Source of the DNA: a virus
Virus record (IMG/VR): IMGVR_UViG_3300046514_000687
Coordinates: 32,001-96,000 of that record
Length of the DNA stretch: 64,000 nt
Reading direction: 5' to 3' (one strand)
Under the pieces are notes generated by a model. That model was not told the DNA's origin. It saw only the letters and a program-made list of their open reading frames with translations, and ran no database searches. The position numbers and the translations under genes are program-made. Positions 1 to 64,000 of this stretch are shown piece by piece. Each line of letters starts with the position of its first letter. Positions within the stretch are counted from its first letter, which is position 1.

Positions 1-2
1 AG

Positions 3-1883
3 GCCAGGCACAGCGCCGAGGCCGCCCAGCACATCAAGGACACCAACAAGCACATCGCCGACGCCGACCAGCACGCGAAGGATCACCGCGACCACACCTC
101 GGCGATGCAGGACCACCTCCGCGCCGTGCAGCTCCACACCGCCCTCACGCCGCAGCAGCTCGACGCGGTAAACAACGCCATCGCCACCTTCGGCACCCTC
201 ACCACGCACATCAATACGGACACCCTGCGGCTGATCAACGACACGCTGGATATGGTCGATGACCTCACGCTGGTCTCCGCGGATGCGACCCAGAAACTCT
301 ACGACGCGAGCCAGCAGCTCGACATGCTGTTCAAGCTGGAGCAGAACAAGGAGCGGCTGCGCGTTGATGCGGAGTACCTGGCCCAGGTAATCATCGACAT
401 CGAGGCGCTGCGGAAAACGCAGTGGGTGCGCACCGGCGCCGGCACGCCGGTGGTCAAGCACAAGTACATGGTCCACTTCCCCTTCACCCTGACCGCCGCG
501 CCCACCTCGCTGCTGCGCGGCCCGAAGGCGTGGGACCAGCCCTGGCTCCTCGCACCCGCGGGCCAGACCTGGCTCTACTACATGGGCGTGAGAGACGACG
601 CGTCGGAGCAGCTCACGCTCTGGCGCGTGGCCCTGCCGCCCAATGACCCGACGTTCAAGTACAAGAACGAAGACGCGACGAAGATCCACCTCCTACCCGG
701 CAGCCCCGAGGTGCGCAACGCGGGCACCCAGAGCGTGAGCGGACCGGGCATGCAGAGCACGACGCTCTACCTGGAAGAGAGCGCCTTCGAGCGCTCCTCC
801 CGCCCCGAGATCGCCCCGACGACCTACCCATACCCAACGCTGATCCACCGCTTCCCCGACTTCGGGGAGAACGGCGAGGAGCTGACGATCGTCAAGCCCA
901 CCAACCCATTCATCCACGCGATGTGGACGAACATGGCGGAGGGTCTGGACACGGACGTCCTGCTCGGCGTGGCGCGGCGTACCGAAGAGCAGCCGAACAT
1001 CACCCCGTACCCCCAGAACCACGGCTACCGCCAGATCCAGGACCTGGCGACTAGTGTGGACGGAGGGCAGACCTGGAACATTCTCCAGCGCGGTCTGATC
1101 ATGGCAAAGAACGTGTCGGTCTTTTACACCGCGGGCGGCTACTGGATTCAGCCGGGCGGCCAGCAGTGGTGGAACGAGGTCGTACTCAACACGGCGGGGT
1201 GGGTCAACGGCGCCGACACGCCCGGCTTCGGAGTCGCCGGCGACCGCGTCGAGACCTGGCTGATTCGCGCGTGGACGGAGGGGCCGCCGGTGCCTGGCGA
1301 CCGGCTCCCCGTGCCGCTCCAGGGCGACTTCCATGCTAACCAGGTGGAGCAGTTCACCATCATGGTCTGGAACACGAAGCACTGGAAGACGCAGGTGCTG
1401 GTGTCTAAGAACGGCGGCTCGCCCACGCCCTACGACTTCTCGCAGCCCGCGGGCTGGGCAGAAACGTGCATCCTGCGACCCACCGGCGACGGCGGGCTGC
1501 GAGCCTACTGGCAGGGGCACGAGCGGCACTTCGTCACGGAGCACCACCTCTCTTCAGACCCCAGCGGCTACTCGCTGACCTACGACGCCAGCGATACCTT
1601 CCTCTGGGTGGGCGAGCTGCCGGCCGCCAGCGGGAACTGGGCCTGGGAGAAGATCGACATCACGAAGGGGCCGAACCGCATCGTCCACTGCAACCAGGAC
1701 GGCTCGGTCGCGCTCGGCGCGCTCTACGCGGGCAACGACCAGGTGCGCGACATCCAGAGCCACTGGCTCACCGAGGACGGCGGGAACACCTGGCGCCAGC
1801 TTCCCCTGCCGCCCTTCTTTCCGTGGGACCCCCCAAACTACGTTTCCTACCAGATGCAGGGCTGGCTCGTCGACACGCCCTGA
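3..1883 (+). CDS. Virion/tail protein, 5'-truncated: His-heptad coiled-coil stalk plus Asp-box (BNR) beta-propeller head
   Basis: Frame is open from position 3. His recurs every 7 aa near the N-terminus. Asp-box motifs SVDGGQTW, SKNGG, TEDGGNTW. Confidence 0.6.
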   Translation, partial: ARHSAEAAQHIKDTNKHIADADQHAKDHRDHTSAMQDHLRAVQLHTALTPQQLDAVNNAIATFGTLTTHINTDTLRLINDTLDMVDDLTLVSADATQKLYDASQQLDMLFKLEQNKERLRVDAEYLAQVIIDIEALRKTQWVRTGAGTPVVKHKYMVHFPFTLTAAPTSLLRGPKAWDQPWLLAPAGQTWLYYMGVRDDASEQLTLWRVALPPNDPTFKYKNEDATKIHLLPGSPEVRNAGTQSVSGPGMQSTTLYLEESAFERSSRPEIAPTTYPYPTLIHRFPDFGENGEELTIVKPTNPFIHAMWTNMAEGLDTDVLLGVARRTEEQPNITPYPQNHGYRQIQDLATSVDGGQTWNILQRGLIMAKNVSVFYTAGGYWIQPGGQQWWNEVVLNTAGWVNGADTPGFGVAGDRVETWLIRAWTEGPPVPGDRLPVPLQGDFHANQVEQFTIMVWNTKHWKTQVLVSKNGGSPTPYDFSQPAGWAETCILRPTGDGGLRAYWQGHERHFVTEHHLSSDPSGYSLTYDASDTFLWVGELPAASGNWAWEKIDITKGPNRIVHCNQDGSVALGALYAGNDQVRDIQSHWLTEDGGNTWRQLPLPPFFPWDPPNYVSYQMQGWLVDTP

Positions 1884-1893
1884 TGGAGGACCG

Positions 1894-3462
1894 ATGACCT
1901 ATCCAGCGACGAAGGAGACGTTTGACCGGCCGGTTAACGCCACCTGGAACCCCGCGCTCAACGCCGGCCTGGGGGGCTGGGAAGGCGGCTCGTTCCCCGA
2001 CGCCGTGGAGACCGGCGCCTGGCTGACCGTCGTGGAGACGCTGGAGGACGTGGTCGGACTAGCGGGCGCCGACCCCGGCAGCGGCAGCCATGAGGCCCGG
2101 CTAAACCGCCTGGAGGGCGACACCGGCTCGCACTTCTCGGTGCAGGACGGCGACGCCACCTCGCCGCTGCTGGGCGACCTCCAGGTGCGCACCGACCTGA
2201 CGCCCTGGCAGATGTTCGGCTATGGGCCGGACGGCTGGGCGCTGGTCGGCGCCGACGCGGTGAGCTTCCAGGGCGTGCCCATCGAGCGCGCGGACCCGAC
2301 CGCAGACGGCCAGGTGCCGACCTTCGACGTCGCCAGCGGCCTAGTGAAGTGGATGGACCCCGGCGGCGCTGCCAGCGACTCGTTCGCCGGGCTGATCACG
2401 GTCAAGGGCATGATGGTGCGCGGCAAGACCGCCGACGGTACCCCGGAGGGCTTCCCGGTGGGCCCGGAGGGCGACGTACTCTCGGTCGTTACCGGGCAAG
2501 CGACCTGGGCGGCGCCCCCGTGGGCGCTGCTGCCGATCGGGCTCCAGCCCGGCGACACGTTCTGGTGGAACGGCACCATCCTCACGCGCCTGGCGCCGGG
2601 CGCGTCGGGGCAGTGGATGCAGACGCAGGGCAGCAGCGGGCCGCGGTGGCATGACCTGCCGGTCAGCTCGCCCGGCTCAGCCATCGCCGCGCCCGCCGGC
2701 AGCGTCCAGGGCAACTTCCTGCTGTTTACGGACCCCGACTGGGACAACTTCGGCAACCCCAGCGACATCTCGCTGGATACCTGGTTCATCCACTGGAACG
2801 CCGGGACGGGACTGCCGGAGTGGGCGCACCTGCCCAGCAGTAGCGGCATGTCTAACCCGATGAGCCACGTGGCGGCCGTGATCATCGGGGGGACGAGCGG
2901 CGCGGCGCTAGAGCTGGTGGCGCCGGTAAGCGGCGACCAGCCGGACAGCGTGTTGGGCCTGACGGGCGGGCAGGTCGCCTGGCACAAGGAGGCCGACCGC
3001 CCCTTCCAGACTTTCAAGGACTGGGTCTATCAGAGTAGCGTGCCGGCTGCGCCCGCCGCGAGCAGCGGGCGGACCTACTGGAAGACCGACGGCAAGTACT
3101 ACGGCAAGAACGCCGCGGGCACCGAGTACGACCTGACGCTCGCGCCCGGCGCCGGCAGCGCGCACGTAGTCCAGGACGAGGGCACGCCGCTCACGGCGCG
3201 GCCGAACCTGAACTTCGTCGGCGCGGGTGTGACCGTGACGGACGACTCGGGCAACAATGCCAGCGTAGTCACCATCCCTACAGGCGGGCACGTGGTCCAG
3301 GACGAGGGGACGCCACTGACCCAGCGCGCCAACCTCAACTTCGCGGGAACGGGCGTGACAGTGACGGACGACAGCGGGAACGGCGCGAGCCTGGTGACGA
3401 TCCCTGGCGCCACGGCCGCCGCCACGGACTACCTCACCGCACTCTGGTACGGGGGGAACTGA
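1894..3462 (+). CDS. Tail fibre-like protein
   Basis: Gly-rich fibre-type repeats (G.VLS...G..W). Two 39-aa repeats HVVQDEGTPLT.R.NLNF.G.GVTVTDDSGN. RBS GGAGG. Confidence 0.65.
   Translation: MTYPATKETFDRPVNATWNPALNAGLGGWEGGSFPDAVETGAWLTVVETLEDVVGLAGADPGSGSHEARLNRLEGDTGSHFSVQDGDATSPLLGDLQVRTDLTPWQMFGYGPDGWALVGADAVSFQGVPIERADPTADGQVPTFDVASGLVKWMDPGGAASDSFAGLITVKGMMVRGKTADGTPEGFPVGPEGDVLSVVTGQATWAAPPWALLPIGLQPGDTFWWNGTILTRLAPGASGQWMQTQGSSGPRWHDLPVSSPGSAIAAPAGSVQGNFLLFTDPDWDNFGNPSDISLDTWFIHWNAGTGLPEWAHLPSSSGMSNPMSHVAAVIIGGTSGAALELVAPVSGDQPDSVLGLTGGQVAWHKEADRPFQTFKDWVYQSSVPAAPAASSGRTYWKTDGKYYGKNAAGTEYDLTLAPGAGSAHVVQDEGTPLTARPNLNFVGAGVTVTDDSGNNASVVTIPTGGHVVQDEGTPLTQRANLNFAGTGVTVTDDSGNGASLVTIPGATAAATDYLTALWYGGN
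3163..3405 (+). repeat. Intragenic tandem duplication, 2 x 117 nt with 126-nt period
   Basis: 3163-3279 and 3289-3405 encode near-identical peptides. Confidence 0.9.
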
Positions 3463-3788
3463 TGGCACAAGTACCGATCCACGTCGGGCACTACGGCGGC
3501 AGCGCGACGAGCGAGCAGGCCATCGGCTCGGCGGTGCCCACGAGCCACACCTGGGAAGTGAAGTGCTGGATCACCAACCGCACGGCTGGCCCGCTGACCT
3601 TCCGCATTCGCCAGGCGTTCGCCGGCGCGGGCGTGGGGAACGAGCAGTACCGGGCCTACGACACCGTGTGTCCGGCGAGCGACCTGATCGCCCTGCCGGT
3701 CTTCACGATGATGGCGTCAGATACGCTGAACTTTACGCAGTCGGCGAACGGCCTGACGGTCATCGCGGACGCGCTGGACGTGACGTGA
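3462..3788 (+). CDS. Small virion beta-sandwich protein, paralog of 8296-8622
   Basis: 108 aa, translationally coupled (TGATG). Pattern N..A..T.R...A.AG.......YD...P..D is shared with 8296-8622. Confidence 0.6.
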   Translation: MAQVPIHVGHYGGSATSEQAIGSAVPTSHTWEVKCWITNRTAGPLTFRIRQAFAGAGVGNEQYRAYDTVCPASDLIALPVFTMMASDTLNFTQSANGLTVIADALDVT

Positions 3789-4726
3789 GTAGCGGCGGCT
3801 TCCTGGTCCCGGCCAAGCGCACGGCGGCTCAGGACATCCTGCGGCGGCGCGGCTACCACGGCCTGCACCTCTCGGATTGCAGCCTGAGCGGCAGCTACCC
3901 CAGCGGCGGTGCGCCGACCGTCCTGACGCGCACCAGCGGGCTGATCTACTTCAGCGACTTTACGGCGGCAGACGGGGCGCTCACCGGGTTCGACTCCTGG
4001 ACGGCACCGCAGGGCACCTGGACCATCTTCTCGAACCAGGCCAAACTCACCAGCAACGGGAGCTTCGACCGCGCGATGCGCCTCACACCGACCTCGACTG
4101 CCATGGTGATCGAGACACGCTGCCAGTACCCTGCGGGCTACCTCGGACACGCGATCATGGCGCTGGACGGCAGCAACTACTGGCAGAGCATCATCGCCGC
4201 GACGGACCGGCAGTTCCGCTCTATCGTGGCCGGCTCAGACGTGGGCGGGCTCCAGAACTCGGGCGGGAACGGGACTGCGGCCAACACCTGGTTCCAGTGG
4301 AAGACGGCCTTCGCGGTAGGGAAGCTGCTCGCGCAGTATGTGAACCGCGCGGCACTCCTCGGCCCGAACTTCAACGACAGCGGGCAGGCGGGCAACTCCG
4401 CCGCCAGCGGCTTCGGACTCGTCTGCTACCAAGCCCAGAACACGCTGTTTGACTCCATCGCGGTCTACAAGTCCACGATCCTCTCGATGGATGGGCTAAG
4501 CGGGTCGATGGCCTGGCGGCTGATGAATGCCAGCAACACGCAGATCGCAGCCTCGCCCACACAATCCGCGGGCGTCGCTAGTAAGGAGATCGGCAACCTG
4601 ATCGACTGCCCGTTCACCGGCTACGTCGAGCTGCACACTAGCACCGCCTTTACCAGCCTGCTCAAGCGCTACCCGTCGACCGGGAACGCCACCGACATCT
4701 ACGGCGGCGACGTCTACCACAACTAG
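3785..4726 (+). CDS. Virion protein with lectin/ConA-like domain (putative)
   Basis: GTG overlaps the upstream stop. FSDF...GTW.I.SN pattern, beta-rich composition. Confidence 0.5.
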   Translation: MSSGGFLVPAKRTAAQDILRRRGYHGLHLSDCSLSGSYPSGGAPTVLTRTSGLIYFSDFTAADGALTGFDSWTAPQGTWTIFSNQAKLTSNGSFDRAMRLTPTSTAMVIETRCQYPAGYLGHAIMALDGSNYWQSIIAATDRQFRSIVAGSDVGGLQNSGGNGTAANTWFQWKTAFAVGKLLAQYVNRAALLGPNFNDSGQAGNSAASGFGLVCYQAQNTLFDSIAVYKSTILSMDGLSGSMAWRLMNASNTQIAASPTQSAGVASKEIGNLIDCPFTGYVELHTSTAFTSLLKRYPSTGNATDIYGGDVYHN

Positions 4727-4738
4727 GAAGAGGGGCTC

Positions 4739-5161
4739 ATGGACGACGCTACCAGCACCGTGCTCATGCGCGAGATGGCCGAGAATCGCCAGAACCGGCA
4801 GCTCGCCCAGCTCTATCAGGGCCTCGCCCGGCTACTGCACGAGGCGCTGGCGCTGCCGGACCAGACGGGCTGCCCTATGGAACCGCTACTGAAGATGGCG
4901 CCCGAGCCGGCGGCTCTGGGCCGCTACGCGGGGCGTCTCGACGCCTGGCTAGAGGTTAAGCGGGCCGAGGCGACAGAGAAGGCCGCCCAGAGGCAGTACG
5001 GGCCATCTGGGGCCTCGTCGCCTCCGCCCACGCTGACCGACGCGGTACGCAACGGAACGCCATCCGACCTCCATGCCGACGCCCCGCCGGCGGGGCGCGT
5101 GGCGGCTGTGCATCCGGCCGCCGATACTGGGGACGGCGGGGCGTCGCCGGAGGGGAGCTAG
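4739..5161 (+). CDS. Hypothetical protein
   Basis: RBS plus ATG, fills the gap between genes. Confidence 0.5.
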   Translation: MDDATSTVLMREMAENRQNRQLAQLYQGLARLLHEALALPDQTGCPMEPLLKMAPEPAALGRYAGRLDAWLEVKRAEATEKAAQRQYGPSGASSPPPTLTDAVRNGTPSDLHADAPPAGRVAAVHPAADTGDGGASPEGS

Positions 5162-5163
5162 CT

Positions 5164-5550
5164 GTGTCGACCGCCGGCACCTGGAACCTCTATATCGAGC
5201 AGGGCGCAGACTGGGAGCTGCCGGTCACCTACGGCCTGCAGACCGACCCCGACGACCCGCTGACCTTCGCGCCGGTGGACCTGACGGGCTGGACCGCGCG
5301 CATGGAGATCCGCCAGAAGGCCGGCGGCACCGTCTACGCGACCCTCACCAGCGCCACCGGGGAGATCACCCTGGACGGCGCGAACGAGCCCAACATCGTC
5401 CTCGCCCTGGATAGTGTGATCACTCTGGCCATGCCCAAGGGCAGCGCGGCCTACGACCTGGATCTCGACGACGGCAGCGGGCGCCAGCTCCGCCTCCTGG
5501 AGGGCGCCGTGACGATCAGCCCGGCCGTTACCCAGCCGGCCGTCCCGTGA
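5164..5550 (+). CDS. Small virion structural protein (BppU N-terminal-like beta-sandwich)
   Basis: Motifs IEQGADW...VDLTGWTARMEIR...YDL...RLLEG.V, common in phage tail regions. Confidence 0.6.
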   Translation: MSTAGTWNLYIEQGADWELPVTYGLQTDPDDPLTFAPVDLTGWTARMEIRQKAGGTVYATLTSATGEITLDGANEPNIVLALDSVITLAMPKGSAAYDLDLDDGSGRQLRLLEGAVTISPAVTQPAVP

Positions 5551-6164
5551 GCGGAGACACGCCGCTGGAGGTGGTCGGTGTCCCCGAGGTGCCGGCGCGT
5601 GTCGTGATCCTGGAGCCGGGCGCCCTGGAGGTGGTCACGGTGCCCGGCCCGCTGGCGATCGCGCGCGTGCCGCCCGCGGACGCGATCCGGGTTGTCGAGC
5701 TGCCGGACGCGCCCCTCGCTGTAGTCCGCACGGCCGCGCCCGCGGTCCAGGTCCAGGCCCTGCCCCCGGCGCCGATCCGCGTCGTCGAGGTGGCCGTCAT
5801 GCCGGTGCGCGTAGTCGAGATCGGCCAGCAAGGCCCGGCGGGTCCGCGCGGCCTCACCGGTGACGCCGGGCCCCAAGGACTACCAGGGCCGCAAGGCGAT
5901 CCAGGCGCGCCGGGTGCCGACGGGGCTGATGGGGCGACGCTCACCTACATCTGGGACCAGCCGACAGCCGCGGCGGTCTGGCACGTCGTCCACCCCCTGA
6001 ACAAACGGCCCAGCGTAACCGTGGTCGACAGCAGCCACCGCGTCGTGGTCGGCCAGACCGACTACCTGAGTGATGGCGCGGTAGACCTCACCTTCGCCGG
6101 CGCTTTCGCCGGTGAGGCGTATCTCAACAGGTGGCGAACGCGCGCTACGCAATGGCTGCCCTAA
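5547..6164 (+). CDS. Collagen-repeat virion protein
   Basis: G-X-Y run GPAGPRGLTGDAGPQGLPGPQGDPGAPGADG. C-terminal W.VVH.LNKRPSVTVVDS domain. Confidence 0.75.
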   Translation: MSGDTPLEVVGVPEVPARVVILEPGALEVVTVPGPLAIARVPPADAIRVVELPDAPLAVVRTAAPAVQVQALPPAPIRVVEVAVMPVRVVEIGQQGPAGPRGLTGDAGPQGLPGPQGDPGAPGADGADGATLTYIWDQPTAAAVWHVVHPLNKRPSVTVVDSSHRVVVGQTDYLSDGAVDLTFAGAFAGEAYLNRWRTRATQWLP

Positions 6165-6174
6165 GGAGCTGCTG

Positions 6175-7281
6175 ATGGCCGTGCTGCCGATCCTCGTCCA
6201 CCTGGACCTGGGCCTCAACGAGATCCAGAACGTCCTGCTCCAGCAGCTCGCTGCCGACCCGTCGCCACTCGAAGCGCGCATCTACTACAACACCGTCGCC
6301 CACGAGGTGCGCTTCTACAACGGCTCGGCCTGGATCAGCGTCCCTGGCAGTGGCGGCGGCACCGTCTCGGCGGTTACCGGCACCGCGCCCATCGTGTCCT
6401 CGGGCGGCACCACGCCGGCCATCTCTATCGTCGCGGCTACCGGCTCAGTACCGGGCTCGATGTCTGCGGCAGACTTCGCCAAGCTGGCCGCTGCCACCGC
6501 GGCTGCCACTTCGTCCACCCTCGCCCTGCGCGACAGCTCGGGGCGCCTCGCCGTCGCCAGCCCGAGCGCCGCCGGCGACGCGGCAAACAAGGGCTACGTT
6601 GATGGGCTGATGAACGGCGCCGACTGGGGCGAGTCCTGCGTCCTGGTCAGCACCAGCAACATCGCCAGCCTCAGCGGCGTGGCGACGAGCATCGACGGCG
6701 TGACCGCCACGGCGGGCATGCGCGTCCTGCTCACCGCGCAGACCACGGCTAGCCAGAACGGTCCCTGGGTCGTCGCCTCGGGCGCCTGGACGCGGCCGGT
6801 GGACTACGCCGCCGCTGCGACGATCACCCCGAACCGCAGCTACTTCATCGAGCAGGGCACCGCGAAGCACGACACGGGCTGGACGCTCTCGACCGATACG
6901 GCCGTCACCGTCGACACGACGAGCACCGCCTGGACGCAGTTCAGCGGGCTCGGCGAGGTGACCGCGGGCAACGGCCTGACCAAGACCGGCGATACCATCT
7001 CGGTGCTCGCCGCCGACGGGTCCATCACCGTCGCTGTCGGCGGTATCTCAGTCACGGCTCCACCGCTGCGCTTCTCGGTCAACGTCGGGGACGGCGCCTC
7101 GACGGCCATCGTCATCACCCACAGCCTGGGCACCCGCGACGTGCAGGTCCAGGTCTACCGCAACTCGACGCCCTGGGATACGGTGCTCTGCGACGTGGAG
7201 CGGACCAGCACGACCACCTGCACGCTGCGCTTCAACGTGGCGCCGACGTCGAACCAGTTCCGCGCCGTGGTCCTGGCCTAG
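6175..7281 (+). CDS. Head/tail fibre protein
   Basis: AAGDAANKGYVD, IDGV...G.RVLL..QT.ASQNG.W, ITHSLGTRDV motifs. RBS AAGGAG. Confidence 0.7.
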   Translation: MAVLPILVHLDLGLNEIQNVLLQQLAADPSPLEARIYYNTVAHEVRFYNGSAWISVPGSGGGTVSAVTGTAPIVSSGGTTPAISIVAATGSVPGSMSAADFAKLAAATAAATSSTLALRDSSGRLAVASPSAAGDAANKGYVDGLMNGADWGESCVLVSTSNIASLSGVATSIDGVTATAGMRVLLTAQTTASQNGPWVVASGAWTRPVDYAAAATITPNRSYFIEQGTAKHDTGWTLSTDTAVTVDTTSTAWTQFSGLGEVTAGNGLTKTGDTISVLAADGSITVAVGGISVTAPPLRFSVNVGDGASTAIVITHSLGTRDVQVQVYRNSTPWDTVLCDVERTSTTTCTLRFNVAPTSNQFRAVVLA

Positions 7282-7285
7282 TCTC

Positions 7286-8293
7286 GTGATCGCCCTAACG
7301 CCGGTCCAGGTGCCGGCCGGCACGATCACCATTCCCGCGTTCGGCTTCTGGGAAGAGACGAACAGCGGGCTCTACCGGCCCGCCAGCGGCTACGTCGGCG
7401 TGGTGATCGCGGGCGCGGAGGTGGGCCGGTTCGGGGCTAGCGGCCTGGGCATCGGCACCCCCGCGCCGGCCGCGCCCCTCGACCTGCTGCCGGGCAAGAT
7501 GGCCTGGCAGTACTCGGGCGGCGGCTTCCGCCACTGGCTCGACACCGTGCACCAGGGCGGCGCTGCGGCGGGCAACAAGATCCGCTTCTGGACGAACACC
7601 GGCGGCAGTGCGGGCACCTCGTCAGCGCCGAACACCGGCAACCAGCTCTCAGCCACCATCGAAGGGGCCAACGGCGGCTCGCTAATCCTCGGCTCGGCTG
7701 CGGGCACGGTCCCGCTGAGTTTCCCCGGCGCTGTCGGCGGCAAGATCAGCCTCTACGACACGGGCGCGGGCAGCTTCGGCTGGGGCATCCAGTCCAACCT
7801 GCTCCAGGCATACCTGAACAGCACCGGCGACCGCTTCGGCTTCGGCTACGGCACCAGCGGCAGCTTCACCGAGCTGTTCTCGATGCTGGGGACGGGCCGC
7901 CTCGGCATCGGCATCACGACGCCGGCGGCGATGCTCGACGTGGTGGGCGGCAGCGCCAGCGCGAGCGGCGGCGGCGTGACGGGCCTGGCCGGCAAACTCC
8001 TGCTGCCGACCTACGGGGGCAACACCAGCGGCACGGACACCAACCGCGGCCTGTACGTCACCGGCAACGGCGGCACGGCGGGATCGGGCGGGGCGGTCGT
8101 GAACCACGCCATCTACGTCGACTCGACGGCGCCCAGCCTGTTTGCCTCAACGGGCTTCGGCATCGGCAACGTCGCCTATGTCTGGCCCAGCGCGAATGCC
8201 GCGGGCGCCCTGGAAAACGACGGCGCCGGCACCCTATCCTGGGTGGACCCCGCGGCCCACCTGAAGACCTCGTTCATGTTCATGGGGGGCTAA
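7286..8293 (+). CDS. Tail fibre/spike-like protein
   Basis: Repeated G.LGIG...P...LD fibre motifs. Confidence 0.65.
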   Translation: MIALTPVQVPAGTITIPAFGFWEETNSGLYRPASGYVGVVIAGAEVGRFGASGLGIGTPAPAAPLDLLPGKMAWQYSGGGFRHWLDTVHQGGAAAGNKIRFWTNTGGSAGTSSAPNTGNQLSATIEGANGGSLILGSAAGTVPLSFPGAVGGKISLYDTGAGSFGWGIQSNLLQAYLNSTGDRFGFGYGTSGSFTELFSMLGTGRLGIGITTPAAMLDVVGGSASASGGGVTGLAGKLLLPTYGGNTSGTDTNRGLYVTGNGGTAGSGGAVVNHAIYVDSTAPSLFASTGFGIGNVAYVWPSANAAGALENDGAGTLSWVDPAAHLKTSFMFMGG

Positions 8294-8295
8294 CC

Positions 8296-8622
8296 ATGGC
8301 GCTGGTGCAGAAAACGGTCAACAGCACGCCGGCCGCGGCCACGGTGACCGACCTGTACACGCCCGGCTCGGGCAAGTGGGCGGCGTGCAGCTCGCTCATC
8401 ATCCACAACGACAACGCCGCGCTCACGGTGAACGTCCGCGTCATGTTCGCCCCCGCGGGCGCCGCGGACGCGAACAGCCACCGCTTCTACGACTTCCCGA
8501 TCCCCCCCGGCGACACCTTCGTGGCGACCATCGGCCTGGTCGTAAACGGCACCGACGTCATCCGCGTCTACTCCGACACGCTGCGGACCAACTTCTTCCT
8601 CTCGATGCAGGAAGGCCCGTAG
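8296..8622 (+). CDS. Small virion beta-sandwich protein
   Basis: 108 aa, paralog of 3462-3788. Confidence 0.6.
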   Translation: MALVQKTVNSTPAAATVTDLYTPGSGKWAACSSLIIHNDNAALTVNVRVMFAPAGAADANSHRFYDFPIPPGDTFVATIGLVVNGTDVIRVYSDTLRTNFFLSMQEGP

Positions 8623-9963
8623 ATGAGCCAGGGCTTCACCGGCGCGGGCCAGGGCGCGGCGCGGCTGGCGAGTACCGCCAGCACGGCCAGCCTCACGCTG
8701 CCCGCCGGCCCGATGATCGCCACCTACCCGATCAGCGGCACCAGTCCGATCACCGCGATCACCGCGGCGCAGGATGGCCGTCTGGCCCTGCTGGAGTTCG
8801 CCAGCACCGGCTGCCGCGTGGTGATGGGCGGCAACCTGCTGATCAACGGCGACTACCTGAGCAGCGTCAGCGGCGTGCTGATGCTGATCGCGAACGGCGG
8901 CAACTGGGAGGAGGTCACCCGGACCAGTGCCATCCTCCAGCCCTACAACGCCTGCCCCAACGGCGGCTTCGAGGGCTGGCAGTTCGGCACCAGCTTCGCC
9001 GCGATTGCCGACGCGGTCTACTTCGCGGATCGCTGGGTCTCCAACAAGTCCGGCGCCGGCATCTGGACCATCGCCCAGGACAGCAGCGTGCCGGCCGTCG
9101 CCTGGAACGCGGCAGCCGCGAGCTGGTCCGCCAAGGTCACCGTCACGACTGCCGACGCGTCGATCGCCGCGGGCGACCTCTACGCCATCTACACGGCCAT
9201 CGAGGGCTACGACATCCGGGACCTGATGAACGGCTTCGCGGTGTCGTGGTGGGCGAGGGCGCACCGCACCGGCACCTACTGCGCGTCGTTCGTCAACAAG
9301 GCGTTCAACCGGTCCTACATCGTCGAGTACACCATCGCCGTGGCCGACACCTGGCAGTACTTCACGGCGGTCGTGCCGGCGCCGATCGGCACCTGGACGC
9401 TCGACACGCAGATCGGCATGTACTGCCTGTTCTCGCTGGCGATGGGCTCGACCTTCGGCTCGGGGGCGTCGGCGAGCACCTGGCTCTCGACAGGCTCCTA
9501 CACGACCGCGAACCAGATCAACGGCGTGGCGGCCACGTCCGACACGTTCTCGCTGTGGGGCCTGAACGTCGTGCCAGGCACGGTGCCGCAGCCGTACCAC
9601 CCGATGCCCTTCCCGCTCCTGTGGGAGCGCCTGCGGCGCTACTGCCAGAAGTTCGCAGCGGGCACCTCGGGTGCCTACGCCACTTCCTTCAGCAACAGTA
9701 CGACGGACGCCTACGCCGTGCTCTACCTGCCTACCTCGATGCTGGGAGTGCCGACCAGCGTCTTCTCGGCTGCATCGACGTTCTGGCACTACCAGCTGAG
9801 CGGCACGTTCACGCCGACTGCCATCGTAACCGCTGCCGCGGGGCCGGACCGCGTACGCTGCTACATGAGCGGCATGAGTGGGCTGACGAACGGGGCCGCG
9901 GGGTTGATGATGGACTCTGGTGCAGGTAGCTCGTCGATCCTGCTGACTGCGAACCCCACATGA
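8623..9963 (+). CDS. Tail fibre/receptor-binding protein, paralog 1
   Basis: N...NGGF..WQ.GTS...YFADRW, IEG, TWQ, L.RYCQ pattern typical of phage fibre carbohydrate-binding-like domains. Confidence 0.7.
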   Translation: MSQGFTGAGQGAARLASTASTASLTLPAGPMIATYPISGTSPITAITAAQDGRLALLEFASTGCRVVMGGNLLINGDYLSSVSGVLMLIANGGNWEEVTRTSAILQPYNACPNGGFEGWQFGTSFAAIADAVYFADRWVSNKSGAGIWTIAQDSSVPAVAWNAAAASWSAKVTVTTADASIAAGDLYAIYTAIEGYDIRDLMNGFAVSWWARAHRTGTYCASFVNKAFNRSYIVEYTIAVADTWQYFTAVVPAPIGTWTLDTQIGMYCLFSLAMGSTFGSGASASTWLSTGSYTTANQINGVAATSDTFSLWGLNVVPGTVPQPYHPMPFPLLWERLRRYCQKFAAGTSGAYATSFSNSTTDAYAVLYLPTSMLGVPTSVFSAASTFWHYQLSGTFTPTAIVTAAAGPDRVRCYMSGMSGLTNGAAGLMMDSGAGSSSILLTANPT

Positions 9964-11399
9964 GCCAGGGCCTCACCGGCGTCGCCCAGGCACCCGCCTA
10001 CTCGGCGAACGTGGCGAGCGCGACGACGGTCACGCTGCCCAACGCGCCGATGGACTGCACCTACCCGGTGACCGGGACTACGACGATCACGAGCATTACG
10101 GCTGGGCAGGCCGGCCGCAAGGCACGGTTGATCTTCCAGAGCGCCAACTGCACAGTCGTCAACGGCTCGAACCTCAAACTGGCCGGACGATCGTTCGTCT
10201 CGACCGTGAACCGGATGCTGACGCTGGTCAGCGACGGGACGAACTGGGTCGAGGAGAGCCGAGGAGAGTTTGGAACGCTGGTCCCGGTCACGCAGAACTT
10301 CGGAGACGTAGCTGCGGCCGGGACCGGCGATCAGGCCGCCGACATCTACCACGTTCACGGCATGCCGCCCTATCCCGCGCCCAACGCGCTCTACAACGGA
10401 GACTTCTCGGTAGCGCAGCTCGGGCCGACTGCCGCCCCCTTCGCCAACGCACAGGCGGCACTCGACGGCTGGCAGTGTCTCAACACCAGCGCCGCCGTTC
10501 TGACCCACAACCAGCTTGCCGCCGCCACTTCCGTCATCGGGACGATGAACCTCAGCACCTACTCCTACATCAACACCACGACGGCCGACGCCAGCATCGC
10601 GGCGGGCGACCTCGCCGGGGTCTATCAGCAGATCGAGGGCTACGACGCCCGCGCCATCGCGGCGAACGGCGGGGCGTTCTCGGGCTGGTTCTACTCCAAC
10701 GTCGGCGGCACGTTCTCTATATCGCTGGCGAACCGCGACGCCACCTGGTCCTACATTCGAGAAGTGGTGATCTCTGCGAATACCTGGACCTATGTGACGA
10801 CGACGTTCCCGAGCGGCTACGGGACAATCTCCCTGCCGGGCGACTTCCGGACCAACCGGGGCTTTTACTTCTACATCGCACTCGCGGCGGGCTCGACCTA
10901 CACGACCGCTCCGAACGTCTGGACGAACGCCAACAAGGTCGCCTCAACGAACCAGACGAACTTCGTCGGGACGATCTCGAACGCCTTCTACATAAGCGGT
11001 CTGAACTTGGTTCCTGGTCTAGTGCCACAGCCGTTCTACCCCGCGACCTATGAGCAGCAGTTGGCCCGTTGTCAGCGGTACCGGCAGATCATCGCAACAT
11101 ACCCGATGGCCCTACCGATGGGGCAAGCCATCAACGGCAGTACGATCAATGGCGGCGGTCGCGGTCTACTGGTGCCCATGTGCGGAACGCCTTCGGCCAC
11201 CATCTCCAGCACGGGTCACTTCTCAGCGTTAAAGGCTGACGGGAGCAATGTGGCGCTGGGAAGCTTATCGTTCACGTTCAATCCAGAAGCCTACTACTAT
11301 GCGGCATCAATCACCAGTGGCCTCGTGGCGGGTAATGCGGTGACTGTCTACGGGAGTAACGGTAGTGCTCTAGTGTACGCCTCAGCGTACCCTGCGTAG
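9960..11399 (+). CDS. Tail fibre/receptor-binding protein, paralog 2
   Basis: Same architecture (MSQG.TG, TTADASIAAGDL, IEGYD, GLN.VPG.VPQP, LARCQRY). Confidence 0.7.
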   Translation: MSQGLTGVAQAPAYSANVASATTVTLPNAPMDCTYPVTGTTTITSITAGQAGRKARLIFQSANCTVVNGSNLKLAGRSFVSTVNRMLTLVSDGTNWVEESRGEFGTLVPVTQNFGDVAAAGTGDQAADIYHVHGMPPYPAPNALYNGDFSVAQLGPTAAPFANAQAALDGWQCLNTSAAVLTHNQLAAATSVIGTMNLSTYSYINTTTADASIAAGDLAGVYQQIEGYDARAIAANGGAFSGWFYSNVGGTFSISLANRDATWSYIREVVISANTWTYVTTTFPSGYGTISLPGDFRTNRGFYFYIALAAGSTYTTAPNVWTNANKVASTNQTNFVGTISNAFYISGLNLVPGLVPQPFYPATYEQQLARCQRYRQIIATYPMALPMGQAINGSTINGGGRGLLVPMCGTPSATISSTGHFSALKADGSNVALGSLSFTFNPEAYYYAASITSGLVAGNAVTVYGSNGSALVYASAYPA

Positions 11400-11404
11400 G
11401 AGTA

Positions 11405-11884
11405 ATGGTGGCACAATACCAACTGCACTACACTGAAAAACTCATCATCCAGCACCTGGCTGATGGCTCACAGCGCCAGATCCCCGTGTCGGAGGACAAC
11501 GGCGACTACCTGGCCTACCTGGCGTGGGTAGCAGCCGGTAACACGCCAGACCCAGCTGACCCCGCATCCCCACCGGATCCCCAGGAGGTCGCCGACAACG
11601 ACTTGCTCGACGGGATGAAGGCCGACTACCAGCAGCTCAAGGCCGGCCTGAATGCCATCGAGGCGACCACGGCGAGCCTGACCCAGCACGCCACCACGCT
11701 GAGCAACATCACGCTTACCGGCCTCACCCTGGCGCAGCTCGAAACGCAGCTCCAGCAGACCCTGCGAGCGCTCGGCACGGACCTCGGGACGATGATCGAC
11801 AACACCGACAAGCTGGCTCGCGGCATGGAACGGATGCTGAGCGCGACGGCCATCTTCGTCCGCCACAGCCGGCCGGGCGCCTGA
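11405..11884 (+). CDS. Tail fibre assembly chaperone-like protein
   Basis: IP....N.DY..YL.W.AAGNTP.PA motif, directly after the fibre genes. Confidence 0.6.
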   Translation: MVAQYQLHYTEKLIIQHLADGSQRQIPVSEDNGDYLAYLAWVAAGNTPDPADPASPPDPQEVADNDLLDGMKADYQQLKAGLNAIEATTASLTQHATTLSNITLTGLTLAQLETQLQQTLRALGTDLGTMIDNTDKLARGMERMLSATAIFVRHSRPGA

Positions 11885-11919
11885 GTACGCCCGGCCGTAT
11901 AGTAGAACCAGGTGGTGCC

Positions 11920-12225
11920 GTGACGGAACTCCTCCAGTTCACTCCAGGCTCGGACGTCGTGCAGTTCAGCGCGGGCGAGATCGCGCTGATTACTGGGCTC
12001 TTGATGGCACTGACGGGCGCTATCAGCGCCATCTGGTTCGCCTACAACCGCTCCATGCAAACGCACATCGAGGGGCTGACGCGGGAGTGTAACGCTCTGC
12101 GCGGCATCGCCTTCGAGGCCCTAGGGCTGCTCGGGCAAGTCGCGCGCGAGCAGATGACCGCGGAGCAGCAGCACGCGCTGGCCGCCCTGCACGCGCGGCT
12201 CACCGCTCACACGGGGGACGCCTAG
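11920..12225 (+). CDS. Single-TM protein (holin-like/lysis accessory)
   Basis: TM segment IALITGLLMALTGAISAIWFAY, upstream of the endolysin. Confidence 0.5.
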   Translation: MTELLQFTPGSDVVQFSAGEIALITGLLMALTGAISAIWFAYNRSMQTHIEGLTRECNALRGIAFEALGLLGQVAREQMTAEQQHALAALHARLTAHTGDA

Positions 12226-12495
12226 CCTCGTGAGTCGCACCTATGTCGTGCCGTTCCGTCGTCGCCGAAGAGGTCTTGCGCGCGCGCGCACTCCAGCGCC
12301 TGCTCTGGTGGCAGGAGGCCGAGCGCCTGGCGGTGCCGCAGGCTGCGCGCACTCGCGCCTGCTTCATGCGCTGGCTAATGGAGCGGCGCTACGGGGACCG
12401 GCCCGGCCGCCGCGTGATCGACGGCCCGGTCGTCTAGGGTGCGGGCGTGCTACGATAGGCGCGGCGATTCCGCCAGTACCGGGAAGGGGACGCCC

Positions 12496-13608
12496 ATGCG
12501 ACCCTACACCGCCGAGGACGTGATCGCCGCGGCCACCGCCGCCGGCGCCGACGAGACGCTCGCGCCGATCATGGCCGCCGCCGCGATGAGCGAGGGCGGC
12601 GGCGACCTCGACGCCGCCGGCGACTACGATAGCGCGGGCGTCGCACACTCCTTCGGCCCCTACCAGATCAACGACATCAACAACGTCCCACGCAGCGTGA
12701 GTACCGACCTCCAGGCGTCCACCGACTGGATGTTCCAGCACGAGTTCGAGCGCGCTTATGCGACCGGCACCGCCAACGGTCTCGTGGCCGAGCGCCTGGC
12801 GCGCTGGTGCTGCATGGCCGCCGAGCGCCCCTACGGCTGGGGCGGTGCGGGCGACCCCGGCCTCGACAGCTCGGCCGCCGACCGCTACGCGGCGCACTGG
12901 CTGGGCATCGTCGCGGGTACCGAGCCCAAGCCGCCGCCGGCCGCGGGGCCGCCCTTCGCCTATAACCCCGACGTGCCCGCGCAACTCCAGTACCAGAGCT
13001 GGACCTGCTCGATCCGCTCTACGATGTGGATGCTCAGCAGCCTGGGCTACCCGGTGAACGTCGCCACCCAGCAGGACCTGATGACGCCCTGGCCGGTCGG
13101 GGTCAACGTGGGCCTGCTCGCCCGCGACGGCAGCGGCCTAGCCCAGTTCATCCGCGACACCTACGGCCTGCCCTGCTACAACGTCTACGAAGCCACCTGG
13201 GACGACGTGCTCGCCGTGGCGGGCCGCTACCCCTGCGCGCTGGGCGGCGTGGGCTGGTACCACTGGGTCGGGGTGCGCCGCGTCGAGGAGGACGGCGGGC
13301 TGGGCCTGGCGAACCCGGCGCCCGGCTACCGCGAGATCTGGAACTACCTCAGCCAGGACCAGTTCGAGGGGCCGCTCGGCCCGTTCGCCCTGGTCGTCAT
13401 CGAGGTCGGAGAGGAGGACCCCGTGGCCATCGCCGAACTGGAAGCCCAGAACGCGGAGCTGATCAGCAAGCTCGGCTACCTGCAGGGCGACGTGGCGAAC
13501 GGCATTCAGCAGGGGCTGGACGGCGCGGTCGCCGCGACGGACGACGCCGCGCGGGCGCCCGCCTACGACGCCATCCAGGCCGGGATCAACACCCTCCGGA
13601 ACGCCTGA
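12496..13608 (+). CDS. Endolysin: lysozyme-like/transglycosylase domain plus C39-like cysteine peptidase domain
   Basis: SEGGG...SFGPYQIN, then Pro linker, then Q..SWTCS...HWVGV...ANPA. Confidence 0.7.
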   Translation: MRPYTAEDVIAAATAAGADETLAPIMAAAAMSEGGGDLDAAGDYDSAGVAHSFGPYQINDINNVPRSVSTDLQASTDWMFQHEFERAYATGTANGLVAERLARWCCMAAERPYGWGGAGDPGLDSSAADRYAAHWLGIVAGTEPKPPPAAGPPFAYNPDVPAQLQYQSWTCSIRSTMWMLSSLGYPVNVATQQDLMTPWPVGVNVGLLARDGSGLAQFIRDTYGLPCYNVYEATWDDVLAVAGRYPCALGGVGWYHWVGVRRVEEDGGLGLANPAPGYREIWNYLSQDQFEGPLGPFALVVIEVGEEDPVAIAELEAQNAELISKLGYLQGDVANGIQQGLDGAVAATDDAARAPAYDAIQAGINTLRNA

Positions 13609-13865
13609 TGCTACCCCACGACCGGGCCAACCTCGACGCGCTGGTGCGGATGGCTGGGCGCGACAGTAAGAATACCTGGCCGCTACTGGAGTGGCTGGGC
13701 GTGCACGGGATGACCGCCACGCTGCGCTGGGCGCCGCGGGCGCAGCTCTGGGCCTGCGAGTGGGAAGAGGGCGGCGTCGGCTCGCTGACCGGCGGGGCAA
13801 GTTCGCCGGTCGCCCACCACGCCGTGATCGAGTGCGGCAAGACGATCCTGGAGGGAACGGCGTGA
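13608..13865 (+). CDS. Hypothetical protein
   Basis: ATG coupled to the endolysin stop (TGATG). Confidence 0.45.
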   Translation: MLPHDRANLDALVRMAGRDSKNTWPLLEWLGVHGMTATLRWAPRAQLWACEWEEGGVGSLTGGASSPVAHHAVIECGKTILEGTA

Positions 13866-14037
13866 GCAGGCAGGACGGCGGGCAGGACGGCGGGCATGCC
13901 TGCTACCGCTGCGGGCACCCCGCTCCGTCATCCGCGCCGCCCCGCACCCTTGCCGCGCTGTGCCCAGCCTGCGTAGCAGCGCAGCGCGCCGGAAAGGGAC
14001 TGCCGCCAGGCAGCGTCACTAAGTAGGGAGATCCCCA

Positions 14038-14955
14038 ATGGCCGATTCATTGCACAGTGCCTATCCTGAGTTCTTCGGCGGCGCGGTGATCGCCCCGCCC
14101 ATCCCCCGCAGCTCCGGCCTCTACGCCGGCATCGACGACCCCTTCGCCACTCTCTCGGCCCTCCAGGCCAACCAGCGCAACGACCTGCGCGACTACGTGA
14201 CCGAGGCCGGCGACCGCACCGGCCAGTCGCTGGCCATCCCCGTCCGCAACCAGGGTCGCTTCGGCGCCTGCACCGGTTTTACCGGCACGGCCGTCCGCGC
14301 TGCCCTCGCCGCGCGCTACCACCTGGAGCGCGGCGAGGCGCCGGAGGTGGGCGACACGCCGTCGGCCCGCTACGCCTACCTGAAGACGCGCCAGCTCGAC
14401 GGCGACGCGACCGTGGACCACGGCGCCAGCATGGAGAGCGCTTGCCGCGTCTACCCGCTGTTCGGCGTCTCGCCAGCGCGGTTCGATCCCTGGGACGACG
14501 CCGCCGCGGCGAAGGGCGACATGGTCTGGCTGAACCACACGCCGACGAAGGAGGCCGATGACGGCGCCCAGTTCTTCGGGGCCAGCGGCTACGCCCGGCT
14601 GAACGGCCAGGGGCTCAGCCTAATCGCCAGCATCGTGCAGTGCATCGCCGACGGCTACCCGGCCCTGCTCGCCTTCGGCGTGCCGCAAAGCTTCATGGAA
14701 ACCGGGCCGGACGGCAAGGTCAAGATGCCGGGCGCCAGCGAGCCGAGCCAGGGGGGGCATGCCAACGCGGCCTTCGCGGTATTCCTCGATAATAGCTTTC
14801 CCGGTGGAGGTTGCATCCTGCACCAGAACTCCTGGACGGAGAGCTGGGGCCAAGCGGGGTGGGGGTACCTGCCCTTCGCGTGGGCAACGACAAAGATCCA
14901 GGCCGGCCAGGGCATCGGCACCTACTGGTTGGGCGAAGCTCACACAGTACGCTAA
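14038..14955 (+). CDS. Papain-like (C1A) cysteine peptidase
   Basis: Catalytic motifs VRNQGRFGACTGF, GGHA, QNSW..SWG..G.G.LP. Confidence 0.85.
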   Translation: MADSLHSAYPEFFGGAVIAPPIPRSSGLYAGIDDPFATLSALQANQRNDLRDYVTEAGDRTGQSLAIPVRNQGRFGACTGFTGTAVRAALAARYHLERGEAPEVGDTPSARYAYLKTRQLDGDATVDHGASMESACRVYPLFGVSPARFDPWDDAAAAKGDMVWLNHTPTKEADDGAQFFGASGYARLNGQGLSLIASIVQCIADGYPALLAFGVPQSFMETGPDGKVKMPGASEPSQGGHANAAFAVFLDNSFPGGGCILHQNSWTESWGQAGWGYLPFAWATTKIQAGQGIGTYWLGEAHTVR

Positions 14956-14996
14956 ACCGCGTGGGCCGGCTCCTTATACGCGTATAAGGGAATCGG

Positions 14997-15503
14997 GTGA
15001 GCATCCACATCGGTGACGCGAACCCCTACTACGCCTTCCTGGCTCTGCTACGCGGCCAGGACGAGATGCAGCAGGCACTCGCGCGCATCGAGCGCAACCA
15101 GGCCACGCTGGGAGCCGCGGTGGCGCGCATCGAGCTGAAGGAGGGGACGATCATGGCGCTGACCCAGGCGGAGCAGGACGCCATCGCCGCGCTCACGGCG
15201 AAGATCACGGAGATCGGCGGTGACGTGGACGCAGTCGTCGAGGCAGTCAAGGGCAACCTGGTCAACCTCCAGAGCCAGGTGGCGGCACTCACGGAGCTAC
15301 GCGACCAGCTTCAGGCCAACGATGCGGCCGACGCGGCGCAGATCGCCTCGCTGAGCACGACGATCACGGCGCTCAACGAGGCCGCGGCATCGTCGGAGTC
15401 TGAGGTGCTCGCCGCGCTGCACGGCCTGGGCGGCCACCTCGACGACCTGGACACCCACGTCGAGGGCCTGGCGCCCGCGCCCCCGCCGCCGCCGGCGCCA
15501 TGA
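14997..15503 (+). CDS. Coiled-coil protein
   Basis: Heptad pattern. Possible internal in-frame start at ATG 15153 after GGAGGG. Confidence 0.55.
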   Translation: MSIHIGDANPYYAFLALLRGQDEMQQALARIERNQATLGAAVARIELKEGTIMALTQAEQDAIAALTAKITEIGGDVDAVVEAVKGNLVNLQSQVAALTELRDQLQANDAADAAQIASLSTTITALNEAAASSESEVLAALHGLGGHLDDLDTHVEGLAPAPPPPPAP

Positions 15504-15988
15504 AGAACCCCCTGGCGCAGCTTCTCGGCCTGGCTCCGCGGCCCCTGAAGCGCCTGGACCGGCCGGAGTGGACCTGGCGGCAGAGCGGTAAGCATCGCGG
15601 GACCGGCGACGGCTGGGCGGCGACGGTTAAGCTCGACCGGTGCCTGACGCTGAACGGCGGCGCGCCCGGGGAAGGCATGGTGATCGAGACCTGGCGGCTG
15701 CCGGTCGTATCTTTCGAGGCCCGGCCGCCCGAGGGCCGGATCGCGAACCCGCTCGCGGAGCTGGTGCCGTCGGTCGGCCTCCCGACGCCCAACCTGTTCC
15801 GGCCGGTGGGACGCACGGCGTCGGGCGACCCGGTATACCTGGATAGCCGCGGTCGGCGGCGCGTTTACCCGGCCGCGCCGCAGAGCCGGGCTAACCCCGC
15901 ACTTTCGAATCCGATCCACCGCTAGGAGCTGGACGGGGCCGCGAGTTCGGGCAGGCTCGCGGCGCCCGTCGAGCCAGGGGAGGACACC

Positions 15989-17122
15989 GTGGCAGACCTG
16001 GACGAGGCGCGCGGGCGGTTCGAGGCGATCCAGGCCGAGTGCGACCGCGACGACCTGCGCCACACCGTCATCACGCAGCCCAGCGACAGCATGACAAAGG
16101 CCCAGCTCACCCAGCTCTGCCAGGACAACAACGCCTTTGCGGCCGACATCCAGGCCGCGCTGGGGATCGTCTGGGAGCACGCCGCGGCGGGGCTAGGCGC
16201 GCTGGCCGGCGACCAGCCGGGCCCGCCGCCCGAGCCGCCGCCCGCCGAGCAGTGGAATGGGCCGGCAGCGGGCTTCTACGGTAGCCAGCACTACGGCTCC
16301 GGCGCCCGCGCCTGGGGCAACCTGACGATCCCCCACGGCATCCCCCGCGGCGCGCTGTTCCAGGTCCACGGCGGGGGCTGGATGATGGGCGATCCCTACC
16401 AGGCCGGCCCGCTCGTGGACGCCGTGGTAGTCGATGACTATGTGCCGCTGCTGGAGGGCCAGTACGGCCTGTCCGAGGGGCACCGCTACGGCCTCCAGGT
16501 GATGGCCTCCTACGCGGCGCAGCGCTGGGGCGTGATCGTCTGGGAGCCGGCCTACAGCTACTCCAGCGGCGATCCGGACGTCTGCCTGCGCGACGTGACG
16601 GCGGCGGTCACCTGGCTGCGTCAGCAGCTCGCCGCGTGGGGCGTGCCGAGCTTGCCGATCGTCTACGCCGGCCACAGCGCCGGGGGGCAGCTTAGCCTGC
16701 GCGCCGCGCTGGACCCCGCCCTGCCGGCGCCCGCCGCCTGGCTCGGCATGGCTGCCGCGGGCCTAACCGTCCACCGCACTGCCGACGTGCAAGACGCGCC
16801 TGGCGGTTTCGGCCAGGGCGGCACGGGCTGGATCTTCCAAACGGCGTGGGGCAACCCGGCCAACTGGCCGAGCTACGCGCCGGACACCCACCTGCACGAC
16901 CGCGGTGAGCGCTTTCCCCTGTACGTCGAGCAGGGCAATCAGAACGGCCGGGATGATGGGTCCGTGCTGGTCCGCTGGGCCGCCAACTTCACCCCGCTAG
17001 CAGTAGGAGCTGGGTGGCCCACTCAATACCACGAGCAAAGTGGCGCTAATCACTTTGCGATCCGGTTTGACCAGTCTCCAACTACCAGAGCGGATATGGA
17101 CAAGATCTGGTCTGAGGTCTAG
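15989..17122 (+). CDS. Alpha/beta hydrolase (HSL-type esterase)
   Basis: HGGGW oxyanion motif, GHSAGG nucleophile, downstream D and H residues. Confidence 0.85.
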   Translation: MADLDEARGRFEAIQAECDRDDLRHTVITQPSDSMTKAQLTQLCQDNNAFAADIQAALGIVWEHAAAGLGALAGDQPGPPPEPPPAEQWNGPAAGFYGSQHYGSGARAWGNLTIPHGIPRGALFQVHGGGWMMGDPYQAGPLVDAVVVDDYVPLLEGQYGLSEGHRYGLQVMASYAAQRWGVIVWEPAYSYSSGDPDVCLRDVTAAVTWLRQQLAAWGVPSLPIVYAGHSAGGQLSLRAALDPALPAPAAWLGMAAAGLTVHRTADVQDAPGGFGQGGTGWIFQTAWGNPANWPSYAPDTHLHDRGERFPLYVEQGNQNGRDDGSVLVRWAANFTPLAVGAGWPTQYHEQSGANHFAIRFDQSPTTRADMDKIWSEV

Positions 17123-17130
17123 GCGGCACC

Positions 17131-17487
17131 GTGTTCGTAGCCGCTGTCATCGTGGAGAGATTCTCCAATACGCATCACTGCCACCTGGAGACCGTGCCCC
17201 CGCGGCGTGGCGAGTGGGGCTGCTTCCTGGACCTGAAGTACGAAGTAGAGCGCCACTACGGCACTCAGGTCAGCTTCTACTACCGGGATATCGGCAGTGC
17301 GAAGGCCGTGCCGGTGGGCTGGGTCTTCCAGTGCAACGACGGCGAGGCGGTCATTGAAACCTGGGTCAGCGTCGTCGACGCGGCTACGCTGAAGTACATC
17401 GACATCCGCCACCTGGCGGCGCTGATCCCGGCCGATCCGCCGCATCCGAGCATCCTGCACCCCGCGAGCAGCGGCACGTGGGACTGA
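17131..17487 (+). CDS. Hypothetical protein
   Basis: ORF in operon context. Confidence 0.45.
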   Translation: MFVAAVIVERFSNTHHCHLETVPPRRGEWGCFLDLKYEVERHYGTQVSFYYRDIGSAKAVPVGWVFQCNDGEAVIETWVSVVDAATLKYIDIRHLAALIPADPPHPSILHPASSGTWD

Positions 17488-17494
17488 CCGCGCC

Positions 17495-17827
17495 ATGGGC
17501 GCCGCGTGCCCCCGCTGCGGTGGCTCGCTGCTGTTCGAGCGCGACGACGCCACGCGCGGCCAGGTGGCGGCCTGCCTGATGTGCGGGGAGCGGCTGTGGC
17601 TGAGCGGGATGCCGACCGATTACGCGCCGCCGATCCGCAGCGGACCGCGCCCGCGGCCGGAGCAGGTACGGGGCCAGATCGACGGGCGGCGGCTGCTGTT
17701 CGAGCCGGCGCAGGTGGCCGCCATCCAGGCGGCGCTCGACGCGGGCGTGCCGGTGCAGCGCGTGGCGCGGCGGTTCGGCTGCGCCTACGAGACGATCCGG
17801 CGGATCAAGCGGGGCGAGTACCGCTAG
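17495..17827 (+). CDS. Zn-ribbon plus Hin-type HTH DNA-binding protein
   Basis: CPRC...CLMC and C-terminal GVPVQRVARRFGCAYETIRRI. Confidence 0.7.
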   Translation: MGAACPRCGGSLLFERDDATRGQVAACLMCGERLWLSGMPTDYAPPIRSGPRPRPEQVRGQIDGRRLLFEPAQVAAIQAALDAGVPVQRVARRFGCAYETIRRIKRGEYR

Positions 17828-17839
17828 GAGGAGGGGCTC

Positions 17840-18232
17840 GTGGAGTGGCTGATCAGCATCTTCAGCACCGGCTGGGTGAAGGCGGTGGTCGTCCTGATGT
17901 TCGCCAACGTCGCCACGGGCATCGCCGTCGCCCTGTACACGGGCGTATTCGACCTGGGCGACCTGGCGAGCTGGCTGCGCAGCCGGGCCGTGCCGTACCT
18001 GCTGGGCGGCGCGGCGGCGAAGCTGGCCGTCCAGATCGGCGGCGCGGACCTCGGGATCACGCCGGACATGGCCGACGCGGTGTGGGCCTTCGTGATCCTA
18101 GCCCTGGTGGGCCACATCATCCAGAACCTCCGTGAGCTGGGCCTGCCGCTGTCGCAGCAGTTCGGCGCGCCGCGGTCCGACTCGCTGAGCCCGCCCAGCC
18201 CGCCGCTCGTCGAGCCACCCCCGCGGCCCTAG
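17840..18232 (+). CDS. Holin-like multi-TM protein
   Basis: About three hydrophobic segments, I.QNL.ELG.P motif, strong RBS. Confidence 0.65.
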   Translation: MEWLISIFSTGWVKAVVVLMFANVATGIAVALYTGVFDLGDLASWLRSRAVPYLLGGAAAKLAVQIGGADLGITPDMADAVWAFVILALVGHIIQNLRELGLPLSQQFGAPRSDSLSPPSPPLVEPPPRP

Positions 18233-18320
18233 TGGTACACTGGGCTCGCCGCTGATCACGGCACGGCAGGCGGCCCGACCCGTCTGCTGCGACGTCTGGG
18301 CCACTACGTCAGCCGTCGCC

Positions 18321-18360
18321 GCCGATGCCTCGTGAGCGCACACACTCGCGAGGCATCGGT
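18321..18360. terminator. Hairpin between convergent operons
   Basis: GCCGATGCCTCGTGAG-N8-CTCGCGAGGCATCGGT 16-bp stem. Confidence 0.65.
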
Positions 18361-18364
18361 GTGT

Positions 18365-18736
18365 CTAGTCGTCGGGCAGCATCAGCGCCCGGCGGAAGAT
18401 GCCGACGATCTGGGCGTGCTTGGCCGCGGCCTCCTCCCAGGTGTCCCAGCTCCAGCTCATCTCCGATCCCTTGTCCTCCGGGCCATCCTGCATCTGCAGC
18501 AGCGTCTCGAAGAGGGCGACCGGCTGCCCGGTGAGCAGGCTCTGCGCGCTCTGGCCGAGGAAGACCGTGCTGACGCTGGCGGAGCGCTCGGTGGCCGGGT
18601 CTTTCCAGCGCCAGAGGCCGACGCGCCGCGCCGCGATGTCCTCCACCAGCACTCCCCAGGCGAGCGCGTCCGGCGCCGGCACGGGCGTCTGTCCGTCTAA
18701 GACCCAGAGGCCACGGCTGAGCTGCGGGTCGCTCAC
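18365..18736 (-). CDS. Conserved-type phage hypothetical protein
   Basis: VSTVFLG...LFET...TWEEA...H pattern. Confidence 0.6.
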   Translation of the reverse strand: MSDPQLSRGLWVLDGQTPVPAPDALAWGVLVEDIAARRVGLWRWKDPATERSASVSTVFLGQSAQSLLTGQPVALFETLLQMQDGPEDKGSEMSWSWDTWEEAAAKHAQIVGIFRRALMLPDD

Positions 18737-19374
18737 CAGTGCACGTACTCCCGCGCGGCCAGGAGGTCGGCCGCGAGTCGCCTAATATCCCCACCGCGCT
18801 CGCCCTGCAACAGTGCCTGGCCCCCACGGCGCCAATAAACAGCCAGCATTACAATCTGGCGCCAGATTGCATAGTCGTGCGCCTTCTTAGTCCGTAACGG
18901 ATAGGCGTCAAAGTGCGGGATAATGGCGCTGTACAGCACGTCCCGATGGCCGACCTTCCATGTCAGGGTCGGATGTTCGCTAGGAGACACCCGCTTCCCG
19001 GCGTAGAGAGCGCCAATGCCGGTAGTCTCCCGGACTTCCTCAAGAACTGCGCGGTCGTCATCTCGCAACTTGATCTCGAAACAAAGGGTCAGGTGGCCTC
19101 TCAGTACCGAGGCCCGAAAGTGTCCCTCGCCATCGGTCAACCCAGTAAGCCAGGCGCCAAACAAGGGGTCGTAGGCTGGGATCTGCAGTGGCGGCGGCTG
19201 AAACTCTGACCTCACCTGATCCGCTCGTTCTCGTAAAAGCGCCTTCTCACGACGGTAGTAGTAGGTCTTGCGGCTTGCCTTGCGGCAGGTGCGGCAAGCG
19301 CGGAATCCATCGGGCGTCCAGTATAGGTTGCTACCGGAGTACGGATGCCCGGCTGGGCAATGGGTATGCTGCAC
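18733..19374 (-). CDS. LAGLIDADG homing endonuclease with N-terminal Cys-rich (THCP.GH..CR.C) domain
   Basis: WLTGLTDGEGHF, F.I....DD...L......GIG, IIPHFD.YPL.TKK..DY.IW. GTG at 19374 with AGGAG RBS. Confidence 0.85.
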   Translation of the reverse strand: MQHTHCPAGHPYSGSNLYWTPDGFRACRTCRKASRKTYYYRREKALLRERADQVRSEFQPPPLQIPAYDPLFGAWLTGLTDGEGHFRASVLRGHLTLCFEIKLRDDDRAVLEEVRETTGIGALYAGKRVSPSEHPTLTWKVGHRDVLYSAIIPHFDAYPLRTKKAHDYAIWRQIVMLAVYWRRGGQALLQGERGGDIRRLAADLLAAREYVHW

Positions 19375-19379
19375 GGCTC

Positions 19380-19673
19380 CTACCACTGGATGTACTCCAG
19401 GGTGGGGTCGCCACCTGGGCGGCGCCTACCGGTAGCGATGTCTCGATACCATCCGGTAGGCTCTCCCTCTCCACTCCAAAGCTGGAAGGCGACTACAGCC
19501 GCCCACAGGTCCGGGTATCAGTAGGTGGCGTCGTAGGTGATCGCCCGCCGGTCGGCGCTGACCGTCAGCCGCGGCAGCGTGTAGCCGAGGTTCAGGTCGA
19601 GCACGCGGCCGTCCGGAAACTCGCGGCTCAGCCAGCCGCGGTCGGGGGTGCAGGGCGCATAGAGTTCATCCAC
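19380..19673 (-). CDS. 97-aa protein with in-frame TGA at codon 52, candidate selenoprotein
   Basis: GTG with GGAG RBS. VDELY...ITYDATY-TGA(19520-19518)-YPDLWAAVVAFQLWSGEGEPTGWYRDIATGRRRPGGDPTLEYIQW-TAG. SECIS-like hairpin follows the TGA. Confidence 0.65.
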
Positions 19674-19896
19674 GGTTTCTCCGATCCACGACCGCCTGCG
19701 CGATCGCCTCCCGCGTCGCCTCGCAGACCGGCGCGACAGGCAGCTCGCGCGCGACGGCTAGCGCAATCACGGCACACTTCAGGCAGAAGCGGCCCAGCTC
19801 GCCGCCCTGCCCGGCCACGACGGCCAGGACCGCGCTGCGCCGGCAGCGGCCCGCGTCGCAGCGGCGCACCAGGGGTGCGAGGTACGGTTCGGGCAT
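19666..19896 (-). CDS. Small Cys-rich hypothetical protein
   Basis: ATG after GGAGG. CD...C and CLKC motifs. Confidence 0.5.
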   Translation of the reverse strand: MPEPYLAPLVRRCDAGRCRRSAVLAVVAGQGGELGRFCLKCAVIALAVARELPVAPVCEATREAIAQAVVDRRNRG

Positions 19897-19904
19897 GATG
19901 CCTC

Positions 19905-20063
19905 CTACGCACAGCGCGAGCAGATGCGAGCGTTGCCGGGCGCTCGCCACAGCGGACACTGTCGCGCCTCGAACACGGCATAGGAGCAGCGCCAGGCCGC
20001 CCCGCAGACCGGGCAGCGGTGAGTATGCGCCGCGACGTCACGCTTGCTGCGGTGGCCCATCGG
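19905..20063 (-). CDS. Small Zn-finger protein (MGHRSKRD...CPVC...CSRC)
   Basis: GGAGG RBS. Start coordinate is approximate. Confidence 0.4.
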   Translation of the reverse strand, partial: PMGHRSKRDVAAHTHRCPVCGAAWRCSYAVFEARQCPLWRAPGNARICSRCA

Positions 20064-20478
20064 TGACCTCCTCCTCCGCCGGCGGGGTCCGCCAGTCCGG
20101 CACGGCGAGCCCGTAGGACTCGGCGAGGTAGCGCACCGCCAGAGCCTGCACGTCAGCGGTGCGGAGCCCCAGGTCGGCGGCAAGCTGCTGCTGCGTGCCC
20201 AGCTCCTCGTCGTCGGCGGCCCAGGTGCGAAAGGCCAGGTCGCGCGTCGGCCAGCGCACCATGTAGCGCTGGATCGCCGTCACGTCCGTCTCAGGAATCG
20301 CGCGCTGCGCCAGCGCCGCGAGCGCCTGCCGGATCACGAGGCTGCGGGACCACTGCGCGTCGAGAGCCAGGTGGGCCAGGGGCGCGGTCAGGCGCTCGAT
20401 GAGCGGCTCTACAAGCGCCATCATCTCGGAGTCGATCCACCACCGCGCCTTGACGCGGTGGGCTAGTTCGGTTTCCAT
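20038..20478 (-). CDS. Putative tandem ribbon-helix-helix regulator
   Basis: Two strand-helix-helix units (VKARWWID..SRSLVIRQAL and LAFRTW..LGLRTADVQALAVRYL). First gene of the divergent operon. GAGGAGG RBS. Confidence 0.45.
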   Translation of the reverse strand: METELAHRVKARWWIDSEMMALVEPLIERLTAPLAHLALDAQWSRSLVIRQALAALAQRAIPETDVTAIQRYMVRWPTRDLAFRTWAADDEELGTQQQLAADLGLRTADVQALAVRYLAESYGLAVPDWRTPPAEEEVTDGPPQQA

Positions 20479-20515
20479 GCGTGCCTCCTCGCGGGTTGGC
20501 TAAACCCGCTACCTC

Positions 20516-20552
20516 ATTATAAACTATCTCGTTACCCCGCGAGGGTACCTAC
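20516..20552 (-). promoter_or_regulatory. Leftward -10 (TATAAT) with an inverted GGTACC-N7-GGTAAC box over its spacer/-35 region
   Basis: Minus strand reads GTAGGTACC-CTCGCGG-GGTAAC-N9-TATAAT. Confidence 0.7.
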
Positions 20553-20622
20553 TGGCCATATCACGCGGGATGGGTTATAATCTAGCGTAGGTACCCACAT
20601 GGGGTACCGCAGCCGCAGGAGG
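20553..20622 (+). promoter_or_regulatory. Promoter cassette copy 1
   Basis: TGGCCA-17-TATAAT-8-GGTACC-CACATGG-GGTACC-GCAGC..AGGAGG. Confidence 0.9.
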
Positions 20623-20630
20623 AACGCCAG

Positions 20631-20801
20631 ATGAACCGCCCAACCCACCGGTGCGCCAGGTGCGGCACCGCGACTAACCACCCGACGTGGGTCGCCCACC
20701 GCCCCTACTGCGCTGCCCACTACCGCCTGGTCGCCGTCCCCTACTGCAACGGGTCCACTCCGTGCAGCCCGCAGTGCCCCACGCCGCGCAGGGAGGCCTA
20801 A
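20631..20801 (+). CDS. 56-aa Cys/His-rich protein
   Basis: ATG after the cassette RBS. CARC...CAAH. Not in the ORF track. Confidence 0.6.
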   Translation: MNRPTHRCARCGTATNHPTWVAHRPYCAAHYRLVAVPYCNGSTPCSPQCPTPRREA

Positions 20802-20803
20802 CC

Positions 20804-21115
20804 GTGGCAAGCAAGGCTCAGCACCGCCGCTGGCACCGCATGTGGGTCGAGGATGCCCGACAGCGCGAGGACGACGCTTTCGTGATCGTCGCCACGGGCC
20901 TGCGCGGGGAGGCCTACACCCCCGACTGGATGAGCGGGACCACCTTCGAGGACTACGAGGCCGTCTACGCCCTGCTGGCCAGCCCCTACGGGTACGAGGA
21001 CCGCAGCGAGTACAGCCGCATCGACGTTTACACGGGTTCTCGCGCCCGCGAGTACGAGATCACCACCTGGGTCGATCCCGTCTGGTCGTGGGTGCGCCCC
21101 GAGGAGGTGAGCTAG
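20804..21115 (+). CDS. Hypothetical protein
   Basis: GTG after GGAGG. Confidence 0.55.
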   Translation: MASKAQHRRWHRMWVEDARQREDDAFVIVATGLRGEAYTPDWMSGTTFEDYEAVYALLASPYGYEDRSEYSRIDVYTGSRAREYEITTWVDPVWSWVRPEEVS

Positions 21116-21388
21116 ATGGCCGCCAAGACTCCCGCCCGCGGGTACGTCACCGCCGCGCTGGCCCTCCGGGGCCTGCACCCCAACCGGCTGAGCCGGTCGG
21201 CCAAGACCGGCCGCTGGACCGCCCGCTGGAGCTACTACTACCGCCACGGGCGGGACTCCGAGAGCTTCGCCGAGCGGGTCGGCGAGGTCTTGGGCGCCAA
21301 CGTGGTTGACCACGGGGACCGCTGGGCCCCCTGGCCCCGCGACAGCTACTGGTGGGTCGAGTTCGAGTTCACGACGGTGGAGGACTAG
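21116..21388 (+). CDS. Hypothetical protein
   Basis: Coupled ORF. Confidence 0.6.
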   Translation: MAAKTPARGYVTAALALRGLHPNRLSRSAKTGRWTARWSYYYRHGRDSESFAERVGEVLGANVVDHGDRWAPWPRDSYWWVEFEFTTVED

Positions 21389-21730
21389 ATGGACCGCGAC
21401 TACGGGAGCCTGCAAAACCTGCTCGCGGGGAACGCCCGCAGCGCCGAGCCGGTCGTCGGGGAGGGGGCGACCATCATCTGGTGGAGCGACCGCTTCCCCG
21501 CCACGGTCGAGCGCGTCAGCCCGAGCGGCAAGACCGCCTGGCTGCGCGAGGACCGCAGCATCCGCCTGGACAGCCACGGGATGAGCGACAGCCAGTCCTA
21601 CCGCTTCGAGCCCGACCCCGCGGGCCGCGAGTCGGTTGCCAAGCGGAAGCGGGACGGGCGCTGGAAGACCACGGGCGGGCAGGTCGTCCAGTTCGGCAGC
21701 CGCAGCCGCTTCCTCGACTACAGCTTCTGA
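21389..21730 (+). CDS. Conserved-type phage hypothetical protein
   Basis: P.VG.GATI..WSDR.PATV...G.R..F.DYSF pattern. Confidence 0.65.
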   Translation: MDRDYGSLQNLLAGNARSAEPVVGEGATIIWWSDRFPATVERVSPSGKTAWLREDRSIRLDSHGMSDSQSYRFEPDPAGRESVAKRKRDGRWKTTGGQVVQFGSRSRFLDYSF

Positions 21731-21770
21731 GTTCGACTCGATTCGATTCTATTCGCGCCGGAGGATAACG

Positions 21771-21953
21771 ATGATCTACACCCAGGACGAGCTGGAGGAC
21801 GCCGTGGCCGAGCTGGCCGACGAGGACCCGTCGAGCTGGCCGGTCGCCTGCCGCGGGCGGTGCGCGCGGGCCGGCGGGTGCGACTGCGAGGTCGAGACCG
21901 ACGGCGAGTGCTCCCACTCCTGCCCCAGCATCCTGCTCGCCAGCGGTTTCTAG
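21771..21953 (+). CDS. Small Cys-rich protein (C.VE.DG.C.H.CPS)
   Basis: GGAGG RBS plus ATG. Confidence 0.6.
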   Translation: MIYTQDELEDAVAELADEDPSSWPVACRGRCARAGGCDCEVETDGECSHSCPSILLASGF

Positions 21954-21958
21954 CGGAG

Positions 21959-22029
21959 TGGTCAGGACCGCACGGCATGGGTTATAATCTAGTGTAGGTA
22001 CCTCACAGGGGTACCGCAGCACAAGGAGG
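21959..22029 (+). promoter_or_regulatory. Promoter cassette copy 2
   Basis: TGGTCA-18-TATAAT-8-GGTACC-TCACAGG-GGTACC-GCAGCAC-AAGGAGG. Confidence 0.9.
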
Positions 22030-22034
22030 AACCG

Positions 22035-22193
22035 ATGTCTCAGCAACTCCGATGCACCGCCGCCGTCACCCTGAAGATGCGCGGCTGGCGCCCCTGGGTC
22101 CTTCCCTGCGGCCGGCCGGTCCCCGCGGGCAATCGCTGCCCCGAGCACGCCGCACAGCAGCGGCTCACCGTCAAGCGCGCGCGGCGCGGCTAG
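22035..22193 (+). CDS. 52-aa protein MSQQLRC...CPEH
   Basis: ATG after the cassette RBS. Not in the ORF track. Confidence 0.6.
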   Translation: MSQQLRCTAAVTLKMRGWRPWVLPCGRPVPAGNRCPEHAAQQRLTVKRARRG

Positions 22194-22444
22194 GAGGAGC
22201 CGATGCGCCAGGAAACTCGCTGCCAGTGCGGGTGGGTCGGCTACCCTCGCCACCTCGACGCGCACATCCGCGTCGAGCACCACGTCGGCGACCCGCCCCC
22301 TAAGCGGCCCGGCTTTCGCGCTGCGCTCGACCACTGCAAGCGCAGCGCGGGCCACGGGCTCACCTTCAGGACCTGCGACGCGCCGGAGTGCGTCGCTTAC
22401 TGGGATGCCGCTGGCCGCTAGGCCACCTACGCGCGTGAGAGGAG

Positions 22445-23221
22445 ATGGACATGGCTGAAGAACGAGGGTGCGGCGAGCGGATCGCTGGCGGGGTGTACCT
22501 GGAGACCCGCCTGTCGCCCACGGGTCACCCACTAGAGTGTTTCTTCATGGACCCGCCGGGGCCGGTGAACACCGGCGGGCTGGGCATCACGCCCCGCGGC
22601 GTGAGCCTGATCACCGGGGAGGGCGGCGTCACCCACGTCTGGGACCTCGTCGGCGGCGACAGCTACCCCAACGTCGCGGACATCATCGAGGAGGGCCGGC
22701 GCCTGGGGTTCAGCCGCCGCATCGCCAGCACGGCCGACTTCAGCCGCCTCACGCGGTCGTCGCGGCTGATCCTGCTCCACCCCCGCGCGATCATCTTCAC
22801 CGATCACCAGCGGTACCTCGACGCGGAGCAGACCATCGACGGCCTGCTGCGCTCCTGCTGCCCGCAGGTCGTCGCGGGAGAGCACTGCGGGCGCCGCCTC
22901 GGCCCCGCCCACCCCACCGCGCCCGACCGCCTCTGCGGGCGGTACTGGTACCACGACATCACCGGCGGGGTGGAGCCTGACGCGGCCGACAGCGAGAGCG
23001 GCCGGGCCGTCGAGGGCGAGGTCCAGCGGACGGTCGGTAGGACTCGCTACTTCGCCTACCCCCGCCCGGAGGGGTGCGTGCCCGAGTACCGGGTGGGGAT
23101 CATCGGCGCCTTCCCAATCAGCGGCCTGGCCGTCGTTGCCGATCCCCTGGAGGGAAAGCACGAGGAGGGCTACGCCGCCGCGAAGCACAGCAGCCTGCCC
23201 GTCACCATCGAGCGCGACTAG
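22445..23221 (+). CDS. Hypothetical protein (RGCG.R..GGVY N-terminus)
   Basis: Long ORF with RBS. Confidence 0.65.
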   Translation: MDMAEERGCGERIAGGVYLETRLSPTGHPLECFFMDPPGPVNTGGLGITPRGVSLITGEGGVTHVWDLVGGDSYPNVADIIEEGRRLGFSRRIASTADFSRLTRSSRLILLHPRAIIFTDHQRYLDAEQTIDGLLRSCCPQVVAGEHCGRRLGPAHPTAPDRLCGRYWYHDITGGVEPDAADSESGRAVEGEVQRTVGRTRYFAYPRPEGCVPEYRVGIIGAFPISGLAVVADPLEGKHEEGYAAAKHSSLPVTIERD

Positions 23222-23249
23222 GCGCACCACCCGCGCAAGGAGGAGAACC

Positions 23250-24065
23250 GTGGACGAGGACACCGAGAACACCCAGCCCGCGCTCCTGCCGGCCGAGCGG
23301 CCGGAGGGCCGCCCCGCCACCGTGCCCTGCCACCAGATCGCCTTCAGCAGCCCGCTGGAGCCCAGCCCCAGCCTCCGCCGGTCGGTAGCGGCGGTGGGGA
23401 TCCTCCAGCCGCTGCTGATCCGCCGGAACCCCAACGGAGACAGCCTCTGCCCCTGGGTGGTCACCGACGGCAACCGACGCCTGCGCGCCGCGCTACTGGC
23501 CGACCTGACCAGCGTGCCGACGCTGATCATCGAGGGCGACGCCAACTGGGGCGCGGTCGCCCAGCTCAGCACGAACGCCACTCGCTCGCAGAACCTGGCG
23601 GCCGACCTCAAGAGCGTGGAGCAGCTCGCTACGGCGGGCTACACGGCGAAGGAGATCGGCCAGGCCGTCGGGCTCACCCGCGTTCAGGTAGAGCGCCTGC
23701 TGGGTATGCAGCGGTTGGACCCGGTACTGCGGCAAGGGCTCGACGACGGGAAGCTGACGCTGGGCACGGCGACCGAAGCGGCGAAGCTGCCGGTGGTCAG
23801 CCAGGAGGCGCTGGCCGAGAAGTTCACCAACGAGGGCAAGCTGACGGGCGGGGACATCGCGGAGCAGAAGACCGCCCGCGCCGCGCAGGCGCTCGCGATG
23901 ACCGACGTGGACGAGTTCCTGGTGGACGCGCCGACGCTGCCCGAGCACGAGGAGCGAGCGCGGTTCGTCAGCCTCGCTCGCCAGGCCCACGACTACGCGG
24001 TGCAGGACAACCGCGCCGCCGCCATCGCCACCCTGGAGACCCTGATTAGCGCCCTGGAGAGTTAG
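23250..24065 (+). CDS. ParB/Srx-like protein with HTH
   Basis: L.RSV...GILQPLLI, VTDGNRRLRAA, N..R.., EIGQAVGLTR.QV.R.L. Confidence 0.8.
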   Translation: MDEDTENTQPALLPAERPEGRPATVPCHQIAFSSPLEPSPSLRRSVAAVGILQPLLIRRNPNGDSLCPWVVTDGNRRLRAALLADLTSVPTLIIEGDANWGAVAQLSTNATRSQNLAADLKSVEQLATAGYTAKEIGQAVGLTRVQVERLLGMQRLDPVLRQGLDDGKLTLGTATEAAKLPVVSQEALAEKFTNEGKLTGGDIAEQKTARAAQALAMTDVDEFLVDAPTLPEHEERARFVSLARQAHDYAVQDNRAAAIATLETLISALES

Positions 24066-24086
24066 CGGAAGACCCACCGGGCCGAG

Positions 24087-24163
24087 TGGCCCTCACTGGC
24101 CCGGTGGGTTATAATCAAGTGTAGGTACCCCCGCAAGGTACCGCAGCACAAAGCGCGTGGAGG
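24087..24163 (+). promoter_or_regulatory. Promoter cassette copy 3, with -35 inside an upstream hairpin (24072-24109)
   Basis: TGGCCC-17-TATAAT-8-GGTACC-CCCGCAA-GGTACC-GCAGCAC. Confidence 0.9.
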
Positions 24164-24168
24164 AACAG

Positions 24169-25026
24169 ATGGACACCAAGCAGACCAAGGAGCCGTCGGT
24201 CCGGCAGGCTTGCGCAGAGGCCGCGCGCGGGCTCCTCGCAGCCCACGGGGAGCTGCGAGCGCTGGACGCCTGGAACGGCAGCCGCGTGCCGGCGGAGGCG
24301 AAGCGGTCGCTGAACGCGGTGATCGCAGACTGGGTGGCGCGCAACGAGCCGCCGCTGTCGGTCCACGCCCGCCTGGCGGCGCTGATCAACGCGGAGCACC
24401 CCGTGGTGGGGGAGGTCCGCTACCAGGTCCGCCTGGCGATGGTCCACCACCTGCGCGACGGCTGGGCAGGCACCGGCGCGGGTGCGCCGGTCGAGACGAT
24501 TCCCCCACTCGACGAGCCGACCCCCGACCTGCCGCCCAGCGGCCTCGACGTGGAGACGCTGGTACGGCAGGCGCTTGCCGAGACCGCGCCGGAGGCAGAG
24601 CCGGAAGCTGCACCGGAGCCGCCCGCGCCCGCTACCCCCGACGCCTGGGAGTGCGGCCTCTGCGGCCTGGTCATCGCTGACCAGGCCGCGCTGGTCACTC
24701 ACATCGCTGACTGCGAGGGGCCAATCGCGCCGACGGAGGAGGAACCCCTGCCCCCCGCCGGCCCCGCCCTGGTGTTTAGCTACGGCGGCACCGAGATCCA
24801 CCGCGAGCCGGCGCCGGAGGAGCCGGCCGGCTCAGCCTCGCCGGTGGACGACTCCGGCGGGCGCTACGAGTGCGCCCTGTGCGGCATGGTCACGGAGGGC
24901 CAGGCGGTGCTGGAGGCCCACCTCGCTCAGTGCACCGGCACGGGGAGCAGCGGGCGGTCGAGCCGCCGCGGCAGCGCGGTGCCGAAGCCGGCGAGCAAGA
25001 AGCGCAGTGCCAAGAGTCGCCGCTAG
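24169..25026 (+). CDS. Protein with two C2HC zinc fingers
   Basis: ECGLCG......ALVTHIADC and ECALCG......VLEAHLAQC. Confidence 0.6.
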   Translation: MDTKQTKEPSVRQACAEAARGLLAAHGELRALDAWNGSRVPAEAKRSLNAVIADWVARNEPPLSVHARLAALINAEHPVVGEVRYQVRLAMVHHLRDGWAGTGAGAPVETIPPLDEPTPDLPPSGLDVETLVRQALAETAPEAEPEAAPEPPAPATPDAWECGLCGLVIADQAALVTHIADCEGPIAPTEEEPLPPAGPALVFSYGGTEIHREPAPEEPAGSASPVDDSGGRYECALCGMVTEGQAVLEAHLAQCTGTGSSGRSSRRGSAVPKPASKKRSAKSRR

Positions 25027-25090
25027 GCGCAGTCGGCAGCACGGGCGCGCCCCGCCGGCGGGGCGCGCCCGGTCGCACAGGGAGGCACTC

Positions 25091-25480
25091 GTGAGCTACC
25101 TCATCGTCCAGAACGCCGACTCGCGCTTCCGCCGCCACCTGGCGCTGGCCACCGGGCCGGGCCGGGTGTACGGTCAGCCAAACCCTGCCGTCCGCGCGCT
25201 GTGCGGCCAGTGGCCGGGCAAGGGCACTGCCATCGGGACGCCCGGCGCGGAGTGGGCGCGGTCCTGGGACGCTACCCAGCCGCAGCCCGATCCGTTCAAC
25301 CAGTGGATCTGCCCGGACTGCGAGGCCAGCCTGACCGCCGAGCGCGAGGGCTACGACTGGCTGCTGCCGCCCAGCGACCGCCTGGGACACCTGCGGGAGC
25401 GAGTGCAGCGCCTAGCCACCGAGGTCGCAGCCCTGCGCGCGCAATACGTGCCGCCGGAGAGCACGGAGGACGCCGGCTGA
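25091..25480 (+). CDS. Hypothetical Zn-binding protein
   Basis: GGAGG plus GTG. H...ALCG...CPDC. Confidence 0.55.
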   Translation: MSYLIVQNADSRFRRHLALATGPGRVYGQPNPAVRALCGQWPGKGTAIGTPGAEWARSWDATQPQPDPFNQWICPDCEASLTAEREGYDWLLPPSDRLGHLRERVQRLATEVAALRAQYVPPESTEDAG

Positions 25481-26244
25481 TGGAGATGGAGACCGAGATC
25501 CGCATCGAGCAGCAGAACGACGGGCGCTGGCTGGTGATCCTGGTGCGGCCGGTGCTGGAGCAGGCCTACGGACCCTACGACCTGCCGGAGGCCCAGCGCC
25601 AGGCCGACCGGCTGCGCAACCTGTACCGCAGCGAGAACGGCGCCGTCTTAGAGCGGGTGGCTCAGGCCGTCCACGACGGGATGCAGGCCGACGGGCTCAA
25701 GCCGTCGGCCTGCATCGCCGGAGCCGCCGCGATCCGCGACCTGCTGAGCAGCGACGCAGCCGACGAGACGGCGGGCATCTTGCCCGTGGAGCTGGTCGCC
25801 GTGACGGCTGCCGCCTTCAACGCGCCGGGCTGGCGGCTCCTGCTGGCGCACAGCGACCCGCACCGCGACCCGGCGCGCTGGGCCGCCGACGGCGCGTGGA
25901 GCGTCGGGCTGGGGTTCGGCGCGGACCCGGAGCCGGGCCGCTGGCCGGGCCACCTGGTCGCGGTGGTCGACCGCCGCTGGCTGGTGGACCCGACGCTGGG
26001 CCAGGCCAGCCGCCCGGACCGGGGCCTAACCCTCCCGGATATCCTGGTCCTGCCGCTCACCGAGCGGTGGGTGCGGGGGCGCGAGGACACCGTGATCCGC
26101 CTGCCCGGCGACACCACCGTGACCGTCGCGCGGCGGCGCAATGCCCCGTCTTTCCAGCACAGCCCGGACTGGCGGGAGTCCAGGCGCCGCACTCAGCGCG
26201 TGGCTGCGGCGCTGGCCCTGCTCCAGGCTGAGGAGGCGAGGTGA
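25480..26244 (+). CDS. Hypothetical protein, possible transglutaminase-like Cys-His-Asp fold
   Basis: ACI...GHLVAVV...LVDPTLGQ. Confidence 0.45.
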   Translation: MEMETEIRIEQQNDGRWLVILVRPVLEQAYGPYDLPEAQRQADRLRNLYRSENGAVLERVAQAVHDGMQADGLKPSACIAGAAAIRDLLSSDAADETAGILPVELVAVTAAAFNAPGWRLLLAHSDPHRDPARWAADGAWSVGLGFGADPEPGRWPGHLVAVVDRRWLVDPTLGQASRPDRGLTLPDILVLPLTERWVRGREDTVIRLPGDTTVTVARRRNAPSFQHSPDWRESRRRTQRVAAALALLQAEEAR

Positions 26245-26557
26245 TGGCTAAACTGCCGGTCAACCTGGCGCGCTGCCAGGAGTGCCTCCAGACCTTCACG
26301 ATCACCCCGCTGCGCTGGCAGCCCAAGCCGCGACACTGTAGCCTGCGTTGCGTCTGGCGCGGCGAGGCGCGGCGGGCACGCGCGGACGCGGGGCTGCCGG
26401 CCTGGTTCCCCGCCGTGCCCGTCAGCCGCACCTGTCCCGACTGCGGGGAGACGAAGAACGTCGACCTCTTCGGCCGCCGCAGCTCAGTCCAGCCCGAGTA
26501 TGTGCAGTCCTACTGCATCAGCTGTCGCAGCCGCTACGACAGCCGGAGGAACTAGCC

Positions 26558-26983
26558 ATGCCCGACGAGTTCTGCCCCAGCGAGACCGCGCACAGCATCG
26601 CGCCCGACGGGACTACCTACCACCCCCACGGACCCGACGATCCTTGCGACCTGCTGCTGCCGGGCGGGTACGCGCTCAGCGTGATCGGGCCGGGCGAGCT
26701 AGTCGACACCTGGTCGCACCGCTGGGGCACCGACTGGGCGCCGATGGCCGAGCGGGATATCGACATGGCCAGCGCCCTGGTCGCCCTGATGCGGCACCCC
26801 GGTGAGGCACACAGCAGCCGGGACGGAGCGCGGGGCACCTACCCCGACTACACTATGGTGCCGGGCTCAGCGCACATCTGGTGCGCCGTTTGCGGCGAGC
26901 TGGTCGGCGCGCACGCCGAGGTCGTCCAGGACGCCATTAGCTGGACGCCGGCCCCCGACGATCCGGGCTGGTGGCAGCGGTGA
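26558..26983 (+). CDS. Hypothetical protein
   Basis: GGAGG plus ATG. Confidence 0.5.
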   Translation: MPDEFCPSETAHSIAPDGTTYHPHGPDDPCDLLLPGGYALSVIGPGELVDTWSHRWGTDWAPMAERDIDMASALVALMRHPGEAHSSRDGARGTYPDYTMVPGSAHIWCAVCGELVGAHAEVVQDAISWTPAPDDPGWWQR

Positions 26984-27441
26984 GCGCGGTCGCGCGTCCC
27001 CGTACCCCCGAGGGCCGGTACCGGACCGCTGCCGCGCCCGGCATGACCGGCCCGGAGCTGCGCCGATGGCGGCGGTGCTCCGGCCTGACGCAGCGCGAGC
27101 TGGCGTACCGCGTCGGCTACCAGCCGCCCAACGTCACGGCGATGGAGACCGGCGCGCGGCCGGTCATGCCGGCCGTCGAGGCGTACGTGCGCGCCCACCC
27201 GGCGCCGGAGCACACCGGCGACTACACACTCGACCCAGCAGGCCTGGAGCGCGCGCTACGGACCTTCGGCTCGTACGCCGTGTTCGCTCGCTGGTGGGGG
27301 GTGGCGGAACTCACGCTGCGGCGCTGGCGGTTCGGGGAGCAGTCGCTCCCCATGCCGCTCCGCGCGTGGCTGCGCGCGGGCGCTCCGCACCGCTGGGACG
27401 GCTGCACACACTGGCACCGGCGCCGCCGAGACCACTGGTAG
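26980..27441 (+). CDS. XRE-family double-HTH protein
   Basis: MTGPELRRWR...GLTQRELAYRVGY....V.AMETG and a second FARWWGV...TLRRW..G unit. Confidence 0.75.
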   Translation: MSAVARPRTPEGRYRTAAAPGMTGPELRRWRRCSGLTQRELAYRVGYQPPNVTAMETGARPVMPAVEAYVRAHPAPEHTGDYTLDPAGLERALRTFGSYAVFARWWGVAELTLRRWRFGEQSLPMPLRAWLRAGAPHRWDGCTHWHRRRRDHW

Positions 27442-27505
27442 ACCCCGCGCGGATAGGTTATAATCTAGCGTAGGTACCCCCGCAAGGTACCGCAGCAACA
27501 GGAGG
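27436..27505 (+). promoter_or_regulatory. Promoter cassette copy 4
   Basis: TGGTAG-17-TATAAT-8-GGTACC-CCCGCAA-GGTACC-GCAGCA..GGAGG. Confidence 0.9.
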
Positions 27506-27511
27506 CGCCAA

Positions 27512-28126
27512 GTGACCTACGAGACCTGCCCGGTCTGCCAGAACATCGGCGGCGCTGGCAACGCCGACTGCCCCGGCCACGACGACGAGATCCCCGAGGA
27601 CTTCCGCCCCGCCGGCCTGGACCGCGAGACCGCCAGCGCCATCTGGAGCACCAAGCGGTGCGACGGGTGCGGGCGGACCCTCCCCGCCGCTGAGATCGTG
27701 GTCGTAGGCCGCGGGTGGGTCAACTGCGGGGACTGCGCCGCCGCCCCCGCCACGCCCCCGCCGTACTGCCAGGACCCCGAGCGCTGCGGCCAGAACGACC
27801 CCATCAGCGAACAGTATGGGTTCACTCACATCGCCTACTGCCAGAGCTGCGAGGCCGCTCACGCGCTGGAGGAGCGCGGGATGCCGCTGATCGCGGGCGC
27901 CAGCGAGGAGACCCTCAGCCAGCGCATCGACCGGGAGCTGGCCGAGGAGGCCGTCCAGGCCGAGGTCGACTTCGCCCAGGGCCGCTGCTGGGTCTGCCAG
28001 CGCAAGCTCGCCGACTACCCTAGCCTCATCAGCCAGCGAGAGTGCTACTTCTGCAGCCAGGAGCTAGCCTGCTTGGTCGCCGAGGCCGAGGCGGAGTTCG
28101 GCGTCAAGTTCCAGAAGGAGGTCTAG
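27512..28126 (+). CDS. Multi-CxxC protein
   Basis: At least six CxxC pairs. Confidence 0.6.
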   Translation: MTYETCPVCQNIGGAGNADCPGHDDEIPEDFRPAGLDRETASAIWSTKRCDGCGRTLPAAEIVVVGRGWVNCGDCAAAPATPPPYCQDPERCGQNDPISEQYGFTHIAYCQSCEAAHALEERGMPLIAGASEETLSQRIDRELAEEAVQAEVDFAQGRCWVCQRKLADYPSLISQRECYFCSQELACLVAEAEAEFGVKFQKEV

Positions 28127-28495
28127 ATGGACACCACTGCACCCCGCCTGACCGTCGCCGCCCTGGCCGACCGCCTGCTGGCCCTGCTGCCCGCGCTGGC
28201 CGACGACGAGGGCGCCGTAGTGGAGGCTCACGCCAGCGTCGTGCTGGCCCGCCGCGACCTCGCCAACGCCGAGATGCACGCCTGGGACCAGGACCTCGTG
28301 GAGGGCTCCAACGCCGAGAAGCGCGCCACCAGCCTGCGGAAGCAGACGCTCCAGGAGATCATCGAGGTCGAGCGCGCGGAGGGGCGCCTGCGCCGCGCGC
28401 AGTCCACCCTGCGGGTCCACGAGCAGGAGGCGCGGAGCCTGCGGGCGATCATCCCCGCGCTGGACACGCGCCTTATCGTCACGGAGCGGGAGTGA
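28127..28495 (+). CDS. Coiled-coil protein (GSNAEKR motif)
   Basis: RBS and helical composition. Confidence 0.6.
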   Translation: MDTTAPRLTVAALADRLLALLPALADDEGAVVEAHASVVLARRDLANAEMHAWDQDLVEGSNAEKRATSLRKQTLQEIIEVERAEGRLRRAQSTLRVHEQEARSLRAIIPALDTRLIVTERE

Positions 28496-29924
28496 GCGAT
28501 GGACCAGTGCCACTACCACCCGGCGGTCGCCGGGTGGCGCGTCTGTCCGGGCTGCGCGATCACGCTCTGCGTGATGTGCCCGGCGGAGGTCGCCGGCGGC
28601 CAGCTCGCCTGCCGCCGCTGCGGCTACGTCATCGGGCAGTTCCGCCAAGCGCCGCAGAGAGAGGAGCCCCCGTGGCCGAGAGTCTAACGATCCCGCTGGT
28701 AGGGCCGGCGCGGGCGCCCTGCGCCTGGCCTGTGCTGCCGGCCTGCCCGCACCTGGCGCGGGTCTACGTGGAGGCGCCGCCCGGCAGCGGCGCGTTCGTC
28801 GGGGTCTGCCGCGCCCACCAGCGGCGCTGGGAGCGTCAGTTCGCCGCGCAGATCGCCGCGCACTACAGGCGCCCCGCCGGCGGGGCGCCTGGCGAAGGGG
28901 GGTAAGCGATGCGGTCCAGGGCGAGCAAGTTCTACGACACGCTAGATTACGAGGTCAGCAACGCCCGCGGGATTGCCTACGCGTTGCGCGAGGAGATCGG
29001 CAGCTACTGGCGCCACATGCACCGCTGCCGCAAAGAGGCTGCCCAGGCAGCGGCCGATCCGCCCGCCGACGCCTACACTCGCACCAGCACGCGGATCAGC
29101 GCCGACCGGAGCGAGAGGCAGCTCCGCCTCCTACTCGGCATCCGGCGCGAGGGCCTGGGCCGGTGAGCGAGCCGTGGCGCGGACCCCACCACAGCGACGA
29201 CCGCATCTCCTACGAGGCCACAGTCGCCCGGCAGGGCGCGCGGATCGTGGCTGGACCGCGACACTACTGCCCCGGCTGCGGGCTCGACCTGCCCTGTGCG
29301 AACACGGAGCCGGAGGGCTGCTGGGCCTGCGTCAGCGGGCGGGGGTTCGACATCTGCCCGGCCTGCATGCTCATCGCAGTGGGACAGCGATGAGCGCCCC
29401 GAGACTGCGGTTCAGCCTGGTCCACCGGACGAGGGACGGCGAGCACGTCGTCCAGCAAGCCGACCACTACGCCGCCATCGCCCAGGCCGCGACGGAGTGG
29501 CTTGCGCGCTGGCGCGCGGGGCGCCTGACCGTGGGGCGGAGCCACTGCCGCGCCTGGGGCGTGAACGCCCACGCCTGGCGGCTGGTCGGCCCGCCGCCAG
29601 ACTACGACGCGAGCTGGCTAGTCATCGTCGATGCGAGGAGGCTCCTGCCATGAGCGAGCGCCAGGCTAGTAACACGGGAGGGCCGGTTTCCGCCGCGCTC
29701 CTCGCCTTCGTCCGCGCCTACGCAAACGCCGACCACCTGGACGCCGACCAGAGCGAGGTAGCGCTCTTCCGCGCCTGGCTTGCCGCCGTCGGCGTACTCG
29801 GCGTCCGGGCCGAGGTTCCGCCCCGCGCTCAGACTGTCATGCGCGAGCATCCCGAGCTGTCCGAACTGCGCTTCGGGCCGGGTGGCGCCGACGACCTGCG
29901 GCTGGAGCCGCGCGGGGAGGATGC

Positions 29925-31133
29925 TTGAGCCGACGATGGCGTCTGTCTGCCGTGCTGCTGCTCGCCGGCCTGGGGCTCGCTCCGCCGGCCGGTGCGGCGC
30001 CGAGTGCGGCCATCACGGTGACCCCGTTCCTGCCGCCCGACTGCGCGGGCTTCAGCGGCGCGGCCCACGTGGGCACCGGCGTGATCACCGCGCCGGTGGG
30101 CCAGGTGATCGTGGCGGTCGCGGTCCACGACGGCAACGCCAGCCCGGTACTCGGGCCGAACCAGTGCATCCAGTTCACGACCGACGGCGCTTTCGTCAGC
30201 CCGCCCGGCCACGACTGCTACACGGTAAGCGGACTGGGGACCGCCGCGGTGACGGTGAGCGACGCGCCGCAGATGGACTGCGGGGGGATCAGCTTCGTGC
30301 AGGTGCTCACGCAGGCTGCGCTTACGCCCACGCAGACACCGACGCCCACGAGCACGCCCAGTTCCACGCCCCCGAGCACGCCCACGGGCACGCCCAGCCC
30401 TACGCCGACGGCCACGAGCACCGGCACCTCGCCCAGCACCGGGACCGCCACGCCATCGCCAACCGGCACGGTCACGGAGACGCCCAGTGCGACGCCCTCA
30501 CAAACGCCATCTCCCACCAGTGGGATTCCGGCTACTGCGACTCCAACGGGCCTACCTACTCTACTGCCGACGGTAGAGCCTACCGGGACGCCGAGTCCGA
30601 ATCCCCCTGGGACTGCGTCGCCCACGGCGACCGCTACCACCATGGCTAGCCTGACGCCGACCAGCACCGCGACCGGAGGGCCGAATGCGACGCCGACGCC
30701 GACGCCACCTCTCAGCGGAGGGGCTACTCCTACTGGCACTGCGACGGGCCTACCTACTCTGGTGCCGCCAGCGGAGCCTACCGCTACAGCATCTCCGCTT
30801 CCGACCCTACCTCTACCGCCGACCGCGACTGTGACACCGACTGTCCCAACAATCATTATTGGGACACCGACTGTCCCAATAACCGTTGCTGCGACACCCA
30901 CGGCGACTGCGCTGGTGATCAGCCTGCCGCCGGTCCCGCTGCCCCCGCCGGGCGGGATCCAGCGGGGCCTGCCGGCGCCGCTCCTAGCCGAGCGCGGCGG
31001 CCCCGCCGGATACCCGTTAGCCGAGGCCGCCGGGGAAACCGAGGTGCCGGTGGTGCCCGAGGTGCCGACGGTGCTGCTGCTCCTGACCGGCGCCCTGCTC
31101 ATCTGGCTCGCGCGCCACTGGAGGCGCCGGTGA
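29925..31133 (+). CDS. Secreted Pro/Thr-rich protein with PEP-CTERM-like C-terminal anchor
   Basis: Signal peptide, small Cys domain, ~200-aa (PT)n tract, C-terminus VPEVPTVLLLLTGALLIWLARHWRRR. Confidence 0.75.
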   Translation: MSRRWRLSAVLLLAGLGLAPPAGAAPSAAITVTPFLPPDCAGFSGAAHVGTGVITAPVGQVIVAVAVHDGNASPVLGPNQCIQFTTDGAFVSPPGHDCYTVSGLGTAAVTVSDAPQMDCGGISFVQVLTQAALTPTQTPTPTSTPSSTPPSTPTGTPSPTPTATSTGTSPSTGTATPSPTGTVTETPSATPSQTPSPTSGIPATATPTGLPTLLPTVEPTGTPSPNPPGTASPTATATTMASLTPTSTATGGPNATPTPTPPLSGGATPTGTATGLPTLVPPAEPTATASPLPTLPLPPTATVTPTVPTIIIGTPTVPITVAATPTATALVISLPPVPLPPPGGIQRGLPAPLLAERGGPAGYPLAEAAGETEVPVVPEVPTVLLLLTGALLIWLARHWRRR

Positions 31134-31443
31134 AGAACCGCCGAGTCCTGGTCCGCATCGTCGAGTCGGTCTACTACGACGTAGAGGTAGAGATTCCCGA
31201 CGGCCGCGCCACGGTCGAATACCTAGATGCCCTGGCGACCGCCGACTGCCTGGGCGATCTCGTCGACCCGACCCAGGCTAACGTCACCACGCGCACCTGG
31301 GAACCCATCGGGGAGCCCCCCTGGCCGGCAGCCCAGCCGCGCTAGAAGGGCCATTCCTGCGCCTGAGCGGCCCGGAGCGGGTACTCCGGGCCGCCGGCGT
31401 GTAAACTCACAGCCAGTAAGCAGAAGGGCGCCTAGGAGCGCGC

Positions 31444-32550
31444 GTGCGCGGGACCAGCCTCGCGGGCACCGTCCGAGCGGCGGCAGTGACGGCCTGGCAC
31501 GTCAGCGACTACGGGCCGGACCTCTGGCGGCTAATCTTTCCCGTGCAGGCGCTCCGCGCCTTCGACGGCTACCCCGTCGAGCTGGTCGACGGGCGCGCGC
31601 CGAACGCCTGGCAGCGCATCAGCAGCCACGCCGTCCTGCTCTCCCGCCCATCCGCCGCCACCACCGCCTGGTTCGACGTGGTGCGCGACGCCCAGCTCGT
31701 GCTGCTCGCCGACTTCGACGACGACGTGTTCACCGACGCCTACTACGCCCAGTGGGCGCGGTTCAGCGAGGGCGACACCGGCGAGCAGGCCTTTCAGGAA
31801 GCGCAGGCCCGCAACCTCCGCAGCCTCCGCAATATGCACGGCGCCACGGTCACCAGCCCGGCGCTGGCCGCGCTCATCGACACTGCCGCGCCGCGGCTGC
31901 CCGTGGCGGTGGTGCCGAACGCGATTCCCTGGGCGTACTGGCGGCGCCGCTGCCGGGCCGGCGGGCAGGCTCCGTCGGGCAGTCCGACTATCGGCTGGCT
32001 CGGCGGCTCCCGCGAGGACGCGGACATCGCCCCGATGCTAGGTGGCTGGGCAGCCATCGCGCACCGCCACCCCGCTGTCCGGTTCGTGGTCGCGGCGCCC
32101 GTGCCGGCTATCGTCACCGCGGCGCTGCCGCCCGACCGGCTGGAGCCACGGCCCTGGCAGCCGATCGACCGCTACGAGCCGCTGTACGGGGGCCTGGACA
32201 TCGGCTGCTGCCCGCTGGCGGACACGGCCTGGAACCGCCACAAGAGCCCGTGTAAGGCGTTCGAGTATGCCGCGGCCGGCGCCACTGTGGTCGCCAGTAC
32301 GCCGGTCTACCGCCGGGTGCTGCGGCCCGGCGTGGATGCGCTGATCGCCGACACGGCTGCCGACTGGGAAAGCGCGCTGGAGCGACTGGTGACGGATCCG
32401 GCACTGCGCGCGCGGCTGAGCGGGGAGTGGGCGCGGCGGGTGCAGGCCGAGCACAGCCTGGAGACACAGCGCCACCGCTGGGCCGAGGCGTGGACGCGGC
32501 TGATCACGCGCCAGCGCGGGCGGTTCAAGACCACGGGGCCGCGCCTGTGA
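31444..32550 (+). CDS. GT-B (family 4-like) glycosyltransferase
   Basis: DFDDD, V.PN, IGW.G, DIG..PL.D..WN..KS..K.FEY.AAG..VVAS. Confidence 0.85.
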   Translation: MRGTSLAGTVRAAAVTAWHVSDYGPDLWRLIFPVQALRAFDGYPVELVDGRAPNAWQRISSHAVLLSRPSAATTAWFDVVRDAQLVLLADFDDDVFTDAYYAQWARFSEGDTGEQAFQEAQARNLRSLRNMHGATVTSPALAALIDTAAPRLPVAVVPNAIPWAYWRRRCRAGGQAPSGSPTIGWLGGSREDADIAPMLGGWAAIAHRHPAVRFVVAAPVPAIVTAALPPDRLEPRPWQPIDRYEPLYGGLDIGCCPLADTAWNRHKSPCKAFEYAAAGATVVASTPVYRRVLRPGVDALIADTAADWESALERLVTDPALRARLSGEWARRVQAEHSLETQRHRWAEAWTRLITRQRGRFKTTGPRL

Positions 32551-33140
32551 GCGCGCCGCTACTCAGTGTCGTGGTGCCGACCATCGGCCGGCCGACGCTG
32601 GAGCGGACGCTGCGGTCGCTACGCTACCAGGCGCCGTCGAGCACGCTGGAGATCGTCGTCGTCGGCGACACGCACCAGGCCACCTACGCGCGAGCGCTGG
32701 GCACGGTGCCGTACCTGTGCGACCAGTTCGAGGCCCGCTACCTGGAGCACGACGGGGGGCTGCACTGCGTCGGCCAGCCGCAGCGCCAGCGGGGCCAGGC
32801 GGCAGCCCACGGGCTGTGGCTGGCGTGGCTCCAGGACGACGACGTGTGGGCGGCGAACGCGCTAGCGACCATCCGGCCGTTCCTGGCCTACGTCCGGCCG
32901 CTGCTGTTCCGCGCCGAAACACGCCACGGCGGGACCGTCTGGCGGGAGCCGCGGCTGGAGCACGGCAACGTGGATGCGAACTGCCTGGTGGTGCCGAACG
33001 TGCCGGCGCGGCTGGGGCGGTGGCTGAACCACTACGACGGCGACTACGCCATGATCGCCCACACGGTGGGGCTCTGGCAGCACGCCTACTGGCCGCCGCC
33101 GCTGATCGCGCTGCACGACCGGGAGCCGGTGGCGACGTGA
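32547..33140 (+). CDS. GT-A (family 2-like) glycosyltransferase
   Basis: LSVVVPTIGRPTL.R.L.S, EIVVVGD, W.AWLQDDD. Confidence 0.8.
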   Translation: MSAPLLSVVVPTIGRPTLERTLRSLRYQAPSSTLEIVVVGDTHQATYARALGTVPYLCDQFEARYLEHDGGLHCVGQPQRQRGQAAAHGLWLAWLQDDDVWAANALATIRPFLAYVRPLLFRAETRHGGTVWREPRLEHGNVDANCLVVPNVPARLGRWLNHYDGDYAMIAHTVGLWQHAYWPPPLIALHDREPVAT

Positions 33141-33149
33141 CTGCCGGAG

Positions 33150-33222
33150 TGGCCGTACCGCGCAGGATGGGTTATAATCTACTGTAGGTACCCCGCTAAG
33201 GTACCGCAGCCACAGGAGGAGG
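33150..33222 (+). promoter_or_regulatory. Promoter cassette copy 5
   Basis: TGGCCG-17-TATAAT-8-GGTACC-CCGCTAA-GGTACC-GCAGC..AGGAGG. Confidence 0.9.
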
Positions 33223-33229
33223 ATCAGAG

Positions 33230-33439
33230 ATGCCAACCCGCCGCGCCGGACAGGTCGGCCAGATCGACTACCAGGGCCGCTCCCACGACGCCGCCGACTG
33301 CGGCAGCTACCGCCTGATTCGCAAGGTCGAGCCGAGTAAGTGGCTGGTCGAGTGGACCGCCGCCTGCGACGCCGCCGACAGCCCCCGTCAGTCGGCTATC
33401 CGGTTCATCACCAAGAAGGCGTACGCCCGCTACTTCTAG
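33230..33439 (+). CDS. Hypothetical protein
   Basis: Follows the cassette RBS. Confidence 0.6.
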   Translation: MPTRRAGQVGQIDYQGRSHDAADCGSYRLIRKVEPSKWLVEWTAACDAADSPRQSAIRFITKKAYARYF

Positions 33440-33474
33440 CGAGCCGCCGCCGCAGCACGAGGAGGAGGTTACCG

Positions 33475-33750
33475 ATGGCCCGCCCCGCCAAGCCCCAGCC
33501 CGCCACCAGGCCGCCGCGCCCGACCCCCACCGGCGTGACCTACCTGCTGAAGGACGTCGGCCGCGACAGCAGCTTCACCTTCTCGGTAGGCGTTTTCCCG
33601 ACTCTGGAGGCCGCCCAGCGCCACGCTGACCCCGCGAGCACCCGCGAGTGGAGCAGCCACACCCGCTGGGGCGGGTATGCCTACTGGTTCACCGACGCCC
33701 CCGCCACCGACCGCGTCCTGGAGATCGAGACCGTCCCGACGTTCAGCTAG
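33475..33750 (+). CDS. Hypothetical protein
   Basis: CCGCAGCACGAGGAGGAGG leader plus ATG. Confidence 0.6.
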   Translation: MARPAKPQPATRPPRPTPTGVTYLLKDVGRDSSFTFSVGVFPTLEAAQRHADPASTREWSSHTRWGGYAYWFTDAPATDRVLEIETVPTFS

Positions 33751-33795
33751 CCCGTAGGGCGGGAGGTCCCCGCCCGCAGCACGAGGAGGAGCGCC

Positions 33796-34458
33796 ATGGC
33801 CATCCGCCAGATGACCAGCCGCGAGGCCTACGAGGCCGACCCCACGGACATCGAAGTCGTCCGCGACTACCCCGGCGCGGAGGACGGCAAGGTCTACCAC
33901 GACCACTACTGCCTCCGCTCCGCGTTCCACCACCCCGCCTTCCTGCAGGACGGCTGCGGCTTCGGGTGCCACGTCGGCGGGCCGCTCTACATGCACACCA
34001 CGTTCCGCGGGCGGGTCCTGAAGACCGGCGAGCACAACTGGTACGACGACTCCGACTTTTACGCCATCGTGTGGCACCCCGGCGCCCAGGGGGACTACCC
34101 CGCCGAGGTCGAGTACGGCAGCACGCGCGGGTGGTCCTACCCCAACCGCGCCACGGTGGACGCCACCCCCGAGGTCCAGGCCGCCTACGCCGCCTGGCTG
34201 GCGGTGCGCCAGGCCGAGAGCGCCGCGCGCCGCAAGCTGGAGCGCGAGGCGCGGGTCGAGCGAGACAAGCTGGTGCGAGTGGTCCGCGGGCGCAAGGTTG
34301 CCAAGGGCACGCTGGGCATCGTCTTCTGGACGGGGCCCAGCGCTTACGGCGAGCGGGTCGGCCTGACCGACGCCGCAGGCGCCACCCACTGGACCGCCGA
34401 GAGCAACGTCGAGGTCGTCGGGCAGGGGGCCTACGAGGAGGAGGCCCCCGCCTGCTAG
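33796..34458 (+). CDS. Hypothetical phage protein
   Basis: N.YDDSDFYA.VW, VDATPEV, V.VVRGRK..KGT.G motifs. Confidence 0.65.
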   Translation: MAIRQMTSREAYEADPTDIEVVRDYPGAEDGKVYHDHYCLRSAFHHPAFLQDGCGFGCHVGGPLYMHTTFRGRVLKTGEHNWYDDSDFYAIVWHPGAQGDYPAEVEYGSTRGWSYPNRATVDATPEVQAAYAAWLAVRQAESAARRKLEREARVERDKLVRVVRGRKVAKGTLGIVFWTGPSAYGERVGLTDAAGATHWTAESNVEVVGQGAYEEEAPAC

Positions 34459-34464
34459 CCCCGC

Positions 34465-34535
34465 TGGCTACTAACGGCAACATGGGTTATAATCTAGCGT
34501 AGGTACCCCCGTAAGGTACCGCAGCACCAGGGAGG
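34465..34535 (+). promoter_or_regulatory. Promoter cassette copy 6
   Basis: TGGCTA-17-TATAAT-8-GGTACC-CCCGTAA-GGTACC-GCAGCAC..GGAGG. Confidence 0.9.
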
Positions 34536-34541
34536 ACACCG

Positions 34542-34769
34542 ATGGCCAAGACAACCGTCACCCACCACCACCCCGCCTGCACCCGCTGGTTCACCGACGG
34601 CCGCTGCCAGACCAGCACCCTCTGGCACCGACGGGGGACCGTCCGCGAGATGATGGCCCTGCTCCGCACCCTCCAGCGGAACGCCCGCGGGATGAGCCGG
34701 GACTACTTCCTCAGCGACCCCTGCGACGGGACGCCCGAGGACTGCGCCGCCTACGCCAAGGTGCGCTAA
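34542..34769 (+). CDS. Hypothetical protein
   Basis: Follows the cassette RBS. Confidence 0.6.
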   Translation: MAKTTVTHHHPACTRWFTDGRCQTSTLWHRRGTVREMMALLRTLQRNARGMSRDYFLSDPCDGTPEDCAAYAKVR

Positions 34770-35250
34770 TGGGACTCATCGACCGCCTGCAGGCCCGCGG
34801 GCAGTTCACCCCCGCCTTCCCCCTCGCCGCACCGCGGTGCGCTCGCTGCGGCGAGCTGATCCACCTGACCGTGCTGGCGGTCGGCTGGCAGGGGCCGTAC
34901 TACCACGCGAGTTGCGCGCCGTCCGCGCGCCCCACCACGGAGGACCAGCCGTGAGCCACATCACCACCGGCCCGATCCCGCACCGCCTGACCGACAAGCA
35001 GCTCACTAACCTGGCCATGGAACACAGCAGCTACACTTACCAGGCCTCGCTCGACGCCGCGCCGCTCCAGTGCTGCCGCACCTGCGGCCACTACCCGCGC
35101 CGCCCGGTCATCCACACGCCGTATCCCTGCCCCGTCGCCCAGGCGCTCGGCCACCTGTACGTCGTGCAGGGGATGGCCGAGCAGGAGCCGCCGTGGGAGC
35201 GGACCGATAGCTAAGATCACGGGCAGCCCGTCAGCGGGCCGCCCGTACTC

Positions 35251-35326
35251 TGCCCGTGTACCGGCCGGTAGCTGGACGCAACCTATGAAGTTGCGGGAGG
35301 AGGTTCGACCCCTCCACGGGCAACCG
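35251..35326 (+). tRNA. Non-canonical tRNA-like gene, anticodon ATG (His-type)
   Basis: Acceptor TGCCCGT/ACGGGCA, D arm CCGGC-CGGTA-GCTGG, anticodon arm CGCAAC-CTATGAA-GTTGCG, T arm GGAGG-TTCGACC-CCTCC, 3' A-CCG. Confidence 0.6.
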
Positions 35327-35352
35327 GGTCTAGCGCGTGAAGGAGATGGACG

Positions 35353-35502
35353 ATGACGATCAAGCTGTGGGCCTGCCAGGTCTGCCGGGGCATCACCGCC
35401 AACCCCGACCAGTGCCGCGACTGCCAGCGGCGCCTGTGTGCCGAGTGCTACGCCACTCACCCGCGCCCGTGTGACGGCGCGGCGGAAGGAGCGCCCCAGT
35501 GA
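35353..35502 (+). CDS. 49-aa Zn-finger microprotein
   Basis: CQVC, CRDC, CAEC..H. AGGAG RBS. Confidence 0.55.
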   Translation: MTIKLWACQVCRGITANPDQCRDCQRRLCAECYATHPRPCDGAAEGAPQ

Positions 35503-36098
35503 GCCTGGCCAAGATGGTCATGGACCTGCTCGGGGCGGCCGAGGCCGACGCCGCGCGGGAGGCAGCGCGGGATGCCCGCCTGGATCGCCTGCTGGCTGCC
35601 GTCGAGGACCAGGGCGCCATGCTGCTGGAGCTGGCCGAGACGGTACGCGCCCTGACGGCGCCGAGCCTAGAGCCGCTGCCGGCTAGCGTCGCTGCTGAGA
35701 TCGACGTGCCCGTTATACGCAAACCGGACGTACCGCTGGTCGCGGTTTCCGCTCCCCCGTCGGATGCAACGCCGGCCAAGCCGCAGCCCACCACGAGCGA
35801 CCCCGACGAGTACATGCTGCTGCGGCGGTACCTCGACGAGCGCGAGGCCACCTACCAGTCGCTCGCCGCGGACTACGGCCGGTCGCCCAACACCATCACC
35901 AAGCTGATCGAGCGCGCGGCCGACCGCCTGGGGGCGACCACCCGCAACGCGCTGCGGAAGGCCGCCCACGGGAAGAAGGGCTACAAGGCCATCGCTCGCC
36001 AGCGTGCCGCCCAGCAGCAGCTCGGGCGCACCCAGCCGCCGGGGACGACGGGTGCGCGGTTCAGCACGGTCCCCATCAGCCAGGCGCGAGGGCACTGA
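35499..36098 (+). CDS. HTH-containing protein
   Basis: TYQSLAADYGRSPNTITKLI. Confidence 0.55.
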   Translation: MSLAKMVMDLLGAAEADAAREAARDARLDRLLAAVEDQGAMLLELAETVRALTAPSLEPLPASVAAEIDVPVIRKPDVPLVAVSAPPSDATPAKPQPTTSDPDEYMLLRRYLDEREATYQSLAADYGRSPNTITKLIERAADRLGATTRNALRKAAHGKKGYKAIARQRAAQQQLGRTQPPGTTGARFSTVPISQARGH

Positions 36099-36331
36099 TG
36101 GCCGACCACTTCCACGTCTACGAGATCCAGCGCGACATGCTGGACCGCCGTCAGCTCATCCGGAGCTACAGCGTGACCCACCACGAGCCGGCCGTCAGCC
36201 GCCTGCGCGCCATCCTGGGCGCCGGGAAGGCCGTGCTGGTCGAGCCCTGCGACCGGGAACTACTGGTCGGCCAGCAGCCCCACGACTGCCCGGCGACGAT
36301 GGACGACCGCGCGTTCTAAGAGGAGGAGCCC

Positions 36332-37036
36332 GTGAGCCCGCGTACCTACCCCCTGGTGGGGGACCGCTTGCCCGAGGGTACCGAGGGCATCGCCGAGATC
36401 CGCCGGGTGGTCTTCGACCGCCTGATCGCGCGCAACAGCAACCCCGCCCTGTGGGTTACGCCCGGTGCCTACACCAAGCTCGTCATCGACGGCGAGGTGA
36501 TGATGAGTGACACTCCGCACGAGGACGCCACCTGTGCCGAGCTGCTGCTCCACGCGCGGGGCAGCGTGCTGATCGCGGGCCTGGGCATCGGGATGGTCCT
36601 GCCGCCCGTGCTCGCCAAGCCGACCGTCACGCGCGTGCTGGTGCTGGAGAAGTACGCGGAGGTGATCGCCCTGGTAGCCGCCAGCGTGGCCCACCCGAAG
36701 CTGGAGATTCGCCAGGCCGACGTACTGCTCGACCCGGTGCCGACGGAGGAGTTCGACACCGTCTACCTGGACATATGGCCCACGCTCAGCGACCTGAACC
36801 TGCCCGAGATGGCCGCCCTCCGGCGGCGGTTCGCGCCCTGCTACCGCACTCGCAAGACCTGGGTCGGCTGCTGGGGCGAGATGCAGTGCCGCGAGTTCAA
36901 GGCGGTCAACGCGGCATTCGCCGCCGCCACGGTAGCCGGCGACGAAAAAGGCAAGCACGCGGCGGCCCAGCGCATGATGGCGCTCGGGTTCGACCTGGGC
37001 GGCGCGCTAGCCGACCGCGCGGCTGGCCGTCTCTAG
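36332..37036 (+). CDS. SAM-dependent methyltransferase fold (spermidine-synthase-like)
   Basis: VMMSDTP.E, G.VLIAGLGIG, V.VLEK..EVI, FDTVYLDIW. Confidence 0.75.
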   Translation: MSPRTYPLVGDRLPEGTEGIAEIRRVVFDRLIARNSNPALWVTPGAYTKLVIDGEVMMSDTPHEDATCAELLLHARGSVLIAGLGIGMVLPPVLAKPTVTRVLVLEKYAEVIALVAASVAHPKLEIRQADVLLDPVPTEEFDTVYLDIWPTLSDLNLPEMAALRRRFAPCYRTRKTWVGCWGEMQCREFKAVNAAFAAATVAGDEKGKHAAAQRMMALGFDLGGALADRAAGRL

Positions 37037-37093
37037 CCCGATGGGTTATAATCTAGCGTAGGTACCCGCAGCGGGTACCGCAGCACACGGAGG
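37024..37093 (+). promoter_or_regulatory. Promoter cassette copy 7
   Basis: TGGCCG-17-TATAAT-8-GGTACC-CGCAGCG-GGTACC-GCAGCAC.CGGAGG. Confidence 0.9.
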
Positions 37094-37098
37094 CACCG

Positions 37099-37920
37099 AT
37101 GGACACCCCCGCCCGCGAGCACCCCGTCTGGAGCGACCTCTTACGCGGCGCCGTCGAAGACCCCGGCCGCGCATCGGCAGCTTATTCCAACTTCTGGCCT
37201 TACAGCTTCCGCAACCAACTGCTCGCGATGGAGCAGTGCCTGCACCGCGCCCTGCCCATCGGCCCCATCGCCAGCTACCGCGGCTGGCTGGCCCACGGGC
37301 GCCAGGTCCGCAAGGGCGAGAAGGCGCTGAGCCTGTGGATGCCGATTCACCGCCGCGGCGAGCCCAAGCCGTCCGACGAGGCGGCCGAGACCGCCCGCGT
37401 CCGCTTCGTGTTCCTGAACCGCTGGTTCGTCTACGCCCAGACCGACCGCGCCGACGGGGCTACCGAGGACTGGGCGCCGCTGCCCGTGCCGGGCTGGGAC
37501 CGTGGACAGGCCCTGTCTGCCCTCCAGGTGCGCGAGGTCGCCTTCGACTCGGTAAACGGGAACGTCCAGGGCTGGAGCGTGCCCGCCGACCGGACGCTGG
37601 CGCTGAACCCCGCCGGTACCCACCCCGTCCAGACCACCTTCCACGAGCTAGGCCACATCGTCCTGGACCACGTGCGTGGGCACGACGACGCGGGCACGGC
37701 AGAGGTAGAGGCGGAGTGCGTGGCGCTGCTGGCGACGGCGACGCTGACCCCGACGGCTACCGAGGCGCTGGCCGCCTCCCGGCACTACGTGCAGTGGTAT
37801 ATCGCCAAAACCCCGGACGGCCTTACCGAAGAGATGAGCCGTCGCATTATGAGTGCGGCTAACCAGGTACTTGTAGCCGGCAGAGTGCAGGAGAATGCAG
37901 GCGATGACCAAGCCGCGTGA
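37099..37920 (+). CDS. ArdC-like ssDNA-binding/antirestriction protein with zincin motif
   Basis: YSF.NQLL, W...GRQVRKGEKA, F...QT, HELGH, E.EAE.VA. Confidence 0.8.
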   Translation: MDTPAREHPVWSDLLRGAVEDPGRASAAYSNFWPYSFRNQLLAMEQCLHRALPIGPIASYRGWLAHGRQVRKGEKALSLWMPIHRRGEPKPSDEAAETARVRFVFLNRWFVYAQTDRADGATEDWAPLPVPGWDRGQALSALQVREVAFDSVNGNVQGWSVPADRTLALNPAGTHPVQTTFHELGHIVLDHVRGHDDAGTAEVEAECVALLATATLTPTATEALAASRHYVQWYIAKTPDGLTEEMSRRIMSAANQVLVAGRVQENAGDDQAA

Positions 37921-38347
37921 CGTCGCAGTGCGGCTATTCGCAAGACTACCAGCCATTCCAGCCGCTAGCGGCTGCTGGGAATGGCCCGGCAGGAGAGAGC
38001 CGAACGGGTACGGCACCATCAGGAGCAACGCTGGCCCAAAGGTCTACGTGCACCACGTCGCTTACCGCTACCTATTCGGCCCCATTCCGGAGGGCAAGCA
38101 AGTGCAGCACGATTGCGATAACAAGATCTGCTGCTTGCACCTTTACGCGGGAACCCAACAGCAAAACATGGACGACATGGTTCAGAGGCAGCGGCACTCA
38201 AACCAGCAAAAGACCCACTGCCCGCAAGGACACCCACTCAGCGGCCCTAACCTCGGCACCGGCCCGCGCGGCGCGCGCATGTGTACTGCCTGCCAGCGCG
38301 CCGCCGAAGCGCGCTATCGCGCCAAGCGAAGAGCAGCTAGGAGTTGA
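37907..38347 (+). CDS. HNH homing endonuclease
   Basis: GCWEW.G....GYG, H..AY....GPIP.G..V.H.CDN..C..HL..GT...N, KTHCPQGH. Confidence 0.85.
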   Translation, partial: TKPRDVAVRLFARLPAIPAASGCWEWPGRREPNGYGTIRSNAGPKVYVHHVAYRYLFGPIPEGKQVQHDCDNKICCLHLYAGTQQQNMDDMVQRQRHSNQQKTHCPQGHPLSGPNLGTGPRGARMCTACQRAAEARYRAKRRAARS

Positions 38348-38351
38348 AGCG

Positions 38352-38951
38352 ATGACCAGGCAGCCTGACCGCAGCGCAGCGAGCATCCAGGCTGCTAACC
38401 GGGCGCTAGAACTCCGCGCCCTGCGGCTCGGCCGGCACCTGCTGGGCCTGTGTGAGTCCTGCGGCGCAGAGCCCGTGCCGGGCAGTCGGGCTTGCCCGGC
38501 CTGCGCCGCCAAGCAGCAAGAGGAGGAGGCCATGAGCCTGATTCCGACTCCCTTCGCAGACGCGGACTTCGGCGCGCGGTTCCGGGTTGCCTGCCTGACC
38601 GTCGCGGCAGCCAACCCCGCCTATACCTTCGCCGCTACGCTGAGCGCCGCGCTGACAGCGCTACTGCCGCCCGCCGCCTACGCCAGCTTCGAAGCCGAGC
38701 GCACCTCGATACGTCAGGCGGCGCTGGCCGCGCTGACGCCGCCGCCCTTCCAGCGCGTGGCCAGCCCCGGCGGGTTCTACTGCGGCGGCTGCGCCGAGCA
38801 CCACACCGACGCCGAAGGCGCTTGGCGCTGCACTTGCGGGAAGATCGTCTGCGAGCCCCACTGCAAGGCCAGCCACCAGTGCCAGCCCAACCAGTTTGTC
38901 AGCGAGCGGGAGCGCGAGCGGCTGACCGAGCAAGCCCGGAAAGACGGCTAG
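38352..38951 (+). CDS. Cys-rich hypothetical protein, possible second in-frame start at 38532
   Basis: Several CxxC motifs. Internal GAGGAGGAGG-ccATG. Confidence 0.5.
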   Translation: MTRQPDRSAASIQAANRALELRALRLGRHLLGLCESCGAEPVPGSRACPACAAKQQEEEAMSLIPTPFADADFGARFRVACLTVAAANPAYTFAATLSAALTALLPPAAYASFEAERTSIRQAALAALTPPPFQRVASPGGFYCGGCAEHHTDAEGAWRCTCGKIVCEPHCKASHQCQPNQFVSERERERLTEQARKDG

Positions 38952-40808
38952 GCGATGGCAGAATACGTGGTCGTGGGCAGCAGCCGGCGGCCCCGCGCGC
39001 GGCACCTGTGGGCCCATACCCACACGCTAGATGGCCGGGCGCAAGCGCTGTGCGGCGAGGTTGCCCCGCGCGGGGGCTGGCAGATCCTACGCTGGCTGCC
39101 GGCTACCGACGCGGGTTGCAAAAGCTGCAAGACCGCGGCGGGGAGGACCAATGGCGCGACGCAAGCGTAGCCCGGCCCCGCCACCCGCCACCCGCCAGCG
39201 CCTCTTCGAGGCCGTTATCGGCAGTGTGGATGGCGCGCCCGTACTCTTCGGGCCAGTCCTGTGGGCCGAGCTGTGGACCAGCAGCGCAATCGGCCAGATG
39301 GGCGGCGTGCTTGGCATCCCGCCCGGCAAGGTCCTGCGCGTCGAGGCGTGGGTGGTCGATGAGAGCGAGGAGGCCGCCCGCGTCGCCGTCGCGCGCCGGG
39401 GGCCGGGGACGGGCGAGGACTTTGACGTGATGCACTTCAATGCCGAGAGGCGACCGAAAGGAGTAGGGCATGCCTGACGAATCCGAGACCATGACCCCCG
39501 AAGAGGCCGCGGCGGTGGCCCGCGCCCGCGTCGCCGTGGAGCAGATTCGCGCGATGGTCGGCACGCTGATCCAGGCGCTAGAGGTCGCCGAGAAGGCACT
39601 CTCTGAGGTCTGGCGCGAGGGCGCCGAACCCCAGAACCACCGCGTCTACCAGGCCCGCGAGGAGATCAGCGCAGCGCTGACCCTGACGCACAGCCGGGAG
39701 AACTGATGCCGAACGGTAACGAGGAGCGCATGAGCACGGGCAAGCCGTTTCCCGATGACCGGAGGCCAGGTCCCTTCGGACCGCGCGACCCCGTGACCGG
39801 ACTGTACTCCGAAGGGTCTGGAGAGCCCGTGCCCGCGCCGGAGTGGGACGCTATCGGAGTCGGAGTGCTGGTCGGCATCCGCGAGGAGCTAGCCACCCTG
39901 AACCTCTCGCTGCGGGCGCTGGTCCAGTTCGCTGCCATCATTGCCCAGGACAGCCCGCAGACGCGGATGCTCACCGCCAAGAGCGCCGTCGCGCGCGCGG
40001 CCAAGGAGATCGCCGAGTGGAACGCTGCGAAGGAGCCGCCCGATGCCGCGCCTAACTGACGACACCGTGGTCTGCCGCGTCACTGCCATCTCGCGCACCC
40101 GCGTCGACCTGGACTGCGAGCACGGCGCCGACTTCCCCGAGGTCCTGCCCGCCTGGATGGCCGCGCGCCTGGCCCAGCTTACCGTCGGGGAGGAGCAGAT
40201 CTGCCCCGACTGCGTCGCCCAGGAGATCGCCGCGGGGCAAAGCTGTGCTCCCGCCGATTGACCCGTGGCGGCTCACCTACGCCTACCTGGCCGGCGTCGT
40301 CGTCACGCTCGTGCTGTACTACCTGGCCTGGCTACGCCAGGAGGCCCCGCCGAGCCGCCGCGAGGGCGTCAGCACTATGCTGCTAGCAGTAGCCTGGCCG
40401 GTGCTAGCCGTCTGGGCGCTGTGGGCCGTCGCACGCTCTGCCATCCGGGGGTATTAATGGCCGAACTGAACGAGCCGACCGCGACCGAAGCTGCCTTCCG
40501 CCAGGGCTACCAGGCCGCCGTCGATGAGCTGCGCGGGGAGAGGCGCCTGCTCGACGAGCCCGCGCCGCCACCTAAGCGCAACCTGACCTACGAGCAGCAG
40601 CTCAAGATCCGGGTCGAGAAGCTGGAGCGCCTGCTGGGCGAGCGCGACGAGACGATCCGCCGGACGCTTACCCAGGTTGGGCTGGCGCGCGCCGACCGCG
40701 TCCGCGCGGTGGGGGACAAGCGGCGGCTGGTGGCCCACATCATCGGGCTCGGCCAGGCACTCAGCCTGGCCGGGCTCGACGTGCCGCCGCTGCCGGAGGA
40801 GGAAGACG

Positions 40809-41252
40809 ATGGACTGGAGCGGGGCGATGATCGCCCTGATCGACGAGACGACGCGGGTCTACCGGAAGGGGGCGGCGGTCTCCCGTGATGGGCCGGTGCT
40901 GACCGTCGACGACTTCCCGCCGCTGCCGACGGAGCAGCCCGCCACAGAGGCGCTGGTCGACGTGCACTTCATCTGGGTCAGCGTCCGGCGGGCGGCGGCC
41001 GAGCAGCGCACCGTAGAGCTGCAAACACTACTGGCGGGCTACCCGGCGCTGGATCGGCTGGCGGCGGGGCCGTCCTACATCGAGCTAGGCGGCGTGCTGG
41101 GCGACCAGGGGTACGCGCTGCGGCTGCTGGCGCTGGGCGAAGTGCTGCGCCTGTGGCGGCTGTTCACGCCGGCCAGCTTCGGCATCACCGGCGCGCGAGC
41201 CGACGAGATGGCCGGGTCGGGCTACGTCCTGTGTAGCGGGTGGCGGCCATGA
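40809..41252 (+). CDS. Conserved-type phage hypothetical protein
   Basis: VDVHF..V, L..GPSYIELG..LGDQG.ALRL.ALG...W...TP. Confidence 0.6.
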   Translation: MDWSGAMIALIDETTRVYRKGAAVSRDGPVLTVDDFPPLPTEQPATEALVDVHFIWVSVRRAAAEQRTVELQTLLAGYPALDRLAAGPSYIELGGVLGDQGYALRLLALGEVLRLWRLFTPASFGITGARADEMAGSGYVLCSGWRP

Positions 41253-43254
41253 GCGAGCCGGACGACGACGCCGCCCGTGCCGCCGCGCACACGGCCTACT
41301 GCGCCGCGCTGAGTAGCCGCGCCTGGGCGGCCTACGTCGCCCGGCAGGCCGCCGCGGTCCTGACGGACATTCACCGCGCCCTCCACGAGATCGGCGACGA
41401 GATAGCCGCGCACGAGGCCGAGCTAGCAGAGCTGGCCGCAGCATCCCACGAGCTAGAACACCGCCAGGCGGAATGGAAGGCCTTTGCCGCGACGCCTGGC
41501 GCTATGCCGGCGGCCGCGCGCGGCACCCGCTTCACGACCCTCTGGGAGGCACTGCCGGACTACTTACGCGAGTGGACGCCGGAAAGCGAGTAGCGCAAGG
41601 AGAGAAAAGGGTGATGACCGACAGTACGGCGGTTCGCCAGTGTGATCTGCTAGTTGCGGATGAGCGGTGCGTCCTGGTCCTGGGCCACCGCGGAGACTGC
41701 GTCGAGCCGTGGCCAGGCACGGACATGTCCGACGTGATCCGCTATCGGGTACTTGCCGACAGGTACGCTGCGGCGCAGGAGGTAGTCGACGACCAGGCGA
41801 CGCAACTCGCCGCGCAGCAGGCCACGATCGCTCAGCTCGCCGGCGACCTGGGCTGTGCGGACAGCAGCGCGCGTTGGGTGGGGCGGGGGATGGGCAACGC
41901 TCTGATGGCCAACCAGGACCTGCGGACGGCTCGCGACCGGCTGGCCGCGCGGCTCGCCGCAGTAAGCGACCTGGTTGGCGCCGTCGCGCACGCGCTGGCC
42001 CTGCACGACACGATCATGGCGGCCACGCCGCCGACTTCGGCGATGTACCACGAGAGCCGCCAGCGGTGGGAGGCGATGCGGACGGCACTGGCAGCAGTGC
42101 GGGAGGAGCCGGGTGGATAACACTACACGAGCGCGGCTAGACGAGATAGGGCCATCTCCACAAGGGCGCTATCTCTGGATCGAGGATACCGAGACGCCTG
42201 TGGACGAGTTGCGAGCTAGGCTCGCCGCCTACGATGCCCTGCTGGCCGAGCGTGATGACTTGCGCCAGATTATGGGCGAGACCACCTATCTGACCGATGC
42301 GCTGGCCGCCCTGCGTACAACGAGTGACCAGCTCGTGGCCGCTGAGGCCGAGCGGGACCGGCTCCAGGCGATCGTCGACGAAGCCCTGCCGCTGGCTGAG
42401 CGCCTGGTGCCCGCGGTCGCGGACCTGGAGGCGCGGCTCGCCGCTGCGGAGGGCCGGAATGGCTGACCTCCCGAACGCCCCCCCGACTTACAACGAGGCC
42501 GGCCTGCTCTGCCGCTGCCAGGGCGACTGGTTCTGCCGCGCCGGCGAGCTCGCCCAGCGCATCGAGGCTTTGGAGACCGTACTAAACACCACGACCAAGC
42601 GAGCCGCGACCTACCAGGCGGCGCTCCAGCGAATCCGCGACGACTATGGCCTGGTCTGCGCGGAGTATGAGCTGTGCACTCACGTCGCCTGCGAGTCCAG
42701 CTACGGCGCCTGGGCCACCGCTGACGAGGCACTCCGGCCCAGCGCGGAGCCGCCCCCGTGAGGCGCCGCCGGATCGCGCCCCTGCCGACACTAGAAGACC
42801 TGGGGCTCACCCCCGCGGTCCGGCGGCTGGGCGACCAGCTCGTCGAGCGCGGCATCGACCGCGGCGGGCTCGCCGACGAGTACTGCCAGAGCCTGGATTA
42901 CTTCGCCAAGACGCGGCGGCTCTACTGCCCGCGCTGCGGCGAGCTGCTGTGCGTGGACCTGATGGCCGACGACGACGAGGAGCACTTCCGGGCGAGCTGC
43001 GTCGAGTGCAGCTGGCCCGGTCCCTACGAGACCGGCCAGGAGTTCGCGCGGCGGTGGGTTGCCGCCGTGGACGCGCTCCGGCAGCGGCAGCAGACGCAGT
43101 AGCGCGCCGGACGGCCCTCGCGGGATCCGGCGCGCTGCCCGCGCGTGGAGGGTCCGATGGACGCAGACCCGCCGGCCCCAGTATAGCCCCAAAAGGGGGT
43201 CGCGCATGCCGCCGGAGAGGAGTACACTGGAAGTCCGGCCGCGCCCTGACACGC

Positions 43255-43322
43255 TGGCATGGCCTGTCCCAGCGGGTTATAATAGGCTAAGGTACCCCCT
43301 GATGGTACCGCTTGCGTGGAGG
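43255..43322 (+). promoter_or_regulatory. Promoter cassette copy 8 (variant)
   Basis: TGGCAT-17-TATAAT-7-GGTACC-CCCTGAT-GGTACC-GC..GGAGG. Confidence 0.85.
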
Positions 43323-43327
43323 ACTAG

Positions 43328-44176
43328 ATGGACAGGCCGCCACGGCGTTCTCGCTCCCGCGCCACCGCCCTCGCAGACCCCTTCGAGAAGCTCCACGAAC
43401 TCCCCGGCAAGACCAAGCGCGACGGCACTCCCCTCAGCTACCTCAGCGGCGCCCAGGTCGTCCAGCGCCTCAACCGCGTCCTCGGGTTCGACCGCTGGTC
43501 CTTCGAGATCATGGAGACGCGCGTCGACCAGGCTGCCGACGAGATCGTCGTGCGCGGGCGGCTGACCGTCTACTGCGGCCGGCGCACCGTCGTCCGCGAG
43601 CAGTTCGGCAGCCAGCGCCACAACCGCCTGCGGCAGGACCAGAGCATCATCGATTCGGGGTTCGACCACAAGGGCGCTGCCACGGACGCGCTGAAGAAGT
43701 GCGCCACGCTGGTCGGCGTCGGCCTATACCTCTACGGCGCCGAAGCCGACGAGCGCCCGCCGGACTGGGACGCCGCCGAGTGGGAGACGCAAACCACCAG
43801 CCACGCCCGCCCCGCCCCGCCCGCACGCCCCGCCGGCGGGTCGCCCCCACAGCGTCAGCAGCCTGCCAGCAGCCCACCAGCAGCCAGCCAGGCGCCCCCG
43901 CCCGGCGAGCCGACCGACCGCGAGCGCGAGGCCGCCAGGAAGGCCGCCCAGGCAGTGTACATCTGGGCCAGCAAGTACCAGGGGCTCCAGAAGCCGCGCG
44001 TGATGGCCATCCTGGACCTGGAGCCCGACGACCACCTGCACCTGTTCATGCTCCAGCACGGCTACGGCGCCCAGCACGTCATCGCCGCGCTCCAGCAGCA
44101 GGCCGACTTCGGGCGCATCGACTGGCCCGCCATCGTCGCGGACCTGGGCGCGGGCTACCTGCGCCGCGTGCAGTAG
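43328..44176 (+). CDS. Rad52/Rad22-family single-strand annealing protein (Sak-like)
   Basis: LSYLSG..V..RLN.VLGFD.WSF, KGAATDALKKCA...GVGLYLY. Confidence 0.85.
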   Translation: MDRPPRRSRSRATALADPFEKLHELPGKTKRDGTPLSYLSGAQVVQRLNRVLGFDRWSFEIMETRVDQAADEIVVRGRLTVYCGRRTVVREQFGSQRHNRLRQDQSIIDSGFDHKGAATDALKKCATLVGVGLYLYGAEADERPPDWDAAEWETQTTSHARPAPPARPAGGSPPQRQQPASSPPAASQAPPPGEPTDREREAARKAAQAVYIWASKYQGLQKPRVMAILDLEPDDHLHLFMLQHGYGAQHVIAALQQQADFGRIDWPAIVADLGAGYLRRVQ

Positions 44177-44415
44177 GGAGCTGCCGTGAAGCAGTGGGAG
44201 ATCCTCACCGGCGTCGACCGCGAGACTGAGCAGGGCGTGGTCCAGCTCATCGTCAGCGGGGTGCCGAGTCGCCCGGACTACCTGCGCCTGACGCCGGAGG
44301 ATGCGTCGGCGCTGGGAATGGAGCTGATGCGCGCGGCCGCCTACGCGAAAGCCTCCGGGGGCGGGCAACCCCCGGAGGCTGAGCCAGCGGCCGACATGGA
44401 GCCGACCGCGTGATC

Positions 44416-44540
44416 GCTAGGGATCAGGCCAGGTAACTCCACGAGGTATCTGACCCTAGCATGGAGTCTCGCAACCCCGCCCTATTCTAGCACGGATGGG
44501 CGCGGGGTACACCATTGCCGTGCTAGAAAGGGGTTGAGAT
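44416..44540 (+). promoter_or_regulatory. Structured leader of the replication initiator gene, RBS sequestered
   Basis: Hairpin GCTAGGG..CCCTAGC. Second hairpin TTCTAGCACGG/CCGTGCTAGAA plus CAACCCC/GGGGTTG. Confidence 0.55.
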
Positions 44541-44541
44541 T

Positions 44542-45567
44542 GTGGTGCAACTTCGTGAAGAGCCGACGGCCTACCAGACTCAGTGGTACGCCAAAGCCTA
44601 CCCCAACGGCCCGATGGCTGACCCTCGTCTCGGCAGCGCCTACCGCCTCTACATGCGCCTGCTGGTCTACGCAGACGACAAGCTGACCTGCTACCCGAGT
44701 CCGGGTCAGCTTGCCGTCGACCTCCACATCAGCCGCCAGGCCGTTGCCAAGCACCTGGGCGTGCTGGAGCGGTACGGCTACGTAGTGGCCTACCGAACAT
44801 CCAAGCGCGGCGCGTCCGGCAAGCACGGGCTGACCCCAACCACCTACCGCCTAAGTCCGCCAGACCGTAACCTTGCCCCGCCCGACGCCGCTGCCGCCGG
44901 TGCCCGGACCGGCAACCCAGGGTTGCCGGATCAGCCCTCCACCCCAGCAACCCAGGGTTGCAAGGGTAGCAACCCCAGGTTGCCGGATCCGGCAACCCCA
45001 GGTTGCGAAACCGGCAACCCAGGGTTACACAAACTAACCCAGGTAACTAACCCATCAAAACTAACCCAGTTAACCAACCCACCGGAAGCGGCTGCGCCGC
45101 CGGAGTCGGCGCCCGACGCTGTGGCTGAAGTCTGGGCCCACTTCAAGGCTAAGATCCAGCCGAAGGCGCGGATCTGCCCCACTAAGAAGATCCGTGCTCG
45201 CCTAAAGACGTTCTCGGTCGAAGACCTCAAGATCGGCATCGACCACCTGGCGGCCGACTGGTGGTGGATGAGGCGGGGGCCCCCAAGCGACCCTGGGTGC
45301 AGTCACATGGGGAGCGACCTCGTATTCCGAGACGATGCTCACAGTGAGCGGTGGTTGATTATGGAGCCCCGCGCGCCGTGGAAAACTGCGAACGGTAGCA
45401 GCGGCCACGGCTCCCGGCAGGTCTCCAGGCAAGGCTACGGCCTGGTGGAAGCCGGAGTCCAGGCCATCCTCGCCGGCGAGGCGCTGGGACCAACGGACTT
45501 CGCCTTGCCGGCAGATTGGGAGGCGGTGCAGGCCGAAGTGGTCCGGCGCCGGACCGCCCAGCACTAG
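44542..45567 (+). CDS. Replication initiator with N-terminal HTH
   Basis: CYPS..QLA.DL.ISR..V...L..LE..GYV. Internal iterons. Upstream of a DnaC-like gene. Confidence 0.8.
   Translation: MVQLREEPTAYQTQWYAKAYPNGPMADPRLGSAYRLYMRLLVYADDKLTCYPSPGQLAVDLHISRQAVAKHLGVLERYGYVVAYRTSKRGASGKHGLTPTTYRLSPPDRNLAPPDAAAAGARTGNPGLPDQPSTPATQGCKGSNPRLPDPATPGCETGNPGLHKLTQVTNPSKLTQLTNPPEAAAPPESAPDAVAEVWAHFKAKIQPKARICPTKKIRARLKTFSVEDLKIGIDHLAADWWWMRRGPPSDPGCSHMGSDLVFRDDAHSERWLIMEPRAPWKTANGSSGHGSRQVSRQGYGLVEAGVQAILAGEALGPTDFALPADWEAVQAEVVRRRTAQH
44912..45080. repeat. Origin of replication: five palindromic iterons plus A/C-rich repeats
   Basis: GCAACC-N3-GGTT(G/A)C at 44912, 44947, 44969, 44992, 45014, followed by three CTAACCCA repeats. 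Confidence 0.8.
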
Positions 45568-45570
45568 CGC

Positions 45571-46617
45571 GTGGAGGTAGTGATGGACAACTACAACCAG
45601 CTTGGTGATACGTGCCAGGACCTGCTGGACCACCTGCTGGACACAGCAGAAGACGATACGGAGCGCGCAGAACTCCAGCGGCGTTTCGACGAGGCGGCCG
45701 AGGCGCAGCGCCAGCGCAACGTCTGGTGGGAAACCCACCGCAACCCGCCGACTCTCGACGGGCGCGTCCGGCGCCCGGTGTATCGCACGCCGGGTCCGGT
45801 CCCGACGGATGCGCCCGCTTACGGCCCGCCGCACGACTGGGGCCACGACGGGACTGAGCTGTGGGACCGCTACCCGGACCTCGACGGCAGCGTGCGCTGG
45901 GTGCGCCACCCGGCCAACGCCTACCGCTGCCTGGTCTGCCGCGACACGCGGTACGTGCGCCACGACGCGCCGATGGGCAGCCCCGAGTACGGCCTGGCGT
46001 TTCTCTGCCGCTGCCAGACGGAGAACGCTCCTGCGCCTCCCACACCGGCGCAGACCCGGTTCATCAACGCGGGGCTGCGGCCCGAACTCGCGCGCTGCAC
46101 GCTGGAAAACTTCCTGCGGCGCGACGGCACGAGCCTCGCGCTGAATGCCGTCTATGCGCTCTGCACGGCCCACCGCACCGGCGGAGAGACTCCTCGCTGG
46201 CTCATCCTCTACGGCGACACCGGCACCGGCAAGACTCACCTACTCATCGCGGCACTCCAGGAGATGCTAGCGCGCGAGGAGGGCGCCGCCACAACCGCGA
46301 CAAAGTTCCTGGAGGCCTGTAAGGCAGACCAGTTCGCTTACGAGGGGCAGATCACTCAGCAGGTCATCGACGCTCGCATCTTGCTACTCGACGAGGTAGG
46401 GACGCAGAGCAGCGGAGACTGGGGGACGGGAAAGCTCGAGTACGTCCTGAACGAGCGCTACGAGCAGCGAGCCTGGACACTGCTCGGCATGACGATGGCT
46501 CGTGACCAGCTGGATGCCTGGTCTGCTCGCCTGGCCTCCCGCTTCGCAGACCGCCGCCTGGCCGTGTCGGCCACCCTGACCTGCACGGACTACCGCCGAG
46601 AACGGGGAGCGTCCTGA
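45571..46617 (+). CDS. DnaC/IstB-like AAA+ helicase loader
   Basis: C..C.D...C.C Zn motif, Walker A GDTGTGKTHL, Walker B LLLDEVG, N.RY, RLASR, DYR. Confidence 0.85.
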   Translation: MEVVMDNYNQLGDTCQDLLDHLLDTAEDDTERAELQRRFDEAAEAQRQRNVWWETHRNPPTLDGRVRRPVYRTPGPVPTDAPAYGPPHDWGHDGTELWDRYPDLDGSVRWVRHPANAYRCLVCRDTRYVRHDAPMGSPEYGLAFLCRCQTENAPAPPTPAQTRFINAGLRPELARCTLENFLRRDGTSLALNAVYALCTAHRTGGETPRWLILYGDTGTGKTHLLIAALQEMLAREEGAATTATKFLEACKADQFAYEGQITQQVIDARILLLDEVGTQSSGDWGTGKLEYVLNERYEQRAWTLLGMTMARDQLDAWSARLASRFADRRLAVSATLTCTDYRRERGAS

Positions 46618-47622
46618 TGCCACAACTTTCGTGGCGCGGTGTGAATATCCAGCCCGCCGACGCCGGCCCGCCGTCCTTCCGCGAGCAGCACCTGCCCGAG
46701 TACCGCGTGCGCCTGCTGGACGTGTACGCCGCCTGCGCCGGCTGGCCCCACGCGGCCATCACCCCGCTCTGGCCGCTCGTGACGCTAGCCAGCGAGGCGT
46801 TCGAGCACGAGAACCTGGAAGCGTGGCGCGGCACGCTGACGGAGCTAGAAACCCGTGTGGCGGCAGTACCCGCTAACCCCGCGAGTAATCCCCCCGGAGG
46901 GGCAGAGATGGCCGCCCAGGCGCAAGGAGGGGCATCTGTGGGAGCGCAGCATGAATAATAGGGCATGGACGGCTCCGGCGCCCGGCGGCTCGGCCGCGGG
47001 GAGGCACACCGATGCCCAAGCGGCTGAAGTACCTGCGGGCCTCCGGGCTCCCCCAGAGCACGAAGCCCCGCGGTCGCTTCGCCCTGTTCTTCCACTACCC
47101 CAGCCCCACCGACTGGCTGCCGATCGACCGCGCTCAGGCCGAGAGCTGGAACATCATGCTGGTCTGGGACACCTGGCAGGCCGAGTGGCGCTGCGACTTC
47201 ATCAAGCGCGGGCAGATCGTCTCCGCCCGCGGCGAGACCGTCAGCGAAGCCATCTCCGAGGCCTGGGAGCAGGTGATCGACCTGGTAGAGCACGCCCGTC
47301 GCCCCGACTCGCGCTAGGGCGGGCGGTGCTTCGTGGCTGAGCGGCCGCCCGACGCAGCCGAGACCGCGCGCCTGCACCGCCTGCTCGACGCCACCACCGC
47401 TGACGCCGAGAAGCTCGCCGACGCCCTCGCTGCCGCCTCGATCAGCGCAGTCGCGGCAGCGGCTGATCGGCACCGCCTGGCCCAGCGCGCCTACCACGAC
47501 GAGCTGCTGGCGACCGCCGTCGCGCTGTGGGTCAAGCTGCACCCGTCGCTGGGGATCGGTGGCTACTGCGGCGACTGCCTGAACCTGCGCGACGCCTACG
47601 TCGCCTGGAGGGAGAACCGCCC

Positions 47623-48246
47623 ATGATGGAGCCCTGGCCCGCCGACGCCGTCCCCGACGCCAAGGCGCATGCCGATGCCCTGAAGGTCCACGGCCAGGTG
47701 CAGCGGTACAAGCAGGCTCACGACCGCTCGCTGTTCCTGCTCGGGCGCTGGCTGTCGCTGATGCACGACTACCGCCTGCACGAGCAGCTGGGCTACCCCA
47801 CCTGGGTCAGCTACCTCGCCGCGCCCGACGTGGGCATCAGCAAGACCAACGCCCAGCGGTACATGGACGTGTCCAAGACCTACCTGGAGACTACCAAGCG
47901 CAACGGAGACCTGGCGGTGCCGGGCGACCAGGTGGCGCGCATCGGCCTGATGAAGGCGGACATCATCGGCCCGGTGATTCGCGCGGACCCCGAGCGGGCC
48001 GACGACTGGGTGGCGCGCGCGGAGACGCTGACCGTCACCGACCTGCGGCTGGCCGTGCGGGCGGAGCGCGGCGAGGTCGTAACCGCCCTGCAGGAGGCCC
48101 AGGAGGAACTGGCGCGCAAGCTGGTCGCCATCTGCTACCACCTGAAGTCCACGCGCGACTGGCGCACCGTCTGCGACGAACTGCTGGCCGCCCTCACGAC
48201 CGGCCGGGCCTACCTGGCCGAGCTAGACCCCGACCCGCTACCCTAG
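47623..48246 (+). CDS. Hypothetical protein (possible DUF3102-like helical DNA-binding)
   Basis: LG.WL.....Y.TW..YL.....IS...AQRYM. Confidence 0.45.
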   Translation: MMEPWPADAVPDAKAHADALKVHGQVQRYKQAHDRSLFLLGRWLSLMHDYRLHEQLGYPTWVSYLAAPDVGISKTNAQRYMDVSKTYLETTKRNGDLAVPGDQVARIGLMKADIIGPVIRADPERADDWVARAETLTVTDLRLAVRAERGEVVTALQEAQEELARKLVAICYHLKSTRDWRTVCDELLAALTTGRAYLAELDPDPLP

Positions 48247-48253
48247 TGCCAGC

Positions 48254-48312
48254 TGGACAGCGCGGCCTAGATGGGTTATAGTAGGTACCTCACGTGGGTA
48301 CCTACCGAGGAG
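48254..48312 (+). promoter_or_regulatory. Promoter cassette copy 9 (variant, box abuts the -10)
   Basis: TGGACA-17-TATAGT-A-GGTACC-TCACGTG-GGTACC-TAC..GAGGAG. Confidence 0.8.
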
Positions 48313-48318
48313 AACCAC

Positions 48319-48879
48319 GTGGAACTACCGCCGGGGGTGCAGCCGTGGGAGTACCTCTCCGAGCCGCTCAGCGAGAAGGTCCTGCAGCGGCAGGGCCACG
48401 TCGCGCTGACGGCGCTGGGATTCGAGGTCGACGAGCTGAGCCAGATCCACCCAGCGCTGATGTCGTTGGGCATCCCCGATACCATCGTCATGCAGCCGCG
48501 GTGCCCGATCGGCCTGGCCTTTATCGAGTGGAAGAAGCCGCGGCTGATGAAGCCGGGCGCCAAGCCCGGTACCTGGGTCGTGGCCCAGTACCAGACCTTC
48601 CGCACATACGAGCAGGAGGCGCGCCACCGCGACTGGACTCGCTGCGGCGTGCGGATCGTCACGGCCGACTCGGTCGACCTGGCGCTCGGCGCGCTGGCCT
48701 TCTGGGGTTTCGATATTCCCGCCGAGGCGGTCCGCCGGCCGTTCGATCCCGCGGACCAGGCGCGCTTCTACGACCCGAAAGCAGTCCCGCGCGCGGCCCT
48801 CCGCGCTCAGCGCCGCCAGCAGACTCGCCGCGCGCGGACCGCTGCGCAGCGCCAGTCGGCAGCCAGGAGAAGCCTATGA
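48319..48879 (+). CDS. VRR-NUC-like PD-(D/E)xK nuclease
   Basis: SEK.LQ, GIPD, FIEWK, EQ. GTG start after the cassette RBS. Confidence 0.7.
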   Translation: MELPPGVQPWEYLSEPLSEKVLQRQGHVALTALGFEVDELSQIHPALMSLGIPDTIVMQPRCPIGLAFIEWKKPRLMKPGAKPGTWVVAQYQTFRTYEQEARHRDWTRCGVRIVTADSVDLALGALAFWGFDIPAEAVRRPFDPADQARFYDPKAVPRAALRAQRRQQTRRARTAAQRQSAARRSL

Positions 48880-48965
48880 GGTAGTGTGGCGGGGTGCGGC
48901 TTGGTGCGCCTTGGTTGGGCGGGCTTAGGTGCGGCGTGGTCCGCTAGGGCGAGGTAGGGTAGGGA
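48880..48965 (+). repeat. Degenerate 5-nt-period G-rich tract (NNNGG)n
   Basis: TGTGG CGGGG TGCGG CTTGG ... CGAGG TAGGG TAGGG. Confidence 0.7.
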
Positions 48966-49212
48966 GTTCCGCAACCTGCGCGTGGAGGTCACTGATGGCA
49001 CAGGAACCAGGGACAGCCGTGGAGTATGAGTACGCCGGCCACGCCGGCTACGAGCCCGAAGTGTGTGTTGCCTTCTACCGCGTCACGGACGGCACCGCAG
49101 AGCTGACGTTTCGCTGCGGTCGCCCACGGCACCGCTCGCCGTCCGTCCACGAGCACCCGCTGCCGGACGGCGCGCGGCTGGTGTGGCCGAACCCGCCCGC
49201 GGAGGCCCGCTG

Positions 49213-49626
49213 ATGGAGGCGCTCAGCGAGTTCGCTACCCTGCTGCGGCGCCACCGCGAGCGACGCGGCTGGTCCTGCAACGAGACCGCGCGCGCGGTCG
49301 GCGTCGATCCGAGCTACGTTTCGCGCCTGGAGCGCGCCGAGCGGGAGCCGCCCCGCCGGCGGGTCATCGAGGACCTGGCGCAGGCGCTCCAGCTCACGAC
49401 GGCAGACCAGGATGCGCTGCTGGTCAGCGCCGGCTTCACCCCCGCCAGCGTCGCGCTGCTCGGCCGCTGGGACCCCACGCTCCAGGCCGTCGCCACCGTG
49501 CTTACCGACCGGGCGATCCCCGACGCCGACCAGGCTCGCTTCCGCGTCGTGATCGAGGCGCTGGTGACCGAGTGGCTGGCCCGCCGCCCGGCCGCACTCA
49601 CCCTGGTCCAGGCGGCGGCGGGCTGA
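49213..49626 (+). CDS. XRE-family HTH regulator
   Basis: F...LRRHRERRGWS....ARAVGVDPSYVSRLE...R.P. Confidence 0.85.
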   Translation: MEALSEFATLLRRHRERRGWSCNETARAVGVDPSYVSRLERAEREPPRRRVIEDLAQALQLTTADQDALLVSAGFTPASVALLGRWDPTLQAVATVLTDRAIPDADQARFRVVIEALVTEWLARRPAALTLVQAAAG

Positions 49627-49654
49627 TGCGCCGCGAGGAGGGCACATTAAAGGG

Positions 49655-50179
49655 TTGACAGTGACGCAGCCCTGGGCGACGCTCATCGCCTCGGGCATTA
49701 AAAAGACGGAAACGCGGGACTGGGGCACGGTCTACCGGGGCCCGCTCCTGATTCACGCCGCGCAGGGGTTCCCGCGTGAGGCGCAGGACCTCAGCCTGGC
49801 GGCACCCTTCCGCGGCCTGCTGCGCGCGGCCGGCTACCCAGTCACGCGCACCAAGCCGCAGCGCCCGCGCGACCTGCTGCCCCGCGGCGCCATCCTGGCC
49901 GTCGCCACACTGGCGGACTGCCAGCCGCTCCCGACGCTGGCGGCCGTGCGCGCGGCCAAGACGCGCTGGGGCCGCCAGGAGGTCGCGCTCAGCCTGCTCG
50001 CGCCGGGCCGCGTGCTGTGGATCCTCACCGACGTGCACCCGCTGCCCGCGCCGCTGCCCTGGCGCGGGGCGCTGGGGATCTGGCCCGTGAGCCGCGCCGC
50101 GCAGGCGCAGATTGCCGAGTGGCTAGAGCATACGGAGCTTGCCGATGGCCAACTGCCCGCCCCCGCTGCCGCCGATTAG
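49655..50179 (+). CDS. ASCH domain protein
   Basis: TV.QPWATLI..G.K..ETR.W...YRGPLLIHAA, RG.LG.W. Confidence 0.85.
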   Translation: MTVTQPWATLIASGIKKTETRDWGTVYRGPLLIHAAQGFPREAQDLSLAAPFRGLLRAAGYPVTRTKPQRPRDLLPRGAILAVATLADCQPLPTLAAVRAAKTRWGRQEVALSLLAPGRVLWILTDVHPLPAPLPWRGALGIWPVSRAAQAQIAEWLEHTELADGQLPAPAAAD

Positions 50180-50743
50180 GCCCGATACGACGGTGGTCGT
50201 GGCCGGCCGCGCCGGCCACCGCGGCACCGGCGGGCGCTACCACCGCACCGAGCTGTGCTGGACGATCCACAAGGGGGCCAAACGGCGGCTGATGACCGCC
50301 TTCTTCGCGGCCGAGGCCGGTTACTACCCGTGCCCATACTGCGCCGCCGAGCCGCCCCTGTGCTGCCGCACCGGCGACCATGCCCATCACACGCTTGCGC
50401 TGCCGGTGCTGGCGCCGCCCGAGGCGCCCGACTGGGAGCGCGAGCTAGAGCTAGCAGAGGTGGAGCCCGATGGATAACGAGCCCCTGGACCACCAGATCA
50501 CGCGCCTGGCCGACTGTATCCTGACCCACTTTCCCGAGGAGCCCGGCCGCGGCGGCAGCGAGGGCGCCGTCGATGTGGCGATTCGCCTGCTGACTCGCCT
50601 GGCCGACTTCCAGGCCGCCATCCGCGGCATCGTCGCGGAGATCCCGCCGGTGAGGAGCCGCCCGTGATCGAGGTCGCCGTCGTGGCCGTTCTGATCTTCG
50701 CCATCCTGCGGACCGCCTACGTGATCCTGCGCCGGACCCTCCC

Positions 50744-50965
50744 GTGAGGCGCCAGTTTATCGTGGCCGCCATCCTGGTTACGCTCGTACTCCTCGTCCTG
50801 ATCCTGCTCCAGCGCTGGACGGACGGCGGCCAGCCCCCGCCGACGCCGACCACCATCCCGCTCGTGCCGGAGAGCGCGACCGCCGAGCTCCTCGTGCTCG
50901 GCCTGATCGCCGGCTGGGCGCTGCTGAACATCTATGAGCAGTGGCGGAAGCGAGGCGACTCGTGA
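50744..50965 (+). CDS. Two-TM microprotein with PEP-CTERM-like tail
   Basis: TM, PPPTPTT linker, VPESAT, TM, WRKR. Confidence 0.55.
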   Translation: MRRQFIVAAILVTLVLLVLILLQRWTDGGQPPPTPTTIPLVPESATAELLVLGLIAGWALLNIYEQWRKRGDS

Positions 50966-51705
50966 CTGTGCGCATCTGCACCACGACGCAGGTCCGCGCG
51001 GACCTGAACGCGCCCACGACGGAGGAGTTCCTGGCCGACCTGGGCCAGCGGACGTCCAGCCGCGAGTGGGCCGTTAGTGCAGTCAACCTGGTTACGCTCG
51101 CCGGCTGGTGGAGCATCGGCTGCCAGCACATGCGCGACCTGGCCTGCATGCTCGCCTACGCCGACCACTACAGCCACACCGGCCGCAAGCGGAGGACGCC
51201 CGTGGACATCGACGCCCTGGTCCCGCGCTATGTCGAGGTCATCGTGGACCTCGCTACCGCGCACGAGCACACCCGCCGCTCGGCCGCCGACCACGCGGCC
51301 GAGGACCTGCTCGGGCCGCTGCTGACCGCGCCCGTTGCTCAGATCCGCGAGTTCGCCCAGCAGCTCAGCAAGGCGCTCCGCGAGGACACGCGGGTCCCCT
51401 GGATGATCTGGTCGATGTTCGAGCGGGTGCTGGAGCCGCTGATCGTGAAGGGTGCCGACGGCGAGGTGCTCCAGCTCAAGACGGCGCTGGCCGCCGAGAT
51501 CGCCGAGCTGGTGGAGGCCGGCCTGGACCGCGAGGAGCTGATCGTGGCGATGGCGGGTGCTCTGCAATGGCGCTCGCCGGAGCGGCTAGAGGCGGTCAAG
51601 AAGGGCCTGCAGAAGGGAGGGAAGGCGCGCCTCACCGGCCGCGAGTCCTGCCTGTTCCTGACCGTCACCGACGAGGCCGGCGTCGAGGAGGCGGTCGTCC
51701 TGTGA
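50962..51705 (+). CDS. Hypothetical protein
   Basis: Long coupled ORF. Confidence 0.6.
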   Translation: MTVRICTTTQVRADLNAPTTEEFLADLGQRTSSREWAVSAVNLVTLAGWWSIGCQHMRDLACMLAYADHYSHTGRKRRTPVDIDALVPRYVEVIVDLATAHEHTRRSAADHAAEDLLGPLLTAPVAQIREFAQQLSKALREDTRVPWMIWSMFERVLEPLIVKGADGEVLQLKTALAAEIAELVEAGLDREELIVAMAGALQWRSPERLEAVKKGLQKGGKARLTGRESCLFLTVTDEAGVEEAVVL

Positions 51706-52164
51706 CCCACGAGAAGACCGGCTGGGCGCAGCCGATGCGGGGCCGCGTGTTCCACTACTTCGCGAACCGGCGCTCGGTCTGCCGCGCCCGGCACTACCAC
51801 TACGGGCCGTTCCTGACGGCCAAGCCCCCCAACCGCTGCTGCCACGCCTGCACCGTAACCACGCTGAAGCAGATTCTCGCCGCGCAGGAAAGGAGCTAGC
51901 CATGTCCGAATCCGGCCCGCTTATGCCGCCCTCCGAGGAGGAACTCGCTGCCGCCACGTCGCGCCTCGCCGTCGCCAAGGACCGCCTGGACGTGGAGGAG
52001 CAGGCCGCCAAGATCGCCCTCCAGCGCCGCACCGACGCCCGCGCCGAGATGAAGAACGCCGTGGCCTCGTGGCGCGAGATGCGCCGCCAGATGAACATCG
52101 TCGAGCAGTTCTCCTTGGACCTCGACATCGCCGCCGCCGAGGCGGACGACTCCGGGGCTGACGA

Positions 52165-52551
52165 ATGAGCGCGCTGCTGGGGCTCCTGCTCCTGCTCGGG
52201 CAGGTCGTGCCGGATGCCGACGCGGTGCAGCAGATGATCATGCAGGCCGCGGTCCGGCACGGGGCGCAGGTCGCGCGCCTGCTCGCCGTGGCCGAGTGCG
52301 AGACGGGCCGCTCCTGGGATCCCTACCGCGTCGGACGCTACGGCGAGCGCGGCGTCGGCCAGTGGCACCCGGCGCGGTCGGCGGCCTGGCGCATGACCAG
52401 CTACGCCGAGCGCGACATCTGGATCACTGACCTCTACCGCGACGGGGCCAGCAACGCCACCTGGATCGACATCGACGGGCTGGCCGAGGTCTACGCCACC
52501 CAGCCGGAGCCCGTGCTCCGCAACGAGTGGACCTGCTGGAGACCGCTGTGA
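52165..52551 (+). CDS. Secreted lysozyme-like/transglycosylase protein
   Basis: Signal peptide, VAECETG, G..G.GQW, terminal W.C. Confidence 0.6.
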   Translation: MSALLGLLLLLGQVVPDADAVQQMIMQAAVRHGAQVARLLAVAECETGRSWDPYRVGRYGERGVGQWHPARSAAWRMTSYAERDIWITDLYRDGASNATWIDIDGLAEVYATQPEPVLRNEWTCWRPL

Positions 52552-54660
52552 GCGACTGGCCGATGGCCGCTCTAATCGACTCGCTGACGCCTCGCTACGG
52601 CCCGCGCCGCGCCGCCTTCCTGGCCGACCGGCTGAACCCTGGACAGGATCGCTACAGCCACGCGGAGCTACTGGCCCTGGCCGACAAGATTGCCCTGCTC
52701 AACGGCTGGGCGACGGTTGACGGCAACACCGTCATCCCGCAACGAGTGGACCTGATGGAGACCGCCGTGGGCGAGTCCGACGCGCTAGCGCTGCCGCCGG
52801 GGCTGCCGGCGGAACACTACCTGCTCCTCGGCCGGCTGCTCGCCTACGGAGCGCCCCGCTACGGCTTCGCCGCCGCCTGGGACCTGGCGATGCGCCTGGC
52901 GCCCACGCTGCCCGACGCCCAGCACGCCGACCTGACGGCGATGATCCAGGAGCCCCACCTACCCCACTGGCTGTACGACGACGTGGACCGCCTGGCAACG
53001 GCCCGGCGCGTCTCCCGCATCGACGCGAGTCCCTGATGGAGGAGCACGATGGCTACGACCAACGGCACAGGCGACCGGAACCAGGTGGGCCGCCCGACCC
53101 TGGGGGCGGTGCGCGAGCCCCTGCGCCACAACCTCAGCGACCAGCTCTACGTGGCGGGCCAGATGCTGCTGGACATGAGCCGCAAGGTGGAGCGCCAGGA
53201 GGTGGGGGACTACCAGAGCCAGGGCGAGGTGGTCGGCTCGGCCCTGCTGAAGATCGTCCTCTTGCACGGGCAGTTGGGGGCGCTGGACGAGGCCGAGGGC
53301 GGCAAGATGCACGGGCGCACCACGCCGACCTTCCCGGACGCGGACCCCGAGGTGACGGACCAGGTGCAGCGCTTCCGCGAGCGGCGAGACTTAGAGCGGA
53401 CCCAGCGCCGCCAGCGCCCGCCCGAGTTCGACGCCCCGCCCGACTTCAGCGCCGACCCGGAGCCCCCGAGCGACTATCCGTGATCCTGCTCTGGTGGTTC
53501 GGCTTCTGGTACCCACCCGGCTATCGCGCGCTCGGGCGCCTGGAAGCCTGGCTCCAGGCGCACCTGCGCTGAGGAGGATCGATGCGCCTACCGCAGACCG
53601 CGCGCAACCTGCTCTGGGTGGTGCCCTTCGTGGTGCTCATCCTCGGTACCGTATACCTGGCGGCGACGGTGAAGGTGCCGACCGGCGCCCAGGACGTCCA
53701 GCGCCCGCTGCGCTACGGCCCGGAGCTGAATCCGCCGACAGTGATGGACCTCGGCCACGGCATGTACTGCATGAGCTTCTCGGGCGGCAACATCAGCTGT
53801 GTGTACGCCCCGGACTGGGTGCGTTAGAGGGGGGAACGGTGCCGATTGCCTACCGCTGCACCTGCGGCCACTGGAGCTGGTCGCACCTGTTCCTAGAACA
53901 CCCTGGCGTTCCGACGACCTGGCCCTGCCGCGGCGCCGACCGCGCGACCGGCCAGTCCTGCCCCTGCCGCGACCTGGACCCCGCGGAGCGGGTGCTGGTG
54001 CCCTGATGGCAGACCGACTCATCAAGCTGCTCGCCGTGGAGTGGGCCTCGAACGGCCTGCCCGGCGACGGATGGACGCTGAGCACCCCGCCGGACCGCGT
54101 TCTGAGCTATGACTGGCTCCGAGGCGACCCGGCGACCCGGCGGATAGTCGTCGTGATCGAGCGCGACGGCTGCTACGAGACGGCCGTGCTCGTGGCAAGG
54201 CAGGTCTAGCATGGGGCTCCGCTTTCGCTCGGCGCGCGGCTTCACCTGCCCGCGCTGCTGCCGCATCACTCGCCACCCCAAAGACGTAGCCAACGCTTAC
54301 TGCGGATGTTGCGGCGGGCCTGGTCTGCCGCGCGACTGCGAGCACACTATTCCGTTCCCGAAGGCTGTCCCGGCCCTGCCGCCCCGCCTGCCGAAGGGAG
54401 TCTGACCGATGGGGAAGGACCTCAAGTACGGGACCGTTACCACGCAGCACAAGGCGATTCCCGACGATGAGCCGGTGATCCTCCTCCGCGGCCAGGACGT
54501 ATTCTGCGCTCCGACGGCGCGCGCCTACCTCGCTATCCTGGCCGAGAACGGGATGGCTAATACGCCGCTGGCCGTCGCTATGCGCCGCGCGCTGGTCGCG
54601 GTGCAGGTCTGGCAGGCCGAGCACCCGGACCGGCTGAAGATTCCTGACTAGGAGGCGCGT

Positions 54661-55185
54661 ATGGGTAGCCACCTGGGAGCGCTTAAAGTCGCTGCTGCAC
54701 GGATCGGAGTGAGCATCGAGGACTACGAAACTAACCGGGCTGCTGGTCTCAAGTGGTGCCACGGCTGCGGCGGCTGGCAGCAGCGCGAGGAGTTTAAGAT
54801 CGACCGGTCACGCGGTGATGGGCTAAGCGCAGTCTGTGCCGTGCTGGTTAACACTACTGCTCGGGCCGGCTACCAGCGTAAGGGTCCTCCGCTCCGAGCC
54901 GGGCCGGCTCCGCTGCCGGCCCGCGATGGCGACAAGCGCCAGGCGCGTAAGCGCGTGAACCAGATGGTTCTGGCCGGCCGCCTTGCGCGCCCGAACGACC
55001 TGCCCTGCTTTGACTGCGGCCACCGCCGCAGTCTCGGCACCTTCGGTGGGCGGCGCCACGAGTACGATCACTACCTAGGCTACGACGCGCTCCACCATCT
55101 GGCAGTGCAGGCGGTCTGTAGTCGCTGCCACCACCGCCGAGCGCGCGACCGCGGAGAGCTGAAAGGGGGCCGCCGCCATGTCTGA
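54661..55185 (+). CDS. HNH-like endonuclease/Zn-binding protein
   Basis: KWC..C, RGDGL...C, G.L.RP...C..CG, H...DH..GY......V..VC..CH. Confidence 0.65.
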   Translation: MGSHLGALKVAAARIGVSIEDYETNRAAGLKWCHGCGGWQQREEFKIDRSRGDGLSAVCAVLVNTTARAGYQRKGPPLRAGPAPLPARDGDKRQARKRVNQMVLAGRLARPNDLPCFDCGHRRSLGTFGGRRHEYDHYLGYDALHHLAVQAVCSRCHHRRARDRGELKGGRRHV

Positions 55186-56263
55186 TAGATCAGGCATCGA
55201 GTGGACGCGCGGGAATGACGGCAGCCCCGGCGCCACGTGGACCCCGATTCGCCGGCGGTGGAATCCGGATCGTCCCGCCGGGCACGCTTGCCTGCGTATT
55301 AGTCCTGGATGTCAGGAGTGTTACGCCGGTAAGCTCCAACCCCGGTACTATGGCGGGCTCAACTATCCGGTCGCCACTACGGAGTCACTCCAGGCGATGC
55401 GCGACCTCGTGACTGACGGCACGCTCTACCTCGATGAGGCGACGCTCACTAAGCCGCTCCACTGGCGCCGCCCCCGTCGCATCTTCGTCTGCTCGATGAC
55501 CGACCTGTACGGCGAGTGGGTGCCGGCCGCCTGGATCGACCGCATCTGGGCGGTGATGGCCCACTGCCCGCAGCACACCTTCCAGGTGCTCACCAAGCGG
55601 CCGAACCGCCTGCGCCTGTGGATGGGCGACGCGCGGGAGTGCGTCCGGGCTACTGCCAAAGCCGACCCGCGTTTCTGGGCCTGGCCGCTGCCGAACGTCT
55701 GGCTGGGCGTCTCCATCGAGTCCGATGCCTTCGCCTGGCGCGCGAAGGTCCTGGCCGAGATCCCTGCGGTGATCCGCTTCGTCAGTGCCGAGCCGCTGCT
55801 CGGGCCGCTGTTCAAGCTGAGCTACCGCTGGGTGCGCTGCCACGACTGCGACTGGGCGGGGCCGGAGCACGAGATCTACGACTCCCGCCTGGCCTGGACT
55901 CCGCACTGCCCCGGCTGCCGCAGCGGCCAAGAACTACGGGCCGAGCCGACCCCGCGCATCCACTGGGTCATCGCCGGCGGCGAGTCCGGCGGCCCGCCCG
56001 CGCGCAGCCTGGTCGAGCCCTGCCACTGCACGCTGGCCGCTGGGCGCGGCACGCTCGTGCGCGGTCTCTGCGACCGCTGCCAGGGCACAGGGATGGCCCC
56101 GAAGGGCGCTGCTTACGCCTGGGTGCAGAGTATCCAGCAGCAAGCCCAGCGCCAGGGCGCCAGCTTTTTCCTGAAAAGTTGGGGGGGCAGAACCTTTAAG
56201 TCCGGCGGGCGCCTCCTGGCTGGCCGCACCTGGGATGCCTACCCGGACGCGGTTCCGGTGTGA
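55178..56263 (+). CDS. DUF5131 (phage Gp37/Gp68) family protein
   Basis: IEWT, SPGC..CYA, RIFVCSMTDL, HTFQVLTKRP, PNVWLGVS.E, RFVSAEPLLGP, WVIAGGESG, FFLK.WG. Confidence 0.9.
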   Translation: MSDRSGIEWTRGNDGSPGATWTPIRRRWNPDRPAGHACLRISPGCQECYAGKLQPRYYGGLNYPVATTESLQAMRDLVTDGTLYLDEATLTKPLHWRRPRRIFVCSMTDLYGEWVPAAWIDRIWAVMAHCPQHTFQVLTKRPNRLRLWMGDARECVRATAKADPRFWAWPLPNVWLGVSIESDAFAWRAKVLAEIPAVIRFVSAEPLLGPLFKLSYRWVRCHDCDWAGPEHEIYDSRLAWTPHCPGCRSGQELRAEPTPRIHWVIAGGESGGPPARSLVEPCHCTLAAGRGTLVRGLCDRCQGTGMAPKGAAYAWVQSIQQQAQRQGASFFLKSWGGRTFKSGGRLLAGRTWDAYPDAVPV

Positions 56264-56805
56264 GGCGGTTCTTCGTGATCGTCCTGGCCTGGCTGCTGTT
56301 CGTAGTTCTGATCGTCGGGTGGTGGGTGGCCTTCCTGCTCTGGCGCGCACATGGAGGGTGATGATGTGACTGAGGCTCCCCAGGGCTCGGTCCAGGCCGA
56401 GGGCCAGTACGGTACGGCGGCCGGCGACGAGACCGCCGAGGCGCCCGCGGACTACGCCGCCATCCTAGACGGTATCGCGCTGCGGACCTGGCGGCGCCTG
56501 CTGCTCTTCTTCTTGCGGATGCGCGTGGCTCAGCTCACCCTGGCCGGGAGGGCCGATGACGAGGCTGCGGACTAAGCCGACCGGGCACTGGGAGTGGCGG
56601 CGCCTGCTGGAGTGGCCGAACGGGCAGCTCTGCGAGAACTTCCCGACGACCGAGCCGGCCGCGCGCGACGACTGCGACCTGGCCTTCGAGCTGGCTTACA
56701 TCCACGAGCAGCGGGTCACTATCCGCCTCCAGCGCCGCTGGGTAGCCGACTGGGAGACCGTCGACGAGGTCGTCGCCTCCCCGCTGCCCGAAGAAGGAGC
56801 GCCCG

Positions 56806-57327
56806 ATGGTCCTCGTGAACTTTCCGGGCTTTGACGGACCGCCCGATCCCGCACGCTGGATCGCCCTGGCCTTCTGCTGGCCGCTCCTGGAGGCGGAGGG
56901 CAAGGCGCGCGACGCCTACTGGCGGACGGTGGCCTGGACCAAGAACTGGAGCCCCGACCGGGAGCTGATCGGCCTGGTCGGCGAGGTCGTTTACGCTCTC
57001 CAGTTTGGCTGGCCCGGCGCGCTGGTCGACCGGCCGCGCGTGCCCGACGGCGGTCGGGACTTCCGCGACGTGGACGTGAAGGGCGACTCGCACTGGCAGG
57101 ACCCGCTGCTGAAGCGCGACAAGCGGCAGCCGTTCGGCGCGGGCTGGTACTGCCTGGTGGCGGTCGACCTCGTCGGCCAGCGCGGCTACGTAGTGGGCGA
57201 AGCCAGCCGCGCGGCGTTTCGCGCCGCCCCGCTCCGCGACTTCGGCTACGGCCCCGCCCACGTCCTCACGCCGGCGCAGCTCGCCCCCGCCAGCCACCCC
57301 GACACGCACCCCGTGGAGGCGCCCTGA
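56806..57327 (+). CDS. Putative PD-(D/E)xK nuclease-like protein
   Basis: G.VGE...DGGRDF..VDVK. Confidence 0.45.
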   Translation: MVLVNFPGFDGPPDPARWIALAFCWPLLEAEGKARDAYWRTVAWTKNWSPDRELIGLVGEVVYALQFGWPGALVDRPRVPDGGRDFRDVDVKGDSHWQDPLLKRDKRQPFGAGWYCLVAVDLVGQRGYVVGEASRAAFRAAPLRDFGYGPAHVLTPAQLAPASHPDTHPVEAP

Positions 57328-58143
57328 TGCCCCCCTCCGAAGAAGCCGCCACTCTGATCCGTGCGCTGGCCGAGCAGCTTGCCTGGTTCTGTCGCAAGCC
57401 CAAGGATGGCGACGCCAGCCTGCACCTGGGTATTGGCTGGTACTCGCTCTGCGACTTCGTAGCCGATCCGCGCCTGCCGCGCCCGTGCAGCCCGCGCTGC
57501 CAAGCCGTGCGAACGGTGCTCCAGCTCGCGGCCGACCGCCTGGGCTGCTCCGTCACTGCCTTTACCCCGCCCGCGCCCCGCCGGCGGGGCGCGCGGTCCT
57601 CCGGGGAGGAGGAGTTGCCGTGGACGAGCTGAAGCGCTACTACCTGCACGCTCAGCGCCCGCGCCACCCCTGGTGGAAAGCCGCCCGCGCCGCCGCGGCG
57701 ACGATCCCGGACTTCGCTCGCGGCCTGGTGGAGTGGCGCCGCATCGACGACGCGCCGATCATTAACGCCGACCTCCGCGAGACTATGGCCTTCTGGGACT
57801 GGGCGCGGGCGCTGCCGGGCTGGACCGACAACAGCGGCGGGCCGGTGGGCTACCTGGACCGCCAGGACCCCAACTTTATCCAGGGCACCAGCGCCTTCAA
57901 CCGCGACAGTTTTGACGCCGCCTACCTCAAGGCGATGGATTCCCTACTATCCCCCAAGGCTTTGTGGCAGATGGGCGTCGCCCTGCTCGTCTCGCCGGTC
58001 CCCGATGGCGGCTGGCTCGCGGAGATCGACAACGCGGACCCGGCGCTGCCGACCTCCTGCGCTGCTACTCCAGACGGTGCCGTCCAGGCGCTGATGCTTG
58101 CCATCGGCGCGGATGTCCGCCAGCATGGCCGCCAGTTCGACAC

Positions 58144-58213
58144 TGGCCCCGAGGCGCCAAAGGGGTTATAATCTAGCGTAGGTACCCCCGAGAGGTACCG
58201 CAGGAAACGGAGG
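58144..58213 (+). promoter_or_regulatory. Promoter cassette copy 10
   Basis: TGGCCC-17-TATAAT-8-GGTACC-CCCGAGA-GGTACC-GCAG..GGAGG. Confidence 0.9.
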
Positions 58214-58421
58214 CTCTGATGGACGAGCACCCTGCCCCGCCCCTCCCCTGCGACGCACGGATTCGCGTCGCCAAGTGGTTCCGGCTCCACCGCGCCAGCA
58301 AGGTCGCGCGAGTCACCTGCGGGCAGCCCGGCCGCCGCCAGGTCTACGCGGACGGCGACGGCGCCTTCGACGTGGTGCGGTGCCCCGCGCACGCCCTGTT
58401 CATCCCCGACGAGGTGCCGTC

Positions 58422-58883
58422 GTGAGCGAGACCGTCGCCTTCACCGGCGCCCGCAAGGTCCCGCTCGCCGGCGTCGACCTGATCACCGACGTAGTGGGGC
58501 GCCTCCCCGCTACCGCCCGCGTGCTACACGGCGGCTGCCTGGGCGTGGACGCCCTGGTCGGCCGCGCCGCCTGGGAGCGCGGCCTGGGAGTCCACACCGT
58601 CCTGCCCGGCCTGGACCAGTACACCCACCCCGACTGGGCGCGCTACTGCCACAGCCACGAGCGCCTGGCCGGCGGCTCCGAGTCCTACCGCGCCCGCAAC
58701 ACGCGCCTGGTTGCCCTGGCTGACCGCCTGATCGCCTTCCCCGCCTGGCCCGAGCGGGACGGACGGTCTGTCCGCAGCGGGACGTGGATGTGCGTTCGGA
58801 TCGCGCGGGCGGCCGGCAAGCCCGTCACCGTCTATCTGCTGTGTGACGTGGCGGCCGACTCGCCCCTGCCGGAGGTGGGCTGA
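58422..58883 (+). CDS. SLOG/DprA-like Rossmann-fold protein
   Basis: VAFTGAR, HGGC.GVD, Y.ARN..LV...D.LIAFP, SGTW..VR.A...GKPV. Confidence 0.75.
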   Translation: MSETVAFTGARKVPLAGVDLITDVVGRLPATARVLHGGCLGVDALVGRAAWERGLGVHTVLPGLDQYTHPDWARYCHSHERLAGGSESYRARNTRLVALADRLIAFPAWPERDGRSVRSGTWMCVRIARAAGKPVTVYLLCDVAADSPLPEVG

Positions 58884-59195
58884 TGGCGCGCTGCTCGCGC
58901 TGCAAGCTGCCGCTAGTGCCGGGCTTCCCGCTCTGCCCGCACTGCGGCAAGAAGGTGAGTCGCTGATGGACACTCCGCGTACCGATGTCGCGGTTGGCGA
59001 CGTGATCCAGCTCGACCCCGCGGCGCACGAGGCGTTCGGCGGCTGTCTGCTGATCGTGGAGGAGGTGCGGACCTGGGGCCTGGTTGCCGCGGCGCTGATT
59101 CCGCAGGGCGGCGGCCCCGCCCACGCGCCCTACCGCGTCGCCTGGGGCGCCTTCGCGCGGATCGGCCCCGCTGCCTGGCCGCTGAAGGGGGACTG

Positions 59196-60260
59196 ATGCC
59201 GCTCGTGATCGAGCAGGTCCAGCGCGGCATGGTACCGCCGCTAGACGCCATGCTGGAGCAGGCCCAGATCGTCCGCATCCAGAACGTCGCCCAGTGGTAC
59301 TGGGGCCACGACCAGGACTACTGGGAGCTGCACCGGCACTTCCCCAACGTGGCGCCGCCGTGGCCCGTCGCCTGGTACGAGTACCACATGCCCCGCGTGG
59401 TCCAGCTCCTCACTGGCCCGGCGCGCGCTACCCCGCTCGGCGTCGGGGTACTGATCAACGCCATCGAGGACCCTGCGGCCTGGTGGGACGCCGAGCACTG
59501 GCTGCCCTCCGCCCTCAAGACGCTGATGATGATGACCGCTTACCAGCGCACCGACGACGCGCACCAGGCCATCGACATCGCCGAGCGCGTCTTCCAGGAC
59601 GACACGGCCACGCTCCGCGCCTGCCCGTCGGACTGGACGCGGGACATGCGCGCCGCGCTCACCGCCCTGCCGGCCTACTGGCGGCGGGTCCAGGCGCGGT
59701 GGGTGCTCCAGCTGATCACCTACGTGGAAGACCCCGGCTTTCGCGTGCCGATGCCCTACTACGTGGACTTTATCCCGGTGCGCGCGGACGGCACGATCCC
59801 CTACGAGGAGCAGCCGGAAGGCCCGGCCGAGCCGCCGCGGCTGCTGCGCCTGCTGGTCTGCGCAACGCCCGCCAGCGTGGACCTATTCAACCGCCCCGCG
59901 CCCTACTTCCACCCCGCGCTGCTAGCTAACTGCTTCGCCCACTGCAAGAATGTCGCGGTTACGGACGGCGCCCCGCCGCCGAAGCTAGCGCGCCGCAACG
60001 CGCAGAAGGGCCGGCCGTTCCTGACCTGGAAGGTGCTGGACATCGACCCGATGATGCGCGTGCTGCGCCGCGAGGGCGGCATGGGCGAGCACGGCGAGCG
60101 CGCCGCTGCGGCTATGCACATCGTCCGCGGCCACTTCAACACCTACGACGAGAAGCCGCTGTTCGGCAAGTGGCGCGGCACCTGGTTCGTGCCGATGCAC
60201 ACTCGCGGCAGCCCGCGGGCGGGCCTGGCCGCCAAGGACTACGCGGTGAAGGGGAAGTGA
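59196..60260 (+). CDS. Hypothetical phage protein
   Basis: 354-aa ORF with C-terminal H.VRGHF...W...H.RG motif. Confidence 0.6.
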   Translation: MPLVIEQVQRGMVPPLDAMLEQAQIVRIQNVAQWYWGHDQDYWELHRHFPNVAPPWPVAWYEYHMPRVVQLLTGPARATPLGVGVLINAIEDPAAWWDAEHWLPSALKTLMMMTAYQRTDDAHQAIDIAERVFQDDTATLRACPSDWTRDMRAALTALPAYWRRVQARWVLQLITYVEDPGFRVPMPYYVDFIPVRADGTIPYEEQPEGPAEPPRLLRLLVCATPASVDLFNRPAPYFHPALLANCFAHCKNVAVTDGAPPPKLARRNAQKGRPFLTWKVLDIDPMMRVLRREGGMGEHGERAAAAMHIVRGHFNTYDEKPLFGKWRGTWFVPMHTRGSPRAGLAAKDYAVKGK

Positions 60261-60261
60261 G

Positions 60262-60936
60262 ATGACCCGCAAGCGCACCGCCATCGACGACTACATCGAC
60301 CGGCTGGACGTGAACGTGGTCCAGGAGGAGATCGAGGCTACGCGCAAGCACCTGCGGGCGCTGGCGACGGAGCTGCCGCGCCTGTCCCGCCTGCGCGCGG
60401 TGATCGCCTTCGTGGAGCGAGTCAAGGACGAAAACACGACCCTGTACGGCGAGCGCGCGCAGCTCCGCGGCGAGCTGGCCGACGCCCAGGAGCGCCTGGC
60501 TGAGGTGCGCCGCCGCTACGAGGTCCAGCGCATTGCCCTGGAGGACTACCGCGACCGGCTGGAGCGCGCGACGGTCGAGCTGGCAGCGGCGGCGGCACCA
60601 GACTCTCCGCTGGCGCCCACCGTGGTGCTGGTGAGCCTCCTGCGCGCCGCCCTGGACGACCTCGCGGTGGCTGCCAGCCACGTGCCGCCCGACAACAACC
60701 TCGCCGTCGCTCTGCACGTCGCGCGCTCCACGCTGGAGGCGACTCCGCTGCCCGAGGGCGCCCCGCATACCTTCGTGGAGGTGGCCGCGGCGCTCCAGCC
60801 ACACATCTGCGAGCCGTGCCGCGCCGGTCACCACGCGGACTGCACCGGCAGCGCCGAGCAGGTCTGCCCGTGCTCCGTGCGCCCCTCCGAGTGGGGGGAG
60901 CCGGACGGCCCGCACCACTCCCCGCTCCACCCGTAA
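60262..60936 (+). CDS. Coiled-coil protein with C-terminal Cys cluster
   Basis: Heptad pattern. C..C...H..C......CPC. Confidence 0.55.
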   Translation: MTRKRTAIDDYIDRLDVNVVQEEIEATRKHLRALATELPRLSRLRAVIAFVERVKDENTTLYGERAQLRGELADAQERLAEVRRRYEVQRIALEDYRDRLERATVELAAAAAPDSPLAPTVVLVSLLRAALDDLAVAASHVPPDNNLAVALHVARSTLEATPLPEGAPHTFVEVAAALQPHICEPCRAGHHADCTGSAEQVCPCSVRPSEWGEPDGPHHSPLHP

Positions 60937-61300
60937 ACTGCGCTGAGAGGAGGCTAGTCATGAGCTACGACGACGAGATCGCCGCGGCCGCGGCGGCTGA
61001 GGCTGCCGCGCTAGAGGCCGCCCGGGCGGACTGGCCCCAGCTCTGGACGAATACCCCGGATGCCTATGACGGCTTCGGCACCGAGACCATCGAGACCACC
61101 GACCTCTATGTGGACGGCCACGCTGGCGGCGCCTACGACTTCCCGTTCCGCCGCATCCGCTGCGACCCCGCTCACGTCCAGTGGCAGTGCGAGCGTAACA
61201 ACAGCGGGGCCTACTGGACGCTGGACACCCCGCTGTGGGCTACCTGGCTGATCGAGGGCCGCGTCGCGCCGCCGCCGGAGCGCGCTCCCGGATGACTCGC

Positions 61301-61370
61301 TGGCATTAGCTGTGCAGATGGGTTATAATCTACTGTAGGTACCCCGCTAAGGTACCGCAGCACACGGAGG
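61301..61370 (+). promoter_or_regulatory. Promoter cassette copy 11
   Basis: TGGCAT-17-TATAAT-8-GGTACC-CCGCTAA-GGTACC-GCAGCAC.CGGAGG. Confidence 0.9.
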
Positions 61371-61376
61371 CGCCAA

Positions 61377-61802
61377 GTGACCAAGTCGAAGGGCAAGCGC
61401 TGGCGGGTCATCCCCGGCACGCGGACGCCCGCTCCCGCGCCGCTCGCGCCGAAGGCCCCGAAGGCTCCGAAGTTCGCCGCCACCCCCGCTCCGCTGGTCG
61501 ACCCCGACACCGACCGCGCCATCCGCGCCGCCGAGCAGGAGGCCGACCGCGCCTTCGTTGCCACCATGAAGGGCATCGCCCCGCCGGAGTCGTTCGCCGC
61601 CAGCCTGAACTCCCTCTTCGAGGTCGTCGGCCCCGTGATCGCCGCCGGACGCCGCGAGCGCGCCATCGACCTTACGCGCCAGGTCGCCACCATCCGCGAG
61701 CAGGCCCGCGAGTTCGAGCGCGAGGGCCGCTTCAACCACGCCGACAAGGCGCTCGCCCGCGCCGCCAAGCTGGAGCGAGACGTCACCGCCGGGAGGTTCT
61801 AG
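61377..61802 (+). CDS. Hypothetical protein
   Basis: GTG after the cassette RBS. Confidence 0.6.
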   Translation: MTKSKGKRWRVIPGTRTPAPAPLAPKAPKAPKFAATPAPLVDPDTDRAIRAAEQEADRAFVATMKGIAPPESFAASLNSLFEVVGPVIAAGRRERAIDLTRQVATIREQAREFEREGRFNHADKALARAAKLERDVTAGRF

Positions 61803-61907
61803 CCCGTGTGGACCAGCACGCCGCGCCCCGCGCCCTGCCGCTGGTGCCCCTGCAAGGGGCCGACCGCGCCGCTCCCGTTCTGCTACTGCGCCTGCCACCG
61901 CTAGGAG

Positions 61908-61977
61908 TGGCCCCGCCCCGCAGGATGGGCTATAATCTAGCGTAGGTACCTCGTAAGGGTACCGCAGCACACGGAGG
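61908..61977 (+). promoter_or_regulatory. Promoter cassette copy 12
   Basis: TGGCCC-17-TATAAT-8-GGTACC-TCGTAAG-GGTACC-GCAGCAC.CGGAGG. Confidence 0.9.
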
Positions 61978-61983
61978 ACTATC

Positions 61984-62262
61984 ATGCCAGCACCGCGCAC
62001 CCCGCTCGCCCTCCTGCCCGAGATGCAGCTCCGCTACGAGGGCCCGCTGTTCAGCGTGACGCCGAGCGCAGACGGTCGCGAGGTCACCATCGCCGCTCGC
62101 CCCGACACCGCCCTCGCCCACGCGCCCGCCACCGTCCACGGGTACCTCAAGCCCCACCTGTTCGCGCTCCTGCGGATGGGGTACGCAGCCCGCTCCGAGA
62201 TCACCGTAGCCGCCGGGCGCCCCTGGATCCGCGCCCTGGTCGTCCGCGAGGCGGGCCGCTAG
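61984..62262 (+). CDS. Hypothetical protein
   Basis: ATG after the cassette RBS. Confidence 0.6.
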   Translation: MPAPRTPLALLPEMQLRYEGPLFSVTPSADGREVTIAARPDTALAHAPATVHGYLKPHLFALLRMGYAARSEITVAAGRPWIRALVVREAGR

Positions 62263-63368
62263 CGATGAGGATGGACTACAGCCGCGAGACCCCCGTCGTC
62301 CTGGAGTGCCGCAACTGCCACTGCCCGACGCAGATCGTCCGCGTCGACGGGCTCAACCGCGCCTACCTGTGGTGCCTGACCTGCCTCTGGTGGGACTGGC
62401 CCCGCAACGCCCGCCTTCCCGCGCCGAAGGAGGTCCGTCCGTGACTACCGAGCTGTCCGTCGCCATCTCGCTTACCGAGCGCGAGGCCGCCGCCTTCGCG
62501 GGCCTGGACGCGGTCCACCGCGGCTACGCTCAGCTGGCCGCCCGGCAGGCCCTCCGCGCCTACCTGGCGGGCCTGGGCCTGCTGCCGCCCGACACCGCGC
62601 TGGCCGTCGGCGACCACGTCACCCTGACCTTCCCCGGCGCTAGCGCACCGGTGGAGCTGCCGGCCGTGGTCACCCGCGTCGACCACCCGCTGGACCGCGC
62701 CGAGCGCGGCGGGCTGGTTACTCTGCCCGGCCCGTACACCACTTTCCGCTACACCCTGCCTGACGACCGCAGCAGCGAGATCCCGCTGCTGAACTCCACG
62801 CTCAGCACATTCGTCAAGGAGGTCTAGCATGGACTTCTCCGCGGGGCGCTGCCTGATCCTGGTGATCCCGCCCGTCGGCGTGGTGCGCCGGGCGGTCGTG
62901 GTCCGGGCGAGCCACACGCGGCCCCTCGGCGACCGCCCCGCCCACCCCGGCCCGTTCACCACCGTCCGCATCACCGCCGGCGCTGGCTGGTCCTACGAGG
63001 TGACGCTGCTGGACACTGCGCTCGCGGCGATGGCGCTCCGCGAGGAGGCCGCCTGATGGCCCGCTTCCGCTGCCCCCACGGCCATCCGGGGCCCTTCCAG
63101 CTCAACGTCGAGGTGGCCTGCGGCTGGGTCGCCCGCGTGGATACTCTCGGCGAGATCCGCGTCGGCAGCCTGGAGTACGTCGAGCCGAGCGGTGCGGTGT
63201 GGGTGCTGTCCTGCCGCGCGCCCGATTGCGACTGGGCGACTGAGCCGACCAGCCGGTTCTCCGTAACCCCGTACCCGCTGGCTCTCGCGGAGGGCGTGTG
63301 GGACCTCGTGACCGACCTCGTCACCGACCTGCGGCCTCGCCGCAGGGGCACGCGCCAAGGAGGCACTC

Positions 63369-63596
63369 GTGAGCGCTGACAACGTATCCGTCCCCATCGT
63401 GGTCCCCGCGCCGGTTCTGGAAGGGCTGGAGGCGGTGCGCGCGTCCGGCAAAACCAACATGTTCGACCGCCACGCCGTCGCCCGTCTGGCGATGGACGCC
63501 GGCTACTACGCCACCGCCTTGTGGGTCACCGAACACCGCGCCACCTACGCTGCCGGCATCTTTGCCGGCTTTGTCGCAGAAGGAGCCACGCCATGA
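63369..63596 (+). CDS. DUF5049-like protein
   Basis: L.AVRASGKTNMFD...V...A...GY. Confidence 0.65.
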   Translation: MSADNVSVPIVVPAPVLEGLEAVRASGKTNMFDRHAVARLAMDAGYYATALWVTEHRATYAAGIFAGFVAEGATP

Positions 63597-64000
63597 GCAA
63601 GCGCCCCGCCATCCCCACCATCGATGAAGTCGCCGACGTCACCTGCACCATGCTGCGCCAGTGCCACAACTTGGAGCCGATGCTCCACGTTTGCCGCCCC
63701 GACCGCGACGAGCTAGTGCTGCTAGCCGACCTGCCCGACACCGCCGACGGGCGTGAGGCCGCCGCCGCCGCCGTCGGCGCGACTGTCGGCGTGAGCGGCC
63801 CGATCCGGGCGGTCTACCTGATCCTGGAAGCCTGGGCGGTGGAGAAGACGCAGGAGGAGTACGCCCGTGGCGGCTACGTGCAGCCCCGCCACGACCCCGC
63901 ACGCCGTGACATCCTGCTGATCTACGGCTGGTACCCCGACGGCCGCCCCATCGAGCGTCGCCAGTTTGCCGTCGCGAAGGACGGTGACAAGGTGACCGGC

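Follow-up and report, generated by a model that had tools for sequence, protein, structure and literature searches.

The gene family described here, including the gene with an in-frame TGA on the minus strand of the present phage sequence, is likely to be decoded as a selenoprotein. The probability that we assign to this reading is about 0.8, and the incorporation of selenium itself is inferred. The sequence that was analyzed, referred to as the window, is the whole stretch of 64,000 nucleotides corresponding to bases 32001–96000 of a 111,030-bp IMG/VR virus record, which has a GC content of 70% and represents an uncultured soil phage. In the proposed mechanism, the SelB/Sec-tRNA(Sec) system of the host would read UGA52 as selenocysteine, so that a phage protein of 97 residues would be produced. 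The signal would be a bacterial-type SECIS hairpin placed within the coding sequence, with a loop that begins 20 nt past the UGA. The phage, having neither tRNA-Sec nor a UGA suppressor tRNA, would be dependent on a Sec-competent host, and in the absence of selenium or SelB, the translation should end after 51 residues. The first-pass annotation of this DNA had already inferred a selenoprotein, and that inference is supported by the alternation of UGA with Cys, by the covariation of the hairpin, and by the selection acting on the downstream frame, with the insertion of Sec still being inferred. The binding of SelB and the role of the protein are likewise inferences, and there is no direct evidence of selenium in the protein.

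As shown in Table 1, the minus strand from 19673 to 19380 forms a single frame, which starts with GTG at 19673 and consists of 51 codons, TGA, 45 codons, and TAG. The TGA stop of the upstream ORF, which encodes 97 amino acids (19959–19666), overlaps the GTG start of the read-through gene by 8 nt, and the downstream LAGLIDADG ORF starts at 19386 with an overlap of 7 nt with the 3' end of the gene. The locus had been described as one leftward frame coupled to both of its neighbors, and the coordinates and both overlaps agree with that description.

Table 1. Features of the read-through gene and of its downstream neighbor, given as positions in the window.
Feature	Position	Strand	Basis
Whole read-through gene, 97 codons + stop	19380..19673	-	Frame; 512 relatives at E ≤ 0.001
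N-terminal 51 codons	19521..19673	-	P0027 100% identical, 51 aa; GC3 0.92
In-frame UGA, proposed selenocysteine codon, residue 52	19518..19520	-	Aligned to Cys (36) / TGA (35) in viral loci
Upper stem-loop of SECIS-like hairpin, 7 bp, loop UGUA	19487..19504	-	Fold; columns covary in 36 homologues
Full predicted hairpin with lower stem CCGGA/UUUGG and CUG/CAG	19476..19514	-	MFE structure (covariation covers upper stem only)
C-terminal 45 codons with the family's most conserved motif, GEPxGWxR...TGRRRPGGDP..EY	19383..19517	-	Invariant columns; GC3 0.70
True stop TAG	19380..19382	-	Frame
Neighboring free-standing LAGLIDADG homing endonuclease gene, outside the recoding device	18733..19386	-	PF00961, E 1.3e-14

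The read-through product, in which the TGA was treated as a residue, has 24 relatives in the 90%-clustered protein database, and the exhaustive search with the 97-aa product extended these to the cluster representatives counted in Table 1. The product is a member of an unnamed and mostly viral family of approximately 95 amino acids. The search of Pfam and PHROG with the read-through product gave no family model. Pfam DUF402 (PF04167) was considered and rejected, as it reached 18.1 bits against a gathering cut-off of 23.9 and covered only residues 50–85. The viral scan with the single protein sequence gave no match, and the metagenome scans with P0001 and P0004 confirmed no relative, where sequences close to that of the window may have been excluded from the data scanned. 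The consensus of the family is YxDxWCY...AxxAxxxWDGxGEPxGWxRHPxTGRRRPxGDPxxEYV, and the TGA falls at its Cys. This agrees with the peptide pattern beginning YDD.WCY, which the first-pass annotation had given.

In the 79 called proteins of the family, the TGA column contains C in 51, D in 8, Q in 6, E in 6, H in 2, T in 2, and four singletons, one of which is Trp, and it is the sole widely conserved Cys of the family. The alignment of Cys to the TGA, which had been named as a check, was thus found in 51 of the 79 called proteins and in 36 of the 80 viral loci described below. The earlier wording of a conserved Cys holds in that Cys is the majority residue; it does not hold for about one third of the called proteins, where D, E, Q, H, and others occur. 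Judging from these replacements in the alignment, a Cys residue at the column is not universally essential.

The distribution of the recoded codon was determined by a degenerate-pattern scan of IMG/VR, which gave 80 viral loci that were translated in frame. At the aligned codon, TGA is present in 35 of these loci, TAG in one (L008), TGC or TGT in 36, and GAC, CAT, GAG, or AAC in nine. In the GTDB genomes, TGA was found on three MAG contigs and Cys in four genomes, where two of the three represent a single 83-kb contig that was assigned to two bins. The tree of the family was built with the TGA column masked, and many of its forks are unresolved. The TGA forms make up one deep half of this tree, comprising 37 distinct rows, and only two changes of state are required. 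The pairwise identities inside the TGA clade are as low as approximately 40%, which indicates that the TGA codon has been kept over a long divergence. Retention of the TGA in independent homologues, which the first-pass annotation had asked for as support, is therefore observed in 35 viral loci and three MAG contigs within a deep clade. The GC content of the TGA-form loci ranges from 51 to 72%, which suggests that the phages carrying them have several host groups.

The locus with TAG in place of TGA (L008:3100-3156; IMGVR_UViG_3300031939_000001) has the GGUC hairpin and the 45 downstream codons intact. Its GC content of 72.4% is the highest among all TGA-type loci. The pattern search of the viral collection for more TAG variants returned this locus alone.

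A stem-loop located 3' of the TGA, with an apical GU at +22/+23, had been reported for this copy and is present as described. The 5' arm extends from 19504 to 19498, the loop from 19497 to 19494, and the 3' arm from 19493 to 19487. The upper stem includes two G-U pairs among its 7 bp, and the lower stem extends the structure. The loop starts 20 nt past the TGA. The hairpin has a minimum free energy of −19.4 kcal/mol (z = −2.0), and an equally good fold was obtained for 10 of 200 shuffled sequences. Taken alone, the hairpin of this copy is only modestly better than chance.

The comparison among homologues is more informative about the position of the hairpin. Among the 36 distinct TGA forms, the best local hairpin of 27 has a loop that begins 20 nt past the stop codon, and that of one more a loop that begins 21 nt past it; a distance of 20 nt from the stop codon is equal to 23 nt from its first base. 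The loops of these hairpins have 4–5 nt and the stems 5–10 bp. No preferred position is seen for the best hairpins of the 36 Cys forms, which are scattered. In the gap-free alignment A3, the G and U of the loop (columns 31 and 32) are conserved in at least 90% of the sequences, and the loop is mostly GGUC, a sequence that is also found in the SECIS loops of fdhF and Moorella.

The pairing in the stem was evaluated for an 8-bp stem that was named by the analyst. In the 36 homologues, 78.8% of the cells pair, as compared to 63.4% in shuffles. The covariation score of the stem is 0.443, as compared to a shuffled mean of 0.178, and was matched by none of 500 shuffles; the score obtained with the partner slid along the alignment was 0.07–0.19. 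Six of the eight pairs vary on both sides. In the clearest covarying pair, each partner is the third position of an Ala codon (AU 9, GC 9, CG 7, GU 3, UA 2, and UG 1), and because these positions are synonymous, selection on the protein cannot explain the covariation. The same constraint explains why the AAV(A/V)A peptide is conserved only in the TGA forms. On these comparative data, the association of the TGA with the hairpin is far beyond chance.

RNAalifold applied to alignment A3 gave no consensus structure, and the support from covariation accordingly rests on pair counts for a structure named by the analyst. The Rfam search over 19380–19673 gave neither a SECIS element nor any other credible family. 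The covariance model R1, run over the whole window, gave no second site; this model also catches the Cys forms through coding similarity and does not isolate the hairpin. According to the rule for bacterial SECIS elements, the apical loop lies 16–37 nt after the UGA (PMC10778597). The spacing of 20 nt fits this published range and the stem covaries, so that the suggestion of a bacterial SECIS spacing made at the outset is sustained.

The hairpin might instead be a stimulator that is independent of SelB, with the UGA being read through by a standard amino acid, for example Trp inserted by near-cognate tRNA-Trp. In such a case, a fixed ratio of the 51-aa product to the 97-aa product would be expected. 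UGA is the leakiest stop codon in bacteria, the column tolerates several residues including one Trp, and no host Sec machinery is firmly tied to this phage, all of which can be counted for such a read-through. However, the loop sequence, the conserved GU, and the spacing of the hairpin are those by which SECIS elements of the SelB type are defined (PMC10778597), and the alternation is specifically with Cys. In addition, the TAG of L008, where the hairpin is kept, fits the known anticodon variants of tRNA-Sec (PMC5330540) and not the misreading by tRNA-Trp. We therefore regard the insertion of a standard amino acid as unlikely.

A second alternative is that the TGA is a true stop, where the locus would consist of two adjacent small genes translated with re-initiation, or would be a broken gene or an assembly error. 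The public annotation is in line with this possibility, as the gene callers have placed only the N-terminal 51 amino acids of this gene on record as a separate protein, P0027, and its two nearest relatives, P0004 and P0008 (approximately 80% identity), end at exactly the same residue. The sequence downstream of the TGA is, however, under strong purifying selection. In the 37 TGA forms, the differences at codon positions 1, 2, and 3 over the 24 codons from EPxGW are 0.217, 0.148, and 0.612, respectively, and the synonymous and non-synonymous codon differences over the same codons amount to 6987 and 4044. The purifying selection after the TGA in the TGA forms is at least as strong as that in the Cys forms. 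The conservation of the downstream frame, another of the checks proposed for this gene, is thereby met over the 24 codons scored.

Re-initiation is further opposed by the start codons, since no in-frame start codon after the TGA is conserved among the TGA forms and the 45 codons after the TGA of this copy contain no in-frame ATG, GTG, or TTG. The full-length Cys forms are single proteins, and the TGA is common to 38 divergent sequences. With regard to an assembly error, contigs of two other soil/rhizosphere runs (X8 record 23 and X9 record 27) span the TGA unchanged, where X8 record 23 comes from a variant strain that differs by two amino acids at other sites, I45V and N28S. At the level of assembled contigs, the concern that the TGA might be a sequencing variant of TGC or TGG is thereby lessened. 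A true stop at this position is thus considered very improbable.

The use of TGA elsewhere in the genome bears on whether the internal TGA is decoded according to its context. TGA is the stop codon of both flanking genes and of many other genes in the window. It is also the final stop in 22 of 39 TGA-form genes, where it is located 45–47 codons past the internal TGA. In a crude set of 114 high-GC3 frames of at least 100 codons taken from the whole phage record, the stop codons are TAG in 59, TGA in 45, and TAA in 10. Because TGA is an ordinary stop elsewhere, including in these genes themselves, a genome-wide reassignment is excluded, as the first-pass annotation had maintained on the basis of other genes ending in TGA. 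This usage, as far as it can be read from the sequences, argues for context-dependent decoding of the internal TGA. A genetic code that gives UGA a sense meaning everywhere in the phage or in its host (code 4 or 25), or a suppressor tRNA supplied by the phage to read UGA, can draw on the known recoding of stop codons in some phages and on the frequent use of TAG as a stop in this genome, but is hardly tenable given the stop usage described above, the absence of a UCA-anticodon tRNA, and a locus GC content of 51–72%, which is ill-suited to the low-GC lineages known for these codes. The share of TAG among the stops is unusually high for a genome with a GC content of 70%, as estimated from the crude frame set without a proper gene call.

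For decoding as a selenoprotein, the alternation of UGA with Cys, the covarying hairpin with GU in its loop at a fixed distance, the translation downstream of the UGA, and the use of UGA as a stop elsewhere can be regarded as established within the limits of comparative analysis. The machinery that would carry out the decoding is a separate matter. The phage record contains no tRNA-Sec and no tRNA with a UCA anticodon, and the phage itself has none of selA, selB, and selC. The tRNAs in the record are one tRNA-His and one tRNA with a CAU-type anticodon loop, and nothing else. The tRNA-His is located at 35251–35325 of the window on the plus strand, and ARAGORN assigned to it the anticodon AUG instead of the usual GUG. 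ARAGORN also reported an unusual tRNA of 91 nt, to which it gave an anticodon of two bases, at G000:C1:11200-11290, outside the window (L089:401-491). Its core was identified by Rfam as an ordinary tRNA with 40.6 bits and has the loop CUCAUAA, corresponding to CAU; it is not a tRNA-Sec.

Neither a tRNA-Sec nor a UCA-anticodon tRNA was found in five large genomes of TGA-form phages. One of these genomes has an array of more than 30 tRNAs covering most amino acids (L099/L100; G410:C1:35600-39400), which includes no suppressor and no tRNA-Sec. The phage with this array has a length of 191 kb and direct terminal repeats, and it carries the TGA form L068. As neither tRNA-Sec nor a UGA suppressor tRNA is present in the phage, the decoding must rely on the host.

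The two MAG bins with TGA forms (G002 and G003; Gemmatimonadetes RBC101 and Planctomycetota OFTM34) contain the SelB wing-3 domain, SelA, and tRNA-Sec above the curated cut-offs. In two isolate genomes with Cys forms, Mesorhizobium and Agromyces, SelB, SelA, and tRNA-Sec are absent. This comparison of the Sec machinery covers five genomes only, and selD was outside the search. The TGA-bearing MAG contigs look entirely phage, so that their links to hosts are a matter of binning only. Essentially the same 83-kb phage-like contig appears in two MAGs of different phyla, as L082 (CADEFQ010000013.1) and L083 (CADEFN010000011.1). These two MAGs are a proteobacterium and a Gemmatimonadetes, one of which is without SelB, and the presence of one contig in two phyla indicates that at least one bin assignment is wrong. 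Considering the small number of genomes, the all-phage contigs, and the duplicate bin without SelB, the tie of the TGA forms to Sec-competent MAG bins is suggestive only.

The nearest isolated phages have Mycobacterium, Gordonia, Rhodococcus, and Curtobacterium as hosts, with a protein identity of only 35–42%. The host of the present phage is probably actinobacterial, and the only host links are the two MAG bins that contain SelA, SelB, and tRNA-Sec. The SelB wing-3 domain was found in 268 of 401 evenly sampled genomes of Actinomycetota, which makes a Sec-competent host plausible. This tally includes 13 unpublished genomes (G151, G222, G176, G093, G023, G053, G006, G233, G125, G257, G328, G397, and G073).

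In bacteria, selenocysteine can also be encoded by UAG, as in the AhpC of Blastococcus saxobsidens, where it is read by a tRNA-Sec(CUA) (PMC5330540, S4 Fig). The TAG locus resembles this gene in having TAG at the position of Sec, with its hairpin and downstream frame intact; it differs in that the AhpC of Blastococcus saxobsidens is a host gene (PMC5330540), whereas L008 is a viral singleton without a host link. By this analogy, L008 would be compatible with a host in which UAG is read as Sec, as in Blastococcus saxobsidens (PMC5330540). It is possible, but rather doubtful, that phage selenoprotein genes follow the Sec codon of their host in general, where L008 would correspond to a host with a CUA-anticodon tRNA-Sec as in Geodermatophilaceae, and that such genes act as a selenium- and host-dependent switch, in which the 51-aa and 97-aa products report the Sec capacity of the host. 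If so, the Sec codon would be one of the determinants of host range and would also serve to predict it.

The proposed decoding can be compared with known systems. The bacterial genes with a SECIS element within the ORF, of which E. coli fdhF is the prototype (PMC10778597), have the same in-frame UGA with Cys homologues and use UGA as a stop elsewhere. They also have the same hairpin inside the ORF, with a loop 16–37 nt after the UGA (20 nt in the phage gene) and GU in a small loop (PMC10778597). In contrast to these genes, the phage gene is found in carriers that hold none of selA, selB, selC, and selD, and its family has no known function or fold and contains a single Cys/Sec without a redox pair of the CxxU type. 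In every feature that can be tested here, the mechanism deduced for the phage gene agrees with bacterial SelB/SECIS recoding. The protein itself is outside every known selenoprotein family.

Selenoproteins encoded by viruses have been documented in two poxviruses, molluscum contagiosum and fowlpox, in both cases as glutathione peroxidase (PMC8310308). These are likewise virus-encoded and rely wholly on the Sec machinery of the host (PMC8310308), and the SECIS element of fowlpox is also located within the coding region, as in the phage gene (PMC8310308). However, the poxviruses are viruses of eukaryotes with eukaryotic SECIS/SBP2 decoding, and the genes in question were captured from hosts and have known functions (PMC8310308), whereas the phage gene has a bacterial SECIS and belongs to an orphan family specific to phages. 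A literature search, together with a review of viral recoding (PMC8310308), revealed no selenoprotein reported for bacteriophages.

If the reading as a selenoprotein is true, phages exploit the Sec machinery of their hosts, and a Sec-competent host is predicted for any phage that carries such a gene. Such genes would be systematically shortened in public annotation, as illustrated by the 51-aa fragment that constitutes the public record here. In soil, infection could be influenced by the availability of selenium. The known selenoproteins would also be extended by a family to which no fold or function is assigned, and for which the naturally occurring variants with Cys, Asp, Glu, Gln, and His are ready comparisons.

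The structure of the protein was modeled with AlphaFold2 using 79 sequences, which gave a confident model with a pLDDT of 91.4 and a pTM of 0.81. In the model, four strands and one helix (residues 56–65) are accompanied by a C-terminal loop region that is structured. The end of strand 4, directly before the sole helix, is the location of residue 52. The Foldseek search against the PDB gave nothing at E ≤ 0.001, and the wide structure search with VIA-align gave a best Z of 5.2 and no fold assignment. The structure search of BFVD gave only uncharacterized phage proteins, with a best E of 0.014, and the protein atlas searched with the natural Cys homologue P0003 gave only unnamed viral clusters. 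No gene neighborhood is conserved across the loci; 11 loci have serine recombinases at a distance of up to 3 kb, and a few have ParB nearby. With low confidence, the product can be viewed as a small early or accessory protein in which the single Cys/Sec is a nucleophile or a metal ligand. Some lineages have Asp, Glu, Gln, His, or Asn in place of Cys/Sec, which would be in line with a role as a metal ligand or as an acid/nucleophile, although this is speculation.

This copy deviates from its relatives in several respects. Its loop is UGUA instead of GGUC, His78, which is present in at least 90% of the relatives, is replaced by Asp, and this copy forms the longest branch on the tree (1.56). The GC3 falls from 0.92 for the N-terminal half to 0.70 for the C-terminal one, whose codon usage looks foreign, is 0.69 in the adjoining endonuclease, and rises again to 0.94 in the gene that follows. 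At its end, the endonuclease ORF has 15 G/C-ending codons encoding ...REYVHW*, which is a near-copy of the C-terminus of the family. From this composition, it looks like a homing cassette may have replaced the 3' half of the resident gene, bringing part of a donor allele with it, where the old end was fused to the endonuclease. The atypical features leave some doubt that this allele is fully functional. They do not weaken the conclusion for the family as a whole.

The scan of the whole phage genome for in-frame TGA codons accompanied by a hairpin singled out this site alone. Another such combination is located at genome position 12761, within a low-complexity frame of Ala, Ser, and Gly.

What the first reader, a model, noticed from the sequence alone, without database searches (positions are those of the whole stretch)
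20516..61977. Dispersed 12-copy promoter/operator cassette (TGG -35, TATAAT, GGTACC-N7-GGTACC, RBS) heading clusters of small genes
Seen: 12 same-strand copies with the -10 at 20576, 21983, 24110, 27459, 33173, 34488, 37047, 43278, 48277 (TATAGT), 58167, 61324 and 61931. Every copy has TGGnnn 17 bp upstream (18 bp in one), i.e. an invariant TGG where sigma70 -35 boxes have TTG. Every copy has two GGTACC hexamers separated by exactly 7 variable bases at the expected transcription start, then usually GCAGCA and a GGAGG RBS. Inference: invariant half-sites with a fixed-length but variable spacer suggest a protein-bound operator running one regulon across ~41 kb. The box can also fold as a 5' mRNA hairpin (perfect in copy 7). 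The repeats could additionally act as recombination points for shuffling gene cassettes, analogous to T4-type promoter stem-loop elements and mycobacteriophage stoperator/start-associated sequences. I do not recognise this particular motif.
Basis: partly seen in the sequence, partly recalled or inferred. Interest (0 to 1): 0.85.

Follow-up and report, generated by a model that had tools for sequence, protein, structure and literature searches.

The report
Phage early promoter-operator cassette family
An uncultured high-GC phage starts twelve blocks of early genes from near-identical strong promoters, each carrying the same two-part palindromic site at the transcription start, and that site is most likely the landing pad of a phage repressor encoded next to the first copy.

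Summary
Twelve perfect GGTACC-N7-GGTACC boxes lie on one strand against 0.09 expected by chance. Each sits in an intergenic gap, downstream of a -10 hexamer (8 bp in ten copies, 7 and 1 bp in two) and 36-46 nt before a start codon. None lies elsewhere in the 111-kb virus contig. All 12 TATAAT hexamers in the genome, on both strands, belong to this system.

Both hexamers are invariant in all 12 copies. The N7 spacer is close to random (40% pairwise identity; chance is 29%). This argues for sequence-specific recognition, not merely a foldable RNA stem.

A 13th, degenerate copy covers the -35 zone of a leftward promoter. That promoter drives a 146-aa protein whose model is a single-chain tandem ribbon-helix-helix (RHH). 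Its best fold matches are F-plasmid TraY and single-chain Arc.

Best reading: a sigma-A/sigma-70-type early promoter family with a built-in operator at about +2 to +20, repressed by this RHH protein. Binding, transcription starts and repression are all inferred.

A 5' mRNA-stabilising hairpin remains a live rival or a second function. Mosaic sharing of blocks between copies shows that they have recombined.

This is a new variant of a known kind, of moderate interest. No relative's DNA could be retrieved.

The parts
20553..20630 (+). Cassette 1: -35 TGGCCA, -10 at 20576, box 20590-20608, RBS, ATG at 20631 (56-aa Cys-rich ORF)
21959..22034 (+). Cassette 2: -35 TGGTCA (18-bp spacing), -10 at 21983, box 21997-22015. 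Its operon includes a ParB-like gene.
24087..24168 (+). Cassette 3: -10 at 24110, box 24124-24142
27436..27511 (+). Cassette 4: -10 at 27459, box 27473-27491. Same spacer as cassette 3.
33150..33229 (+). Cassette 5: -10 at 33173, box 33187-33205. Shares a 45-bp identical run with cassette 11.
34465..34541 (+). Cassette 6: -10 at 34488, box 34502-34520
37024..37098 (+). Cassette 7: -10 at 37047, box 37061-37079 (the spacer extends the palindrome). First gene is an ArdC-N + M78 peptidase protein.
43255..43327 (+). Cassette 8: -10 at 43278, 7-nt gap, box 43291-43309. First gene is a Rad52-family recombinase.
48254..48318 (+). Cassette 9: -35 TGGACA, -10 TATAGT at 48277, box 48284-48302. A 7-bp deletion places the box 1 nt after the -10.
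58144..58218 (+). Cassette 10: -10 at 58167, box 58181-58199
61301..61376 (+). Cassette 11: -10 at 61324, box 61338-61356. Mosaic copy: its 5' part matches cassette 5 and its 3' part matches cassette 4.
61908..61983 (+). Cassette 12: -10 at 61931, box 61945-61963
20531..20549 (.). 13th, degenerate box (GTTACC-N7-GGTACC). It lies just upstream of the -35 of cassette 1 and covers about -40 to -22 of the leftward promoter.
20516..20521 (-). Leftward TATAAT, the only TATAAT in the 111 kb outside the cassettes. It is the presumed -10 of the regulator gene.
20038..20478 (-). P0001, 146 aa. Predicted single-chain tandem ribbon-helix-helix protein and the candidate operator-binding regulator.

Best explanation
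The twelve copies are the phage's early promoters. Each is a host sigma-70/sigma-A-type promoter with a -35 of the form TGGCCn, 17-bp spacing, a G at -14 and a perfect TATAAT. Fused to each is a 19-bp operator made of two individually palindromic hexamers whose centres are 13 bp apart, at about +2 to +20. A short leader and a strong RBS follow. A phage protein reads the two hexamers on double-stranded DNA and blocks RNA polymerase at all twelve promoters together, which would serve as early-gene shut-off or immunity. The most likely binder is P0001, a single-chain tandem RHH protein encoded divergently beside cassette 1. In this model one pseudo-dimeric molecule sits on each hexamer. A weaker 13th box over the -35 zone of the P0001 promoter would give autoregulation. 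What is shown: the repeat family, its anatomy, its conservation pattern, its positions and the predicted fold of P0001. What is inferred: the transcription start sites, protein binding, the identity of the binder and the sign of regulation. My odds: promoter family about 0.9; a DNA operator as the selected function of the boxes about 0.6-0.65; P0001 as the binder about 0.4 overall.
For: 1. Statistics and position. There are 12 exact copies against 0.09 expected, all intergenic and on the same strand, each with an RBS and start codon after it.
2. Every TATAAT in the 111 kb, on both strands, belongs to a cassette or to the leftward promoter. The TGGGTTATAAT core never occurs without boxes.
3. 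The promoter parts fit the sigma-A consensus quoted in PMC3917453: TTGNCA and GNTANANT. A natural C. glutamicum promoter there has TGGTCA at -35.
4. No sigma-70 region 2 domain was found in the contig, so host polymerase is the simplest reader. The search for a T7-type polymerase is uninformative because its control failed.
5. Pairwise identity is 1.00 for both hexamers and 0.40 for N7, against 0.29 by chance. It is 0.40 for the -35/-10 spacer. There is no G-U or compensatory variant in any of the 24 hexamers.
6. Spacer ends extend the palindrome in 5 of 12 copies, which is about the chance rate.
7. In copy 9 both hexamers are intact although a 7-bp deletion puts the first one at about -5 to +1. 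Most of the 5' arm would then not be transcribed.
8. The 13th box lies at a leftward promoter upstream of its -10.
9. P0001 models as beta-alpha-alpha, linker, beta-alpha-alpha (pLDDT 78). Its best fold matches are F TraY (Z 7.3, 100 residues aligned), single-chain Arc (Z 6.8), DndE and AvtR. About 15 single RHH domains also align on repeat 2 at rmsd 1.3-2.8. The Foldseek top 10 are all relaxosome chains E, F and G. PMC12117103 describes TraY as a single-chain RHH that binds as a train of three molecules.
10. The only RHH_1 signal in the whole genome lies inside P0001.
11. The strand residues R-W-W and R-T-W are invariant even in a homologue with 37% identity.
12. Inference from established knowledge of RHH proteins: each two-fold symmetric RHH unit reads a short palindromic subsite. 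This explains why each hexamer is itself a palindrome, which has a 1 in 64 chance for a random hexamer.
Against: There are no binding data and no transcription start data. No relative's DNA was available, so co-variation of protein and box could not be tested. The fold-match Z scores (up to 7.3) are below the tool's own caution line of 8. Pfam RHH_1 is below its cut-off (12.5 against 20.5 bits). A 13-bp centre-to-centre distance puts two RHH units about 85 degrees apart around the helix. Known cooperative RHH arrays use 7-11 bp. Other DNA-binding candidates exist: a ParB-like protein at 23250-24065, and weak HTH hits at 35499-36098 and 17495-17827. A host factor is also possible. The box sits exactly where a 5'-terminal RNA hairpin would be most protective, so an RNA function could explain its position equally well. 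The deletion in copy 9 may be too recent to be informative.
Confidence: 0.55

Rival explanations
1. The selected function is in the RNA. Transcripts start 0-3 nt before the first hexamer, so every early mRNA begins with a 6-9-bp stem-loop. This stem-loop protects the mRNA from 5'-end-dependent decay (RNase E, RNase J, pyrophosphohydrolase) or tunes translation. This could also be a second function alongside the operator.
For: The hairpin is the predicted fold in all 12 isolated elements (-8.5 to -14.0 kcal/mol) and in 11 of 12 full leaders. With a -10-to-box gap of 7-8 nt in 11 copies, the stem would sit at the very 5' end. From established work on the ompA and ermC leaders, that is the geometry needed for protection. 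The variable loop fits a purely structural element.
Against: A structural stem should tolerate G-U and compensatory changes. None is seen in 24 hexamers, while the loop is near random. Nothing in this model requires each arm to be self-complementary. Loop length is fixed at exactly 7. In copy 9 the 5' arm lies largely upstream of the expected start. The 13th box lies at the leftward promoter, upstream of its -10. There is no Rfam match.
Confidence: 0.25
2. The cassettes matter mainly as recombination linkers, in the manner of T4-type promoter-early stem-loop cassettes. On this view roughly 70-bp identical repeats let accessory gene blocks be deleted, inserted or exchanged between co-infecting relatives.
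For: The copies are mosaic. Copies 5 and 11 share a 45-bp identical run. Copies 4 and 11 share 23 of the 26 bases after the box, through the RBS and the first two codons. Copies 3 and 4 have the same spacer. All four combinations of the two blocks exist. The genes behind the copies are unrelated to each other and are mostly small ORFans. The phage encodes a Rad52-family recombinase. PeSL exchange and mini-circles are documented in PMC2839356.
Against: Recombination is an expected by-product of any dispersed repeat and does not explain base-by-base invariance next to a free spacer. Gene-content differences between relatives could not be examined. PeSL anatomy differs: there the stem-loop is a terminator, not an element at the transcription start.
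Confidence: 0.08
3. The box is an RNA or DNA site for a positive factor. Examples would be a nut/put-like antitermination signal, or a phage activator or appropriator that redirects polymerase to these promoters.
For: Operons reach 9.9 kb, and GC-rich palindromes that could act as terminators lie inside some of them. The box is promoter-proximal, as nut and put sites are.
Against: The loop is not conserved, whereas boxB is read through its loop. A single 6-bp stem is far simpler than put RNA. No boxA-like partner was identified. Sites at +2 to +20 are atypical for activators. The promoter already has a perfect -10 and a usable -35.
Confidence: 0.07

Closest known systems
Cluster A mycobacteriophage stoperators (L5 gp71 type; PMC9283540, PMC6550527)
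   Same: Dozens of copies of one short repressor site are spread through intergenic gaps in one orientation, giving genome-wide control by a single phage protein.
   Different: Stoperators are 13-14-bp asymmetric sites read by a monomeric two-domain HTH repressor. Most are not attached to a promoter and act by stopping elongation. Here the site is a symmetric pair of palindromic hexamers, always fused to the same promoter at the start site. The candidate binder is an RHH protein, and no integrase was found.
Streptomyces phage phiC31 early promoter family with conserved inverted repeats bound by the c repressor (recalled from memory, Ingham/Wilson/Smith 1990s; not retrieved here)
   Same: A family of near-identical early promoters in a high-GC phage, with repeated inverted-repeat operators in intergenic regions.
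   Different: The sequences differ, and phiC31 early promoters are not sigma-70-like. Its repressor is not an RHH protein. phiC31 is temperate and has an integrase.
P22 Arc/Mnt and other RHH repressors (MetJ, CopG, omega), and single-chain tandem RHH proteins (F TraY, archaeal-virus AvtR)
   Same: Short palindromic subsites are each read by one two-fold RHH unit. Units bind side by side. Autoregulation is common. Arc shuts off a phage promoter during lytic growth. [quoted passage not shown]
   Different: There is no detectable sequence homology to any of them. Subsite spacing here is 13 bp, against 7-11 bp in those systems. There are twelve-plus-one operators instead of one or two.
T4-type PeSL mobile regulatory cassettes (PMC2839356)
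   Same: Dispersed, conserved early-promoter cassettes roughly 60-100 bp long, containing a stem-loop, in regions rich in small ORFans. The copies recombine.
   Different: The PeSL stem-loop is a terminator within the cassette. Here the palindrome lies downstream of the -10, at the transcript start, and no terminator is part of the repeat.
RK2 KorB regulon (recalled from memory)
   Same: One protein and 12 palindromic operators coordinate many operons of a mobile replicon. A ParB-family gene is also present here.
   Different: KorB sites are single 13-bp palindromes at varied distances from promoters. The ParB-like gene here lies inside the regulon, and nothing links it to the boxes.

Membership tests
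Sigma-70/sigma-A-type promoter | A -10 hexamer of the form TANNNT and a -35 hexamer 16-18 bp upstream | tested here: met
   TATAAT in 11 copies and TATAGT in 1. TGGNNN lies 17 bp upstream in 11 copies and 18 bp in 1. G at -14 is present in all 12 copies. This fits the GNTANANT and TTGNCA consensus in PMC3917453.
Sigma-70/sigma-A-type promoter | Transcription actually starts 6-8 nt after the -10 | not testable with these tools
   No RNA data exist for this uncultured phage.
Ribbon-helix-helix (RHH) DNA-binding proteins (P0001) | Beta-strand, helix, helix unit whose strands pair into a two-stranded ribbon | tested here: met
   The AF2 model has E9-15, H17-37, H41-57, linker, E82-88, H90-103, H107-121. 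VIA matches are TraY Z 7.3, single-chain Arc Z 6.8 and AvtR Z 4.7, plus many single RHH domains. These Z values are below the tool's caution line of 8, so support is moderate.
Ribbon-helix-helix (RHH) DNA-binding proteins (P0001) | Sequence match to Pfam RHH_1 above the curated cut-off | tested here: inconclusive
   There is a single hit in the whole genome, inside P0001, at E 0.022 and 12.5 bits against a 20.5-bit cut-off. hmmscan of the protein gave nothing at E 0.01.
Ribbon-helix-helix (RHH) DNA-binding proteins (P0001) | Binds the repeated boxes | not testable with these tools
   No protein-DNA prediction or assay was available.
T4-type PeSL cassette | A terminator stem-loop and an AT-rich stretch associated with a sigma-70 early promoter | tested here: not met
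   The palindrome lies 1-8 nt downstream of the -10. There is no conserved upstream hairpin or AT-rich tract.
Mycobacteriophage stoperator | Asymmetric 13-14-bp site, mostly promoter-independent | tested here: not met
   The site is two-fold symmetric, and every copy is fused to the same promoter core.
Lambda-type nut (boxB) or HK022 put RNA | Conserved loop or multi-stem RNA read by a factor or by polymerase | tested here: not met
   The loop has 40% pairwise identity, close to chance. There is a single short stem and no Rfam hit.

The most novel reading that the evidence does not exclude
One 19-bp element serves three roles. On DNA it is the operator of a previously undescribed, nearly orphan family of single-chain tandem RHH regulators that switch an entire 42-kb early region on and off. 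On RNA the same bases form the 5'-terminal protective hairpin of every early mRNA. As a dispersed repeat it is the crossover point by which accessory gene blocks are exchanged.
Probability: 0.15. Interest if true: 0.65.

Novelty: new variant of a known kind. Interest (0 to 1): 0.45.

Why it matters
The cassettes give a ready-made map of the early transcription units of an uncultured 111-kb phage. These units carry anti-restriction, recombination and replication-loading genes and many ORFans. The finding also yields a compact strong promoter plus operator, and a candidate cognate repressor from a protein family with only about five known members. If the pairing holds, it would be a clean single-input regulon. 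It would also extend the known RHH binding geometry to two palindromic hexamers 13 bp apart. It is not a new principle: phage-wide repressor regulons and repeated early promoters are well known.

Tried and rejected
Relatives:
- Megablast of 8 kb against 50,697 phage records found nothing.
- tblastn of P0001 against the phage records found nothing.
- The exact cassette pattern gave 0 other hits in IMG/VR.
- The same pattern gave 8 single hits in unrelated taxa among the GTDB species genomes, which I read as chance.
- The ParB-like protein, P0006 and the P0001 alignment found no locus in viral contigs.
- The genome scan with the P0001 alignment found none.
- The metagenome scan gave only a 1,243-bp fragment lacking the promoter side and lacking boxes.
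- Capsid relatives (57% identity or less) carry no boxes.
The contigs of the homologues P0003, P0004 and P0005, one of about 111 kb, could therefore not be read. This was the main missing test.

Complex prediction: two copies of P0001 scored 0.24 against a mark of 0.42. The tool gave no verdict, and I do not use this either way.

Other searches:
- Pfam and PHROGs on P0001 and its neighbours gave no hits.
- A profile search of the PDB by sequence gave nothing meaningful.
- No T7-type RNA polymerase was found, but the control for that search rang nowhere, so it is uninformative.
- A methylation idea (GGTACC is the KpnI site) was considered, but no N6/N4 or C5 methyltransferase was found in the contig.
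- Non-cassette GGTACC sites number 22 (47 in all), against roughly 37 that I estimate from base composition, so they are neither enriched nor clearly avoided.
- Duplicated gene cassettes were rejected: there are no paralogues among window proteins.
- Canonical terminators bounding each unit were rejected: the scan found no more than chance.
- Earlier-findings look-ups by sequence and by relatives returned nothing.
Full report
**Context**

The window is bases 32001-96000 of a 111,030-bp IMG/VR virus contig with about 70% G+C and a CheckV completeness of 83%. No cultured phage is close.

Upstream on the + strand lie virion and lysis genes: an HK97-type capsid protein, a lysozyme-like protein, an alpha/beta hydrolase and a holin. 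A short leftward operon follows at 18365-20478. From 20.6 kb onward the genes again run rightward.

The host is unknown. The capsid's nearest cultured relatives are Burkholderia phages (47% identity). A DUF5131 protein is nearest to Gordonia and Mycobacterium phage proteins. The promoter features described below look actinobacterial.

One search finds 12 exact GGTACC-N7-GGTACC boxes, all on the + strand, against 0.09 expected. It also finds a 13th copy with one mismatch. None occurs in the other 47 kb of the contig.

Alignment A1 and anchored alignments give the anatomy of each cassette:
- TGG of a -35-like hexamer, usually TGGCC;
- 17 bp of variable sequence (18 bp in copy 2);
- a conserved extended -10 (TGGGT followed by TATAAT);
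- 8 nt, mostly CTAGCGTA;
- the box;
- GCAG(CA), a GGAGG-type RBS and a start codon 36-46 nt after the box begins.

Every copy lies in an intergenic gap and heads a run of + strand genes.

The hexamer TATAAT occurs only 12 times in the whole contig on both strands. Eleven are in cassettes. The twelfth is the leftward promoter next to cassette 1. The twelfth cassette itself uses TATAGT. The extended -10 core never occurs without boxes.

**What kind of promoter**

The parts match the sigma-A consensus reported for Corynebacterium glutamicum, TTGNCA and GNTANANT. The wild-type gdh promoter there carries TGGTCA at -35, the same hexamer as copy 2 (PMC3917453). The invariant TGG is therefore a normal, slightly sub-optimal -35 and not a sign of an exotic polymerase.

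The contig encodes no sigma-70 region 2 domain. The search for a T7-type polymerase found nothing, but its control failed, so it carries no weight.

The genes served are typical early functions:
- an ArdC-N plus M78 peptidase protein;
- a Rad52-family recombinase;
- a DnaC/IstB-like ATPase;
- a ParB-like protein;
- a glycosyltransferase;
- ASCH and DUF5131 proteins;
- many small ORFans.

They are not paralogues of one another. The repeat is therefore a regulatory module and not a duplicated gene cassette.

**What the boxes are for**

The key result is the conservation pattern. Both hexamers are 100% identical in all 12 copies. The 7-nt spacer has 40% pairwise identity, against 29% by chance. 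The -35/-10 spacer has 40%.

The copies have thus diverged freely wherever they could, and the hexamers are held base by base. A stem kept only for pairing would be expected to show G-U or compensatory variants, and none exists. Spacer ends extend the palindrome in 5 of 12 copies, which is about the chance rate.

Each hexamer is itself a palindrome, which has a 1 in 64 chance for a random hexamer. Neither an RNA stem nor a classical inverted repeat for an HTH dimer requires this.

Two copies break the hairpin geometry:
- Copy 9 lost 7 bp between the -10 and the box. Its first hexamer therefore sits at about -5 to +1, yet both hexamers remain perfect.
- The 13th, degenerate copy (20531-20549) lies at a leftward promoter, upstream of its -10.

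These points favour recognition of double-stranded DNA by a protein.

**The switch region and the candidate regulator**

The 13th copy is a decayed cassette in the same orientation as the others. Its TTATAA core, the following CTA and both boxes still align with them. Its -10 now reads TATAAA on the + strand. Because TTATAA is a palindrome, the same bases read as a perfect TATAAT on the - strand.

That leftward -10 lies 38 nt before the ATG of P0001 (20478 to 20038). The box then covers about -40 to -22 of the leftward promoter, where no -35-like hexamer is present. The same box ends 3 bp before the -35 of cassette 1.

P0001 has no Pfam or PHROG hit. It has only four close homologues or fragments in 5.8 billion proteins, and one further distant homologue (P0006) among 1.8 billion cluster representatives.

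With five sequences, AlphaFold2 gives strand, helix, helix, linker helix, strand, helix, helix (pLDDT 78, pTM 0.74).

An exhaustive structural search ranks these matches:
- F-plasmid TraY first (Z 7.3, 100 residues aligned, rmsd 3.6);
- single-chain Arc (Z 6.8);
- DndE;
- MJ0366;
- AvtR;
- about fifteen single RHH domains on repeat 2 (rmsd 1.3-2.8), including AmrZ, PutA, NikR, SvtR, Arc and MazE-, VapB- and TacA-type antitoxins.

Foldseek's top ten are all relaxosome chains E, F and G. The relaxosome paper states that F TraY holds the whole RHH dimer fold in one chain and binds DNA as a train of three molecules (PMC12117103).

The Z values are below the tool's caution line of 8. I therefore treat the fold as moderately well supported. 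It is helped by three further points:
- the only RHH_1 signal in the genome lies inside P0001;
- the helix-B motif S-R-S-x-x-I-R-x-A-L is present;
- R-W-W and R-T-W on the two strands are invariant.

RHH units are two-fold symmetric and read short palindromic subsites side by side; this is established for MetJ, Arc, CopG and omega. Two palindromic hexamers are therefore what a pair of P0001 molecules would be expected to bind.

That P0001 binds the boxes is an inference, as is repression. Repression is inferred from the position at +2 to +20, the geometry of lacO1. No integrase was found. The role may therefore be early shut-off rather than lysogenic immunity, but 17% of the genome is missing.

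**Rivals**

A 5'-terminal mRNA hairpin is predicted for all isolated elements (-8.5 to -14.0 kcal/mol). It would sit at the ideal place for protection from 5'-end-dependent decay. It may be a second function, and I give it 0.25 as the main one.

Recombination between copies has clearly happened. Copies 5 and 11 share a 45-bp identical run. Copies 4 and 11 share 23 of the 26 bases after the box, through the RBS and the first two codons. Copies 3 and 4 share a spacer. All four block combinations occur. This resembles PeSL behaviour (PMC2839356), but it is an expected by-product of any repeat and does not explain the selection pattern.

An antitermination or activator role is unlikely, because the loop is not conserved and the promoter is already strong.

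**Limits**

All other routes to relatives failed. Neither co-variation nor cassette shuffling could therefore be tested. The self-association prediction gave no verdict.

**Verdict**

This is a real and unusually tidy promoter-operator regulon with a plausible, nearly orphan tandem-RHH regulator. It is a new variant of a known kind of phage control system, of moderate interest.

Noticed in passing
window 5081, 25049, 28871, 43827, 49350, 57575; also contig 12185, 14652, 109208, 109769: A second repeat, a 16-bp GC-only perfect palindrome (GCCCCGCCGGCGGGGC), occurs 10 times with up to 2 mismatches. Several copies sit just after stop codons, for example after the major capsid gene and inside cassette operons. 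They may be tail-less terminators or RNA-stabilising hairpins.
   Followed up: partly
whole contig: TATAAT occurs only 12 times on both strands of the 111 kb, and every occurrence belongs to the cassette system. Virion and replication genes therefore have no consensus -10 and must use another promoter class or read-through.
   Followed up: partly
window 35251-35325 +: ARAGORN calls a tRNA-His with the unusual anticodon ATG, inside the cassette 6 operon.
   Followed up: no
window 20631-20801, 22035-22193, 58219-58425: The first genes of cassettes 1, 2 and 10 encode 52-68-aa Cys-rich proteins. Each has a C-x-x-C-like pair and a later C-(P/A)-x-H, a pattern that looks like small zinc-binding proteins. 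They are not detectably homologous by BLAST.
   Followed up: no
window 18733-19386 -: A LAGLIDADG homing endonuclease gene (Pfam E 1e-14) lies in the leftward operon, downstream of the RHH gene.
   Followed up: no
window 19380-19673 -: An open frame is interrupted by one in-frame TGA. Read through, it gives only a weak DUF402 hit at E 0.003.
   Followed up: partly
window 37099-37920 +: The first gene of cassette 7 combines an ArdC N-terminal domain with an IrrE/M78 peptidase domain. This suggests an anti-restriction or anti-defence protein expressed immediately.
   Followed up: no
contig 13398-14618 and window 55397-56263: Host signals conflict. The capsid protein is nearest to Burkholderia phages (47%), whereas DUF5131 is nearest to Gordonia and Mycobacterium phages (35-37%).
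   Followed up: partly
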